Assembly (NCBI RefSeq): GCF_004010195.1
Contig: NC_057759.1
Coordinates: 6,923,853 to 6,987,852, forward strand
Origin: Chiloscyllium plagiosum
Taxonomy: Eukaryota
Direction of reading: 5' to 3'
Length of the DNA: 64,000 nucleotides
Positions 1 through 64,000 of this stretch are shown here, piece by piece. A model generated the notes under the pieces. That model was not told the origin of the DNA. It did no database searches and worked only from the letters and a program-made list of their open reading frames with translations. A program made the position numbers and the translations under genes. Position 1 is the stretch's first letter; each line of letters begins with the position of its first letter.

Positions 1-289
1 CATCGCCATATAATTACTATGGCTTCACGTTTAAGTTTGAGAGTAGGAATTCCTCTCGAGTAACGCAAATCCTTCCTCCCAAGCTATATCCACCATCAAC
101 AAAAAAAAAACATGAATTGATGCATTGGAATACTTCCCACTTACATGGATGACTGTAACTCCAGCAAATTAAAGAAACTGGACACTGCCCAACTTGTGTG
201 ATGGTACCACATTCACTAAACGTCTCATCTCAGTGGTAGTGAAACTAGTGCATAAACCTTGCATGGAAAACAATAATCTCCATTCAGAG

Positions 290-1310
290 AAGTGAAATTT
301 TATCACGAATTGTTCCTTTGACAGAGGAAGATCTTACCTTACTAACTTGGTTGCATTTTTCTAAGAGATGACCTAGTGTGTAGATGACGGTAATGCAGTA
401 CATATAGTTTAGATGAATTACTGCAAAACCTTTGAGATCATCCCACATAGGAGGCTGATAAAGAAGGTAAATATCTATGGCCTTCGGGTAACTTGGGAAA
501 TTGGAATGCTGCTTGTGTGACTGAAGGCAAGTGTCCAATGGTGTACAACAGGGATCAGTTCTGCGTCACTTATTGTTCATGGTATACATATATGAACAAT
601 GCATGTCAGTATGTCTGTGATGGGGTTAGGATGGCGGTTACGAAAGATACGTAAATTTGTGGATTATATTAAGTTTTTTTATTGACAGTGAGGAACATTG
701 TCTTGGTGAAACAAACAGATTAATCAGATGGGCAAATCAGTAGCCGATAGAACTTTCCCCTAATGTTTATGAGGTGATGCAGTGTGTCAGAAATAACAAC
801 ACAAGAAAGACACTAGGGAGCTCAGAGAAACAGAGGGATCTTGGAATGTTTGTCCGTAAATCTCCAGGTGGCAGGCAGATTAATAGGATAATTAAGAAGG
901 CATACACGATGCTTGTCTTCTTCAATTTAGGCACAAATTGTAAGAGCAGGGAGTTTGTGTTGGAGATTAACTCAGCTACAGCTGAAGTATTATGTCCACC
1001 TCTTCACTGCACGATAAGAAAGACATGACTGCACTGGACGGGATGCAGATGAGTTTCAGCAGAGTTGCCTGGAATGAAACAGGTTAGTCATGAAAGCATG
1101 CGAGATAAGGTCGGGTTGTATTATTTGGAGCAGAGAAGTGTTATAATTATAATTATCAGATACAATTATCAAATGTTTGGACAGGGTTAGTAGAAGACAG
1201 TTATTCCCCTTACTTGCATGGTCAATAATGAGGGGGCACAAACTTAAGATGAAAGGAAGATTGATTTGACGGAATTTGTGTTTTTTTTTATTTTCACCCA
1301 TGATTCAATG
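290..1310 (+). mobile_element. Decayed CR1-clade (HER1-like) LINE ORF2 fragment
   Basis: RT/3' remnants such as 'QRDLGMFV...IIKKAYTML' in ORF 774-1028; many stops and frameshifts; boundaries approximate. Confidence 0.75.
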
Positions 1311-2280
1311 ATGTTATCCTCCCTCACAGTGTCACAGAATTACAACACGTGGACTCCAGTTGTTCAAATAAACAGCTCACCACCACCTTCCCAAAGTGGC
1401 AATGAACGATGGGGAAAGCAATGCTGGTCCAAACAAAGGCACTCACATTGCGGGATTGAATCGAAAATGAATAAGTGGACAATATTCAGCACGATTTACA
1501 CCTGCTCAGGCATTGAAAGAAATTCCTCCCGAAAACGAGGAAGGTCTGTACAAAGTTCAATATTGGGCTGATAAATGCCAGACAATGACCAGGCAAACGC
1601 TAACAATTGTCTGTTGGGATTAGCATCACTGAACCACTGATAATCAACATTCTGAAGATTACCATATCTCACTAACAGTACTGGTAAAGCTAAATAATAT
1701 CAGAGCATGTGAGAGGCGAGCATCCTGCAGCGGTTTTCTTGCCTCCTGACTCCACAAATCTTTCCACCATCGACAAGACACAAGTCAAGAGTATGACAAT
1801 ATTATCAATTCTTGCCTTGGTTATTGCAAATTAAAGTATGTAAACACGATGCAGGAGAAAACAGTTCACTTATTCAAGGCGCATCCACAAACATTAATTT
1901 CCCCCACTCCCGATGCACATTACGAGTAATGTGTACATTCTCCAAGATAGTACTAAAGTACACCAATGCTCCTTTCGCAGAAACTACCAAACGTGCAATC
2001 ACGATCATCAAGAATGTAAAAATGAATAGATAAATGTCTATCTGTCACCTACAATGTCCCTTACAAACTACACATAATATTGATTTGGAAATATGTTGAA
2101 GCTCCTTCTGTACCTCTCATTCAAAATAGTGGAACTCCCACCCAACACCACAATAATTCTATCTGGACAAAACAAAATGTACTTGTTGAAGGAAGCAACC
2201 ACCTTTTCAAGAGCAACTATGGATGACCAATGATTGCTGCATCAGAAAGCAACGTCTATATCCAACGAATTAAATTTCAA
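1310..2280 (+). mobile_element. Decayed non-LTR retrotransposon 3' region (L2/CR1-group family that recurs at 18983 and 53670)
   Basis: Shares 'tccaccatcgacaagacacaagtcaagagt' and the 'cagctcaccaccacctt' tail with the copies at 19-20 kb and 53.7-54.6 kb. Confidence 0.6.
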
Positions 2281-4070
2281 CTATAAATTTTCACTTGTAA
2301 CAGATGTTATTGATTTTGGCCTGCATGGTGAGAGATGACATTTAGTACACTTTTATAACAGATAAATATGAGAGAGTAGATTTGTTATTGCTTTTTCTGT
2401 ATAGAAGAGAATCTGAATGTTCACTACACAAGTAAAGCATGTACATTTATTTCTGTGACAGAAAATGCTAACAATGGGTGTCTGTATAAAAGGGAAAAAT
2501 TACGATGCACGATTAAGGCACGGGAATGAGAGGGAAGACTAAATATAAAGGTGTTAAATTGAAATGTACTTCAGCAATCCTTTAAGCTTAATTTTACATC
2601 AATCATGTTGTGATTTAGCCATCTTAATATAGCGATATTTGCGATCGAGGAATATAGACTCTTTAAGAAGAGTTAGATGCAGTTACCTCATTAAACATCT
2701 GCAGGACCTCAGAAAGGTCCATTTAATAATGATACCCATGTTCCCCAATAACCCTGGCATTTTTTTTCCTGTTCAAAGATTTGGAGGATGAACTCTTAAG
2801 ACGCATAAACATATATCAATTCAAAATGTATTCTGATACAAGTTGGCCTAAACGTTTTGAGCTATCATGGAGACAAAATTTTCCAGTTATAATGCTCCTA
2901 AAAGATGGTTTTACAGAACGTCGGAAAAATATGTGAAGAAAAGAAGCGTCCTTGTAACCCGATAAATTAAATTGTGGCACGTGACAAAAAGTCAATTCCA
3001 GAACAGGTCATTTAGATCAATTAAACATGACTACATTTTTTAAAATTAATAAGCATACTTCACACCAATTAATATTCGCAAAAGTTTCCACGACCAATAG
3101 TTGCTATTTGGTTACACTTTTTCTTCTGAGTCAGAAGGACCTGGGTTCAAGTACTATTTCTAGTCGTTAGTGTATTCAATTAATGTTATTATCAGATGCA
3201 TTTCTGAGGCACTGCTTCAGTTTCTGCTTCTGTTCGAGCTGAAAGCAGAGGCGGAGTGTGGTCGTGTCCTAATTATTTTTATCTCAAAAGTAAGTCAACA
3301 GAGAACGTCAGCAAATGCAAGTATCGTGAAAACGTATAGGATCATAACACATATGATGTGAAAAGATAGATTATATGAGAATGGTAGCATGTCCGGATGA
3401 AAACAAAGCACGTAACACTTGCAATTTCATGATTATATTAGAAGATGAATGAATAGATTAAATATAACCTAAATGCATAGATCCTTCAGAAAAAATAAAA
3501 CACAAAGATTGTAATTTAAAGTTGACAAGAATACTTGTGTTGAAATGACGACTTTTAAAAACAGAGAACTCAGGAATAAAAAATAAGTAATTTCACTAAA
3601 AAGGCTAACATGTCGATGTGTGTGTTTCAGCTGGAATAATGCATTATCTTTTAATTTCCCATTGCTGTAAGACTTTATTTAATTGCGAGGTTAGTGAAAT
3701 GGGGGTGACTAACTCAGTTATCCTGGCCACATGATCAAATCAACTTTGCTTGCATTTTCGGTAGCGTGCAAGTATGCCCAAATACACCGGAGTATTTAAA
3801 GAAAGAAGACCTGTGGTTCTTAGTAAAGCAGGAAATAATTAATGTTAAATAGAAATGTTATCTGTTTTTAGGCCCACAGGCAAGTTAGACTCTCAGCTCT
3901 GTTCTTAGAATAACCTCAAGGAAGAAGGATGTGGGTTTTAGTGAGATAGCTACATGTCAAAGACAATTGCCAGTTTTAACAATGTATCTGAAAGTTTCTT
4001 ATTAAAATTAGTGTACACAAGAGCACTTCGTACGAAACACAACATGTCATTTTAATGTATATCAATTTCC
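2047..4070 (+). repeat. Segmental duplication A, copy 1 (paralogous to ~16454-18580)
   Basis: Collinear shared words in both copies, e.g. 'aaaatgtacttgttgaagga', 'gataagttggcctaaa', 'gtgaagaaaagaagcgtcctt', 'aaatcaactttgcttgcatttt', 'gaagaaggatgtgg'. Confidence 0.9.
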
Positions 4071-4829
4071 ACGACCATCGTTGTTCTACTCCTTCAGTTA
4101 TGCAGCATTGCATTTACCAATCCTTGTGAAGGGAGATATAAGGTTAGTGTTTATCGGGTAAACAACGTACCTGTTTCTACTGGATTTTTCTTATATTAAC
4201 CCTCATTTTTACACCATTGAAATGATCATTTCACTCTTTTTACTCTAAAAGTTTCTTCTAAGTCACAATTACACTAACAAACAGTAGAGTTGGATGCATT
4301 ATTAAACAAGGTGTCATAAGGAAGTCATGGGAAATAGTTGAATAGGAAAAAAGAAGAATTGCATGCCATCCAGCAAAATCATATTCCTTTGAAACCAAAC
4401 ACGAAAAGCAATATAAACATAGTAACGATTGACGTTAAGGCTTATATTAGTTGTAAAATAACACGTGGTAAGCTTGCCAAAAAGTAGTAATAATGAAGCA
4501 TTAGAGAATTTAGCAAAACAGTAATAAGTCATTAGGAACTTCAGAAAAACGGTAATAAAACATTGGTAAAATTACAGAAATAAAGCATGAAAGGAAACTG
4601 GTCAGAAATTAAAACGAAATTCGTAAAAATAAATATTAGCAACAATCAATGTGGGCCCATTTTCAGCGGAGGCAGGAAAATCTGCACTGGGGAATACAAA
4701 AATGACAGACATCGAACCAAACATTTTCTGTTGCATTTACAGAAGAAATGTCATATCTCACTCAGAAGCATGAGCGATCCAGTGGCCAACGAGATTCGAA
4801 ATGTGAAGTAAGTAAAACTTAGTGCAAGT

Positions 4830-6250
4830 GTAGGACTGTCAGAAGGAATAGAACCATAAGTTGATGAATCTCTTGCAGCTAATTAATTATAACATAGAGT
4901 GTTGAAGAGCCAGCTGCACCAATAATAAATGCAGTGGCAGTTCTGTTTGAACGTTTGAAGGGTACGGTATTCACGCATCATATTGAAAGGGGTAAGCTTT
5001 CATTGATGTTATTTTGGGTTGGCCACATCTTAATGCCTATAAACGGTACTGAGCACATTATTTCCGTGGAGGAGGACGAGTTAGACAGCCATGTTATCAT
5101 TCTGTTGCAGTTGCAAACAATGGAAAGTTATTCTTGTCAAACCTCCATCGCCTAGAAGGTAGCTTTACATTTGCCCAGGTTGTTTTCAATTGTGGGAAAA
5201 AATGGAACCGTGGGGCTGCGGGGGTTGGGAAGGGGGCGGTAGGTAGAATCTCAGCTAGTACCATTTTAAGGTAGAGATGAGGACAAGTTTTTGATATTTA
5301 GTAAAATTGTCGTGAAACGTTGAAACCAATTTCACCACAAAGCGATTACATTGAATTATTTGACTACTTTAAAGGCTGAGTTAGATAACAAGTGTGCTAA
5401 CGATTTTCGGGAATAGGCTAAAATGTGGAGCTGCCCAGAAATACTTTTGATAATGCCCTATGCAGAAGGTTAGTAAATAAAATTAGTGTGTGTGGGATTG
5501 GTGGAATATACCAGTATATAGTGAAAAATCATCTAATAGACATAACGGAGCAGTTGGAGTACGGAGATCAGTCTGAGGAAAGCAGGTTGTTTCTAATGAG
5601 GTACCATCAATGCCAGTGTTAGATTCACAACTGTTCTCAACCTAAGGAAATTATTTGCAGGAGGCAAAGCTCATACTACTTTAAAGTTTGCTGTTGACAA
5701 GAAAATAAAGATTGGGTGTTGAACGATCTGATGGAATTTGCAAGCATGCAACATGCAGACTTGACATGATAATTGAACAGTATAGAACACGACTTTTTGA
5801 AAATAAGGAAAATATGTGTGAAGTTGTTACCTTCGAACAATAATACAGAAAAGCTTTATCTTTCTGATATGCTGTGAGACAGTGAAGTGTGGGAATCTCA
5901 AGAATTGCGAATATCCTTATCTCGGAGTCACAAAGAAACACATGAATGTACAACAAGCAACTAACAAGGCTTGGAAGGCTGACAGACCTGTTCTTGTTCT
6001 GTATTGTTCTTTGTTGCTCTTTCTTTCTTCAAATGATTTATTAACCTTCATCAGAAGAAGACTGGGTACAGAAGTAAAAATTCTTTCCCACAATTATATA
6101 GAGATGTGTTAATGTCTCATCTGGAGAAGCAAACTGTCAGAATCACATTAGTTCAAGAACGTATTTGCCATATAATGATATAGCAGAGGTTCACCACAGT
6201 GATTCCACATATGGCGGAACTGCCAGGTGAAAGATTGGGAAATCTGGTTC
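4830..6250 (+). mobile_element. Highly decayed CR1-clade LINE fragment
   Basis: Remnants such as 'FDNALCRRLVNKISVCGIGG' (ORF 5425-5622), resembling the CR1 RT motif FDKVPHRRL..KI...GI.G. Confidence 0.65.
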
Positions 6251-6616
6251 AACAAAAGATGGGTACATGCCTTGGCTTTTCCACAAGGTGGGGCACTACA
6301 AGGATTAAATTCCTCTGCTGATTTTTTAAAGATTCAGTCATGGGATATGGACGTTTCTGGCTAAACCACGATTTATTGCCCATCCCTAATTGTCCAGAAG
6401 TCAGCCACATTTCTGTAAGTCTACACGACTCACATGTAAGCCAGACCACGGAAGGAATGCCAGTTTCTTCCCGACAGAACATTAGTGAACCTGATGGGAT
6501 TTTCTGACAATCAACGATGGTTTTATGGTCATCAGTAAACTGTTAATTCCAGGTATTTCTTGACTTCAAATTCCACATTCAGCCATGTGGATTTAAACCC
6601 AATGTCCCAGAACATG

Positions 6617-6974
6617 CTTTTCCTCTCCTCTTCCCCCTTTGCTACCCTTCTCCCCTGTTTTCCATTTTGCCTCTGCTTCACCCATTCCCCCATCCCCAAC
6701 ATATTTTGTCACATAGCACTGGCTTCAGCCTTGATCATTCACAGCTCCTAATATCCCTATCATCTCTTCATGCACTGCCATGATCACCTCTTGGTTGCTA
6801 CCTTTGATTCTGGAGCCATGACTCACCTTCTCTTCGCCTAGTATAAATACCTCCCTATTCCCCCTTTTTCTTTAGCTTTGACAAAGGGTCAGTTAGACTC
6901 GAAACGTCAGCTCTTTTCTCTCCTTACAGATGCTGCCAGACCTGCTGAGATTTTCCAGCATTTTCTCTTTTGGC
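6617..6974 (+). mobile_element. Penelope-like element 3' fragment (pLTR tail) with an 11-bp target-site duplication
   Basis: CCCAGAACATG at 6606-6616 and 6975-6985 flanks a pyrimidine-rich segment that ends in a hammerhead motif and the 'cagatgctgccagacctgctgag' tail. Confidence 0.8.
6874..6912 (+). ncRNA. Minimal type-I hammerhead ribozyme motif, U3-A8 core variant
   Basis: AGCT-TTGACAA-A-GGGTC-AGTTA-GACTC-GAAAC-GTC/-AGCT: stem I AGCT/AGCT, stem II GGGTC/GACTC, palindromic stem III ACGT, predicted cleavage after C6908. Confidence 0.7.
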
Positions 6975-7413
6975 CCCAGAACATGTGCCTTTGAATTAGC
7001 AGACCGGGGATTATACAACTAGGCCACCATCTCTCCCTTGAAATATGTATAAAAATATATAGGCATGAAACCTAGAATTCCTAGGACCTATGTCACAACT
7101 GAAATGGCTTAAACTATTCTGATCGCATGGTGATTGCTGCTTTCAGAAAGGTTGAAGCCAATTTGTTTGTGAAACAGACTTTGATGTTTTAGACTTCTAT
7201 ATTGTTTTCTGTTCTTCGGACACCATTTTATTCTTTGTTGTATTTCACCCATTTTCTTCCCCTTGTCCCGGATACATCCTCTCATCTGCATGAAACTGCA
7301 TACCAACACCACTCTATTTGCGAAACAAAATCTCTCCTGCAATAACTAAAATTTTTTTGAGATCACAGTGTAACAGAGAACTGTAGAATGTCAGGCTCTG
7401 CGGAAAGATATGG

Positions 7414-7414
<1 letters not shown>

Positions 7415-7440
<26 letters not shown>
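7415..7440. repeat. (TA)n microsatellite
   Basis: Direct reading. Confidence 0.95.
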
Positions 7441-7445
<5 letters not shown>

Positions 7446-8789
7446 GAATAATGTCCAATGAAAAAGAGAATGAAACAAGAACATTTAAAAGGGACAGAAG
7501 TAGGTAATGCTGAAAAACTCAGCAGATTTGACAGCATCTGTGGAGAGACAACAGTGTTAACACTTCGGGTCGATTGACCGATCCTCATATCTTTTAGTAA
7601 GCACATGACAAGACTTTGTCATATGCACAATGGGGAGAAATTGTTTTCAGCCAGTAACAGAATTTAAAGACAAATCAAATCTTCCAATTTTGAATAATTT
7701 CCTTGTGTCATTGCAACACGAGGAACTGTTAGGTTGTTAAACCACAATTTTCCCAGGGCCTCATCACAGGCAAGAATTTAGTTGATGATGTCGTCCAGGG
7801 TTTTTATGGGTTTTATTTCCTATGGGTTAGCCTTGTTGCATATTTCAGTATTGTTACTGTTTCTGAATAAACATTGTAATGGCAGGCAGAGTACATGGTG
7901 TGCATGACAATGGTGGACAGATAACATCCACTCAACAATGACATTACAACGGTTCCTTACTGGCACTCTTTCAGTTTCTTGCTTTGACTTAAATGGCACA
8001 AATAAACTATACCAAGAATTCTGAACGTCCACAACTCTCACTGGATGCATTCACTTCGAGAAATTGTATATGCATAATGTATTGGAATTAATGCTAGATT
8101 GTGTCATAACTCACCAAGCAGGAGAACCAATGCGATTGTGTCCATGTTCTACCTTGAACTACTTTGAGATATGAGAATTTATGTAACACATATAGGGTGT
8201 CTATTTTTGGCTCGCTCAATTTAAAACCAGGAAGTATGTTTGCAAGGCTGTCAGAAGCACAAAACAAGCTGGCTGACATAACTAAATATGTAAAATACTT
8301 TGCCGATTTTGCCGATTTTGTCCAAGACGTCTACATTTGAATGGTAGAAGGTATGATGGAAAAAGTGCAGTTAAAAGAATATTTATTTATTAGGACTTTG
8401 AAAAAAGTGGAACACCTCTGGTGAGTATTTATGGGCGTATCATGAATTGTAACATTATTTCATGTTTCGAATCAAAAAGAAAACGACGTAAAATATGAGA
8501 AAAAACTTCTAAGCCATTAAGCTAGAACTGTTTTTCACTGACAGGCATTTTAGCTGCGAATAATTGGAAAATACTGGATGGAAAACTCAGTCCTCAATTA
8601 TACTTTAAAGTGACGTCCCATACACCACTTTGCCTCAATTCCAACCAACTATGTGAGACATATCATAATTTTCCTTTGACTTTGCGAATGTATCCAGTCA
8701 GAATATTCTCAGAACGGTGTTATGACCATTCAGTATCGACCTTTTCCCCCAAGCTTGTAAATATTTAGTAAACCATTTGCCACTCATTA

Positions 8790-11580
8790 TTGTATAGCTG
8801 CATGGAATCATCTCAGTTAGATTAGCCTTGATGAGTAGTTCGTTGGATGTATCTGTGATAGTTTAATTGGACAGTACATAATGGAACTGATGAGCGAGCA
8901 AGCTATTCTAGATCTGGTCCTGGGTAATACGACAGGGGTAACTAATGACCTAACAGTGAGGGATCCTCTTTGAAAGAGTGATCACAGAATGGGTGCATGT
9001 AGAATACAGATCGGGAGTGTGAAGACAAAATCCAATACCTGGGTCACTAGGAAGAGGGACGACTTGGCTAAAGTAGACGAGATGCAAAGATTTTATAGTG
9101 GGACAGTTGACAAGCAATGGAGGACTTCCAAAGCAATTTTTCAAATTGCTTGGCAAAAAGTCCATTGCAGTGAAAAGGAAGGACTTTAAGTAAAGGCGTA
9201 ACCTGTCATGGGTGTCTAAGGGAATAAGCGAGGCTATCAAATTGAAAGAGAAGGCAAACAAAGTGGCCAAGATCAACGGGAAACAAGAAAGTTGGGAAAA
9301 CTTTAAAGGACAACAGAAATCCACAGGTTGATCGGATTGCTAAGAAAGCATGTGGTGTGTTGGCGTTCATTGGCAATGGGATTGAGTTTCGGAGCCCCGA
9401 GGTCATGCTTCAGCCGTGCAAGATACTGGCAAGGCTGCACCTGGAGTATTGCATGCAGGTCTGATCACCACATCATAGCAAGAATGTGCAGCTTCGGAAG
9501 GGTTCAGAGGAAGTCTATATAACCTGTTGCCTGGTATGAAATGAAGGTCTTATGAGGAAATCCTGAGAGAACTGAGCTTTTGGCATTGAAGAGAAGAAGG
9601 TTGAGTGGTGAATTAATCAAGACATATAAGATAATCAGAGGGTTAAATAGGGTAGACAGTGAGAGCCTTTTTCCTTGGATGGCGAAGGCTAACACGAGAA
9701 GACATAGCTTTAAATTGATGGGTGATAGTTTTAGGACAGATATCGGGGTAGTTTCTTTACTCAGAGAGTAGTAGTAACGTGGAACGGCCTGCCTGAAACA
9801 GTAGTAGACTCGGCGATGTTAATGGATTTTAAATGTGCATTGGATATACATATGGATAATAATGGAACGGTGTAGGTTAGGTAGGCATCAGATTAATTTC
9901 ACACGTCGGCACAACATCGAGGTCCGAAGGGCCTGTACTGAGTTGTAACGTTCCATGTTCTATGTTCTAATCAGATGAAGACCTGGAAGCAATCATTATT
10001 ATGGAGAGGTAGTGTTAGGCAAGCTAATGGAGCTCTGGTTTAGTCAATGTACTAAAAGAGATGGCAGGTGAAATAACAAGTACACTTGTAGTAATTTTCC
10101 AAAATTCTCAGGACTTTGGGGCAGTTCCAGCAGAGTGAAAAACAGCAAATGTGTCACCACTATTTCAAAAGGTTGTAGACAAAAGCTGGACAATTATAGA
10201 CCGGTTAGCTTAACGTCTGTAATGTGGAAGATGCTTGAGTCTATTATCAAGGAAGAAATATCAAGACATCTAGATAGAAAAGTCCCTCTGGCCAGACACA
10301 GCATGGGTTCATGAAGGGCAAGTCTTTTGGAATACTATGAAGAAACTACGAGCAAGGTGGACAACGGAGATCCAGTAGATGTGGTGTATTTAGATTTCCA
10401 ACCGTGTCGCACAAGAGGCTCCTGCATAATATAAGGATGTGTGGCATTACGGGTAACGTATTAGCATGAATAGAGCATTGGCTGACTAACATGAAGCAAC
10501 GAATGAGGATAATTGTGTGCTATTTTGTTTGGCAATCAGTAAATAGTGGTGTGCCTCACGGGTCAGTGTTGAGACAGCAATTGTTCACAATTTACAAAGA
10601 TGGTTTGGAGTTGAGTACCAAAGATGGTTTGGAGTTGAGTACCAAGTGTAGTGTGTCAAAGTTTGCAGGTGACACAAAGATGAGTAGCAGAGGAAGTATG
10701 CAGAGGAGTGTGAAACATTCCAGAAGTATATTGAGTGTGTGGGCAAAGGAATGTTGGATGTAAAACAATGTTCATAAATGGGAAGTCATTCATTTTGATA
10801 GGACTAACAGTAAAAAGGTTAACACTTGAATAATATAAAGTTGCAGCATGCTGCTATGCAAAGGGGCCTGTGTGTCTTTATGTATTCATCACAGAGGGTT
10901 GGTCATCAGGTAAAACAAGTAATTAGACAGGAACATGGATTTTTGTCCTTTATTACTAAAGGGATTGATTTTAAAAGCAGGGACGTTATGTTGCAGCTCT
11001 ACAGGGTGCTGGTGATGCCATACCTGGAGTAATGCGTGCAGTTTTGTTGTCCTTAATTGAGAAAGGCTGTACTGGCACTAGAGAGGGTGCAGAGGAATTT
11101 CACTAGACTGATTCAAGATTTGAGAGGATTGGCTTATGAGGAGAAACTGAGTTGACTCTGAATTCATTGGAATTTACGAGAACGTGGGGAATGTTACAGA
11201 AACGTATAAAATTGCGAAGCGAATGGATAAGATAGCAATAAAGAGGATATTTCCATTGGCTGGTGAAATTAGGAGAAGAGGGAATAGCTTCAAAATTAGG
11301 GGAGCCGATTTAGGACTGAATTGACAAGTATATATGTTCACCTAAACGGTTGTAAATCTGAAGAATTCCCTGCCTAGTGAAGTGGTTGACGCTAATTCAG
11401 TACATGTTTGTAAAGCTAAGATGGATTTTTTAACAATAAAGGAATTAATGGATAGGGTGAGAGGACGAGTAAGTTGAACTGAGTGCATGAAAAGATCAGC
11501 CATGACCTTATTGAATAGCACAGCCGGCTTGAAGGACCTGGTGGCCTACTCCTGTTCCTAGTTATTTTGTTTTATGTTTC
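8790..11580 (+). mobile_element. Long decayed CR1-clade LINE with a nested CR1 3' end (~9325-9968)
   Basis: RT motifs 'NSGVPHGSVL', 'SKFAGDTK', 'DVMLQLYRVLVMPYLE'; the nested copy ends in a 'gttccatgttctatgttct' tail. Confidence 0.85.
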
Positions 11581-12089
11581 ATTATTTACCACTAAGATTA
11601 TTGTTGCAACTGCTGTTTGCCATCTGCATTGAAATCGTTAGTGAATTTGCTGATCATTGCTTTATTCTTGTATTTCATTGCCACAGTTTGGCATTTCTAT
11701 CATTTTGTACATTGTCCTATTGCAGCACAAAGTTTCTTATTGAAGATTAAGGTTACTGAATTTGTTGTAATGTGGCTGGAGTCTCTTGGTGAATTTAATT
11801 TGCCTTTGCATTGAGATTGTTTTATGTGTTGCTTATTTCAGATTCATGATTATTATTAAAATGTTTACTGCCCCTTCCATGAAGGTGTTGTTGAATTTAT
11901 GGTTGCATTACTTTACTGAATTAACTAAGTTATTTCAGCATTGTGGTTGTTGTCGTCTTTCAACAGAGGTGCTACTGCAGTCCTTCCATTTGTTGTTGTT
12001 GTACTATTTCACAGAATAACAGAATCTATACCGTGTGGGAGCAGCCATTTGGCCCATCAAGTCCACACGAATCCTCCAAAAAGCATCCC

Positions 12090-13250
12090 ACGCTAACACC
12101 AGGAAAGAATTTGACAAGGTGTTGCACAGGAGGATACTGAATAAGATAAGGCTTCATGGTGTTAGAGGCAAGTTGCTAGCATGGATATAAGCTTGGCTGT
12201 ATAGCAGAAAGCAGAGAGTGGAGGTAAAAGTATCGTTCTCGTGTTTACAGCTGGTAACAAGTGGTGTTCCAGAAAGCTCAGTGTAGGGAAGAAAACCTTT
12301 CACTTTATACATTAAAAATCGAAATGAAGGAAATGAGGGCAATCTGGCTAAGTTTGCAGATAATAAAAAGAAAGGTAGAGGGATATGTAGCATTGAGTGG
12401 ATGGGGAGGCTGCAGATGGTTTTGGACAGGTTAGGAGAGTAGGAAAGGAAGTGGCACTTGGAGTACAACAGGAGAAAATGTGAGGTCATGCGCCGTTGCT
12501 AGGAAGAAGAGAGGCATGGGTTATTTTCTAAACAGAGATATATAAAAAAAACTTCGGTAGTCTGAAGTGCAAAGAGACTTAGGAGTTCTAGTCCAGTATT
12601 CTTTCATGGTGCACTTGCAGGTTGAATCAGTTGTTGGGAGCAAAATGCAAAGATGTCATTTATTTCGAGAGGAATGGAATATAAAAGCTTGGATGTATTT
12701 CTGAAACTCTACATACCTCTGCTCAAGCCACATTTGGAGTATTGTGCGCATTTGTGTGCCCATTATCTTTGAAAAGGACGTATTGGCACTGGAGCATGTG
12801 TAGAGAAGTTTAACAATATAGTTCCCATGAATCAACAACTTAACATAAGAGAAATATTTGATCACTCTGGGTCTATACACGATGGAGTTTAGAAGGGAAT
12901 CAAACTGTAACTTATAGAATCCCGAATGGCCTGGAGAGAGTGGATGTTGAGAATATATTTCCATTGGTAGGAGCGACTAGTACCCAAGAGCAGAGCCTTA
13001 GAGTAAAGGGAAGTCCTTTTCGAACAGAGAAAGAAGAAACGTCTTCAAGAGAGGGGTGAATACATGGAACTCACTGGCACAGAAGACTGTGGAGGTTATG
13101 TCCTTGAGTATATTTAAGTGGGAGTTAGATACGTTCCTGACTGTAAAGGGGATCAAAGGAGAATGAGGTTGAGAAACTTATTAGACATGATTTAATGATC
13201 GAGTAGTCACAATGGGATGAATGGACTAATTTCTACTCCCATGCCTTATT
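12090..13250 (+). mobile_element. Decayed CR1-clade LINE 3' half
   Basis: 'aagtttgcagataataaaaag' (KFADD-like), 'catttggagtattgtg' (HLEYC), CR1-type 3' UTR. Confidence 0.8.
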
Positions 13251-13257
13251 ATCTTAT

Positions 13258-13520
13258 CAAACTCATCTATACACACACGTTACCTGATTCCGCATTTCCC
13301 ATGGCTAATCTACTTAGCCTGCACATCCCTGGACATTATGGGCAATTAGCCTGTACTTCTACGCTAATCTGCACATCTTTTGACTGTGCAAGTAAACCAG
13401 AGCATCCAGAGGGAACCCACGCAGACACTAGGAGAATGTACAAACTACATGCAGACATGGATGCAATCGATCCCGGGTCCGGCGCACTGTGAGGCAGCAG
13501 GGCTAATCGTGGAACCATCG
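13258..13520 (-). mobile_element. HE1-type tRNA-derived SINE
   Basis: Reverse strand gives a tRNA-like head and the conserved 'gtgtctgcgtgggtt...aaagatgtgcag' core. Confidence 0.8.
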
Positions 13521-15179
13521 TGTAAGGTTCTTTCACCCTTTCTGGATTGAGGTGGCAGCTGTTGAATACCTATACCATTGAAGTTGTCATTGCACTCTTT
13601 CAGAACTGAGGTGATGGTCACAGTCTTTTCGTAATGAGATGGTGATTGTTGAAGTCCTTCAGTCCTTAAATAGATGTTAAAGTCTATAAGCACTGAGGGA
13701 GTGCTTGTCGCAAATTTGCAGTAAAAAAAGATATATTAGCATTGGAGGCTGTCCAGAGATGGTTTACTACATTGATCCTAGGCTTAGGGAATTTCCTTTC
13801 GAGGAGATTTTCAGTGGTTTAGGTTTTTAATCATTGAAGTTTAAAAGGGTAGGGACACTCTTACTGCAAAATGTAAGTATCGAAGAGGTTTTGATGGCGT
13901 CTGTGTGGGTTCCCACTGGGTGCACTGGTTTACTTGCACAGTCCAAAGATGTCCAGATAAGCGTAGAATTACTGTGCTAATTTGCCTATAATGTCCAGGC
14001 TGGAGATGGAAAGAATGGGTTCTATATGGGACATTACAAACCCAGAAGATATGATCTCAGAGTAAGGGGTTTCCCAGTCGGTGCAGAGATGAGGGTGCAA
14101 TATCTTCTGACTGAAGTGTATCTGCAGAATTCTTTACCACAGAGGGTTGTCAAGGCTGTTTCATTAAGAATATACAAGACAGAGATAGATTTTCACTCAG
14201 GAAGTAAATTGAGTGTTATGGGGACAATGCAGGAACGTGAAGTTGAAGGTTATTACTCGTCTCATGGAATGGCACAGCAGATTCTATGGGCTTCTGCTCA
14301 TAAACCTTGTGGCCACTGGCAATTTTCCAGAGGAGACTTATTAGGTTGCTGTCTGAAATGAGCAAGTTACCTTATGAGGAATAGTTCGAAAAGATTTTTT
14401 ATTCCATTGGAATTTAGATGGGTGATGCCGATTGATCTTTATTTGGTGGACATAACAAGGACTCTGCCTGTTATGGATCAGTCTGAAGAACAAGACACTG
14501 CTTTAAAATTAACAATCACAGTTTTGAGGCAGACATCTAGCCAATGTTCTTTGTGAGGCTTGTTTAACTTTGCAGTTTTAACTCAGAAGGTGGTGAAGTT
14601 AGAGTCCTACCTTAAATAAAATCAAACTTACTGTGTATAGGTCAGAACATGGAATAAAAATCCCAAAATGTCAGACATTATATGCTTGAATGACAGAGGA
14701 GATTGTAACGGTTGACTTATTTACATGTGTTCGCATTTTGTATGTAGATTATGAATATTTCATCACAGAAAGTGCGTCACATTACTGCATAAATCGAATG
14801 TCCAAATATAATATTTCATGTCATCCTCTGGTCCACTTACCCAACTAGTATAAAACACAAATCAGCTTGCTGGACTAGTTGTGCTTATTGTGAACAATTG
14901 GTGGAGAACTCCTCCGTGATGTGAACAAGATTGTCTCCTAAAATGATCTCATAATAAACGTTTTATTTCCTAACAATATTTTTCCATCAATCCACATCTC
15001 ATTACAATGAGATATAATCAATATAATGCATACGCACTATAGCCCTACCGGACCACTGGATTGCATTCTCATTAAAGAGAGACAGCTGGTCGTGGTTTAA
15101 CCTCGTGTTCACTATGCCTTAGCCGAGGAGATAGGATACAAAGGAGAATTATTCATGATAACAATATTCGGATGAAGAG

Positions 15180-15478
15180 TTGCAGCATGAAGGCTCAGCT
15201 GTTACCACTGCTACCTCACAGCACCAGTGTCCCAGGTTCGATTGCAGCCGTGTGCGACTGTCTGTGTGGAGTTTACACATTCGCCCTGTGTCTGCGTGGG
15301 ATTCCCCCCACAGTCCAAACATGTGCAGGTCAGGTGAATTGGTCATGCTAAATTGCCCATAGTGTCAGGTGCATTAGTCAGAGGGAAATGCGTCTGCGTC
15401 GGTTACTCTTTGGAGGGTCAGTGTGGACTTGTTGGGCTGAAGATCCTGTTTCCACACTGTAGGGAATATAATCTAATC
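15180..15478 (+). mobile_element. HE1-type SINE
   Basis: 'ggctcagctgttaccactgctacctcacagcacc...ggttcgatt' head; 3' end 'cctgtttccacactgtagggaa...atctaatc'. Confidence 0.9.
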
Positions 15479-15599
15479 GTCTCGACACGCAACATCTCTC
15501 GCTCTCTCTCTCTGGTTCATGCCTGATCCGCGGTGCTCTCCAGCATGTTTGATTCTAGCATCCGGAGTAATGTAGGTGGTGTGGCAGAGGGCTGTCTGG

Positions 15600-16450
15600 A
15601 TGACAGAGCGAGGGAAAACACGTTATTATAAACAGCTGGGCATTTGTGATTCTCGTGAATGGAATGTATCCTCATCCAAGTAGATGCCGCAGATGTGGAG
15701 GAACCCCGTTGAACGAGGTATAGTCCAGGCTGTTATGGGACTGCGTAGTAAACGTCCATTTGGAGACTGTCACAGAGATACAAATCTTGATGTCAAGAAA
15801 GGGGAAGTAGATGATTGAGCTGGATTGAGGGTGGGGGTGAAATTTGTGGCTGAAGTAAAAAAAAATGCAGATACTAGAATCCAAATAGACAGCAGGGCTT
15901 TGGAAGAACACAGCAAGCCAGTCAGCATCAGGAGGTGATGAAGTCGACGTTTCAATTGTAATCCTTTTTCAGAACTGAGATGGCTGTATGGGTTGCTGCA
16001 GTAAACGGGGTGGTGGAAGCAGGGTGGGAAAGAGGGGATAGATGAAGGCAGGTGGGGTACGATCTGCTTGCTCAATTGGAGGAATGACGCAGGTTGTTGA
16101 CAGGGTGGAGTGGAAGGATGGATGAGCTGGGAAGGGAGTAGGGGAATGGGAAGGGAAGATATTTTTAATTGGTGAACTCAATATTGAGTCCTCTTGGCTG
16201 TAGGCTGCCCAGGCGTTGTGGTTCATTGTAGCAATGGAGGAGGCCAAGGATATCATATCGGAAAGTGAGTGGGAAGAGGAATTAAAATTGGCGAGGCTGG
16301 GAGGTCTCGTCAAACCCTGCAGGCCTGGCTGCGAAGCTGGGCGAACCATTCCGTAAATTTACATTAGGTCTTCCTGATGTAGATAAGAACACATCATAAG
16401 CACATGATGTAGTCAACTTTTTTGGAAGAGAAGCAGGTGAACCTTAGTCT
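15600..16450 (-). mobile_element. Penelope-like element fragments (RT remnant, GIY-YIG remnant and pLTR with a degenerate hammerhead at 15942-15976)
   Basis: Reverse strand: 'cttatctacatcaggaagacc' (LYIGET-like) and AGTT-CTGAAAA-A-...-GAAAC-GTC-GACT. Confidence 0.7.
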
Positions 16451-16453
16451 CTA

Positions 16454-18580
16454 ACCTACAATTTCCCTTCCAAACTACTCATAATAATAATTGTAAATAT
16501 CGTAAACCTCCTTCTGTATCTCTCGTTCAATAAAACACCCACTCAAAACCATAGTGATTCTACCTGTACAAGTAAAATGTACTTGTTGAAGGAGGCAACT
16601 CAGCACCATCTTTTCAAAGCATCTCGGGATGGCCAATGAATGCTGCTTTATCAAGCAACGTCTACATCCTATAAATTAAGTTTACGTGACAACTTTTCAC
16701 TTGGTAACAGTTGCCATTGCTATAGGGTTAGATGACATATAACATTTTTCTTAATAGATATATACGACAAATTAGATGTTTTATTGCTTTATCTGCACGG
16801 AAGAGAAATTGAAAGTTCATGGCAAAAGTAAACCATGTACGATTATTTCTGTGACAGAACGTTCTGACAATGGGCACCACAGAAAAAGGGAAATGCGATT
16901 TGCGGGAAAAAAGGCCATCGAACTAGAATGAACTCTAACTTAGAAGATGTTACATGGATACGTTCTTCATCAACCCCCTTGGCGTATTGTACGTCAATCA
17001 ATCTGTCATTTAGTTGTCTTTAAAATCACGATATTTGCTATTATGGTAGTACAGACTCTTAAAGCAGATTTAGATGCTGTTAATTCATTAAATACCTGCA
17101 CGATCCCTAAAAGGTCCCTTTAATTAATGACACCAATGCTCCCCAAAAATCTTCGTTTTTTTTTTCCTGTTGGGGTATTTGGAGGATGACGTCTGAAAAC
17201 ATACAAACTAAACTAAATTCACAGATTAGTATTCTCAGATAAGTTGGCCTAAAATTTCTGAACGAACATGGAGACGTAATTTTCCAGTTATAATATTTCT
17301 AAAAGACAGTATAATGACACGCATGGAAAAGTTGTGAAGAAAAGAAGCGTCCTTTTAAACCAATAAATATAGATGCTCCACCCCAAATAACGTGCGCAAA
17401 AGTTTCCACAACCAGTAGTTGCTATTTGGTTACAATTTTTCTTCTTAGTCAGAAGGTGCTGGGTTCAAATACCATATAGTATTATATTAAGGTCATCATC
17501 AGATTCGTTTCTGAGGAAGACGCACACTGCTTGAGTTTTTGCTCTTGTTTGAGTTGAAAGCAGAGGCATTGTGTGATTGTGTCCTTCTCTATTTTATCTC
17601 AAAGCAACGTCAACAAATAACGTCTGAACATGAAAAAAAAAAGAAATTATGTTACGTCATGAGAATGTGTAGGATCATAACACATATAACGTGGCAAGAT
17701 GAATTCTATGGAAATGGATGCATGTTCTTTTGAAAAATACGTAGTGCTTGTAGTCGGATGATTTTATTAGAAAAACGAATGAGTAGATTCAGCATAACCA
17801 ATGCTTAGTTCTTTCAGGAAAACAAACACAGGACAAAGATTTTAATTTAAAGTTGACTAGAACAGTGGGAAAATGCATTGCAACGATAAATTTCAAAAAC
17901 GGAGGACTCAGGAAAAACAAGTTCCTTTCACTAAAAGCCAGTACGGCAGTGGCTAAGTGTCAACTGGAACAGTACATTATATTGTCTTTTCCCCATGCGT
18001 TAGGACTTCATTCAATCGCGAGAATTGTGAAATGGGGATGGCTAATTCAATTATCCTGTACACATAATTAAATCAAGATTTGGAGATTCTGGTGTTGGAC
18101 TGGGATGTACAAATTTAAAAATCACACAAAACCAGGTTATAGTCTAACAGTTTTAATTGAAGGAGCGGCACTCCGAAAGCTCATGTTTCCAATTAAACCT
18201 GTTGGACTATAACCTGGTGGACTATAACCTGGTGTTGTGTCAAGTTGGACTGATTAAATCAACTTTGCTTGCATTTTTGATATCGTGGAAACATGCCCAA
18301 ATAGACTGGAGAATTTAAAGAAGGAAGAAAAAAAAAGCACCTGCAGTTGTTACCAAAGCACGAAATACCTTATCTTAAAAGAAATGTTCTCAGCTTTGAT
18401 GCCCATTGGTATGTTAAATTTTCAGTTCTATTCTTAGAATAAGCTCAGTGAAGAAGGATGTGGTTTTAGTGAGGTGCCTAAATACCAAAAGCAATTGTCT
18501 GAAAGTTTATTACTAAAATGGGTCTACATAAGAACACTTAGTGTCTCGGAACCCAACAAATCATTCTTGCATATCGCTTT
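16454..18580 (+). repeat. Segmental duplication A, copy 2 (paralogous to ~2047-4070)
   Basis: Collinear with copy 1; carries an extra 176-bp insertion at 18077-18252. Confidence 0.9.
18077..18252. mobile_element. Fold-back Penelope-derived mini-insertion with a 10-bp TSD
   Basis: ATTAAATCAA at 18067-18076 and 18253-18262; inverted arms 'acacaaaaccaggttatagtctaacagttttaattg' / 'caattaaacctgttggactataacctggtg..ttgtgt'; the loop holds a partial hammerhead GAA-GGAG-CGGCA-CTCC-GAAAG-CTC; absent from copy 1. Confidence 0.8.
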
Positions 18581-18718
18581 TTTCCCGTCTATGTCTTCGT
18601 TTCCACACAGTTTTGGGCTTCACACCTAAGCAGGATTTTTGAGAACACAGCAAGGCAATAGGAAGCTTTCATCAAGGGTAAGTTACTATGGTGTATAGTG
18701 AAGTGAAAATAAGTTGTT

Positions 18719-18903
18719 CCATCCAAGAACTTGAGAGGACATAAGTTTTTCCAATGATATCGGAATAATGGGCTAATGAAAGAAACTGAATTCAATATAG
18801 ATATTGGAGTCCATTCAGATGAAGCATCTTATGTTCATTAAGTGTTAATTGAGAATTGACTATCAAAAGTGGGTTTTGAACCATAGAAAACTTACAGTCT
18901 TAG
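18719..18903 (+). pseudogene. Pseudo-exon paralogous to Ig domain 2 of the FCRL-like gene
   Basis: Translates GHKFFQ*YRNNGLMKETE...SDEASY...KC*LRIDYQKWVLNHRKLTVL vs functional GQKHFQWFRNNELIKETE...SDEAPYRCELTIYYRKWVSNNLTITVS; TGA at 18755-18757 replaces the Ig Trp, TAA at 18846-18848; donor GT at 18904. May extend 5' to about 18650. Confidence 0.9.
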
Positions 18904-21900
18904 GTTCATAATTCCTTTCTCTAGAGAGTTCTGGTGCATGTTTTGATCATTTTATGCCACTTCTGTCTAAGTTGCTTTTGACAGGACCCTCCAAGTGATA
19001 GACACTCGAGTCTAGGAGTAGGAATGCTTCCTCAATGACCTTCCCTCCATCATAAGGCCAGAAGTATGGATGCCTTCTCATGATTGCACAATATTCAGCA
19101 ACATTCACCAGTCTTTAGATACTGACGCAGTCTGTGTTCAAATGCAACAATGTCTTGACAATATCCAGGCTTGGGCGGACAAGTGGCAAATAACATTGCC
19201 ACCACACAATTTCCAGGTAATATCAATCAATAATAACGGGCAGTCTAACCATCACCCCTTTACATTCAATGGTGTCGCTATCACTGAAACCCCACTAACA
19301 ACATCTTGGGGTTTACCATTGACCAGAAACTTAACTGGGCCTGCCATATAAACACGTGGGCTACAAGAACAGATCAGAATCTAATAGTCCTGCTGCAAGC
19401 AAGTCAATCCTGACTGTCCAAATCTTGTCCACTATCTACAAGGCACAAGTCAGAAGTGCGCTGGAATAGTTCCACTTGCTTGCATTCGTGCAGCTCTAAC
19501 AACACTCGATAAGTTCAAAACTATCCAGGGTACCGTTCACAATCCTCTAAAACCACCAGAACTCAGTTGGCACCACATCCATAAAGATTCACCCCGTCCA
19601 TCACCAACACTCATTAGCAGCATTGTATACCATTTAAAAGATACAATGCAGAAATTAACCAAACATTCACCAAAGATGCTCAGCCAGTACCTTCCAAATC
19701 CAGCAGATACATGGGAACACCACTCCCTGCAATTTCCTCTCTAGGTCACTCACCATTCTCACTTGGAAATATATCAGTAATTCCTTCAGAGTCACTGGGA
19801 CAATATCTGGAATTCTCTCTCTTAGACCATTGGGATTCTGCATGTCACAAATGGACAGGAGCAGTTCATGAAGAGAGCTCACCACCACATCCTCAATAGT
19901 GGGCAACGAGGAACAGACAAGTAAAGGATGGCTAGCCAGTGATGCCCATGCCCTGGAGTGAATTTTTTTTAAAAAGAGTATGTTTTGCCAAATTAAGCCC
20001 ACTACCTGGAGTATTGTGTGTGCAGTTTGTGATTCCTTACCTGAGAAACGATGTTCTGGAGGGAGTGCAGCAATGGTTTCCTAGTCTAATTCCTGGGTTG
20101 GCAGTACTGATGGATGAAGACAGACTGGATTGTTTAGGACGATAGTCACTAGTAGAATGAGGAGGTGATCTGGGACAGAACTGCAAAAGTCGAACAGGAT
20201 ATATTAAATGACTATTTTGAGTCAATGTTTACTGATGAGAAAGAAAAGAAGGGCATAGAACTCAGAAGTAAATATTGATGCTTTAAAAATAGTTCACATT
20301 CGGGAAGAGTAAGTGCTGGAAGTGTAAGAAAAGGTAAAGGTAGATAAATAACCAGGACCAGATCAAGTGTGTCCATCGACGCTGTGGAAAGTAATGAAGA
20401 AAATTGTGGGGCTCCCAGCAGAAACATTTGTATCATCTATAAACATGTGTTAAGTACCGGAGTACTGGATGGTGGCTAATTTTGTGCCCTTGTTTAATAA
20501 AGTTTGTGTGGAGAGGCCCAGAAATAGAGAACATGTAAGTCTGACATGAATGATGGATAAGTTACTGGAGATGATTCTGAAAGAACATGCATTTGGAGAG
20601 GTATTGGTTGATTAGGCATGATCAGTATAAGTTTGTGTGAGGAAAGCTGTGTCTCTCAAACTTGATATTTTTTAAAATTTAAGTAACCAAAAAGATTGAT
20701 GACAGCAGAACATTAGACATTGTTCACTTGGACTTTAGGAAAATCATTGACAAAGTTCCATTTAGTAAACTAATTAGTAAAGTTCGATTACATGGGATTC
20801 AGGGTAAACTTGTCATTTGGATACAAAATTGGCTTTATGGTAGGAGACAGATTGTGCTGATTGGCTGCTGTTTTAGACTGGAGGCCTGTGACCCGCAGTG
20901 TTCCTAGGGGATTGGTGTTGGATCCACTTTTTTTTAATTACATGAACATATCGAAAGCATGGGTAGAAATTTTGAAGATGACACCAAAATTGTTGGACAG
21001 TTAAGAAAGTTTTACAAAGAGATCAGATCAATAGGTTCAATGGACAGAGGAGTAGCAGATGGAGTTTCATTTGGGTAAATGTGAGGTATTGCAATTTGGT
21101 AATACAAGCAAGGGCAGGATTTATACAATTAATAGTTGGGCTCTGGCCAGTTTTGAAGGACAGAGGCTGACCTAGGGGTCTCAGGTACATGGCCATTTTT
21201 AAAACTTGTGTCACTGGTAGAGATGGTAGTTTATATGGCATTTAGCACGCTTGCCTTCATTGCTGAGATTTTACAAGACATCGGTGAGACCTTTTCTGGA
21301 ATGCTGTGTGGTGTACAGGTCTCCACATTGCAGGAAGGATATTATTAAACTGGAGCGGGTTCGGAAAAGATTTAACAGAATGTTGCCAGGAAATGGCGTT
21401 TGGAGATGCAAAAATAGATTGGAAAGCCTAAGACCTTTTAGACTGGAGCATAGGGGGTTAAGTGGCAACTTCACTGAGGTTTCTAAAATCATGAGAGATA
21501 TCGATAAGGTGAGTAGCCAAGATGCTTTCATTTGCATAGAGGAGTTCACCACTGCAAGGTGTATTTTAAGAGGAGAGGAGAAAGATGTAGAAAGCACGTG
21601 AGGGGCAACTTTTTTTTAATGCAGTCGTAAGTGTGTCGAATGAACCACCAAAGGAAGTAGTGAATGCAGGTATCCTTGCAACACTTAAATGACACTTCTA
21701 GACGTTTATGAATATGAAACGTTTAGAGATATATCGTACATATATTGCAAACAGGTTGGACTAATTTAATTTAGAAACATGGTCAACGTGGGCTGGTTTG
21801 TTACTGTATGACTCTATGACTAGACTATTTCAAAGAAAAAAAAGCTCCCATTGACCAAAGGGAGATGGGAGTGTTCAATACCAGGGTGTCACATTTTAAA

Positions 21901-22435
21901 GGGGTTGGGGGAGACCTGATGTTAGTCAAAATGCCTTCACCAAGAGAGAGATGACCTTGCCCTTTTTATCAACACATCAATTCCTATTTTTCACCAACTA
22001 TAGTTTATGCTTACCAATACATCCAGAATCATTTGGTCTGAGGTGCAAGCGTGTCATACAATATCAGTAAGAATTGTTAGTCCTATGCACATTTATCTTG
22101 CTGTTGGTGCACTTTTGTCTGCCTCCTGCTGCTTTTGCAATATTCTCTGTACTTGACTTTGACTCTTATAGATTATTTTAAATTTTGTAAATCCCCATAT
22201 TATATCTGTGCATCAGTTTCTCTTCATCTCTAGTCACATTTGATTTCAACTGGCAGAGACAAGTGTTCGGACTGATAACGTTTGATAGTTTTTGACAAGC
22301 AAATGGGCTGAATAGCCACTTGTTGATATGATTTTCCATGTTCTTAAAGTCCCTCCTCAGGTAAGGAGCAATAGGCTGTACTCAGTGCTTAAAGGAAGTT
22401 GAAATCAAATTAACAGTACTTGTTTATTGGAATCT
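18904..22435 (+). repeat. Segmental duplication B: copy of the D2-D3 intron (paralogous to ~53594-56500), including shared ancestral LINE insertions
   Basis: Same junction 'gcttttgacag(g/a)accctcc(a/c)agtgat', same order of repeats, shared unique sequence 'tcaacacatcaattcctatt', 'aatatcagtaaga', 'cttaaagt...ctcctcag.taaggag'. Confidence 0.85.
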
Positions 22436-22745
22436 GCAAGCAATTTAAAAGGACGATTTAAAAGAATCTTTAGGCGCACTATATTCGGGCAGAGGATGGT
22501 GCGTGTATGGGATGAACTGCTAATAGACATAGTGCTGGCGGGTACAATTACAACATGCAAAAGGCATCTGGATGGGTATATGAATCGGAAGATTTTGGGA
22601 TATGGGCTAAATGCTGGCAAATGACGCATAAGTCAGATGGGAATGTCGAGTCAGCATGGACGAGTTGCATTGAGGGGTCTGTTTCTGTGCTGTATAACTC
22701 TATGACTCTAGTCAATTGGACATGGAAATGTCTTCCATTCATTTT

Positions 22746-23075
22746 TAGATTAGATTAGATTGATTTCAGTGTGGAAACAGGCCCTTCGGCCCAACAAGTC
22801 CACACCGACCCGCCGAAGCGTAACCAACCCATACCCCTACCCCTACCCCTAAATTTACCCCTTTACCTAACACTACGGGCAATTTAGCATGGCCAATTCA
22901 CCTGACTTGCACATCTTTGGACTGTGGGAGGAAACCGGAGCCCCCGGAGAAAACCCACGCAGACACAGGGAGAACGTAAATACTCCACACAGTCAGTCAC
23001 CTGAGTCGGGAATTGAACCCGGCTCTCTGGCGCTGCAAGGCAGCAGTGCTAACCACTGTGCCACCGTGCCGCCCA
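22746..23075 (-). mobile_element. Near full-length, little-diverged HE1-type SINE
   Basis: Reverse strand starts 'gggcggcacggtggcacagtggttagcactgctgcc' (A box), has a 'ggttcaattccc' B box, and ends in an (AATCT)n tail. Confidence 0.95.
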
Positions 23076-24164
23076 TTTGAAAGCAGGGAGATCTTATATT
23101 GTTAAAATAGGAGACTGCAGCTGGGACAACTTCGCTATGGGATCCAAATGTTTGGGCATGGAATGATTCAGCAGAATGGCTGGCGGGATTATGCACAATT
23201 AGTTGTAATTTATGGTGGTAAATTATTTCAGAACGAAGAATGAAGCAAAGTTGGTTCACGTTCCATGGGTCTTAAGACACAATCGCATTGGAAAGAGGCA
23301 GAAATTCACATTTGATTTTCAGGTTAATGACCTGAGTATTTCCCTGTGTTTCTTTGAACACAGACAGTAGTAGACATTCAAGACCTGCCAGTGCATGCAT
23401 TTGATATTTGTGTACACAGTGGAATGTGGGCATCCCAATCTGGGCCACCATTTGTTGCTTATTCTTACTAGTTCCCTTGAGAAGGATTTTTTGGAGTTCT
23501 CTTCTTGAATCACTGCAGTCTATTAACAGTATATAGCCGAAACATGTGCCTCATTAATGAAATTCTGATCACGATCTTATCAAACTGAAGGTCTGTGTGT
23601 GTGTATGCGTGTGTGCTTGTGTGTGCGTGTGTATGCGTGTATATGCTTTTTTTGGGAGTTACGAACTGCAGTTCAGTTTTGGGTCACTGATAATCTCCAG
23701 AATGTTGACAATGGAGGGAGTAGTTTTTGGTAGTTAAGAGGTGATGTTCAGATTCACTCTCCAGGATTTTGATAGTGGGAGGATTTAGTGATCGCTAACC
23801 CATTGAATTTCAAAAGTGTTGTTTAATTTCTCACTAATTGTAGACTGTCGCTACCGCCAGTTGAGTGTTGTGAATGTTAATCACCACTTTTTGTGAATGC
23901 TTCCGGCTTAAAGTTTGTGTTGGCCTATTCCATCGTGAAGAAAGGAAATATTTGTGGAATTCCTCCTTAGCAAAGTATATGAGGGAGCTGAGCTCTTTTG
24001 CTTCTTTGAAAACGAGAATTTTGAAAAGTCTAGAAGATATATGAGCAGGATTAGTCAGTTTGCGCCATCACATCTGCTGCACCATTTGATCATATCTCTG
24101 TTGCATGAGAACCAACGTAGATTTGATAGCTTAAGCCGCTTTACAAAAAAAATATATTTGCAGA

Positions 24165-24820
24165 AGTTGAAAGACGGCATTCGGTATGCTTTCCTTTATT
24201 GGTCGGAACTTCGAGTATAAAAGATGGGAGGCCATGTGGTGGCTGTACAGGACATTGGTTAGGCCACTTGTGGAATATTGCGTGCAAGTCTGATCTCTGT
24301 CCTGTCAGAAGAATGTTGTGAAACTTGAAAGGGTTCAGAAAAGATTTACAAGGATGTTGCCAGTGTTGGAGGATTTGAGCTATAGGGAGAGGCTGAATAG
24401 GTTGGGGCTGTTTTCCCTGGATTGTCGGTGGCTGAGGGGTAACCTTATAGACGTTTATAAAATCATGAGGGGCATGGATAGGATAAACAGACAATGCATT
24501 TTCCCTGAGGTGGGGGAATGTAGAACTAGAAGGCATAGCTTCAGGGTGAGAGGTGAACGATATAAAAGGTATCTAAGGAGAATCTTTTTCATGCAAGGGT
24601 GGTGTGTATGGACTGAGCTGCCAGAGGAAGTGGTGGAGGCTGGTACAATTATACCATTTAAAAGAGATCTAGTAGGGTGCAGGAATAGGATGGATTTATT
24701 GGGAAATGGGTGAATCGCTGGCAAATGGGATTGGATTAAGTTAGGATAACTGGTCGCCATGGATGCATTGGATCGAAGGGTCTGTTTCTGAGCAGTAAAT
24801 CTCAATGACTCTATAACTCT
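24165..24820 (+). mobile_element. CR1-clade (HER1-like) LINE 3' end
   Basis: ORF 24318-24713 'KLERVQKRFTRMLPVLEDLSYRERLNRLGLFSL..RLRGNLIDVYKIMRG'; tail 'atgactctataactct'. Confidence 0.9.
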
Positions 24821-24989
24821 AAAAGAAACTGCTGGAAAAGTGACGGCGAGTTAAAGTCTAGTGGGTTTTTTTCAAAACTCAGTGCTGGAACCTCTTTAAA
24901 GGTTGTGGATGAAAATGTCGTTGGTTTGATCAGTATGTTTGCAACTGACATGAAATTTTGTGTACTGCATAGTCAGGAAGCATATCAAA

Positions 24990-25340
24990 AGGCACCATGG
25001 TAGCTCAATGGTTAGCACTGTTAATTCACAGTGCCGGGGTGAAGGGCTTATGCCCGAAACGTCGATTGTCCTGTTCCCTGGATGCTGCCTGACCTGCTGC
25101 GCTTTTCCAGCAACACATTTCCAGCTCACAGGTTTGATTCCAGCCTCGGGTGTCTGCCTGGAATTTGCGCATTCTCCCTGTGTCTGTGTGGGTTTCCTCC
25201 CACAGGCGAAAGATGTGCAGGTTAGTTGAATTGGCCATGATAAACCGCCCATAGTGCTAGGTGCATTAGTCAGAGGGCAATGGGCTGGGTATTTACTCTT
25301 CAGAGGGTAGGTGGGACTATTTTGCGCTGTAGGGAATCAT
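24990..25340 (+). mobile_element. HE1-type SINE interrupted by a Penelope pLTR fragment (25040-25127)
   Basis: SINE head 'gctcaatggttagcactg' is separated from its B-box region by 'tgaagggcttatgcccgaaacgtcgatt...ccagctc'. Confidence 0.85.
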
Positions 25341-25349
25341 AAGATCAGC

Positions 25350-26310
25350 TGGAAAGTTGGTCACAGAAATAGAAGATGGAGTTTCATCCACATTAATATG
25401 TGGTGATGCATTTTTGGGAGGTGAAATTCATGAGGAAAATATATAGTAAATGAGCAGCATCCTCAGGATCAATGATATATGGAGTGAATTTTAGCTGTAA
25501 GTCCATAGTTCTCTGAATGCCGCTACACCAGTGATTATGATGATAAAGAAGACATGCCCTGAAGAAGGGCTCATGCCCGAAACGTCGATTCTCCTGCTCC
25601 TTGGATGCTGCCTGACCTGCTGCGCTTTTCCAGCAACACATTTTCAGCTCTAAAGAAGACTTATGGAAAGCTTGCCTTCATCATTTGGAGCATTTTGTAT
25701 AAAGATTGGCAAGTCATGCTGCAGCTGTGTAAGACATCAGTTGGGCCACATTTGTGGGATTGTGTGCCGTTCTGGTCGCCACGTTTTACGAACGATATGG
25801 AGGCTGTGGAGAGTGTACAAAAGAGGTTTACTGGGATGTTGCCTGAATTGGAGTGTATTAGCTATGAAGACAGGTTGGCAGAAATTGTATTGTTTGTTTT
25901 TTTTTCGCTAAAGCAACAGCGGCGGATGGGCGACCTGATCAAAATATGTAGAATTATGAGAGATGTGGGCAGGATTGATAATTGGAAATGCCCCAGGGAG
26001 TAAGTGTCACATACTGAAGCACGGATGGTTAGATTTAAAGTGAGATGGGGAGAGTATAAAAGAAATGTGTGAGGAATGGTTTACTTGGAGTGTGAAAGGT
26101 GCCTGGGACGCGTTGCCAGGGGAAATGGTAAAAGCATACATCATAGCAGCTTTTAATAGGCATTTAGATGGACACACGCACAGGCAGGAACAGGGTGACA
26201 TGGACCATGTGCAAGCAGACGGGATCAGTTTACATGGCATTAGGGTTGTGCATAGCTATGGTGGTCCGAAGGGCCTGTTCCTATGCTCTACTGTACTATG
26301 CCCTATGAAT
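25350..26310 (+). mobile_element. CR1-clade LINE 3' portion (host of the 25554-25650 insertion)
   Basis: 'LKKTYGKLAFI...VMLQLCKTSVGPHLWDC...VQKRFTGMLP' in ORF 25605-26003. Confidence 0.85.
25554..25650 (+). mobile_element. 97-bp Penelope pLTR fragment with a hammerhead core and a 10-bp TSD
   Basis: TAAAGAAGAC at 25544-25553 and 25651-25660; core CTGAAGA-A-GGGC-TCAT-GCCC-GAAAC-GTC/GATT at 25559-25590. Confidence 0.85.
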
Positions 26311-28119
26311 TCAGAGACTCCACTCATGTTCTCGACTCGAATCCTGCCATGGCAGGTGGTGGAATCCGAATTCACGTGAAAAGAGAATGTATGTAACTCC
26401 AGCATCACAATCTTAACTTGCGTACTGAAGATTGAGAAAAGTAGGGATTTCTTCATTCAGAATATTATGACCCTTTGGAAGTCTTTATCATATAGAGCTG
26501 TGTGGGGGCAGAGTCATTATGTATATTAAAGCTGAGACAGATAGATCAGTTAAGAAATCAAGGGAAAGGGCAGGAAAGTTAAATGAGTGATGGTCCTATT
26601 GCAAGTTGGAGCAGGCCGAATAGACCAAATGACCTACTCCAGTTCCTGGTACTTATGGTCTTACTCTGTAATTGAAGCCTTAAAAGTGGAAAGATGAGAA
26701 GACAGGAACAAATGGCCAACGAGTCGAGGCAACACCTGAAGTTTTGTGTGTGCAGTTTGGGTCTCCTTATCCGATGAAGGGTATTGTGACTATAGAAGGA
26801 ATGTAGCGAAGGTTTCCCAGACTGATTCCTTGGGTGGCAGATGAAGAGAAAATGGATCAGGGAAGATTATATTCCGTATAGTTCACAAGAATGACAAGAG
26901 AATCTGATATGAACCTATAGAATTCTGTTAGGACTAGACAGGGTAGATGGTGGAAGGATACTGCTGATGGTGGATGAGTCCAGAACAAGGGCGTCTGGCT
27001 AAGGGTATAGGGTAGGCAATTTAGGAATGTGATAGGGAGAAATGTCTTTCTCCCACAGAGTGTTGAACATAGTTGTTGCATCCCAAGCCATTGCGCTTTG
27101 AGGAAGAATAGCATTCATGTGTCTTAAGGGAAATGGAGCAGAGGGCAACATGAGGAGATTGAGTTCAATGATCAGCAACAAACACATCGAATGGGCACAG
27201 CAAGCTTGATGGGCAGAATGACCTCCTCCTGTTCCTAGATTCTACGTTTCTGTATTGAAGATAAGTTGTCAGCGACAGTCAAGGAAAATACGCTGAACTA
27301 TCAATGAAGGGCAACTCAGTGGTTCCTTCAAGGAATCACAGTGAAATTCACCGTTGACCAGATCATCTCCTTGGAAGCAGCTCACAATTGAAGCAATTGC
27401 TTTCCCGAGATCTTAGATTTTTAAATCTTGTATCCAGACCATTCAGGAGGGATGTTAGGAACCACTTCTGCATGCAAAGCTTGGTAGTGGTTTAGAACTC
27501 TCTTCCACAACTGACAGTGGACGCTGGATCAATTGTTAGTTTTATTTCTGAAAGAGAGGTTTTTTCATTAAGTAAAGGTATAAAAGGGATAGGGACCAAA
27601 GGTAAGTCTACAGTGTTAGCCCACAGATTGGCCATTGAATGGTGTAACAAGCTCGAAGCCCTGAATGGTTTAATCCTTATGTCCCCTGTCAAATCGTATC
27701 TGTCAGTTCAAGTGAATGCATCTTATTCTTAGCCTCCATAAATGTACACTCATTTATTAGTGGATCCAGTCAGTGTGCGTTTACCTGCATCACGTGGCAG
27801 TGGATGAATTGTAACAAATCTTAATCTAGTTAAGGGGAAATCCTTGAAGTGTGAGCTCAAAGGAACATTGGGAGATGAGTAGGCCATTCAGCCCTTTGAA
27901 ACTGTGCCATTATTGATGTATCAAGGGCACAGTGATTTCCTGGTCTTCAAATACAATTTATGACTCATGCCAGATTTCAGATTTAATTCCTGGTCCGTGC
28001 CTGAGCCAGCCAATACCTCGACAGTGCATTTCCTGTTGATGAAGACACAGAACGAGCAAAGCCAGCTGAAGCAGCCTGGCTATCACTGGATTCACAACAT
28101 AGTGAATTTTTCAAAAAAC

Positions 28120-28740
28120 TTCTTTATCAATGGTGCTCAGGTGGAAGTGACAAAGAGCTTTAATATCCTAGGAGTAAATATTGTCAATCATTTGTTCTGT
28201 TCCATCCATAACAACACGATAGTCAAGAAATCACATAAATGTCTCTACGCCCTATCTACAGTGACTTTTCCAAATTTTGATGTGTGCACTATAGAAAGCA
28301 TCCTCCCTGGCTGTATTAGAATGCGGTATGGCTACTGCTTTGCCCAAGATCACAAAGAATTACAAAGAGTTGTGAACTCAGCCGAGTCAAACATGAAAAT
28401 TAACTTTTCACGCAATGACTGTCTATCCTTCCCAATGACTTAGGAAATCAACGAATATAATCAAAGACCCTTCACACTATAGTTATTACCCTTCCATTCC
28501 CTTCCATCAGGCTGAAGACACAAAAGTTTGAAAGCATATATCAACAGAATTAATAACACCTTCTTCTCTGCTGGTATCGCATTATGAAATGGGTCTCTCT
28601 TATCTTTCTCTACACCTACTAACGACAACACGATATTCTGTATTCAGTTCGAGTACCCTGATGTACTTATGCAAGATAATTTTGTTGTGATTAGCATGCA
28701 AAACAATGTTTTTCACATTATCTCTGATTCCACATGGTGG
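28120..28740 (+). mobile_element. Rex1/Babar-like non-LTR retrotransposon 3' end
   Basis: ORF 27967-28443 contains 'INGAQVEVTKSFNILGVNI...IVKKSHKCLY...CTIESILPGCI..RYG...QDHKELQRVVNSAE'. Confidence 0.75.
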
Positions 28741-28959
28741 CAGCAGAGTAAGGAGTGCGTGGACTCCTGTGCTTGAGCTCGTCATCTCCGTCTGTACTTC
28801 ACCTTTTCTTTACCTTTTCTCTTTCTTCCCCTATTATCTCAAAGTTACCTACTGCAAAGAGCTCTTAGGCAGGTGGCGACTTCGATGGACTCCAGAGCAG
28901 TGGAAGCGTCTTCAGAGACAGCGTGGCTACAGAACCAGTCAGTCTATGAAACCTGAGGC

Positions 28960-29400
28960 AGGACTTCCATGGCCTGGGCACCTCGAGGCGGCACAGCATG
29001 TGCTGGAAGCCTGGGGCAGGATCCTCTTTATGGCATGGTGCAGGTTGGAAAGCTCGAAGGCTACATGGTGTGGATCAGAAAGCCCAAAGCGAGGCACTCT
29101 CAGCTGCATGTTGTGGGCTGGAAATCCCGGATCTGGACACTCTCGGCTGCATTGTGTGGGCTAGGAAGCCTGGAATGGGAACACTCCGAGCAAAATGCGT
29201 GGGCTAGGGAACTCGGAGTGGAATACACTCAGCTGCATGGTGTGGGCTGGGAAGCCAGGAGGAAGGCATTCCCGGCTGTATGGCATGGACTGAGAAGCTA
29301 GGAAGGGAAGACTCTCAGCTACATGGTGTGGGCTGGAAAGCCAGGATGTGTCACTCTCAGCTGCAATGGAGTAGGCTCGGAAGCCACAGCCGGACTCTGC
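28960..29400 (+). repeat. Diverged ~43-bp minisatellite, about 9-10 units
   Basis: Recurring unit 'actctcagctgcatggtgtgggctgg(a/g)aagcc.gga'. Confidence 0.85.
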
Positions 29401-29794
29401 TCATGGTATGATGTAGCTGCTCAAAATGAGTAGTTGGATTTTTTTTTTAAAAGTTTTACTCAAAGTTAATATGAATGGTGTCTATTCATAGGCGATGGTA
29501 TGGACTTCATGGTATTTTTATATTGAACGCACGTGACATAAATGATATTCTCATAATAAACCAAATTAAATAAAATGAATGATCCTCAAAATTATCCGAT
29601 TATTCCTAATTTTGCATTTAGCCAAGGGCCCTAATAGGATTCTGTCTACAATGGAACAGTTGAAGTTTGGTGTTTAAATAATGCGTTAGCATGTTAAGTA
29701 TTTCCCCAGTGCAGAGCTATGCCAATTCATCTATTGTTGTATTTTGAATGTGTCGTGAGAATACAATGTGTTTTGATTAAACCTTAGCAGTGGA

Positions 29795-30550
29795 CCAATT
29801 GAATCATGTCTGGTACAGACATGTTACACTTGCCTTTATAAAACTATAGCCCTCAATACTATGAATGGCACCTCCAACCTTTGTGTCGTCTGTACATTTA
29901 CTACCCCACCCCTCAATCTCCTCATCCAAAACTACAAAAGTGTATATAAAATACTCTTTATAAAAACTACAAAGTACAGAGGCCCAAGAAAAGAGCCCCG
30001 CGGGACACCACTTAACACTGACGTCCAGGCGGAATATTTTCCATAAAGAACCACTTTCTGCTTTCTGTCAGCCAACCATTTCTGAATCCAGATAGCCAAA
30101 TCTTCCTTTATCCCATACCTCCTGACTTTATGAATGAGTCTACCATGGGGAACGTTATCAAATGCCTTGCTTAAATCCATATACACCACATACACTGCTC
30201 GACCTTTGTCGACCTGTCTTGTCACATCCTCGAAGAAGTCAATAAGATTAGCTCGTCACGACCCTCACAAAGCCATGTTGAATGCCTTTAATCACGATCT
30301 GCTTTTTCAAATAGTCATAAATCCTATCACTCAAAATTATTTCCAAAACCTTGCTTACCACAGGCGTAAGATTGACTGGTTTGTAATTGCCAGGGATTTC
30401 CCAATGACCTTTCTTGAAAACAGCAACAGCAATCGCCTCATTCAAATCCTCTGGTATTACTCCTGTCGAGATTGAGGAAACAAAGTCCTTCACCAATGGC
30501 TTAGTAGCCACCTTTCTCGCTTCCCAGAACAACCTAGAATAAATCTGGCG
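29795..30550 (-). mobile_element. CR1-clade LINE RT fragment
   Basis: ORFs 30248-30532 and 29932-30225: 'PGNYKPVNLTPVVSKVLE', 'VVYMDLSKAFDNVPHGRL', 'SGVPRGSFLGP'. Confidence 0.95.
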
Positions 30551-30759
30551 TTTTTAAATGATAAGTCATGATCAGAGACATACAAATAGGTCAGTATGCC
30601 TGCGACTCAAATAAAAAAAGTCAGTGTGGAGTCTGGACTTTTGTTTCTGGAGTGTTAGGCTTAAGAATGATATTTTTGAAACGGTTGTTAATGGTTAATT
30701 GGAAATGTCAATGAGCAGATGAAGGAAAATGCATGAATAACAGGCTTAGTGAATAAGCA

Positions 30760-33430
30760 AAATAAAAACTGAAACAACCGTGGATGCTGTACATCGGACA
30801 TTATAACTGAAGTTGCTGGAAAAGCACAGCAGGCCTGGCAGCACCTCTGAAGAAAAATCAAAGTTAACATTTCGGGTCTAGTGACCCTTCCTTCGAACTG
30901 ATGGAAATTAGGAAAATGTCGATTTAAATGCAGAAGCTAGGGTGAGGGAAGGGGGTTGAGAAGTAAACGATATGTAGATGTACAGCCCAAAGAGAAGGAA
31001 AAAAACAATTGGACAGACAAAGGAGTCGATAACGATTTGACTGGGAGGGTGAATAGTTGTTAATGTAGACTGTTAGTGACTAACAATATGTCGTGTGTAA
31101 TGACAGACTATGTGATAACAAGCCTGGTGTGATAGGTTGGAGGTTAGGTCATGGGGGAGTTCAGGCGCTAAAACGCTTGAACTCCATGTTGAGTCCGAAG
31201 ATCTGCAGAGTCCCCAAGTGAGAAAATGTGGTGCTGTTGTTCCAGCTTGAACTGAGTTTCGCTGATACACTGCAGCAAGCCTGAGACAGAGATGATGGCC
31301 AGTGGACAGGATTGTTTGTTAAAGTGGTAGGCACCCGGAAGCTCAGTGTCTTTTTTTTTTAAAAGAGAACACAGATAATTTCTCATCTGGTGCAGTCCTT
31401 GCACACGTATGTTCTTTGATGTTTTTCATCAGATTGAGAATTTCCAGTTTACAGGCTCCATCTGCCTCGTATATACATGGTCGTACAATTCCTTCACACG
31501 TCCATCCTGGATGATCTCAGGGTTCTCTGCTTCCTGCTTGAGCAAAGGCCTGAACCGAGCCACTCACCACCACCCTCCTCTGCTTGGCCACCCTCAACAC
31601 ATTTTCTTTTAACTCCTGTCGTTTTCTTCAGTTCAGAAGGGTGTCCAGGGATACACGCATGGGCCCCAGTTATGTTTGTCTTATCATGGGATACGGGGAA
31701 CAGTATTTGTTCCAGTCCTATTTAGGCCCCTGCCCTCAACTCTCTCCTATATATCGATTATATTATTGGTGCTGTTTCCATCTCTCATTTGAAATTGGAA
31801 AAGTTAATCGATTTCGCTTCCAATATCCACCCCACCCTCACTTCTGTCTCTGACTCCTCCCATCCCTTCCTTGACATCTCTGTTTCCATTTCTGTGGATA
31901 GATTGGTCACAAATATTCAGATAAACCTACCGATTCCAACAGCTGTCTGAACTGTACATCCTCCAACGCCGTTTTCTGTAAATATTCTATTCCATTCTCC
32001 CACTTCCTGTGCTTCCATTACATATATTCAGTTCAGGCCAACTTTGAGAAGGGAGCCTCTGAAATGTCGGCCTGATTTCTCAATGGAGGAATCCTCAGTA
32101 ACATTGTTGACAGAGCCGTTAACCACGTTCGAACCATCTCCTGCATTTCTGCCCTCACACCCTTTCTTACCTTCCACAATAGGGGGTAGGGTTCCCCTTG
32201 TCCTTACCGACCATCCCACCACCATCCACGTCCATAAGATCATCAGTCACAATTTCCGTCACTTCTAGCTAGATGCCACCATCAGACACATATTCCTCTC
32301 CCCTCCACTGTCCACCTTCCGCTCAGACTATTCTCTCCAGGGCAGTCTAGTCCACTGTTCCTTCACTCCTAACACGCCTTACCTCCACAACTTCATAAAA
32401 CCTTCCCTTGCAACTTTCAAAATTATTACACATCCCGATTGAAATGGGGGCGCCACGCTGGCTCAGTGGTTAGCACCGCTGCCTCACAGCACCAGGGTCC
32501 CTCGTTCGATTCCAGCCTAGGGTCTCTGTCTGTGTGGAGTTTGCACATTCTCCCCGTGCCTGTGTGGGTTTCCTCTGGTGCCCTGGTTTCCTCCCACAAT
32601 CCAAAGATGTGCAGGGCAAGTGAATTGGTCATGGTAAATTGCCGTAGTGTTAGATGCGTTAGTCAGAGGGGAAACGGGTCTGGGTGGGTTGCTTTACAGA
32701 GTGCCTGTTTCCACACTGTAGGGATTGTAATCTTAACTTCTTTCCCCTCTGTACCCAAGTGGCCAAACATACCTTCAGATGGAGCTGTACTTTACCTGCA
32801 TTTCTCACATCTAGTCCACTGCATTCACTGCTCACAATGTGCTCTCCTCTACATTGCAGAAACGAGGCATAGACTGAGTGACTGTTTCGCAGAACATCTA
32901 CATTGTGTCTGTAAAAAAAAAGACCCCGAGCTTCCAGCTCCCAGTTGGACACAACACCCTGTCTCAGGTTGGCTGCAGTGTTCCAGTGAAGCTCAGCAGA
33001 AGCTGGAAGAGCAAAACTTTATTTTTAATTGGGGACACTGCAAATCTCTGGAAACAATATTGTATTTAGTTCAATAATTTTAGGGACAAAGCTCCCCTGT
33101 GTCCTAGCCCCTGTCCCAAGCTTGTTATCACATGATCTGTCATTACACACTACCTATTGTTAGCCACGAATAGTCTCAGTTAACAACTAGCCATCCTCCC
33201 AGTCAGTTCGTTTCCGACTCCTTTTTCAGTCCAACTGTTCTTCTTTCTCTTTGGTTTCTATCCCTCCATAACATTTACTCCTCTCCCCCACTGCCGTGCA
33301 ATCTTCCGCATCTAAACTGACATTCCCCGAGTTACCATTAGTTTTGAGGAAGGTTCACTGGACCTGAAACGTTAACTCTGATTTTCTTCACAGATGCTGC
33401 TGAGATATTTCAGCAACTTCTGTTTTTGTT
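30760..33430 (+). mobile_element. Penelope-like retroelement (RT C-terminus plus GIY-YIG endonuclease) with an inverted 5' copy of its own 3' end
   Basis: 'TRMGPSYVCLIMGY' (RT) in ORF 31584-31853; 'LVHCIHCSQCALLYIAETRHRLSDCFAEHL' (GIY-YIG) in ORF 32439-33077; 30760-31390 is a reverse-complement paralog of ~32890-33430; hammerhead motifs at 30862-30899 (-) and 33340-33377 (+). Confidence 0.9.
32445..32733 (+). mobile_element. HE1-type SINE nested in the Penelope-like element
   Basis: 'ggctcagtggttagcaccgctgcctcacagc' head and 'cctgtttccacactgtagggatt' tail. Confidence 0.9.
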
Positions 33431-34539
33431 AGTGTGTAAGCCGACTGTTTTGATTAGCATTAAGCTTGCCTTTTTTAAGGCATAGGCTGTTTTGCGGCAA
33501 CAGTTAGACATCTTTGTTATCACCAAGTACAAAGGAAGGCTTGGGAACATGTTCAGAAAGGCAATGCAGCACGCAATTTCAGATTCAGGACAGTACATTA
33601 AGGGCGTTTCCCAGCTGTGGGAATCCTTTGCTGTGGGACAAAAACATTGGGCCGGGTCATGTGACTTGGAAGGTTGTCTCTCGCTCCAAGTGCGAGGTGT
33701 CACCCAGGCGTAAGACAAGGCAGGGAGACTCAATTATTGAATATATCTAAAGACGTTTAAGTTCGTAGATTTGTTCAGTAGTTTTTACATCTCTAAATTA
33801 GGCTGCATTAATAAATCATGTCACTGTGAAGGCCAATGTACAGATTGCTTTCTAAACGATCTGTTGTGTCTGCAGTGCACTTTTCCAGCGATCGGTGCAG
33901 AAGGGAAGTCTGGTGTAATATTCCCCTGTCTTAGTTCACAGACAATCAGATAATTGTCCACCTTCCTATATTTGCTGCCAAACTGCATTTCTGCTCTTTG
34001 CCGTCAAAAGCTACCTAGAATTTAAGTAACCATCTGCCAGCAGGTACTTGACGCAAATTATTTTAAAAATGGGCTACTGGACATTGATATATTCGGGAGA
34101 GAAAACAACCATGATCCAAGGCGCAGGATTTAGGGAATAACTCCCACTTTGACTGTATCGATGCTCATAAACTGCCTTGGAAGCCAAATAAACTTTGCAT
34201 GCCACATGATTAGCATCTTCCCCTTCCAATCTGTAATTCCACGCTGTGAACACCATGGGCAGTGACAGTAAAGTGTGTGTGTGTGTGTACTTGTTCTCAG
34301 TTTCAGACAAAGCTAACTTATTTATCTCACATTCGTGTGAAACTTGGAAGTTGTGTTAGTGGATTTCAATCCTTTCTGTTTTCTCTCTCTAGCTGAAGGG
34401 AAGATACAATGGCAACAAGGCCATTACTTAATCGTGGATATGCCATAAATGTTGAGATGTTGTCTCCAGTGAGACATTTCCTCTGTCAGGAGTGACACAT
34501 GTGCAATGTCGTACGATGTCCTCCAGTTTGTTTTGATAA

Positions 34540-34762
34540 AGGAAAGTTTCCAGTCACAGTTCTGTCTATTATACATTGGGAGTGAAATGCAAATTCAAGA
34601 AGCAGTGATACCTACCCGTCTGAAATAGCAATATTGTTTCATTTCAGTGCTCATTTTCAGTTTATATTTTGTTGCAAATGCAACACTGCTTTCACGCATC
34701 TTACAAAAACAAGCAGTCCACTGCCTGTGCTAAGAGACTTTTTTTTTAAAAAAAGGAAGTAA
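34540..34762 (+). promoter_or_regulatory. Candidate promoter of the FCRL-like gene (NF-kB-like, octamer and ETS/PU.1 motifs)
   Basis: GGAAAGTTTCC 34541-34551; ATGCAAAT 34587-34594; AAAAGGAAGT 34751-34760; lies in a repeat-poor island just upstream of GTAAGT donors. Confidence 0.45.
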
Positions 34763-34949
34763 CACACAGATTCTTGCAGAGTTTGTCAGTCTTGCTCAGT
34801 CGCTCTGTGAGGATAGAGGCGCTTGAAGACTCTGCTAGCTTCAGGACTGTAACTTTTCGGGGAAGAATCCACACTTATCCCTCCATGACACGATTTGTTA
34901 TGTGCAATCATTATCTGGAATTTCACGTTCCATCAAACCAGCGGTGTAA
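34763..34949 (+). other. Candidate first non-coding exon (start unknown)
   Basis: Ends in overlapping donors GTAAGT at 34946 and 34950; directly follows the ETS motif. Confidence 0.4.
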
Positions 34950-35133
34950 GTAAGTCAGAAAGTGATTTTGATGTGTCTGAAAACTGATAAAAATTTAGTG
35001 GGAAGCACTTTCAGATAGTATAGCATTTCAGTGTATTATTTGATTGTTATTTCAACCGAGGTGTTGTCGAACTAGTGCATTCTTTTCCCACAAGGGTTAA
35101 GGTTTAATGTATGTGATTTCATCTTATTTTTAG

Positions 35134-35174
35134 CTTTTAAACATTACTGGGGATAACTCCATAGATATATGAAG
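35134..35174 (+). other. Candidate 41-nt 5'UTR exon
   Basis: Acceptor 'tttcatcttatttttag' and donor 'AAG|gtaaga'. Confidence 0.45.
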
Positions 35175-35559
35175 GTAAGAAAGTAAATCATGCATATTAA
35201 ACTGGTCTCAGAAGTTGCAGTTTTAATGAATGGCACAATTTTAATGGAAGTATACTACACTGTGAAAAAAATGACATTCGAAATTTAAGCAGCAAATGTC
35301 ATATTGTCATATTTATCTATCTATCTATGTTCACATGCACCATTTCTCGAATTTGACTCCACCTTACTTGCAGTATATGAGAAATAAACAAAGTCGCTAA
35401 TGCTGCTTCTCCAGACCAGGGGTTACATTAAAAATGTGTGGTAGCTGTCTTTTACACAAGCATATAATTGCCAGATATCTTCACTGGAAATCTTTGCTTT
35501 CATGAGCCTTGACTCAGTCGTTGATAACCTTCAATTCCTCCCGTAGACAAAGAATAGCT

Positions 35560-36060
35560 TGGACCTAATCTCACACGTTTGGAATATTGTGTGCCAATTT
35601 TGGAATATAATGTTGCCAGGATTTGGAAGTTTTGAGCCATGTAGAGAGGTTGAGTAGTCTGGGGCTGTTTTCATTGGAGCATCGGAGGCTGAGGTTATAA
35701 GATCATCAGGCGCATGGATAGGATAAATAGATAAGTTCTTTTCCTTGGGGTGGGGAAGGGGGCTCAGAACTAGAGGGCACAGGTTAAGGGCGAGAAGGGA
35801 AACATATCAAAGGCACCTAAGGGTCAACCTTTTCATGCAAAGGATGGTGTGTGTATAGAATGAACTGCAAGAGAAATGTGGTGGAACAATTAAAACAATT
35901 AGAAGACACTTGGATGGGTATATGAATAAGAGGTGTTCAGACAGATATTGTCCAGGTGCTGGCAAATGGGACTGGATGATGTTAGGATATCTGGTGGGCA
36001 TGGACAGGTTGGACCAAAGGGTCTGCTTCTGTGCTGTACGTCTCTTTGCCTCCATGACTA
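35560..36060 (+). mobile_element. CR1-clade LINE 3' end
   Basis: 'ggggctgttttcattggagcatcggaggctgagg' and a HER1-like 3' tail. Confidence 0.8.
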
Positions 36061-36199
36061 CATTTACATGTCTACTGCATTAATTCAGAGATCAAGTCTT
36101 GGAGCCATCAAGTCTGTGTATTGTAGATTTCAAAGGTGTGTTTCATTGTAAGAGAAGGAAATTGCTTGAGTGTATTTCTAAGAGAAAAGAAACCGAAAA

Positions 36200-36860
36200 T
36201 GTTATTTTTGCAACAGCGGAACGCAGGAATATGAGTCGGCCATCAGTCCCAATGAATATAATCATGGCTGGTCCAGCACTTCAATACATTTTACACAATC
36301 TATTCCCATAACCCAGTAAACAATTGTCAACAAAAATCTATCATCCTCTACCCTAAACATACACAGCGATGGTGTGACCTTCGCTCCCTGTACGTACAGA
36401 TTTCTATAGGATTACAATCCACAGAGCAAAATAAAACAAGCCCTTATCTCAGACCAAAGCCTCAGTTGCTTTAAATTTCTACCTGGTTCAAGATATCCCC
36501 CACCACCAAATAGTACACCCATATCTACCATGTCCCCTCCTTTAAGGACTGTGTTACTGAATTTTCAATGATATAATCGCTCATCCGTCCCGTCTCCAGG
36601 TAACACAAGCCCAGTTTGCCACTCTCCCTTGGATTTTGCACCCATTCCAGAGACATATCTGGTGAACCTTTTCTGACCCTGTCTCCACATGGAAATAACA
36701 TCTTCCCTGAGATAAGGAGACCCAAGATGTACGAAATTCTGCAGGTGCAGCCTAAGCAAATTCTGGTGTGTTTGAAACACGACATCACTCCTGCTATACT
36801 CAAATCCTCTTGTAACAAAGAATAACATTCCATAATCCCTCCTAAAACCATAATCAACCA
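36200..36860 (-). mobile_element. CR1-clade LINE 3' end
   Basis: ORF 36565-36861 'RGFEYSRSDV...SPYLREDV...QKRFTR'. Confidence 0.75.
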
Positions 36861-37096
36861 TTAAGCAAGGAATCAGAGATTTCGATAAGACAGTTCAACT
36901 CTAATCATGGCTAAATTTAATTGACATAGATAGTCGACAAATCAAAATGCTGCTGCATTTTCCATGAAGACGCCCGTGTATTTGTTTTTATTCATTTCAG
37001 GGATGTAGGGGTCACTAGATGTACAGTATTGATTGCTCATTCCTAATTATCCTTGAGAACGTTATGAGCCACATTCTTGAAGAGTGGTTGAGTCAG

Positions 37097-37584
37097 TGCG
37101 TGTGTCTGTCCACGCATATATGTGTGTTTGTATAAGTGAATGTGTGTCTGTGTGTGCGTGTGTGTGTGTATGTATGTGCTTGTATGAGTGCTTGNNNNNN
37201 NNNNNNNNNNNNNNNNNNNNNNNNNNNNNNNNNNNNNNNNNNNNNNNNNNNNNNNNNNNNNNNNNNNNNNNNNNNNNNNNNNNNNNNNNNNNNNNNNNNN
37301 NNNNNNNNNNNNNNNNNNNNNNNNNNNNNNNNNNNNNNNNNNNNNNNNNNNNNNNNNNNNNNNNNNNNNNNNNNNNNNNNNNNNNNNNNNNNNNNNNNNN
37401 NNNNNNNNNNNNNNNNNNNNNNNNNNNNNNNNNNNNNNNNNNNNNNNNNNNNNNNNNNNNNNNNNNNNNNNNNNNNNNNNNNNNNNNNNNNNNNNNNNNN
37501 NNNNNNNNNNNNNNNNNNNNNNNNNNNNNNNNNNNNNNNNNNNNNNNNNNNNNNNNNNNNNNNNNNNNNNNNNNNNNNNNNNNN

Positions 37585-37660
<76 letters not shown>
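37097..37660. repeat. (TG)-rich tract, 390-N assembly gap (37195-37584) and (AG)n microsatellite (37585-37660)
   Basis: Direct reading. Confidence 0.95.
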
Positions 37661-37662
<2 letters not shown>

Positions 37663-37879
37663 GTTTCTTTAATCTTGAGGAACCAGTTGGACAACAGGCT
37701 AATCTCAATGGGATACTTTGCAAGGAGAAATTATGCATTAACAGTCTTTTAGAAAGTGTAACTATAATGTGACAGCATTTTTCATGAAGTCGAAGAGCCA
37801 AGTAGTTGAACCAGAAGCGAGGATCCGGAATTTACATTAAGAAATCTATGATGTGATAGGCACGAATTAGCAGGGATGG

Positions 37880-38340
37880 ATTATGGAGTCAGGAGTGTGG
37901 TGCTGGAAAAGCACAGCAGGACAGGCAGCATCGAAGGAGCAGGGAATTTGACTCTTCTGTAAAAAGCGTATCATCAGGAATGAGGCTGGGGGGAAGGTAA
38001 CTAAGACCTCAATAGGTAATGGAGATGGTAGTGAAGATGATAATTTGGAGGGGAGGGTGGTGCAGATAGGTGGGAAGGCAGATGCACAGATGGGACAGGT
38101 CATGAGCACTGTGCTGAGTTGGAAGGTTGGAGCTGGGCAATGGTGGGGGAGGGGAAATGAAGAAACTAATGAAATTCAATTGATGCCATGTCATTGGAGG
38201 GTCCTGAGGTGGAAGATGAGGCATTCGTCCTCCAGGCGTCGGGAGGAAAGGGAGTGGCGACGGAGGAGGCACAGGACCTGCATGTCCTCTGCAGAGTGAG
38301 AAGGAGAGTTGAAAGTGTTTGGCGACAGGTTGGTTGTGGG
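37880..38340 (-). mobile_element. Penelope-like element 3' fragment with a degenerate hammerhead (~37944-37981)
   Basis: Reverse strand 'attcctgatga...gaagagtcaaattcc' followed by the 'gatgctgcctgtcctgctgtgcttttccagca' tail. Confidence 0.7.
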
Positions 38341-38659
38341 GGTGTCACAGAGATCTTCTCATTTTTGGAGCCAGACCGAAGCGGTTGACTGTCGACAGGG
38401 AATCTTTAAAGATTGTACGCATACAGGCCAGCAGACCATTGTAGTTTCCACTAGTTTGCGGACTCAAGATAGCACATGATGCCGACTCAGCCTGAATCTG
38501 ATAAGAGAACTCATGGCTGGCATTCAGAAGGTTGTGGATCTTGGAAATTCCACCAACAGCTGGTTTCGAACAATTAAATTGTTTAAAACTCCGACAGAGT
38601 AAGGGTACAACGTCAGTTCAGGTCTCTTATATGTAGCAGCTCATTGTACTAAAAGGTTC

Positions 38660-38830
38660 AGGAGAAAGTGAGGACTGCAGATGCTGGAGATCAGAGCTGA
38701 AAATGTGTTGCTGGAAAAGTGCAGCAGGTCAGGCAGCATCCAAAGAACAGGAGAATCTGAAAAGTCGATTCTCCTGTTCCTTGGATGGTGCCTGACCTGC
38801 TGCGCTTTTCCAGCAACACAGTTTCAGCTC
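38660..38830. mobile_element. Fold-back (palindromic) Penelope pLTR mini-element with TSD
   Basis: 64-bp inverted arms 38694-38757 / 38767-38830 with a 9-nt loop; AAAAGGTTCAGG at 38651-38662 and 38832-38843. Confidence 0.85.
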
Positions 38831-38984
38831 AAAAAGGTTCAGGCCAAGCTTGATCGTGAAATTGTTTGAGAAAGATCCAGCTTGATTGGCTCAACATTCT
38901 TCAATTAGAAAAATGGCTGCCTGAGTAATGTTCTAATTAAATACTGGCAATGCTTTCAGGTAGCTTATATAATTGAATCCCTGC

Positions 38985-39270
38985 CATATGGAAATGTAGC
39001 ATTCGGCCTATCGAGTCACACCGACCGTCCGAAGAGAATCGCGCCCACAGCCATCCTGTAACCCTGCAATTCCCATGGCCAACCCAACTACTGGGCAATT
39101 TAGCGTTGCCAATCAACCTAACCTTTACATCTTTGGACTGTGGGAGAGAACCGGAGGACCAGAAGAAAACCCATGCAAGCGTGGGAAGAATATGTAAACT
39201 CCAGGCACACAGTTGTCTAAAATTGTAATAAAACCTGATCTCTGGTGCTGTGATTCACCGTGCTGCCCAG
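38985..39270 (-). mobile_element. HE1-type SINE
   Basis: 'acatctttggactgtgggagagaaccggag' core and '...ccgtgctgccc' head on the reverse strand. Confidence 0.8.
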
Positions 39271-39279
39271 GCTGTAGAG

Positions 39280-40690
39280 AATATCAAAGGGACCAAGAAA
39301 CAATTCAATGATGCTGAATGCCCCATCCAGTGCCTTAGTTTTACGTGTAAAAGTAGAAGCAGATATTAGGAGGCTGTAATGCGAAGAAATCATCAAACCA
39401 GTCCAGTTTGCAGAATGGGCGTGATTGGTCATACTAGTCATGAGTCACAACGGTTCAGTTTTCAAACAATGAGCTGATTTTCAGAGTTGGATAAAAACTC
39501 AATCCCTCAAATAGAGCACTTATATGCAAAATTGATGGGGTGTTGTACTTCACAAAGCTGAAAGGAAACTTGCATGAAATGCAACTGGATAAAGATGCCC
39601 ACAAGTATGCGAAAATGACTATCCACACGGGTTTGTATTCATATATGAGACAGCTTTTTGAGGTATCATCTGAGACTGCTGCTTATACCTGCCAGAGCTC
39701 CCTGATTGGCCCAATTTAAAGGCATCGACATGGGATCTCATACTCAATGAGATCCACCTGACCCTTGTTCCAATCACTACAATTTCCTAAAATCGAATTT
39801 GATTGGCATGTGAGAATAGTTTCATACCAAGCATCATCCAATAGTCTGTCAGAAAGAACCATCCAAACTTTGAAGGCAGGCTTAAAGAAACAGCCGAAAG
39901 CTGTATTTGGTAACCATCTGTCCCAGTTCCTGTTCGATTATAGGACCAAACCGTATGAAGTAACAGGAACAGCTCTTGCAGAGTTGCTAATGGGGAAAAA
40001 AAATCCACAGCAGGTTAAGCCTCATCTTCCTGGACCAGAGGGAGCGAATGAAACGGCTTCAGGAACTCCGGTGCTGGACACATGACTCCTCTAAGCGAGA
40101 GAGAGAGTTTACTTCAGAGGGTGAAACTTGGTGTTGAAACCAGGGGAAGGGCTCTACATGGGTAAGAGGCGTGATCCTGTGACGTACAAATTTTGGGTAG
40201 GAGATGCAATTCTGAAAAGCACAGTGACCACAGGAAAGCAGCAACCTCACAAATGGGCCAGGAGAAAACTTACCCCACACCCTTAGACTATCTATCAAGG
40301 CTGTCAGTAGCCGTGAATTCTCCCCCTCTGCCTATCCTCGCAGAAATCTCTCAGGATGAGATGAAGACGGCACATGATGCAGCCTCAACGCTGCTACCAC
40401 CCTAGAAAGATGATAAATTTCTTCCAAGACACTCCGGGTGAAAGAGGCTGGCTATGGTCTGGTATCGAAGTCAGAGTCAGAGGGAGAAGCAACAGGAAAA
40501 CGCCCGAGGAGAAGCAACAGGAAAAATAACAGGCCTATGTCCCAGGACTGAGGGAAGGTGGGACACAGTGTTTGGAATGCGGTCAGCCAGGTGGACCTGA
40601 CTGAATATAAACTCCCTGATTGGGACTGTTGACCTGGTCCGATCAGGGCGTCCTGGCTGACAGAGGGGCAGAGGTTCTATTCATTCTCGG
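39280..40690 (+). mobile_element. Decayed, internally deleted Gypsy/Ty3 LTR retrotransposon (RT start, integrase end, PPT and 3' LTR)
   Basis: 'IIKPVQFAEWA' (RT N-terminus) near 39390; ORF 39765-40085 'SSNSLSERTIQTLK...FLFDYRTKP...AELLMG' (integrase); purine tract near 40547-40563 followed by LTR-like sequence. Confidence 0.8.
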
Positions 40691-41989
40691 CTCTGGGGAC
40701 TTGAATAGCAACCTCATAGAGTTATTTCACTCGCTTTCCGACATTCAAGCACCCGAATCCATCTGCACTGAATCACTCTGAAATTTCTCTTCATTGAGAT
40801 AATAAGTTGCCTTCCTATTCTTAGTGGAAGTTTTGTTTCTGCTGTTGAACTCAATTGCCAATATCCATTGAGGGTGTTTCAGTCCAACCAACTGAACAAG
40901 GAACTGCAGTGGACCTGTATTCCTAAATGCCTTCCACTCATACATCAGGCACGATAAGCAGCCAAACCTCCAGTCTGTTATATAACCTGCAAATGAACAC
41001 CCATCAGCGCTCTCCGACACATAATTTCACTTCCTCAATCCCCCTCTCCCACTGTGCTCCACTGAACATGACATTTACAGAATGGGAACTTGTTGCCCTA
41101 CAGCGGCCACTGCTCAAAATGGTGCCAGCACTCGTGCTGTTTGCAGTGGCCCCCAGGGAACGGGGCCTGACTGGAACATTTCTCGGAAACAGTGTCGAAA
41201 CAGCAATTCAGCTATTCTGCCTGTGACTGCAATTCCCTTTTCTCTTTCAGAATCAAACAACAAATGCACTTAACTTTCCGAGAGACTGCCAATGTGAAAA
41301 TCAGCACATTACAAGCAGTCGACTCTGCAAGGATGGAAAGCTGGTGTGCAGTTGCATCAAACAATCAGGAAAGGTCGAAAGATATTCTGTTGCATTATGA
41401 TCGGAATTGAAGTAAGAGTGGGGCGGTTATGCTTCAGTTACACAGGAGACTAATGTTTCTGCACCTGCAGTACTATGCAGAAATGTTCACCGTCCTTATA
41501 ATGGATGCAGGAGATGGGTCACACACAACACCTGTTATTTCTGTGCTTGTAACCTGTTAAGTTACCTCTGTTCTATCTCTGTTCACAAATGCTACCAGGC
41601 CTGCTGAGTTTCTCCATTACTTTCTGTGTTTATAAACTGTAACATTAACTCTCTATCCACAGATGTTGCCAGACCTGTTGAGTTTTTCCAGCACTTTCTG
41701 TGTTTGTTTCAGATCTCCAGCATCCCACAGTTTTTGTGTAAATGAATACTGCAACTCAGATCATAGCATTCCTGATGCTGTACCGGACCAGTTGTAATTA
41801 AAAGTACTGAGTGCTGTAAAATAAAATGAGATGGGTCAGTAGCACCAGTATACAGGTGGAAATTTCAGATTAAAACTTTTAGACTGTGCCCAAAAGTTGT
41901 TACATGAAAATTTGTGCTGTCACAATGTTATCTCCTGAATCGCAAGTGTGAGCACAAGCGATACAATTAACAGAAACAGAAGTGAGAGA

Positions 41990-43800
41990 GAGAAAAAGAA
42001 AACAGAGTTAACGTTACAGATCATAAATGCAGAAAATGCTGGGGAAACGAGGGAGATAGGAGACACAGTAGGAAAAAGGAGGGAACGTATTTGGAGGCAG
42101 AATGGCTGGACGAGATCCGAAATGAGCATTGGCATTCACTAAGGACAACGGATATGGAGGAGATAGTGAGATTTGCGTGGACCATACTAAAATGCTCCGA
42201 TCAATAAAGAAGTTACGTGTTTCTTGAAGAGCATTCCGGTGGATAAATCCTAAGGGCCCTTTAATACCTACCCCAAAGTCCGATGGCATCTAACCTAGAT
42301 TATTGAGAGAGGCAAGACAGGGAATTTTCTGGGGCCTTGACTAAGATCTTTGCATCCTCGCTCGTCAACGGAGAGGTCCTGGAGAACTGGCAAGTAGCTA
42401 ATGTTGTTCCTTTGTTCAAGAAAGAAAGTAGGGATAATGCCGGAAACTATAGATAAGTAAAACTCACATCAGTGGTTTGGAAGATACTGGAGAGAGTTCC
42501 AAGCGATAGCATGCGTGCATATTTGGAAAAGCATAGCCTAATCAGGGTCAGTCAGTATAGTTTTGTGCGGGCCATCTCATGTCTTACTAACGTGATTGAA
42601 TTTTTCAAGAAGGTGACAAAGGTGATAGATGAGGTTTGACCTGTGGATGTTATTTACATAAGTTTTAGTAAGGCTTCCAGCAAAGTCGCTTTTGGTTGGC
42701 TCATCCAGAAGATTAAGATTCATGGGATCCATAGTGACTAGTTTGCGTGTATTCAGAATTGGCTTGCCCAAAGAAAACAGAGGGTAGTTGTGGTAGGGTG
42801 TTTTCAGGCTGGAGGTCCGTGACTAGTGGTGTTACATAGGGATCTGTATTAGGATCTCTGGTGTTTTGATTACATAAATGATTTGAATTGAAGTGTAGAT
42901 GGATGGGTCAGTAAATTTGCAGATGATACAAAGATTGGTGGAGTTATGGATAGTGTAGAAGGCTGTCATAGGATACAGCGGGATACAGATCAGTTGCAGA
43001 TGTTGGCAGAGAAACGGCAGATGGAGTGTAATCCATGTAAATGTGAGGTGCTACACTTTGGGAGACCAAATGTGAAGGAAAATCATTCACCACTGAGGTA
43101 CAGAGAGATCTTGCATTTCAAGTCTGTGGCTCGCTAAAAGTAGCCTTGCAAGTAGATAGGGTGTAAAGAAGGCGTTGTCATGCTTTCCTTTATTGAATGG
43201 GTAATTGAGTACAAGAGTCAGCGTGTAACGTTGCAGCTTCATAAGACAGTGGTTCGGCCTTACTTAGAGTATTGTGTTTATTTATATTCGCAAAGTTGCA
43301 GGAAAGATGTGGAGGATTTAGAAGAATACAGAAGAAGGTCACCAGGATGCTGCCTGGATTTGAAGGAATGAAATATAATGAGAGGCTAGAAAAACTTGGA
43401 TTGTTTCCGCTTGAGCAGTAGAGGCTAAGGAAAAGCTTTTTTGAAACATATAAAATTATGCATTGCATAGATAGGGTTGACGGTCAGAATCTTTTTACCC
43501 AGAGTTAAGATTTGTGATGCTGGGGGCATAATTGAAAGTGAAGGGGGGACGTTAAAAGGAGATGTGAGGGGCAAGTTGTTTTTACAAAAAGAGCGATAGG
43601 AGTCTGGAACGCACTGCCAGAGATGGAGGTTGAGGCAGGCATAATAAGGGCATTTAAGGGAATTTTTAGATAAGCATTTGAGAATTCAAGGAATGGAGTC
43701 ACACGGACCAAGAGCAAGCTGGAGGGATCAGTTTCATTTGTTGTTCAGTTTGTCATAACATCGGGGGGCAGAAAGGCCTGTAGCAGTGCTGTGTTCATTT
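41990..43800 (+). mobile_element. CR1-clade LINE, long decayed ORF2 with 3' UTR
   Basis: 'gtaaatttgcagatgatacaaag' (KFADDTK); ORFs 42946-43137 and 43180-43371 'LQLHKTVVRPYLEYC'. Confidence 0.9.
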
Positions 43801-43859
43801 TTGTTATCCGCTTTTGGTTATAAACGATGAACGTGCCAGAGAAACTCAGTGTGAAACAG

Positions 43860-43897
43860 AGTTAACATTTCGAGTCCAGTGACCCTTCTTCAGAACT
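43860..43897 (-). ncRNA. Minimal type-I hammerhead ribozyme motif in a Penelope pLTR remnant
   Basis: Reverse strand AGTT-CTGAAGA-A-GGGTC-ACTG-GACTC-GAAAT-GTT/-AACT; stems I and II intact; stem III has ATGT for ACGT (likely CpG decay). Confidence 0.65.
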
Positions 43898-44450
43898 GAA
43901 TGGTATGGGGAAAATGGTGTTTGTAATACTCTCAATAGAGGAAGTGAGAATGGAAAAGGTGTCTGCTGTTGCAAAGGACAAAGGGGTTGTTAATTCTGGT
44001 GAAAGGGGAAAAGAAATATAAATTGGATGGATATTAAGGTGGGGGACTGGAGAGTCTCTCTGTAATGGTAGGCTGTACGACTTTTTTTGCTTTCACTTTC
44101 TCCAGCGATTTATGTTTTAATCATGGATGATACTGTTTTAATGACAGAAAGAGACATGACAATATATCATCTCCATGCCAGCTGCAGAGGTATATTCAGT
44201 CCCGGTCCTTGCTGTTAAACTCAGACAAAGCTCATTCCAATGACCAAAGGAACGGGCTCAAGATTCTTTAGTACTGTGCCACAACCTGCTTTAAAATTCC
44301 TAGTGACCAGGTAAGAGTCCGATACTGGACAGCTACATGGACTGGAATCGTAGAGTTTGACAGCATGGAAACAGCTCCTTTGTCCCAACTCATCCATCCA
44401 GCCATATTTCCCAAACTGAACGAGGTTCATTTGCCTGCATTTGGTGTATA

Positions 44451-44790
44451 TCGTTTCTCTCTCTACACAGATGCTGTCAGACCTGATGTGTTTCTTCAGG
44501 AGTCCCTGTGTCTACAACCTGTAACACTAACTCTGTTGCTCTCTCTCTCACTCTCTCTCTGCACAGACGCAATCAGACCTGCTGAGATTCTCCAGGACTT
44601 CCTGTGTTCATATTTCTAACGTTAATTCTGTTTCTCCCTCTCTCTCTCCGCACAGCTGCTGCCAGACCTGCTGAGTTTCTACAGGACTTCCTGTGTTTAT
44701 AACTTAACGTTAACTCTGTTCCTGTCTGTCTCCGGACAGATGATACCAGACCTGCTGATTTTCTCCAGCAATTCTTATTTTACCTTTCTT
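44451..44790 (+). repeat. Tandem array of four ~70-95 bp Penelope pLTR-tail units (similar 2-3 units at ~41530-41740)
   Basis: Unit 'taacgttaactctgtt(tc)n..cacagatgctgccagacctgctgagtttctccaggacttcctgtgttt'. Confidence 0.85.
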
Positions 44791-45492
44791 TCCAGAGCAG
44801 TGCTGTCCCAAAATCATTGCTAAGAAGTACAGGTTGGCCTTGGAGGGAGTACAACATAGGTTGGCAAGAATGGGACCTGGACTTCAGGTTGATTTGGGCG
44901 TTAAATTCTGAGGAGATATTACACAAATAGGTTTGGTTTATCCAGAATCTCGACGGTGCAGGGTTGATCTGATCGAAGATATTGACAGGAAAAGAAAGGG
45001 TGGATAAGGAGAAGCTATTTCCACTTTTTGGGGACGTGGAAAGGGTATAGTGTGAGACTTATGACTGGACCATTGAGGAGAGATGTTAGGAAACACTTAC
45101 ACACCACAATGGCTGGGAGAGATTTGTAACTCTCTTCCATAAAAGGAATGGATCCTGGACCAGTTCTGAATTTTCAATCCGAGATTGATCAATGTTTGTT
45201 TAACAACGATATGAAGGCGATAGGGGCCAAAGGCAGTTATGTGGAAATAGGCGACAGAACAGCCATTGAATGGCAAAACAGGCTAGAGGGGCTGAATTGC
45301 CTACTACTGTTTGTGTGAAAGGAACTGATTACTTGGAAATGCAAGCACAGTATGGAGCGAGCAACCACCTTTTGCTGTTTCTAATCTTACTGACTTCTGT
45401 TACAGGTAAATGTGAGAGAGCAAAGGCATTGATGTAGCAGGCACGAGGTCACACTGACTTGGAAACTGCTGTGCTACCAAACCGCGTCGGAA

Positions 45493-45523
45493 ATGTCGCA
45501 GATCTCCGTGCTTCTCATCCTCT
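45493..45523 (+). CDS. FCRL-like receptor, leader exon S1 coding part (MSQISVLLIL + 1 nt); exon probably starts at 45406
   Basis: ggaaATG start with a purine at -3, hydrophobic codons, 31 coding nt then a GTAAGT donor (phase 1); acceptor 'ctaatcttactgacttctgttacag' ends at 45405. Confidence 0.75.
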
Positions 45524-47092
45524 GTAAGTGTGTGTGACCGAGGAAACTTTTCCTGACAAACCTGTTTTGTTCTCCGATCACACGTGGTTACATTCTGCAG
45601 CATATTACCATGCACTTCCTTCTCAGTTCGTGGAAAGCAGGAGTTGATTACTGTGGCCAGCAAAAAAAACCAACTTTGCAGAAATCAGTAATGAAAGGAG
45701 TTGGGATCTTGGATGGTAGCATTTCCCGAGAGACAGAGAAAGAGAGAGAGAGAGATGGGGTGGGGGGTGGGGGGGTGGGAGGGGAGAAGAATGAACATTT
45801 CAGGTTATTATGATTTGTGAAATAATATTCAATCTGCTCTGAAATGGATACAACTTACACACACATGTGCACTATTCTCAGAAAATGTCAGGAGAATTTC
45901 AGAATCTCGCAAAGGGATGTATAATCTTCAATAATGTAGAGCCGATATATCTCACTGAGCAGTGAATGGAAATGCCATTTATTTTCCTCAACAATAGGAC
46001 ATTTAGCAGTCTGTTGCCTTGAGAGCTGGAGCGTTTCAGTGATGGTGAGAGATTAGATATAGTTGGGTTGTTTTCATTAGAGCAGAGGAGATTGAGAAGT
46101 GGGTTCGGGTTGGGGTGGGACATGATGTATAAATGATTAGGGGGATAGAGAGGGTAGACAGGTAAAAAGCCTTTCCCATTGATGGTGGGATCAGAACGGC
46201 TATGGGGTTCAGACGGAATGAATAGATTGAAGTTAAGGGGCAGGAGGTTTAGATGTGATCTGAGGCAAAGATGAGGGTGGTGGGGAATCTGGAATTCACT
46301 GCCTGTAAGGGAGCTTCGATGTGCACTTAGCGAAACTGAATCTATGTGCCAAGTGCTGGGAAAATGTGATTCGAGGAAAAGTCAGGTAATTGCTTTTGAC
46401 CGCACAGATTTGATGGGCTGAAAGATATTTTCTGCACTGTGGACCTCTCTGACTCTGAACCTAGATTGAAGATGGTCCTCTTGTGAAATAACTTTAAACA
46501 CAACGGAGTTTGTGTAAGCTCCTCGAAACTGTTCAGAGATGTTCTGAAAACAACCCTGCTGTCATTGTCGCCCCTTGTCTCTAAGCTAGAAGCTTTAGTG
46601 TTGAGGTTATTGATGGATCTTGACTGACTTTAGGTGTTTCTAAGAATTCTTCCAAGGCAATAAACGCAAAATCAGTGAACTGGATTTCTTTTGCAGTAAT
46701 CTTCCCAAACATAATTTATTTTTCAAATCTTAAAATTATGGGGACATTTAGTCTTTTCAGATAAATGACATAGGAATCTGAGCGCAGAGAAAACAGGAGG
46801 CGAAAATGAGTGGACAAGAAATACACAGAAAGGTACAAAGCAAAATTTGCTCTGTGTGAGATAAGGGCGAGAAAACAATAGGGTCGTCATGCAGTTCATA
46901 TCAATTCATATTTCTGCCTCCACATCAATAAGACTGAACAGTCAACAGTTTCCATTGAGTTACAGACAGGATATGTGCTATTTCTCTGTTGCTGCTCCAC
47001 TTACATTGCTTTGACATTGTCTTTACTTTGCTATTTCCAGGACACTGACAGACATAATGACATTTGCATTTCAATTCCCTTCTGTTTTCTAG

Positions 47093-47122
47093 TGAACGTT
47101 GCTCTCCGTGGGAAGACTCTAG
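47093..47122 (+). CDS. FCRL-like receptor, 30-nt leader mini-exon S2 ((L)NVALRGKTL(G))
   Basis: Acceptor 'ttcccttctgttttctag', donor 'TAG|gtagga'; phase 1-1 and joins S1 to Ig domain 1 in frame: MSQISVLLILLNVALRGKTLGFGSP... Confidence 0.75.
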
Positions 47123-47400
47123 GTAGGAGTCAACTACAAATTTCTTGAATAATCGTTTGGGAACCTGAAGTCGTGCTGTGCATATCTTTTGAGCGACCTT
47201 TCCCTAACATGCAACAATTGGGACATTATCCCTGTCTTCCTCGATTGGAGTTGTAATCATTTTGGCAGGGTGAACAGAAGATTAGTGCATTATTTACATG
47301 GTGATAAATGGTGATAAACTGCAGAGAGCTGCAACACAAAAGGGATTTGGTTGGGAGTGGACGGTGTTTGAACGATCTTGTGCATGAATCACAGAAAGCT

Positions 47401-47796
47401 GTTCTTATGTCGCCATAGCCTTACCAAATCATAGGGACCTATATTCCAGAACAACAAATTGGAATATGGATGGTACTGTCTCTTTTTGTTTTGATGGACG
47501 TCAGGGTTAAACGGTTCCTTGTACAGATCAGAACTAACTATGATAAGTATTTTTACAAATATAAATGGGCGTTAACTTAATTTCTGGGCTTAACTTCCAT
47601 AATAAGAGATAGAACAATCATTAGAGAGGATCTATTGGTGGCGATTTAACCTGAGGGTTACCAGACCTCAAACGAGGGAAGAGTTTGAGAAGGAAACTCC
47701 TTCATGGTAACCTCGAAATGAGAATTGAACCCACGTTGTTGGCATTACACTGTTCTGTAGACCAACAAACTAGCCAACTAAGATAAATCGATTCCT
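47401..47796 (-). mobile_element. tRNA-derived SINE (not HE1) inserted in a CR1, with a 10-bp TSD
   Basis: ACAGAAAGCT at 47391-47400 and 47797-47806; reverse-strand B box 'gggttcaattctc'; related fragment at ~15035-15145. Confidence 0.7.
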
Positions 47797-49279
47797 ACAG
47801 AAAGCTCGTTAATCAGGATGGGAGAAGGAAATGTTGATCCTTATTTAAAGGGAGTATGAGTATAAGAATAGGGAAGTCTTTCTGAAACTGTCCAAAGGGC
47901 TGTGGAGACCAGACCTGGAGCATTGTGAGCAGTTTTGCTTCCCTTATTTGCCGATAGAGAGAGTTTCATGAGAGGCAGTTCAGAGAAGGTTCACTGGGAT
48001 GATCTCTAGCATGCAGGGCTTCGCTTATGGACAAAGGGTAAACAGAGTGGACTCTACTCACAGGAGTTTGGAGGAATGTGAGGTGATCGCACTGAAACAT
48101 ACAGAGGATCAATGCTGAGAGGATTTCCCCCTTCATGGGACTGTCTGGGAGTAGAGGACATGGTCTCAGAATAAATGGGCACCAGTTGAAGGCTGACATG
48201 GGGAGGAATTTCTTCTCCCAGAAGGTTGTGAGTCCTTCGAATTCCTCGTCACGGAGAGCTGTGGGGGAGGGGTGAAGAAGGTGGTGGTGGCAGAGTCACT
48301 GTATATATGGAAGGCCGAGATAGATTGATAATTGTCATTTGGGGAATGAAGGGAATAGGCAGCAAAGTGAGGGATATTAGAACAGCCACAATCTAATTAG
48401 ATGATGCAGCAGGTTTGAGGGATTGAATGACCTGCTTGTATTCTTATAGTCTTAAATATGAGTAGGAAGGCAGTGTTAATGATTGATGAACTCATAGATA
48501 AGATTGGTCAGACAGTAAATGAAGTTTTTAATGGAATTGGTACAGGGCATTCATTTAAAAAGATTTGGGAAGTTAAACATAAAATGCCATATTACAAATC
48601 CACCAGCAATATTGAAGGTGATGGCCCTGACAGACAATGGCAGTGAGTGTTGACACAATATATTCCAAAACAACAATGTGGAAAATGGACGGTGCTGTCT
48701 CTGTTTTTTGGATAGGACGTGGGTATTAAACAGTTCCTTGTACAGTTTAGAACTTGCTATTGTACGCATTATTATAATTATAAATGGGCATTAACTTCAG
48801 TTCTGGGCTTAACTTCCATAATAAGAGATCAGAACACTTCACAATGTAGCCAACAAGGAGGACAGTGAAGGAGAATAATAGAGGGAAACATGGACAGACT
48901 ATATTGGGCAGGTACACGAGAAGTTAAATTTAATTCGCTCATGAGAACGGATGTTGCTGGTTGGGTCCAGCATTTATTGCCGCCTCCCTGGCTGCTACCT
49001 TGAGAAGGTGGTAGTGAATGCTTTCTTGAATTACTGTAGTCCCAATGGATAGAGCTAAAATGCGCTTGGAGAGGGATTTCCAGGAATTTGTCTGTATTTG
49101 ACACTGAATGTACAGCCAATTTTCCAAGTCGGGATGGTGAATGGCTCGGAAGGGAACCTGCAGGGGATGGTGTCCCCATGTACCTGAATGCAAATGGGGA
49201 TGTGTTTGAGGAGCTAAGATGAATTTCTGCAGTGGTTCTTATAGACCGTAGACACTGCTGCTACTCCTAAAGATCAAGG

Positions 49280-50495
49280 ACTTTTCTTTGCGTTTATCAC
49301 CAGGAGAAGGGAAAGATATTGAATGATCATTTTGAGTTAGTTTTGCTATGGAGTAAGAAATAAAATCGAGAGAATACAGAGTAATAAACTCTGATGTTTC
49401 TAAAACAGTTCCCATTACAGAAGAGAATGTTCGGGATGTCTTAGAGAATACAAAGGTGGATAAATCTCCTGAACCTGATTCAATGTATGGCAGAGTGTTG
49501 TGGAAAATAAAGAGGTTAATTACAAGGTCTCTAGCAGAAATATTTGCACCATATATGACGATGGGTCAGGTGCCTGATGAATGGAGGGTGGCTCATGCTG
49601 TACCTTCGTTTAAGAAAATTTGTAAGCAGAAACTGGGAAACTCTAGACTTGTGAATCTGACTGCAGTTATCGGTAAATTGTTGGAGGCGATTCTAGAAGA
49701 AAGGATATGTGGTCATTTGGAGAGGCATCAATTGATTAGGGATCATCAGCATAGTTTTGTGTGAGAAAAAAATCATCACAAATTTGACTGAGTTTTCTGA
49801 AGAAGCTAACAAACAGACTGATGAGGACAGTGCTATTGATGTTGTTTATTTTCATGTCAGTAAGCCTTTGACAAGGTTCAGTATGGCAGAATAATTATCA
49901 ACGTTACATCACATAAGATTCAGGGTGAGCTTCCCAACTGGATACATAGTTATCTTTCTAACAGAAGATAGAGTGTCACGGTAGAAAGTTGCTTTTCAGA
50001 CTGGAGGCATGTCACCAGCGGCGTTCCACAAGGATCGGTTCCAAATCCTCTTTTGTTTATCATTTATATGAATGGTTTGGATGAGAATATAGAAGGAATG
50101 ATTAGCTTGTTTGCAGATGACAATAAAACCGGCGGCATAGTCGAAGTGAATAAGGTTTTCCAAGATTACAAACAAATCTTGAATAAATGGGTCAATGGGC
50201 TGAAAAGTAGCAGATATGGAGGACAGATTTACAGACTCGGAGGCACATTTTTACGGTGAGAGGAGAGAGTTTGAAAAAAGATGAAAGAGGCTACCTTTTC
50301 TCCACGGGTGGTTTTTTGACTCTGAGATGAATTTCCTAAGGAAGTAGTAGGAGTGGGTCAAATTATGTTTAAAAGACATTTGGATAGATACATTAATCGG
50401 AAATGGAGGGACTTGTTTAGTTTGGGATTATGTTCGGCATGGACTGGTTGGACCGAAGGGTGTATTTACATGCTGTAAGACTCTGTGACTTTATA
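49280..50495 (+). mobile_element. CR1-clade LINE RT fragment
   Basis: ORF 49456-49764 'DKSPEPD...VPDEWRVAHAVPSFKK...VNLTAVIGKLLE'; ORF 50053-50259 'SLFADDNK'. Confidence 0.9.
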
Positions 50496-50699
50496 CTGAG
50501 TATCGCTGGTGGAGGGAGTGGATATTTAGATGTGGTGCCAATCAAATAGGGACGGTCTTGTCCCTGGATTGCATGGAGCTTTTGGAGTATTGATGGATCT
50601 CCAGCAATTTAGGCCAATGGGGAGTACTCCATCACACTCCTCAGTTGTGCCTTTTCCATGGTGGACAGGCTTTTGGAGAGAATCAGGAGGTGAGTTACT

Positions 50700-50985
50700 T
50701 GCTGCAGTGCTGCTGCCTCATAGTGCCAGGACCCCAGCTTCGATACTCCCCCTCGGGCTACTGTCTGATGGAGTCTCCTTTGGGTGCTCCGGCTCCTTCC
50801 ACAATTCAAAGATGAGCAGGTTAGGTGAATTAGCCATGCTAAATTGCCCAAAGTGTTCAAAGATGTGTAATTTTGGTGCTTTAGTCCGGGGTAAGTATAG
50901 GGTAATCGGTTAGGGGAATGGGTGGGATACCTTCCGAAGGTTAGTGTGGACTTGTTGGCCCAAATGACCTAATTCCACATTATAC
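50700..50985 (+). mobile_element. HE1-type SINE (nested)
   Basis: 'ggttaggtgaattagccatgctaaattgccc' core and 'gtgtggacttgttgg' tail. Confidence 0.75.
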
Positions 50986-51799
50986 ATGATGATAATCCGT
51001 GCAGTTAAATCATCCAAACAGTAAATTAACTGATGTCTGTCAGTGATTGGCACTTTGAAAATCGAACCATACCAAGCTAATTGTTCTCATCACAGAAATA
51101 ATGCATCAAGTACATAGCCGCACTTGGATTATTGCATCCAATTCTAATCACATCATTTCGGGACGAATGCAGAAGCTCTGGAAAGGATCCAGAGGACATT
51201 TAGTAGGATGTTGCCTGGTATGGATGGAAGGTCTTATGAGGGCAGGCTAAGGGAGTGGAGGCTTCTTTCGTTAGAGGGAAGCAGGTTGAGAGATAACTTA
51301 ACTCAGACATATAAGTTAATCAGAGGGTTAGGTAGGGTGAACGGATGGAGATGGCTGGCACGAAGGGACATAGCTTTAAAGTGATGGGTGGAAGATGTAC
51401 GACAGATGTCACAGGTAGTTTCTTTACTCGGAGAGTAGTAGGAGAGTGGAACTCCCTGCTGCAACAGGAGCAAACTCGCCAACATTAAGTGCATTTAAAT
51501 AGTCATTGGATAAACATATTGATGAAAATGGAACTTTGTTGGATTGATGGGCTTCAGGTTGGTTCCACAGTTCAGCACTATATCAAGGGCTAATGTTGTA
51601 TATTCTATGCTCCACGTAATCCAGGATTAGATGCCACCAAAATTCAGCAAATTCAAACCTTTTTGTCTTGACTGCATCGTTTGATCATTAGCCAATTTGA
51701 ACTGGGCTATTGAGGTTGAACTGCGTTGCATTTATTGCAGTGAGAGTTCAAAATATACAATGATTGGATTAACCTTTCCGCTTCTATATCTTTCTTCAG

Positions 51800-52045
51800 G
51801 TTTTGGAAGTCCTGTGCTTTACATATACCCCTCAAGTAGGTTTGTAAAAGAAGGAGAGACTTTAAAATTGGAATGTGGGGAAGATAATGCAAGAGCTGTT
51901 TATTGGTACAAAAATGAAGAGCAATTCACTCAAACACAGAGCAATGTTTATGAAATACTCGCGAACAGTGAAACTGGCGGATCTTATTCCTGCAAAAGAC
52001 ATTACGAATTGTTCAAGAGTGCACCTGTTGTAATTGTCATCATTT
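51800..52045 (+). CDS. FCRL-like receptor, Ig domain 1 (C2-type)
   Basis: Acceptor 'ctttcttcag', donor GTAAGT at 52046, 246 nt, phase 1-1; GFGSPVLYIYP..VKEGETLKLEC..VYWYKN..GGSYSC..SAPVVIVI with canonical Cys-Trp-Cys. Confidence 0.9.
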
Positions 52046-52741
52046 GTAAGTGAACTTTTTAAAAAATTCCTTCACAGGACGAGGGTGTCACTGGCTAGGC
52101 CAGTATTTATTGCTCATCCCAGAGAGCAGGTAAGAGTCAGCCACTTAGCTGTGTAGTCCAGTTTGACTCTGATTTCCACTGAAACACTGCGTGCAAGTGG
52201 AGTGCGTATTGATGTAATGATTTTTCTGAGTTCCCAGATCACTTTCAACCAAACACGCATGTTTCAGCATGAATAAGTTACGTAAGGTTAGGTATCTGAA
52301 ATGGGAGTTGGTAATTTCAGATGAGGAGAGGTTGAGTAGGTTGGGCCTGCATACATTCGAGCTTAGAAGAATGAGAAGCCACTTATTGAATGTACTTAGA
52401 GGGACCTGACAAGGTGAGATGAGGAGACAGGCTGTTTCCCCTTACCTTGGAGAGTCTGGAACCAGACGGGCTTCGTCTCAGAATGAGAGGGCTGCACATT
52501 AAAGACAGAGAGGAGGAGGAATTTATTCTCTCGAAAGGCAGTAAATCTATGGAATTCATTACTGCAGAGGGCTTTCGATGTTGGGCCATTCACACCCATC
52601 ACCCTCAGTGTCAAGCAATTCTCTACGTCTCCTGCCTTTCATTTTAAACACCCCCCCACCCCTTGTTATTTCTCTTCAACTACAGGGAACACCTGCTCCC
52701 CATCTCCCACTGTCCTTATACTTCATAATCTTATGCATATC

Positions 52742-53030
52742 AGGTGGCATGGTGGCTTAGTGGTTAGCACTGTTGCCTCATAGCGTCAGAAATTCGGCTT
52801 TGATTCAATTGACAAGCGACTGAAAGTGTGGAGTTTGTACATTCTCCCTATGCCTGCGTGGGTTTCTTCTGGGTGCTCAGGTTTACTTTCCCAAGCCAAA
52901 ACCGTGCAGTTTAGGTGCATCAGTCTCGGGTAAATGTGGAGTTATAGGGGAATAGATTTTTACAGTTACTCTTCGGAGGGTCAGTATGGAATTGTTGGGC
53001 CGAAGGTCCTGTTTCCACACATTAGGGATT
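52742..53030 (+). mobile_element. HE1-type SINE
   Basis: 'ggtggcatggtggcttagtggttagcactg' head; 'ttgttgggccgaaggtcctgtttccacac' tail. Confidence 0.85.
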
Positions 53031-53326
53031 CTACGATACCCTCTCAGCCTTCTCTGCTTCAAAGAAAACAACCTGATCTTATCCAGACTCTCTTCATTGC
53101 TGCAATTTTCCCCATCCCAGGCAACATCCTGGTGAATCTCCTCTGCACGCCCTCCAGTGCAATCACATGCTTCCTATAGTTCAGAGGCTGGGACTATGCA
53201 CAGTGCTCCAGGTGAGGCCTCACCAAAGTCCTGTGCAGCTCCTACATCACCTCCTTTTGTTAGAACTGTATTTTGTTGTGTTTAAATCTCATTTGGTGTC
53301 CACCTTTTGTCGCATTTCTTTTGCAG

Positions 53327-53593
53327 TTTCCAAAGAAACTCTAAGTCTGGAAGCTAAGTGGCCACATGTTCTGAGGTACGAGAAGATTGTAATGAACTGC
53401 CGTACGCCATACCAGACCTGGTGGGGACAAAAGCATTTCCAGTGGTTTCGGAATAATGAGTTGATAAAAGAAACGGAAGATGATTCATTCACCATAGAAA
53501 GTGCAGAATATTCAGATGAAGCACCTTATCGATGTGAATTAACAATTTACTATAGAAAGTGGGTTTCGAACAATCTAACCATCACAGTATCAG
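53327..53593 (+). CDS. FCRL-like receptor, Ig domain 2
   Basis: Acceptor 'catttcttttgcag', donor CAG|gttggt, 267 nt, phase 1-1; ..IVMNC..FQWFRNN..FTIESAEYSDEAPYRC..SNNLTITVS. Confidence 0.9.
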
Positions 53594-53669
53594 GTTGGTC
53601 ATTCCATTGTTTAGTTAATGCCAGTGAATGATTTGATGATTATATGCTGCATCTGTGTAAGCTGCTTTT

Positions 53670-55880
53670 GACAGAACCCTCCCAGTGATGGATACTCGAG
53701 GATAGGAGCAGGATGCTTAATCACTGACCTTCCCTCCATCATAAGATCAAAAGTGGGGATGTTCACTGATGATTGCACAATGTTCAGCATCATTCTCCAC
53801 TCTTCCGATATTGATGCAGTCCGTGTTCAAATGAACAAAGTCTATATAATATCCAGAGTTGGTATGACGAGTGGCAAGTAACATCTGTGCCACACAAATG
53901 CCTAAAACGGTCATGAATAATAGTAGTCTCTCTAACCGTCACCCACTAGACATTCAATGATGTTGCCATTGTCAACATTCTAGGGTTTCCCACAGACCAG
54001 AAAAAAATATCAACTGGAATGAGCATATAAACACAGCAGCTCCAAGAGCAGGTCAGAGGCTGGGAATTCAACAGTAAATAACTTACTTCCTGACTCCTTG
54101 AAGCCTGTCGACCATCAACAAAGCACCAGTCAGGACTGTGATAGAGTACTTCCCACTTGCCTGGATGGATGCAGCTCCAACATGACTCGAGAAGCTCGAT
54201 ACTATCCAGGGACAAGGCCGCCTCCGCTTGATTGGTACAACAACCAATACCTCCACCTTCATTTCTCAGTAGGAGTAGTGTGTAAAATCGATACGATGCA
54301 CTGCAGAAAGTCACCAAAGATCCTCAAACAGAATTTCCCAAACTCAGACCACTTTCATCTATAAGCTCAAGAACAACAGATATATGGGAATACCACCCTT
54401 CAACAAGTAACAATCTGAGGCACTCACCATCCTGACGTAGAAATAATTCAGCCATTCCTTCAATGTCACTGAGCCGAAATCGTGGAAATCCCTCCCAAAC
54501 AGCTTTGAGGAATAACCTTCAGCTAATGGCTCGTAGTGGCTCAAAAAGATAGCTCACCACCAGCTTCTCGAGGAGGCAACTTGGGAGAGACAATAAAATA
54601 TTAGACAGCCAGAAACACCAATGGCCCATGAGTGAATGGAAAATGTTTTGCTGTAATTGTCCATGGTGCAACCACACCCTGGATTTTTGTGTGTGCTATA
54701 TGGATCCCCATATCTGACGAAGTATTGTTTTGTCTCATTAGCTTGATTGAATTTGTAAACTGAGTAACTAAAAAGAGTGATGAAAACAGAGTGTTTGACA
54801 TTGTTGATTTGGACTTCAGTGAAGGTTTCATGTGGTAGAACAATTAGAAACACTCTGTCACTTAGGATTCAGGGAGAGCTTGCCAGTTGGATACAGGTTC
54901 GTCTTCATGGTAGGCAACAGTACGTGATGATGGGATGCACGTAACCAGCGGTGTTCAATAGGGATCGGTGATGCGTCCACTTTATGTAAATGACTTGGAT
55001 GAGAAAAAAATGATGCATTTTTTGCACATTTGCAGATGTCACACAAACTGGTGGTAACATCGATAATGAAGAAGGTTATAAAGATTATGAAGACATCTTG
55101 ATCAATTGGGTCAATGGGCTAAGGAATGGCAGATGGCGTTTAATTTGGATAAATGTGAGTTATTGCATTTTGGTAATGCAAACAATGACAGAACTTGTGC
55201 AGTTCGGGGTAATGCCCTTGGTAGTGCTGCAGGGCATAGGGACCTAAAGTTTCAGGTACATAATTCTCTGAAGTAGGCCGGGTGTTTAAGAAGCACGCTT
55301 TGCTTCATTGCTCAGACTCTTAAGTATACGAGTTGGATGTTATGTTGAGGTCTTAAAGAGCATTGGAATGCGGTATGCAGTTCTGGAAGGACATTATTCA
55401 ACTGGATATTGTTCAGAAAATATTTTTCATAATGTTACTATGAATGGAAGGTTTGAGATCTAAAAATAGACTGAAAAGTCGGTGACTTTTTTCCACTGAA
55501 GTGTAGCAGGTTGAGTGGTGACTTTATTAAAGTTCATAAACAATGAGAGGCATAGATAAGGTAACTGACGAGGGTCTTTTTCACTCGGGTGAAGAAGTCC
55601 AAAACTAAGGGGCATATTTTTAACATGAAAGGTGAAGGATTTAAGAAGGACACGGGGGCAACTGAGAATAGTTCATGTGTGGATTGAACTGTTAGAGCAA
55701 GTAATTGATACATGTACAGGTAGATTTTCTTTTCAGAGAGATTTGGGTAAGTTCATGAATAGGGAAGGTTTGGAGGGATATGGCTCAAATGCAAGCAGGT
55801 GAGACAAGTTTAGTTAGGAAACATGGTTGGCATGGACTGGTTGGACTGAACAGTTTGTTCAGTGTAGTGTGTCTCTAGGA
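53670..55880 (+). mobile_element. L2-like 3' region (53670-54640) followed by a CR1-clade LINE 3' half (54740-55880)
   Basis: 'gttcactgatgattgcacaatg' (FADD-like) and CR1 3' motifs; same arrangement as 18983-21820. Confidence 0.8.
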
Positions 55881-56664
55881 CTGGACAGGGTTAATGCAGA
55901 AAGGATGTACCTGATGACTGGGGTGGCGTTTGCAGGAAAACACAGGGGAGTCCAGAACCAGGGGTTGACAGTCTAAATGAGACTGGATTAGACTGAGATG
56001 AGGAGAAATGCCTTTTGCAGAGATTTGTATCCTTGCCTTCTATGTCAACACATCAATTCCTATTATTATCCAAATAATTTATCTGCATCAACTATACTTT
56101 ATGATCGCTATTGCCGACTGAATGCTTGAATCTGAGGTGTGAGTATATCATATAATATCAGTAAGACCTGATACGGATATATCTTGTTGATCGTGCACGA
56201 TTGTGCTGCTATAATATCCTTTGTCCTTGCCTTTTACACTTACAACTTATTAAATATTCGTATCACTCCTCGTATTGTATCTGCCCATTTGCTTCTCTTC
56301 ATCTCCACTCACATTTGATGTCAGCTGAGAGAGAAGTATGTTCTAACAGGTATTACGTAACACACTAAGACCATTAAAGTGGCTGAATGACCTCCTGCTG
56401 TTCTGTTTTCTTATGGTCTTAAAGTAACTCCTCAGTTAAGGAGAACTAAGCTACAGCCAATACTCAGGTAAGTTAGAAATAAATCAACATAATCAATTTA
56501 TTTATTCAGACCGGATTGAAGAACATATCGGAGGTGGGTTGACGGAACTATTACTTGAAAATACATTTTGTAAAGACTGTGATAGTGAATATTTTCAGAG
56601 TACGTTCTAGTGTAACGACAGCCTGTGGTAAGCTGTAATGATGCAACTTTGCTTTCAATCTTAA

Positions 56665-56922
56665 ATGGAAATGTGACTTTCCATGTTGTCCCTGTTACAC
56701 CTTTGGAAGGAGAGTCAGTGGAACTGAAATATCGGCACATATATAATTATTGGTATGAAAGGGAATTTATCTTTTATAAAAATGGCAAGAATATTCATTC
56801 AGTGAAGTCCACAACACCCGAATATTCGTATCACATTAAAGTAAACAGAACTGAAGACAGTGGATGGTACAATTGCATCATTGACTGGGAAAAATCACGA
56901 GAAGTTTTGATTCAGGTTCAAG
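56665..56922 (+). pseudogene. FCRL-like receptor, Ig domain 3 exon, apparently defective (acceptor AA instead of AG; first Cys replaced by Tyr)
   Basis: Open frame (D)GNVTFHVVPVTPLEGESVELKY..FIFYKNG..EDSGWYNC..SREVLIQVQ with donor AAG|gtacgt; the pyrimidine tract ends 'tcttAA' at 56663-56664; TAT at 56730-56732 where TGT is expected. Confidence 0.7.
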
Positions 56923-56979
56923 GTACGTATCCAATTTTGCACAATGTGCACAAGACAGCCAATTCTTCCTAGATCTTAA

Positions 56980-58575
56980 GTAGTCAATGGAATGGATGTA
57001 ACAAAGTTTGCAGAAGACATGGAGCTTGTTGGGAAGATGAGTGATGAGGATGACATAACTGGCATACAATGTGGGAGAAATGTGAGATTTTGTGATCTGG
57101 CAGGAAGACTACAGGAACTGAATATATTTAAATTATGAAAGAACGTAGAAAGCTACAGAACTGATGGATTGGAGAGTCTCATTTGTGAAACAGAAAAACT
57201 GAGTGTCCAAGTTTTTGGTGTGTCATAGGGAAGGCAAATGGTTTTTATTTTGAAGACAATGGAGTTTAAAACTCAGGAGGTTATACTAACCCTCCACAAA
57301 GCAATTGTCAGACTGCAGAAGAACGTTATGATCAGTTTTTGGGAAACTTATCTCAAGAAAGATGGACTGGGCATTGGAGGCAGTTCAGAGAAGAATCAGT
57401 CAGCTGGTCCCGGGCATGGAGGGACTATCCTCACTGAAGTTTAAAAAATGAGAAGCAAACTTATTGAAGATTCTTAGATGGACTTGACAAAGGAGATGAG
57501 GAGAAAGGTCGTTTCCCCTGTCTGGGAGATTCTGCAATCAGAGAGGTATTGACATAGAATAATGGGGTGTCACTAATTGAAGATGGAGGTGAGGAGAAAT
57601 TCCTTCTCTCTGAGGGAAGTCATTTTGTGGAATTCTTTACCACAAAAGGCTATTGTGGCAGGGTTGTTAAGTACTTTCCAGGTTGAGTGAGAGAATTTTA
57701 TTTTAAATCAGAGTAATTATGGTGAATAAACGGCAACAAATTGGAGTTGAGGGTGATCGAATCAGACGTAATTTTTTTGAATTGGAGTGCAGACTCAATG
57801 GGCTGAATAGCCTACTTCTGTCGCTACATCTTATGCTCGTACAATCTATTAAAAGCAATCTGAGCCTCTTAGAATTAATTTAAAGCTTTCTTAAATAAGG
57901 TGACCAATGTGATACACAGTATTGTTGTTGGTCTTCACATGGTGCCACACATGATTGAAGTGATAATCCTGGAGGTAATTGATAACATTCCATTAGGTCG
58001 CTATTTGTACTGGTACATTCTCTGAACAGAGAGGTGAACGCAGGTTCACAGAGAAAAGGAGAGAGAGAATGGGACAAGATCCGATAGAAACTTTGGGGGA
58101 TAAAAGTTGGTATTTGGGTTGTTCCCATCCCAGGATTCCTCAGAAATATAAGAGGCTTGTGTTTAGGGCGAGGCTGAATTGGGTCTTAGGAGACTTAGGG
58201 GTAAATTTATAGATGTTTATAGAGTCATGAGCGGCAGAGATAAGGTGGATCACCAAAGTCTTTTCCCGAGAGTAGGGTATTCCAAAACTAGAGGGCATAG
58301 GTTTAAAGTGAGGGGGAAAATTGGAAAGGGATCTGAAGGGCAACTTTCTCACCCAGAAAGTGGTGTGTGCAAGGAATAAACTGCCAGAGAAAGTGTTGGA
58401 GGTTGGGACAATTGCAGCATTAAAGACTTTTGATCAGCACATGGACCGGAAGGGTTTAGAGGCACATGGACAAAATGCAGGCAAATGGGATTAGGTAATT
58501 TTAGGAAACTTGGTAGGCATGGACGGGTTGGGCTGAAGGGTCAGTTACCATACTCTGTGCTTGCATGATTCCATA
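56980..58575 (+). mobile_element. CR1-clade LINE fragments in the D3-D4 intron
   Basis: ORF 57238-57444 'MEFKTQEVILTLHKAIVR'; ORF 58179-58379 'RRLRGKFIDVYRVM..SLFPRVGYSKTRGHRFKV'. Confidence 0.8.
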
Positions 58576-58753
58576 ATTCAGGTGGCATTGAGACAGAATT
58601 TCAAATTTGCGAAGTAAGAGAAAGATAAAATTTTACCCTCTCCTCTGTCTTTAGTCAGAAAATGCTCACATTCTTTGCCCCGGACACTATTGTGCCTTTT
58701 ACTCTGTGAAAATAACAGTTGAATGACGATCCCGATTGTGTGTTACATTCCAG

Positions 58754-59035
58754 AACGCTTTGCCAAGCCCGTGCTGATGGTGGAACCGGCAGCTGAAGTA
58801 TTCGAGGGGCTCCATCTCACACTGACTTGCACTGTCCAGGCGGCACGGCCCTCCATCCGGCTTCACTACCTATTTTACAGAGGCAGTGACGTCCTGGAGG
58901 CTCCGCCTGATCATGGTAACGTGTACACCATCAACGCAGCGGCTACAGACGTTTCCGGAAATTACAGCTGTGAAGCAATCGAGATGTTTTTCAGTCTAAG
59001 GAAGAGGAGCGAAGGCATTCACATTTCCGTTAAAC
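58754..59035 (+). CDS. FCRL-like receptor, Ig domain 4
   Basis: Acceptor 'ttacattccag', donor AAC|gtaact, 282 nt, phase 1-1; ERFAKPVLMVEP..VFEGLHLTLTC..LHYLFYR..SGNYSCEA..KRSEGIHISVK, a pattern typical of FCRL membrane-proximal domains. Confidence 0.9.
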
Positions 59036-59811
59036 GTAACTATTTGTCGCTATCGCAGATTCTGCAGTGCAAATTAAAGACTCTTCAACCCATTCAGTCA
59101 GAAACCGCCACCTCACTATTGTCCAATCCCATGTCCCCAGTACATGGCCCCGGAGCCTTGGCATTGCGAGTGCACACCTAAATACTCTCCAATGTTATGA
59201 GCGTTTCTGGCTCTCCCATACTTACAGGAAGTGAGCTGCAGATCCCCTGAGTGAAAATGTTTTTCATCTTATTCCCTCTAAACTTCCAGCCCCTTAGCCT
59301 CAACCATTGTCCAACCCCTCTGTTTATTGATCTCATCAAGGGGAAATATTTATTACTGTCAACCCTGTTTATGCCCCCTCATTATTTTATATATCTTAAT
59401 CATGACTCCCACAGTCGTCTCAATCTACTCTACTCAAAGGTAAACAAACCCAGTCTTATACAATCCCTTTCCATCATTGAAACTCTCCTGCCTCTAAGGC
59501 AACATCCTGAAAAATCTCCCTCTGTCCCTCTCCCAGTGTTATCCCATCTCTCTTACAATGTGAAGTCCAGAACCGGGTACAATTCTCTCTCTGCAGTTGT
59601 AAATATTTATTCTAAATGTGATCGCGATTGTCACCAAATCTGATCTTGAGCTAACGCAATGCTAACTGCCTTGATTGGATTTGAAAGATTGTTAGAAGTC
59701 TCCCATACTGACCCATTCTCTGGATTTACTTGATCTCTTTCTGCTCACTGAGTTTTCCCAAGTCCAGGCACTCTGCAGAAACAAACACAAACATGTTCTT
59801 CTGCTTTCCAG

Positions 59812-60084
59812 AGACGTTCACCATCCCTAAGTTGACCGTGCATCCTGAGGGACAAGTGTTTGATGGCCAATGGGTTAAACTGGTTTGCTCAGTTGAAGCA
59901 AATATGTTCCAAGCTTCCTTGCAGTACAGCTTTTACAGAAATGGGGTCCCTCTCCAGTCTCCATCCGACCACAGCGATTACATCTCTGAGTCACCTCGTC
60001 CAGCAGACTCGGGTACTTACCATTGTGAAGTCACGGACGGGAAGGTGTGGAAATGCAGTAATCAGCTCCATTTGTCCATCAGAC
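59812..60084 (+). CDS. FCRL-like receptor, Ig domain 5
   Basis: Acceptor 'ttcttctgctttccag', donor GAC|gtgagt, 273 nt, phase 1-1; QTFTIPKLTVHP..VFDGQWVKLVC..LQYSFYRNG..ADSGTYHCEV..SNQLHLSIR. Confidence 0.9.
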
Positions 60085-60574
60085 GTGAGTACCATTTATG
60101 ATTGTTCGTTTCTTAGCAGTTAAAGGTTCATAACAGAGACAAATTCTCATCATTCTCCACATCTCACAGCCATACATTGGTGAGCTAGAGACAAACAGCA
60201 CAAAGTAATGGATGGGCCATTTAGGACTGAAATGAGGAGCAATGTCTTCACCCAGAGACTGGGGAGCCTGTGGGAATAGCTGGCCCAGAAAATTATGGAA
60301 ACAAATAAATGGCAACAGGCCATTTGGTTCTTCCGGCGTTTAGTGCCCATTGACAAGAATTGTGGCTGATTATCCAACTCAGTCTCCTGTCCCCTTCCTC
60401 TCTTCCTTTAGGCCCTGAAAACTCTATCCAACTCGTTCTTGAACAACATTTAATATATCAGCTCCGACCAATTTCTGTGGCAGAGAATTCCACCGGCTCA
60501 ACACTAATAATACATTAGCCTTAAAGGTGTGCACAGAAATGGTATATGGAGTTTAATCCTCACTAGTGAAAAGT

Positions 60575-62540
60575 GTAAAAATAGGTAAGTCCCCTGGACC
60601 GGATGGGATTTATCACAGGATTCTCTTGGAAGCCAGGGAGGAGATTGCCAAACCTTTGGCTTTGATCTTTATACCGTGATTGCCTACACAAATAGTACAG
60701 AAGACTGGAGGATAGGAGATGTTGCTCCCTTTTTCAAGAAGGGAATTAGGGACCACCCTAATTATAGGTGCATGAGCCTTACTTCAGTGGTGGGTAAAGT
60801 GTTGGAAATGTTTGTAAGAGATAGGGTTTAAAATCATCTGGAGATGAACAAGTCAACACGATTTTATTAAAGGTAGGTCGTGCCTCACGAACCTTTTTGA
60901 GTTCTTTGAGAATGTGACCAAATAGGTGGATGAGGGTAAAGTGGTTGATGTTGTGTATTTGGATTTCAGTAGGCGTTTTATAAGGTTCCCCATCCGAGGC
61001 TATTGCATAACATGCAACCATGGAATTGAGAGTGATTTAGCAGTTTGGATCGGAAATTGGCTAGCTGCAAGAAGACAGAGGGTGGTGGTTGACGGGAAAT
61101 ATTCATCCTGGAGTTCGGTTACTGTCGCGCACCACAGTGATCTGTTTTGGGGCCACTGCTGTTTGTCATCTGTACACATGACCTGGATGAGGACACAGAA
61201 GGATGAGTTAATAAATTTGCGCATGATGCTAAGGTTTGTAGAGTTGTGGATATTGACGAAGGGTGTTGTCGTTTACAGAGAGACAAACATGAGCTGCAGA
61301 GCTGGGCTGAGAGGTGGCAAGTGGAGTTAATGCAGAAAAGTGTGAGGTGATTCGTTTTTGAAGCAGTAACATGCATTTAGAGTACTGGGCTTACAGTATG
61401 ATTCTTGTTAGTGCAGGTGAGCACAGAGACCTCGGTATTCGTGTCCATAGATCCATGGAAGTTGCCACACAGGTTGGTAGGGTCGTTAAGAAGACACATG
61501 GTGTGTTAGATTTTATTGGTAGAGGGATTGAGTTTCGGAACCAAGAGGTCATGCTGCAACTGTACAAATCTCTGGTGCGTCCATATTTGGAGTATTGCAT
61601 GCAGTTCTAATCATCACATTCTCGGAAGGATGTGGAAACTTTGAAAAGGTTTCAGAGACGAATTACTAGGTTCTTGGAGGGAAGGTGTTATGAGGAAAGA
61701 CGGAGTGACCTGAGGTTGTGTTTGTCAGAGAGAAGAAGGTTGAGAGGCAACTTAATTGCGACATATAAGATAATGAGAGGGTTAGATAGATTAGACAGTG
61801 AGAACCTTTTTCCCTGGATGGCGATGGCTCACACGAGGGGACATAGATTTAAATTGAGGTGTGCTAGATATGGGGCAAATGTTTGAGGTAGTTTCGTTAC
61901 TCAGAGACTAGTAAGTGGAATGCACTGCCTGCAACAATAGTAGACTAGCCAACTTTAAGGGTAATTAAATGGTCATTGGATAGGCATTTGGGCGAGAATG
62001 TAATAGTGTAGGTTAGATGGGCTTCAGACTGATTCCACAGGTTGGTGTAACATTGAGGGCCAAAGGGCCTGTACTGCGCCGTAACGTGCTATGAAATTTG
62101 TTCGAGTGTAAGGTGATGCATTTTTGAGAAGTGAAATGTAACAGGACAGTATACAGTAAATGGCAGGATCCTTGGCAGCATTGATATACAGAGGGATCTT
62201 GGGGTGCAAGTCCATTGATCCCTGAAACTGGCAGCACAAATAGATAAGGTGGTTAAGAAGGCAGATGGCAGGTTTGCCGTCATCAGTCGGACAATGAATA
62301 TAATTTTGGCAAGTCATACCGCAGCTGAATAAGACTTTAGTTCCAACACATTTGGAGGATTGTTCCCTACACTATCGGAAAGATGTGGAGATTTTCGAGA
62401 GGGTGCAAAACAGGTTTACCTGAATGTTGCCTCGACTGGAGTATGTGAACTATGAGGAGATGTTGGACAAAAATGGGAGGTTTTCACGAGAACATTGCAG
62501 AGGATGAGGGGACCCAACTGGCATATGTCAAATTATGAGA
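60575..62540 (+). mobile_element. CR1-clade LINE RT plus 3' end, followed by a second CR1 fragment
   Basis: ORFs 60926-61330 'DVVYLDFS', 61371-61610 'MLQLYKSLVRPYLEYC', 61632-61886 'RRRLRGNLIATYKIMRG'. Confidence 0.9.
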
Positions 62541-62544
62541 AGAA

Positions 62545-64000
62545 AGTTTGCTTGCTGAGCTGGAAGGTTTGTTTTCAGATGTTTCATCACCATTCTAACT
62601 ATCATCATCAGTGTGCCTCTAGTTAAGCACTGGTGTTATGTCCACTTTCTATTTATGTGTTTAGTTTTCTTTGGGTGGGTAAACTTAGAACATAGAACAT
62701 TACAGCACAGTACAGGCCCTTCGGCCATTGATGTTGCACCAATTTGTGGAACCAATCTGAAGCCCATCAAACCTACACTTTTCCATTTTCATACATGTGT
62801 TTAGCCTATGACCAATTAAATGTCCTTAAAGTTGCCGAGTCTACTACCGTTGTAGACAGGCCGTTCCATGTCTCTACTACTCTGAGTAAAGAAACTAACT
62901 CTGACATCTGTTCTATACCTATCGCCCCTCAATTTAAAGTTATGCCGCTCGTGCTGGCTATCACCATCCGAGGAAAAGGGATCTCACTGTCCAGCCTTTC
63001 ACTTTAATGAAAACAGTCTCACATCTCTCAACATTTCTACATAAAACCTCCTCTCCATACCAGGCAACACCCTAATAAATCTCCTCTGAACTCTTTTAAA
63101 AGCTTCCACGTTCTTCCCATATTGCGAAGATCAGAACTGTGCGCAATTCTCAAAGTGTGTCCACCCCAGAGTTTTGTACAGCTGCAGCATGACCTCATGG
63201 CTCTGAAACTCGGTCCCTCTACAAACGCACCATATGCCTTCTTAACAACGTTATCAACCAGTGTGACAACTTTCATGAATCAATGTACATGGGCACTGAG
63301 ACCTTCCTACCCATCTACACTTCCAAGAATCTTGCCATTAGCCCAGGACTCTTCACTCATGTTACTCCTTCCAATGTAAATCATCTTCCACTTTACCCCA
63401 TTAAACTCCATTTGCCACCTCTCAGCCAGCTCTGCAGTGTATCTGTGTCCCTCTGTAACCCAAAACTTCCTTCTTCATTGTCCACAAATCTACCGACCTT
63501 ACTAACCCATTCTTCTACGCTCTCATCCAGGTCATTTACAAAAATGACAAAACTCATTGACCTCAAAACAGATCCTTGCGGTACACCACAAGTAATTGAA
63601 CTCCAGGATGAACATTTCCCACCAACCATCACCCTCTGTCTTCTTTCAGCTAGACAATTTCTGATCCAAACCGTGTAATCACCCTCAATCCCATGCCTCC
63701 GTATTTTGTGCAATAGCCTACATAGGTGATGTAATTTATTCCTCTTTGCCTCAAAGGATGGTAGCTGAGGTCCCGATCGATGTGTTTATTGAAAGACATC
63801 CAGCTGAAATGCCAAGGTTTTAGGAATTCTCGTGCGTGTCTCGGTTTGGCATGTTCGTGGATGGATGTTTATCCCAGTCAAAGTGGCTTTCTTCTTCGTC
63901 AGTGTGTAAGGATAATTAGTGAGAGTGGGCCATGTCTTTTTGTGGCTAACTGATGTTCGTGTATCCTGGTGGCTAGTTTACTGCCTGTTTGTCTGAAATA
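62545..64000 (-). mobile_element. Penelope-like element (GIY-YIG C-terminus and pLTR with a degenerate hammerhead), split by a CR1 insertion
   Basis: Reverse strand from 64000 reads 'YFRQTGSKLATRIHEHQLATKRH...HFDW'; CTGATGA...GAAAC-ATC motif at 62575-62614. Confidence 0.8.
62685..63722 (-). mobile_element. CR1-clade LINE 3' half
   Basis: ORF 63393-63713 'WIRNCLAERRQRVMV..GVPQGSVL..FVNDLD'; the tail reads 'agaacatagaacat' on the + strand. Confidence 0.9.

Follow-up and report, generated by a model that had tools for sequence, protein, structure and literature searches.

Minimal hammerhead ribozymes (min-HHRs) are a known component of Penelope-like elements (PLEs). In metazoan PLEs, these motifs are type I hammerheads that lack loop 3, have a palindromic 15.2-16.2 segment, and carry an extra base before stem II (Cervera and De la Pena 2014, PMC4209133). 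They harbor a G10.1-C11.1 pair and a short stem I, several families coexist per genome, and most copies are single and truncated, with some opposite-strand pairs. A U3-A8 variant occurs in Schistosoma Cercyon, and 9,000 and 4,000 intact motifs are reported for Xenopus and the coelacanth, respectively. The motif found in a 64,000-nucleotide stretch of the Chiloscyllium plagiosum genome (contig NC_057759.1; hereafter, the window) is, judged by its sequence, this published min-HHR, and it shares these features, the U3-A8 variant included. In contrast to the published cases, the number of intact motifs is about ten times higher (~89,000), stem II of the main family is shorter, and the shark hosts, the 5′ end pile-up, and the junction G described below are not found in the accessible part of that account. 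A search of openly accessible literature, excluding Repbase/Dfam and the supplementary files of preprints and of PMC4209133 (file 1), recovered no prior reports of shark PLE hammerheads, start-site stubs, or a cap-derived G.

The Poseidon element PAc from Anolis uses two internal reverse transcriptase (RT) start sites, giving rise to an optional tail, and the shark copies likewise have two 3′ ends. The dominant substrate of PAc is uncut RNA, and no RNA reads end at its cut site (Frangieh et al. 2024, PMC11167929). Unlike PAc, shark families A–D have a CX4CX2C-type linker, which is Neptune-like according to the description in PMC8557442, and stubs whose first base is constant, a feature not described for PAc in the accessible text of PMC11167929.

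The shark copies also resemble bdelloid Penelope pseudo-LTRs (pLTRs), for which a TATA box plus an Inr-like motif, an inverted 5′ pLTR, and solo pLTRs are reported (Arkhipova et al. 2013, PMC3846280). There, palindromic junctions are ascribed to self-priming and target-site duplications (TSDs) span 8-10 nt. However, the bdelloid elements are low in copy number and their solo pLTRs are ascribed to recombination or deletion, whereas many of the shark ones have their own TSD. Animal non-LTR retrozymes carry type I hammerheads linked to PLE pLTRs, with 126,247 in axolotl (PMC7229834; bioRxiv 10.64898/2026.07.22.740005). These are tandem units with a canonical helix III, in contrast to the dispersed single stubs with a minimal motif observed here.

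Hammerhead Copies in the Window

The initial annotation counted about eleven hammerhead motifs. All 11 sites are homologues of hammerhead-bearing PLE ends; profiles of families A–D match 10 of them (nhmmer), the site at 62575 is matched by the family E profile with 64 bits, and profiles A–E have no matches in shuffled sequence. However, only one site is intact under a strict descriptor (3-8 pair, stem II of at least 4 bp, GAAA-NN′-UH, stem I of at least 2 bp). Its sole match in the window is 6878(+), corresponding to the copy at 6874, and 200 shuffled windows yield none. The set comprises one intact (6874), three truncated, and seven decayed copies. Most of the first core box is missing from the 5′-truncated copies at 18159 and 25040, and the copy at 25559 is devoid of the 5′ strand of stem I. 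At 30862, the core box is mutated and ATGT is found where ACGT is expected; at 43860, ATGT replaces the palindrome; at 33340, U3 faces G8 and stem II is damaged. The copies at 7555, 15942, 37944, and 62575 are decayed. The features of the window are as follows:

6617..6974 (+), family D insertion (3′ UTR end, pLTR with hammerhead, tail); 90% identity to L106/L239 over 6618-6973
6606-6616 and 6975-6985, 11-nt TSD around the family D insertion
6842..6849 (+), TATA-like box by sequence, 32 nt ahead of the first base of stem I; putative promoter
6874..6912 (+), intact minimal hammerhead of family D with a U3-A8 core, the sole strict match; stem I of 4 bp, extra A, stem II of 5 bp, palindromic ACGU; predicted from sequence to cut after C6908
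7498..7591 (-), decayed family A end; nhmmer 53.5 bits, no covariance-model match at E<=1
15901..15980 (-), decayed hammerhead end (profile and covariance model) with C3 opposite A8 and a broken stem II; a probable GIY-YIG C-terminal remnant, read by eye from the translation, lies upstream
18077..18219 (both arms), head-to-head stub of family C, a family tied to RT/GIY-YIG in L283 and others; the forward arm begins inside the core box, so there is no complete ribozyme
25040..25127 (+), family B stub truncated within the first core box; profile and covariance model
25558..25651 (+), family B stub with intact core and stem II, lacking the 5′ strand of stem I
30760..31292 (-), inverted 5′ arm (inverted repeat I6) belonging to the family A insertion whose end is at 33430, with a mutated hammerhead at 30862-30899
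31602..33035 (+), broken PLE ORF remnant, RT to GIY-YIG (tblastn with the L167 ORF, E=1e-19, plus relatives), split near 32460-32650 by a SINE-like repeat (repeat families D10/D15)
33340..33430 (+), family A 3′ pLTR whose damaged hammerhead has U3 facing G8 and an altered stem II
37895..38339 (-), decayed family B end that retains 3′ UTR sequence and a remnant of the GIY-YIG C-terminus; 73% to L167 4462-4832
38694..38830 (both arms), head-to-head family B tails without ribozyme core (inverted repeat I20); absent from the site list of the initial annotation
43845..43897 (-), family A hammerhead whose core boxes are intact but whose palindrome is replaced by ATGT
62527..62680 (-), decayed family E end with an extra U, a decayed long stem II, and ACAT for the palindrome; nhmmer 64 bits, 75% to L268

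A scan of the window with Rfam 15 gave no match to a hammerhead family at E<=10, only five weak unrelated ones. The minimum-energy fold contains stems I and II in 6 of 10 monomers, with z-scores from -2.5 to 0 that are uninformative. In the dominant family, B, stem I has only two uninterrupted pairs, and the L128 copy of this family favors a different fold. Taken together, the 11 sites are almost certainly mostly broken end-pieces of five Penelope-like families with minimal hammerheads.

Association with Penelope-Like Elements

The motif occupies the 3′ pLTR, behind a single ORF ordered RT then GIY-YIG. In L167, this ORF is located 365 nt before the family B motif; it has 2,279 homologues, and its RVT_1 (E 2.8e-6) and GIY-YIG (E 6.5e-4) domains both fall below the Pfam cut-offs. 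RT/GIY-YIG remnants also precede the motifs of families A, C, and D, including an RT-thumb/GIY-YIG remnant 440 nt upstream of the hammerhead in L239 (family D), and a GIY-YIG-like C-terminus can be read by eye before those of families F/E. L167 and family C loci share a CX2-5CxxC linker between RT and EN. Truncation at the 5′ end, an inverted 5′ arm, an optional tail, and TSDs are all present among the copies. The proposal of several Penelope-like families with type I minimal hammerheads and palindromic helix III is supported.

Pfam detects neither RT nor GIY-YIG in the broken ORFs of the window, such that the remnant there is visible only via tblastn with an intact relative. A PDB sequence search with the PLE ORF returned no matches. 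All 10 long candidates fetched are gapped, truncated, or broken, and no complete pLTR-ORF-pLTR unit was recovered from the gapped assembly.

The short, noncoding, and dispersed nature of the copies is also reminiscent of non-LTR retrozymes, in which units of 150-450 nt with a canonical type I hammerhead are repeated in tandem; retrozymes are reported from one chondrichthyan (bioRxiv 10.64898/2026.07.22.740005, accessible portion). However, no tandem hammerhead units occur within the window, whose tandem arrays carry tails without a ribozyme core; no closed helix III is present; and the motif continues directly into the PLE 3′ UTR and ORF. Retrozymes, or chance matches, are thus a highly improbable source of the copies. 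Chance was refuted by shuffled sequence, which gives 0-0.1 matches.

Conservation of Core and Stems

Across families, the stems turn over while eleven core positions remain invariant or nearly so. The core boxes CUGANGA (or its U3-A8 form) and GAAA...UH, with the 3-8 pair, are present in the family types. In family D, to which the 6874 copy belongs, the U3-A8 core is fixed (98 of 100 among the matches listed, with no U3-G8), a compensated swap of the 3-8 pair. In an alignment of 11 chosen copies, 94.9% of cells are paired versus 68.9% after shuffling, and the covariation score is 0.696 versus 0.216 (at most 0.18 in slid controls). Both sides have changed in 8 of 11 pairs of the cross-family alignment, and 83.2% of cells are paired in 100 covariance-model matches versus 68.1% when shuffled. 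The counted alignment comprises the families other than C, and its statistics ignore relatedness among copies. With this qualification on kinship, the cross-family covariation claimed for stems I and II holds. The stem variants originally quoted are present, but some of those within the window reflect decay, and the true covariation lies between family types.

Among 204 descriptor matches, a set that includes motif-selected loci, no loop 3 is found and the 15.1-16.1 pair is CG in 163, GC in 40, and TA in 1; the descriptor demands pairing here but not the CG/GC switch between families. The 10.1-11.1 pair is G-C in 179 and G-U in 21. The absence of G at position 17 among these matches is imposed by the descriptor itself and carries no evidential weight. 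An extra base between 9 and 10.1 is found in 202 of the 204; the initial annotation gave it as A, which is correct for families A–D, but it is U in families E/F.

It could be argued that the fold persists for a role in protein binding or as part of a promoter and no longer cuts. Published min-HHRs cut poorly in vitro (PMC4209133), anole hammerhead mutants still insert in vitro (PMC11167929), both according to the accessible texts, and stem I is weak in the most successful family. The near-invariance of the eleven core positions amid stem turnover, together with the compensated 3-8 swap, makes this quite unlikely.

Copy Number and Diversity

Exact pattern matches number about 71,000 genome-wide, of which a single family accounts for 64,334; families D and E contribute 959 and 962, respectively. 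From random sampling, intact motifs are estimated at ~89,000, or 1 per 39 kb, and remnants at ~600,000, or 1 per 5.5 kb. The density of one hammerhead per 6 kb first suggested therefore fits the remnants but not the intact motifs, and mainly counts dead copies made from a handful of master elements. The accompanying expectation of a very large, diverse, and mostly unannotated pool holds for copy number; its diversity amounts to five to six families with one dominating, and the kind is already published.

Ends and Junctions of the Stubs

The 5′ ends of the stubs, counted for copies anchored on the tail, gather on an A that immediately precedes the ribozyme and lies ~30 nt downstream of a TATA-like box. 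The pile-up holds 54 of 160 ends at -5..-3 in family B (p 2e-30), 11 of 35 in family D, 6 of 30 in family A, and 13 of 39 in family C, which has a further 8 of 39 at -9..-7. Families E/F show no pile-up, and 8 of 10 copies extend upstream. There are two preferred 3′ ends, and these, together with the -4 boundary, are the commonest loose ends in other sequencing runs. The corresponding box of family B reads TTTATC instead of a TATA sequence, and the Inr consensus is not matched by D, B2, or L005.

By hand count, the base ahead of the start A is G in 60 of 100 listed junctions in family B and likewise in family C, compared with an expected 26%; at other family B junctions, G occurs in 35 of 135. 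Family D exhibits no such excess (28 of 100 among the matches listed versus 29% expected), which leaves an excess in two of three families examined. At nine non-inverted family B loci with a TSD, the G lies within the duplicated target in five and is extra in two.

A structural artefact of the hammerhead, in which RT or nascent cDNA releases or folds back after copying stem I, would mark the stem I edge. The pile-up coincides precisely with the base that opens stem I in families A, B, and D; family C has a second peak at this edge (-4/-3), composed mostly of inverted copies; perfect head-to-head pairs have the stem I palindrome in common; and family D lacks the G excess. However, the -8 peak of family C lies 32 nt below TATAAA and clears stem I by five bases; 412 genome matches bear a nontemplate base at -8 (G in 60 of 100 listed), and family B has its junction G excess. 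Family C copies at -8 in the inversion-sorted set are all inverted (5 of 5). The artefact is regarded as an unlikely, although the strongest, competing account.

Stubs made from ribozyme-cut RNA would start at the cut site and be fossils of cleavage in vivo. Such starts at +28 are found in 7 of 217 family B copies (1.4 expected per position, p 0.0006) and in 2 of 59 in family C. However, six of the seven B starts are inverted junctions or short deletions, whose joins are accounted for by complementarity in stem I or by GAT microhomology. Only 1 of 90 non-inverted B copies starts at +28, and none do so in families A and D. This footprint, nominally significant, was rejected as mostly microhomology, and a contribution of cut RNA is improbable.

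In RNA reads from one single-cell poly(A) run, there is no position at which many molecules begin or end; these reads are uninformative on start and cut sites because their loose ends mirror genomic truncation. An intron ending at the stem I AG of families A and D was ruled out, since the AG is retained in the stubs and is missing from families B and C.

Proposed Origin of the Stubs

The best overall explanation, considered likely, is that the sites are pLTR end-pieces of hammerhead-bearing Penelope families, with the stubs being copies of capped, uncut RNA 5′ ends. The 5′ pile-up on an A below a TATA-like box and the junction G, rather than a clean boundary at the cut site, point to the copying of capped, uncut RNA, a step that on its own is only modestly favored. 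Transcription would start at the pile-up A, about 30 nt below the box. Internal initiation by RT, of the sort published for the anole element, would follow 90-135 nt downstream, with synthesis running off the uncut 5′ end. Inverted arms may result from template switching or fold-back, aided by stem I complementarity. In the parent elements, cutting by the hammerhead is predicted to require a dimer; catalysis would be selected only in master elements, with dispersed copies decaying passively.

A more far-reaching proposal is offered tentatively: in these shark Penelope families, a capped Pol II transcript may have the hammerhead as its first 30-45 nt, and the hundreds of thousands of 90-140 nt stubs may be cDNA run-offs of its uncut cap end. 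On this view, the genome would preserve a fossil map showing where transcription starts and where RT enters at each of its two sites, with the ribozyme acting as a decapping switch. If so, uncut RNA would yield dead stubs, while cutting of tandem RNA would remove the cap leader and alter copying or translation.

Implications

The motif and its element home were already known; the one fresh point, held to be likely, is that stubs across the genome are DNA copies of a capped, uncut RNA front end. The shark genome adds scale, with about 89,000 intact motifs and ~600,000 remnants. It also supplies an independent instance, in a vertebrate, of the swap to a U3-A8 core. The young, near-identical families B and D provide ready constructs for dimer cleavage assays. 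The junction statistics render testable both the role of the hammerhead in PLEs and the question of which RNA is copied.

Identity and state of the motifs

The initial annotation described about eleven hammerhead motifs in the window, and the sequence was read directly at all eleven noted coordinates. Four Penelope-like element (PLE) families (A–D) were turned into profiles from their copies in the genome; these profiles match 10 of the sites across the ribozyme region, the profile of a fifth family (E) matches the 62575 site, and family profiles yield zero matches in shuffled sequence. Homology thus holds for all eleven, but a strict descriptor (3-8 pair, stem II ≥4 bp, GAAA-NN'-UH, stem I ≥2 bp; 0 matches on 200 shuffled windows) accepts 6878(+) alone. 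Three sites are 5'-truncated (18159, 25040, and 25559), and seven have damage in the core, palindrome, or stems. At E ≤ 1, a covariance model built from 11 copies recovers 9 of the 11 sites; 7555 and 18159 escape it (family C, to which 18159 belongs, lies outside the model), and one spurious antisense match appears. In an Rfam scan of the window, the hammerhead motifs have no matching family.

The motifs are real and of a known kind, in a new host and at a new scale, with copies mostly inert. Every defining sequence feature of the PLE minimal hammerhead (PMC4209133) is present here. No report of shark PLE hammerheads or of start-site stubs was found in the literature searched; a 2026 preprint samples tandem retrozymes in one chondrichthyan (bioRxiv 10.64898/2026.07.22.740005).

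The window has these further features:

51685-60101 (+), five exons with Ig_2/Ig_3 domains, presumably an Fc-receptor-like gene; no hammerhead remnants lie between the exons
29053-29393 (+), degenerate tandem array with a 43-nt unit
39762-40085 (+), 107-residue frame that resembles part of a retrotransposon integrase on visual inspection, with no Pfam match
24224-24850, 35640-36060, and 61516-62100, examples of frequent repeats that we take to be CR1/L2-like LINE 3' ends and SINE-like elements

Parent elements

With an RT-containing frame from a flank as query, 43,399 candidates yielded 266 scored matches, and 10 long candidates were fetched. One locus, L167, encodes an RT-GIY-YIG frame of 725 residues, which stops 365 nt upstream of a family B motif; among named proteins, its closest relatives come from bamboo shark (91%), whale shark, and a ray, which points to a shark as the host. 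ORF remnants also precede motifs of families D (L239), A (L023), and C (L283 and others), and families E and F are tied to the PLE ORF by a GIY-YIG-like C-terminus read by eye. Clade labels are provisional. The 33340 motif terminates such an insertion:

31602-33035, broken PLE ORF leading into the 33340 motif
30760-31292, inverted 5' arm of the same insertion

Target site duplications (TSDs) of 9-15 nt are common around stubs of 90-140 nt (chance rate 19/591), and the 6874 element is likewise TSD-flanked.

The window also holds tandem 75-96 nt units made of family A tail sequence, which may represent a tandem derivative without the ribozyme:

41559-41710 (+) and 44457-44780 (+), tandem A-tail units

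They start near the palindrome and cut site, and neither the first core box nor stem II is present in them; one sequencing run, X15, has a similar junction.

Copy number and density

Exact patterns, most of which leave stem I unchecked, match the 3.56 Gb genome 64,334 times for family B, 4,623 for C, 962 for E, 959 for D, and 159 for A (plus 16 variants with a longer loop), with 0 matches for reversed-pattern controls. Density was sampled in 120 evenly spaced 10 kb stretches of contigs C1-C50 (1,162,574 non-N bases, small unplaced contigs being outside). The strict descriptor accepts 30 motifs in them, compared with 0.1 in shuffles (1 per 39 kb), and they contain 212 A–D remnants spanning the ribozyme region (1 per 5.5 kb); genome-wide, this corresponds to ~89,000 intact motifs (95% range 60,000-127,000) and ~600,000 remnants. 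A further 32 matches belong to the E/F profiles. The earlier figure of about one hammerhead per 6 kb therefore describes remnants and not intact motifs, and at 1 per 6.4 kb the window is unremarkable for the genome. Published surveys give 4,000 minimal hammerheads for coelacanth and 9,000 for Xenopus (PMC4209133), and 126,247 canonical hammerheads for axolotl (PMC7229834).

Intact counts are too low because the strict descriptor misses the sixth family, F, which has stem I GCA/UGC, an extra U, and an internal mismatch within stem II (L161:2655(+), L164:3158(-), L202, L178, L082, and L073; inverted pairs are frequent). In family B, predicted ribozyme quality does not track abundance.

Covariation and the 3-8 core pair

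The claimed cross-family covariation is upheld, with scores that ignore relatedness. In 11 copies picked so that A, B, D, E, and F are all represented (family C left out), 94.9% of cells are paired, both sides are changed in 8 of 11 pairs, and the score is 0.696 versus 0.216 shuffled and ≤0.18 slid. For 100 model hits, taken from 100 of 120 random stretches and fitted to the covariance model, pairing is 83.2% and the score 0.377 (versus 68.1% and 0.150), again ignoring relatedness. Family C has stems CAC/GUG and GGAGC/GCUCC, and AGCU where others have ACGU. The commonest family B subfamilies carry a U-U mismatch in stem I and a rarer one a full 4 bp stem (e.g., L031:9032-9067 vs L128:1497-1532).

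The 3-8 pair is part of the active hammerhead fold. The U3-A8 core of the 6874 motif is the norm of its family D (98 of the 100 matches listed, with C3-A8 in 1, C3-G8 in 1, and U3-G8 in 0). A close sister type retains C3-G8, and the swap in family D is one event. The same swap is already published for Schistosoma (PMC4209133), and in the anole element, single changes at this pair abolish cleavage (PMC11167929).

Origin of the stubs

In a census anchored on the tail alone (motif-selected centres excluded), 5' ends cluster at positions -5 to -3, just upstream of the core, in families B (54/160), D (11/35), and A (6/30). Family C ends fall at -5 to -3 (13/39) and -9 to -7 (8/39); E/F show no pile-up among 10 copies. 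In other sequencing runs, 5' loose ends are most frequent at the A at -4 within this cluster, and 3' ends occupy two positions, +81 and +126, resembling the pair of sites where RT starts on the anole element (PMC11167929). The pile-up could mark the edge of stem I instead of a transcription start, a reading that we regard as less likely. A TATA-like box lies 27-32 nt upstream of the start A in A, C, and D, family B has TTTATC, and the Inr consensus matches A, B1, and C and mismatches D and B2. The Drosophila Penelope promoter is described as internal and TATA-less. Rotifer PLEs are on record as having TATA/Inr signals within their pLTRs, along with inverted arms and palindromic joins (PMC3846280).

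Families A, B, and D share a tail motif 15-20 nt past the cut site (window 6913-6960), a candidate signal for RT binding or for a start. Its sequence in A and D, a pyrimidine tract followed by AG and ATG, resembles a splice acceptor, and the ATG frame there stops after about 20 codons; in B, mostly GG precedes the ATG.

Junctions were counted by hand in the first 100 matches listed, as the base before the start A where non-template. Among these matches, G occurs in 60/100 for both B and C (26% expected, p 8e-13), with no excess in D (28/100 vs 29%). Other B junctions have G in 35/135, and part of the junction Gs derive from inverted arms. In nine TSD-flanked B loci, G is shared with the target in 5 and extra in 2; the shared G fits both a cap-templated C annealing to target G and a target preference. 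In family B, 7/217 copies start at the cut site. Of these, 6 are joins at inversions or deletions for which microhomology at stem I or GAT accounts; among non-inverted copies, the figure is 1/90.

In the best reading, which we favor by a modest degree, RT would run off the uncut RNA of the element at its capped end, giving a stub that starts at that A. Uncut RNA is used by the anole element, according to PMC11167929. The stub junctions offer one testable mechanistic lead.

Follow-up and report, generated by a model that had tools for sequence, protein, structure and literature searches.

The window analysed here, a 64-kb stretch of the genome of the bamboo shark Chiloscyllium plagiosum, contains part of the RefSeq gene XP_043539729.1-XP_043539735.1; by sequence match (100% to D2), two leader exons (S1 and S2) and three Ig exons (D2, D4 and D5) are common to the window and to that gene. 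On the forward strand lie leader exon S1, 31 nt from the ATG (45493..45523) and the start of RefSeq isoforms X2 and X4, the 30-nt leader mini-exon S2 (47093..47122), which is included in X2, and five Ig exons, D1 (51800..52045), D2 (53327..53593), D3 (56665..56922), D4 (58754..59035) and D5 (59812..60084). All five Ig exons are phase 1 and match Pfam Ig models with E values of at most 0.001, with three of them above the gathering cut-off. A leader split over two exons and one phase-1 exon per Ig domain is the arrangement described as a criterion of the FcR/FCRL family (PMC2413239), and this is the arrangement found here, although it is not unique to that family. Additionally, the same strand carries an alternative first coding exon belonging to RefSeq isoform X3 (34885..34945; tblastn 100% to residues 1-20 of P0002), which is followed by a GT donor and does not look like a signal peptide, and the decayed remains of a D2-type exon together with the intron that follows it (18719..18990; also seen by tblastn), a relic which contains stops and a frameshift and is 70% identical over 281 nt to D2 and its flank (E 6e-35). 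No neighbouring genes were identified in the 64-kb window, the usual neighbours of FCRL loci being SLAM/CD2-family genes, IGSF9, DUSP23 and TAGLN2. The gene is one of a tandem family of at least five paralogues in C. plagiosum, which differ in their distal domain complement. The automatic RefSeq model names its isoforms inconsistently (HSPG-like, Fc receptor-like 5 and FcgammaRI-like), begins three of them in intron sequence, and leaves the silent exons D1 and D3 unmarked.

A preliminary description of this locus had joined the leader and all five Ig exons into one open frame, and on paper such frames exist, 1387 nt long if D3 is included and 1129 nt if it is left out. Co-transcription of the exons, on which that reading depended, failed for both D1 and D3, which are skipped in the transcripts seen. 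Contigs from all three runs contained GT-AG joints between S1 and S2 (45523 to 47093), S2 and D2, D2 and D4, and D4 and D5, while loose ends past 60084 correspond to the next RefSeq exon, showing that D5 splices on to a further Ig exon beyond the window in all three runs. Among the 15 of 27 joints listed for these runs, none led into D1 or D3 and neither the 1387-nt nor the 1129-nt form was present, though rare inclusion of either exon may lie among the other 12; the two exons are also absent from all six RefSeq protein sequences (seven accessions, 0/7 models). The bamboo shark has a genuine, spliced gene here, coding for a cell-surface receptor.

Examination of the skipped exons revealed lesions in each. 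In the assembly D1 reads as an open frame bounded by AG and GT, and a 471-nt deletion (51973..52443), visible as a non-GT-AG joint in the contigs of runs X3 and X4 and not listed for run X5, removes its 3' part together with the second cysteine and the donor site. D3 is preceded by AA instead of an AG acceptor (56663-56664), and the X5 contig spanning this site lists no change; at position 56731 the assembly places a tyrosine at the first cysteine position, where the contigs of all three runs have cysteine. Depth over D3, which occurred in unspliced contigs, was 5.75, 8 and 6.18, as compared to 48.9, 14.5 and 25.3 over D2. Taken together, D1 and D3 are likely pseudo-exons, and exon silencing would for this reason have altered the ligand-facing end of the window copy, in the manner of lineage III KIR exon 3. 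In those KIR genes an Ig exon is kept in the DNA yet constitutively skipped, in some cases although its splice sites are intact (PMC6288254). The likeness is one of analogy only, as the family is a different one and the shark gene has two silenced exons, with a lost acceptor in D3 and, additionally, a segregating deletion in D1.

Domain types were assigned with profiles built only from non-shark proteins, the references having been found via shark-based queries, carrying automatic names and giving deeper profiles for FCRL than for PECAM. Held-out controls were called correctly for 5/5 paddlefish, 5/5 otter, 5/5 CD22 and 4/6 frog PECAM domains. Shark type b was assigned to FCRL D1 in 7/8 and, for intact paralogue domains, type c to FCRL D2 in 6/9; types d and e were assigned to FCRL D3 in 8/8 and 7/7, and type g to the membrane-proximal domain of non-mammalian FCRLs in 5/5, with a mean of 77 vs. 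41 bits for PECAM D6. These five types stand in FCRL order and mostly score best against tetrapod FCRL types. Type f was assigned to PECAM D6 in 7/7 (59 vs. 51 bits, FCRL D4 being second) and type a to CD22 in 4/6. Within the window, D2, the N-terminal domain of the expressed receptor, is of FcR/FCRL D1 type (FCRL D1 profile 46.1 vs. CD22 26.6 bits), with FcgammaRII domain 1 as its top PDB matches. D4 is of FCRL/FcgammaRI D3 type and D5 of FCRL D3 type, and the PDB and profile scores thereby bear out the earlier assignment of both to the FCRL proximal pattern. The skipped exons are less clear: D1, of shark type a, scored 35.7 bits for CD22 and 34.4 for FCRL D1, and D3, of type c and nearest to FCRL D2, scored 32.0 bits for FCRL D2 as assembled and 32.1 for PECAM D1. 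Searched singly against PDB, D2, D4 and D5 each returned FcgammaR/FCRL first, and the full model returned FCRL5 at 211, FcgammaRI at 71, and contactin and CEA at 63 bits each. KIR and LILR scored far lower for D4 (22 vs. 49 bits). No V-set domain, as would mark CD22/Siglec or CEACAM, was found in the model by Pfam or in the structure model, and the shark gene has FCRL D3 types whereas LITRs lack D3-D5 types, in a reference set without a named LITR.

Phylogenetic analyses placed the shark, FCRL and PECAM domains in one clade in both concatenated trees (99/96 and 99/98), with CD22 and CEACAM outside in each. The three-domain tree grouped shark with FCRL (85/83), and an AU test did not reject the alternative of shark with PECAM (p=0.14); the five-domain tree gave a trichotomy of the three, and the single-domain tree was unresolved, with PECAM D4 among the shark d/e domains at 87/82. 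The trees fail to separate FCRL from PECAM1. The leader exons, at 31 and 30 nt, depart from the 30/21-bp rule of mammalian FCRL1-6 and FcgammaRI, a rule with which only a fraction of Xenopus XFL genes are reported to comply (PMC2413239). The six collinear PECAM-type domains expected of a PECAM1, chiefly D1-D3 and D6, were not found in the shark family, where only type f was best on a PECAM profile. On domain sequence and arrangement, the window gene is likely a member of the FcR/FCRL family.

Non-mammalian FCRLs (paddlefish XP_041087892.1, caecilian XP_030043362.1, turtle XP_039369031.1, kiwi XP_025934861.1 and frog XP_063803088.1) and Xenopus XFL share with the shark family the order D1-D2-D3-(D4/5)-proximal domain, an uncharged helix, ITIMs and, mostly, a terminal YxN, and in XFL, too, the leader is split over two exons and domains have been shuffled between tandem copies (PMC2413239). 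Identity between these FCRLs and the shark proteins is, however, 24-28% in alignment; the shark family has an extra domain at the N terminus, type a, which cannot clearly be assigned to FCRL, and some XFL members are activating with an NxxR helix, of which there was none among 32 shark-clade proteins checked. Human FCRL5, FCRL3 and FcgammaRI, the best PDB sequence matches, have D1- and D3-type domains as in the shark, and FCRL5 and FCRL3 also have an ITIM tail and B-cell expression, the latter probable for the shark gene through a name match. Unlike in these three, S2 of the shark gene measures 30 nt instead of 21; the proximal domain is missing from FCRL3 of otter and tree shrew. PECAM1 of teleosts and frog is likewise a multi-C2 Ig receptor with an ITIM, in the same broad clade and with its D6 nearest to shark type f, but its D1-D3 are unlike the N-terminal domains of the shark family, it has no proximal g-type domain, and the terminal YxN is absent in 3/3 tails.

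The membrane and tail exons lie outside the window and are represented here by the RefSeq model P0011, a type I membrane protein with a tyrosine-motif tail, as is characteristic of FcR/FCRL. Its product comprises five Ig domains (D2, D4 and D5 plus two beyond the window), an uncharged membrane helix (494-519), ITIM-consensus motifs at Y550, Y568 and Y604, and a terminal YxN at Y624. ITIMs were present in 31/32 shark-clade tails and ITAMs in 0/32; terminal YxN occurred in 28/32 shark-clade and 7/8 bony-vertebrate FCRL tails vs. 0/3 PECAM tails. The membrane-proximal domain and the tail motif are thus common to the shark family and non-mammalian FCRLs. Because the modelled helix is uncharged and is followed by three ITIMs, signalling, which the preliminary description had left open, is likely inhibitory. 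FCRL2-5 are described as recruiting SHP-1, SHP-2 and SHIP-1 and repressing BCR signalling (PMC10562807), and by extension from these mammalian receptors a Src-family kinase such as Lyn would phosphorylate the shark ITIMs, and recruitment of SHP-1/2 or SHIP-1 would damp BCR signalling.

The proposal of a leukocyte receptor gained support from published single-cell data. LOC122544517, whose description is the name of isoform X3 and which is linked to the window gene by that name rather than by an accession map, stands at row 23 of the bamboo shark B-cell marker list (log2FC 4.75, 43.1% vs. 3.7%), and lyn and inpp5d appear on the same list (PMC11372145 supplement). The window gene is therefore probably expressed in B cells, by way of this name match, and two of the top shark B-cell markers would appear to be obscured by HSPG-like and PECAM-like names. 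We hold with good, though not full, confidence that the gene is spliced from the leader to D2, D4, D5 and onward, and encodes a predicted five-Ig type I receptor with three ITIMs, likely an inhibitory FcR/FCRL member on shark B cells.

With respect to the ligand, the aromatic motifs pointed out previously are all present (PYQTWWGQ and IYYRKW in D2, HIYNYWYER in D3 and RHYELF in D1), and by aromatic fraction among 185 Ig domains D3 ranked 3rd, D2 6th and D1 12th, with D5 70th and D4 108th. Mean pairwise identity among five C. plagiosum paralogues was lower in the distal types (0.51, 0.63 and 0.60) than in the four proximal types (0.69-0.80), which, together with the tandem copies, agrees with an expanded family whose distal domains evolve faster. 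Three aromatic, divergent distal domains are encoded, as rank and paralogue identity attest, but the transcripts seen retain one of them. The accompanying generalization, that FcR and FCRL receptors contact ligand through aromatic distal loops, proved too broad: in the account of human FCRL5 in PMC12757038, aromatic contacts are in D3, whereas polar or aliphatic residues make up most of those listed for D1-D2. In D2 of the shark receptor, the structure model places aromatic residues in the BC and FG loops, whose column entropy was 1.14 and 1.40 vs. 0.68 elsewhere (nine paralogue domains), and, by extension from mammalian FCRL2-5, ligand may be bound at these variable loops of the N-terminal domain.

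Whether that ligand is antibody bears on one of four other readings that we weighed. A receptor that binds shark IgM, IgW or IgNAR and lets antibody restrain B cells by feedback, as FcgammaRIIB or FCRL4/5 do, would fit the nearest solved structures by sequence, which are Ig receptors, the Ig binding of human FCRL3, 4 and 5 (PMC10562807), and the ITIM tail with probable B-cell expression. Human FCRL5, however, is reported to contact IgG through the D1-D2 boundary, D2 and D3, with mutations of the D1/D2 interface or D2 abolishing binding (PMC12757038), and the D1-D2(-D3) module of such receptors is absent from the expressed shark protein, the exon of FCRL D2 type, which carries most FCRL5 contacts, being window D3. 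Since this domain is skipped, the window copy is unlikely to bind antibody in the way that FCRL5 or FcgammaR does; the domain is kept in the models of paralogues P0014 and P0028. Furthermore, mouse FCRL5 is reported not to bind Fc (PMC12757038), one paper argues that Ig binding is a trait derived in mammals (PMC2413239), and loops that vary among paralogues suit diverse ligands better than one conserved Fc. We consider an antibody receptor at this copy unlikely.

The alternative that the family consists of PECAM1-lineage or pre-split FCRL/PECAM1 inhibitory adhesion receptors, possibly self-binding, draws on the PECAM-like names that NCBI gives to several paralogues, on type f, on the joint clade with its open inner order, and on the proposal that PECAM1 derived from an FCRL5-like gene (PMC7916592). 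It is quite unlikely nonetheless: FCRL profiles take types b, c, d, e and g and PECAM D1-D3 take none, although D1-D3 and D6 of the held-out frog PECAM were recognized as such, the tail motif is FCRL-like, the tandem copies shuffle domains as in amphibian XFL, and the name-matched gene occurs once in the marker file, under B cells and not endothelial cells. It is very improbable that the form first proposed (D1-D5, or D1, D2, D4 and D5) is a real product with three aromatic distal domains; its frames are open, D1 has canonical ends in the assembly, and the cysteine kept in all three runs implies that the D3 coding sequence has not decayed, but the AA acceptor, the partial deletion of D1 in two of three runs, and the lack of D1 and D3 from the listed joints and RefSeq models oppose it. 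That the gene is a decaying copy heading to a pseudogene is hardly credible, for while two silenced exons, a segregating deletion and the upstream relic might suggest it, in all three runs the expressed exons are undamaged and their splicing keeps the frame, the tail motifs agree with those of paralogues, and the name-matched gene probably has strong B-cell expression.

The preferred reading, an inhibitory FcR/FCRL receptor of B cells, touches on a view put forward in two reviews. Akula et al. (2014) reported no FCRL in sharks and placed the origin of the family at the base of bony fish (PMC4016189), and a 2026 review repeats this absence and raises the question of how sharks get by with no Fc receptors (PMC13337447); shark FCRLs, if such they are, contradict both. 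Names of the kind fcrl3, fcrl5 and fcgr1a-like were mentioned for bamboo shark B cells in 2024, in an account without phylogenetic analysis in the part available (PMC11372145). Automatic RefSeq annotation already names many shark genes Fc receptor-like, and these two points soften the claim. A bolder proposal, which we offer tentatively and judge unlikely as a whole, starts from the last common ancestor of sharks and bony vertebrates: its B cells would already have carried an array of FCRL receptors, built from a D1-D2-D3 module, an ITIM tail and a membrane-proximal domain that the mammalian FCRL3 proteins checked lack. On this proposal a cluster member, most likely a paralogue keeping D1-D2-D3, would be the missing shark receptor for IgM, IgW or IgNAR, and copies like the window gene would have been re-targeted by silencing of distal exons. 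The cluster provides a short list of named genes for the shark Ig classes, in which the window copy is the weaker candidate because its FCRL D2-type domain is skipped. If the family is FCRL, it would be as old as the jawed-vertebrate ancestor and would share that point of origin with immunoglobulin itself.

Both leader exons (S1, S2) and all five Ig exons (D1-D5 in window order) were recovered at the positions proposed in the preliminary description, and its two open frames, of 1387 nt with D3 and 1129 nt without, both assemble on paper. Each of the five Ig exons has phase 1 at both ends and matches Pfam Ig models, and the single non-canonical junction is the D3 acceptor at 56663-56664, which reads AA and not AG. 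In the assembly, D3 also carries Tyr at its first cysteine position. The aromatic richness claimed for the distal domains was upheld, with D1 ranking 12th, D2 6th and D3 3rd among 185 domains scored.

Contigs from three public runs of two studies (contig runs X3, X4 and X5, named separately from the RefSeq isoforms), none recorded as RNA, carry GT-AG joints and therefore contain spliced sequence. Joints S1-S2, S2-D2, D2-D4 and D4-D5 were found in all three runs, with loose ends running on into the next RefSeq exon. The proposed co-splicing of all five Ig exons was not supported, as no joint into D1 or D3 occurs among the best 15 of the 27 joints, and neither exon is used in any of the seven RefSeq models. 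D3 was covered by unspliced contigs only, at a depth of 5.75-8 vs. 14.5-48.9 for D2. An A>G change at 56731 restores the D3 cysteine in 3/3 runs, which makes the Tyr an assembly peculiarity. At the AA acceptor, the X5 contig covering that site has no listed change, and for X3 and X4 such a change is possible among the 22 of 62 differences not listed. D1 loses its second cysteine and its donor in X3 and X4 to a 471-nt deletion (51973-52443). Given the lack of listed joints, the absence from RefSeq models, the AA acceptor and the D1 deletion allele, D1 and D3 are likely pseudo-exons. The splice ends of D1 are canonical in the assembly, yet the exon is skipped in the transcripts observed; exon 3 of lineage III KIR genes is described as skipped despite intact splice sites (in part of PMC6288254), a parallel which serves as an analogy only. 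Five alternative in-frame AG acceptors near D3 were considered and rejected, two upstream running into a stop and three downstream clipping the first strand, and none was used among the best 15 of the 27 joints.

Five of six coding differences in expressed exons were non-synonymous (40 of 62 differences listed), a number too small to argue selection. One change in run X5, 53430 A>C, replaces Gln with His in the D2 BC loop, adjoining two tryptophans. Unspliced depth across 49689-52640 was about 35 in run X3, near exon depth, vs. about 9-12 in X4 and X5, possibly reflecting a retained intron or an internal start. RefSeq isoform X3 uses an alternative first coding exon (34885-34945) located 10.5 kb upstream of S1, with no signal peptide by eye, while isoforms X1, X5 and X6 begin in intron sequence just ahead of D2 (53167-53326). 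Part of this sequence resembles a repeat at 63110-63211 (53%), and the three N-termini are therefore likely artefacts. A decayed D2-type exon with intron flank at 18719-18990 (70% identity to D2) reads as the relic of another family copy. The window also contains an assembly gap at about 37190-37670, beside a GA microsatellite, and 390 N.

D2 matched Chiloscyllium plagiosum RefSeq proteins at 100%, and the gene corresponds to XP_043539729-35, seven accessions with six protein sequences whose isoforms are variously named HSPG-like, FCRL5 or FcgammaRI-like. Isoform X2 (630 residues) runs from the leader through D2, D4, D5 and two further Ig domains into a membrane helix, which a tail of ~110 residues follows. 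Its AlphaFold model (mean pLDDT 74.3) consists of five Ig folds, a helix at 494-519 that lacks charged residues, and a tail without ordered structure. Three tyrosines of the tail, Y550, Y568 and Y604, lie in ITIM-consensus motifs, and Y624 belongs to a terminal YxN, a putative Grb2-type docking motif. Foldseek with the five-domain model was non-discriminating (top hits at 14% identity and about 30 A rmsd); the highest identity listed was to FcgammaRI, at 26-27%.

The rival to a placement with FCRL is the PECAM1 lineage, and sequence searches mostly pointed to FCRL. In the PDB, FCRL5 scored 211 bits, FcgammaRI 71, and contactin and CEA 63; taken singly, D2, D4 and D5 each had FcgammaR or FCRL as top match, D1 retrieved phage Ig-like proteins and then FcepsilonRI, and D3 had no significant match. 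An unbiased search returned FCRL-named proteins from paddlefish, frog, caecilian, salamander, turtle and kiwi, with matching domain order in most. Using domain profiles built from non-shark proteins only, the Ig-domain classes of the shark family (types a-g; window exons D1-D5 are a, b, c, d and e) were assigned as FCRL D1 for b (7/8), FCRL D2 for c (6/9), FCRL D3 for d and e (15/15) and, for g, the membrane-proximal domain common to non-mammalian FCRLs (5/5; 77 vs. 41 bits). Type f went to PECAM D6 in 7/7 cases (59 bits vs. 51 for FCRL D4), and type a to the CD22 profile in 4/6. These results were nearly unchanged by adding frog PECAM, and held-out control domains were correct in 19/21 cases, the misses being frog PECAM D4 and D5, assigned to FCRL. 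The terminal YxN occurs in 7/8 bony-vertebrate FCRL tails and 0/3 PECAM tails. Pairwise typing against few references was too noisy and was dropped.

Trees grouped shark, FCRL and PECAM sequences, with CD22 and CEACAM apart, without fixing the order inside that group. Support for shark plus FCRL was 85/83; shark plus PECAM was not rejected by the AU test (p=0.14), and five positions with frog PECAM included gave a trichotomy. A single-domain tree built on 88 columns from the window exons and 96 of 189 excised domains gave no resolution. The reference proteins used in these comparisons were retrieved by shark-based queries and carry automatic names. Residues 393-491 of the RefSeq model P0011, beyond the window, form a membrane-proximal Ig domain common to paddlefish, amphibian, turtle and kiwi FCRL-named proteins, whereas otter and tree shrew FCRL3 lack it; this domain may correspond to the 'Xenopus-specific' D6 subtype described in part of PMC2413239. 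Mammalian FCRL1-6 have a 21-nt leader exon, whereas S2 has 30 nt; the 21-nt rule extends to only a fraction of Xenopus XFL, according to a passage of the same paper. We consider the gene, on its sequence, a likely member of the broad FCRL family, and file it as the orthologue of no mammalian FCRL.

Five C. plagiosum family genes lie on one contig of 8,079,144 bases and differ in their distal domains: this gene is b-d-e-f-g, and its paralogues are a-b-c-d-d-e-f-g, a-b-d-e-f-g, a-b-c-d-e-f-g and a-c-d-e-f. Identity between paralogues is 0.51-0.63 for types a-c and 0.69-0.80 for types d-g. Among nine carpet-shark domains, variability of type b peaks in the BC and FG loops (entropy 1.14 and 1.40 vs. 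0.68), where the private aromatic residues of this gene are located. Relatives were named in the sharks Hemiscyllium, Stegostoma, Rhincodon, Scyliorhinus, Mustelus, Carcharodon, Cetorhinus, Heterodontus and Heptranchias and in the rays Narcine, Pristis and Mobula; none of the named hits (20 of 144 new representatives) was from a chimaera. In a set of 32 shark-clade proteins chosen on account of their tails, of which 29 were named and 3 were not, ITIMs were present in 31, ITAMs in none and a terminal YxN in 28. About half of Xenopus XFL are activating, whereas none of these 32 has an ITAM tail or a central charged helix residue.

Among the bamboo shark markers tabulated in PMC11372145, as far as consulted, LOC122544517 bears the exact name of isoform X3 of this gene and occupies row 23 under B cells (log2FC 4.75; 43.1% vs. 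3.7%), a marker-to-gene link made by matching name and neighboring locus number only; it appears under no other cell type among the rows listed in supplement file 3. The same B-cell list includes LOC122544513 in row 14 under the name 'PECAM-like X5', which isoforms of two paralogues share, as well as lyn and inpp5d. Two more loci called 'PECAM-like' in that file are LOC122562260, under T and B cells, and LOC122562262, under erythrocytes; LOC122544480, numbered close to LOC122544517, is an IGSF1-like marker of myeloid cells. Human FCRL2-5 recruit SHP-1, SHP-2 and SHIP-1 and repress BCR signaling (as stated in part of PMC10562807); by analogy, engagement of the N-terminal D2 would likely damp shark B-cell activation.

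FCRL was reported absent from sharks in the relevant passage of PMC4016189, as repeated in 2026 in a portion of PMC13337447, while the sections of PMC11372145 consulted name fcrl3, fcrl5 and fcgr1a-like in shark B cells, and Fc-receptor-like names are widespread in RefSeq. No published analysis of a shark FCRL family was found in the literature searched, which excluded most subscription journals, and term searches of PMC4279169, PMC12227049 and the PMC3964593 supplement returned no FcR or FCRL passage. The gene is already annotated; in that same literature, no description was found of where it belongs among receptor families, of its silent exons or of its likely inhibitory function in B cells.

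In human FCRL5, the IgG contacts lie at the D1-D2 boundary and in D2 and D3, and binding is lost when D2 or the D1/D2 interface is mutated (both from part of PMC12757038). Since the FCRL D2-type exon is skipped here, such a binding mode is unlikely; the paralogues P0014 and P0028 keep the D1-D2-D3 module and are better Ig-binding candidates. Putative direct Ig binding appears quite improbable for this gene; that at least one member of the cluster binds Ig is slightly less so, though still doubtful. Families of this kind have been proposed to track pathogens or MHC (in a section of PMC2413239), and the variable loops and shuffled architectures of the shark family fit that proposal.
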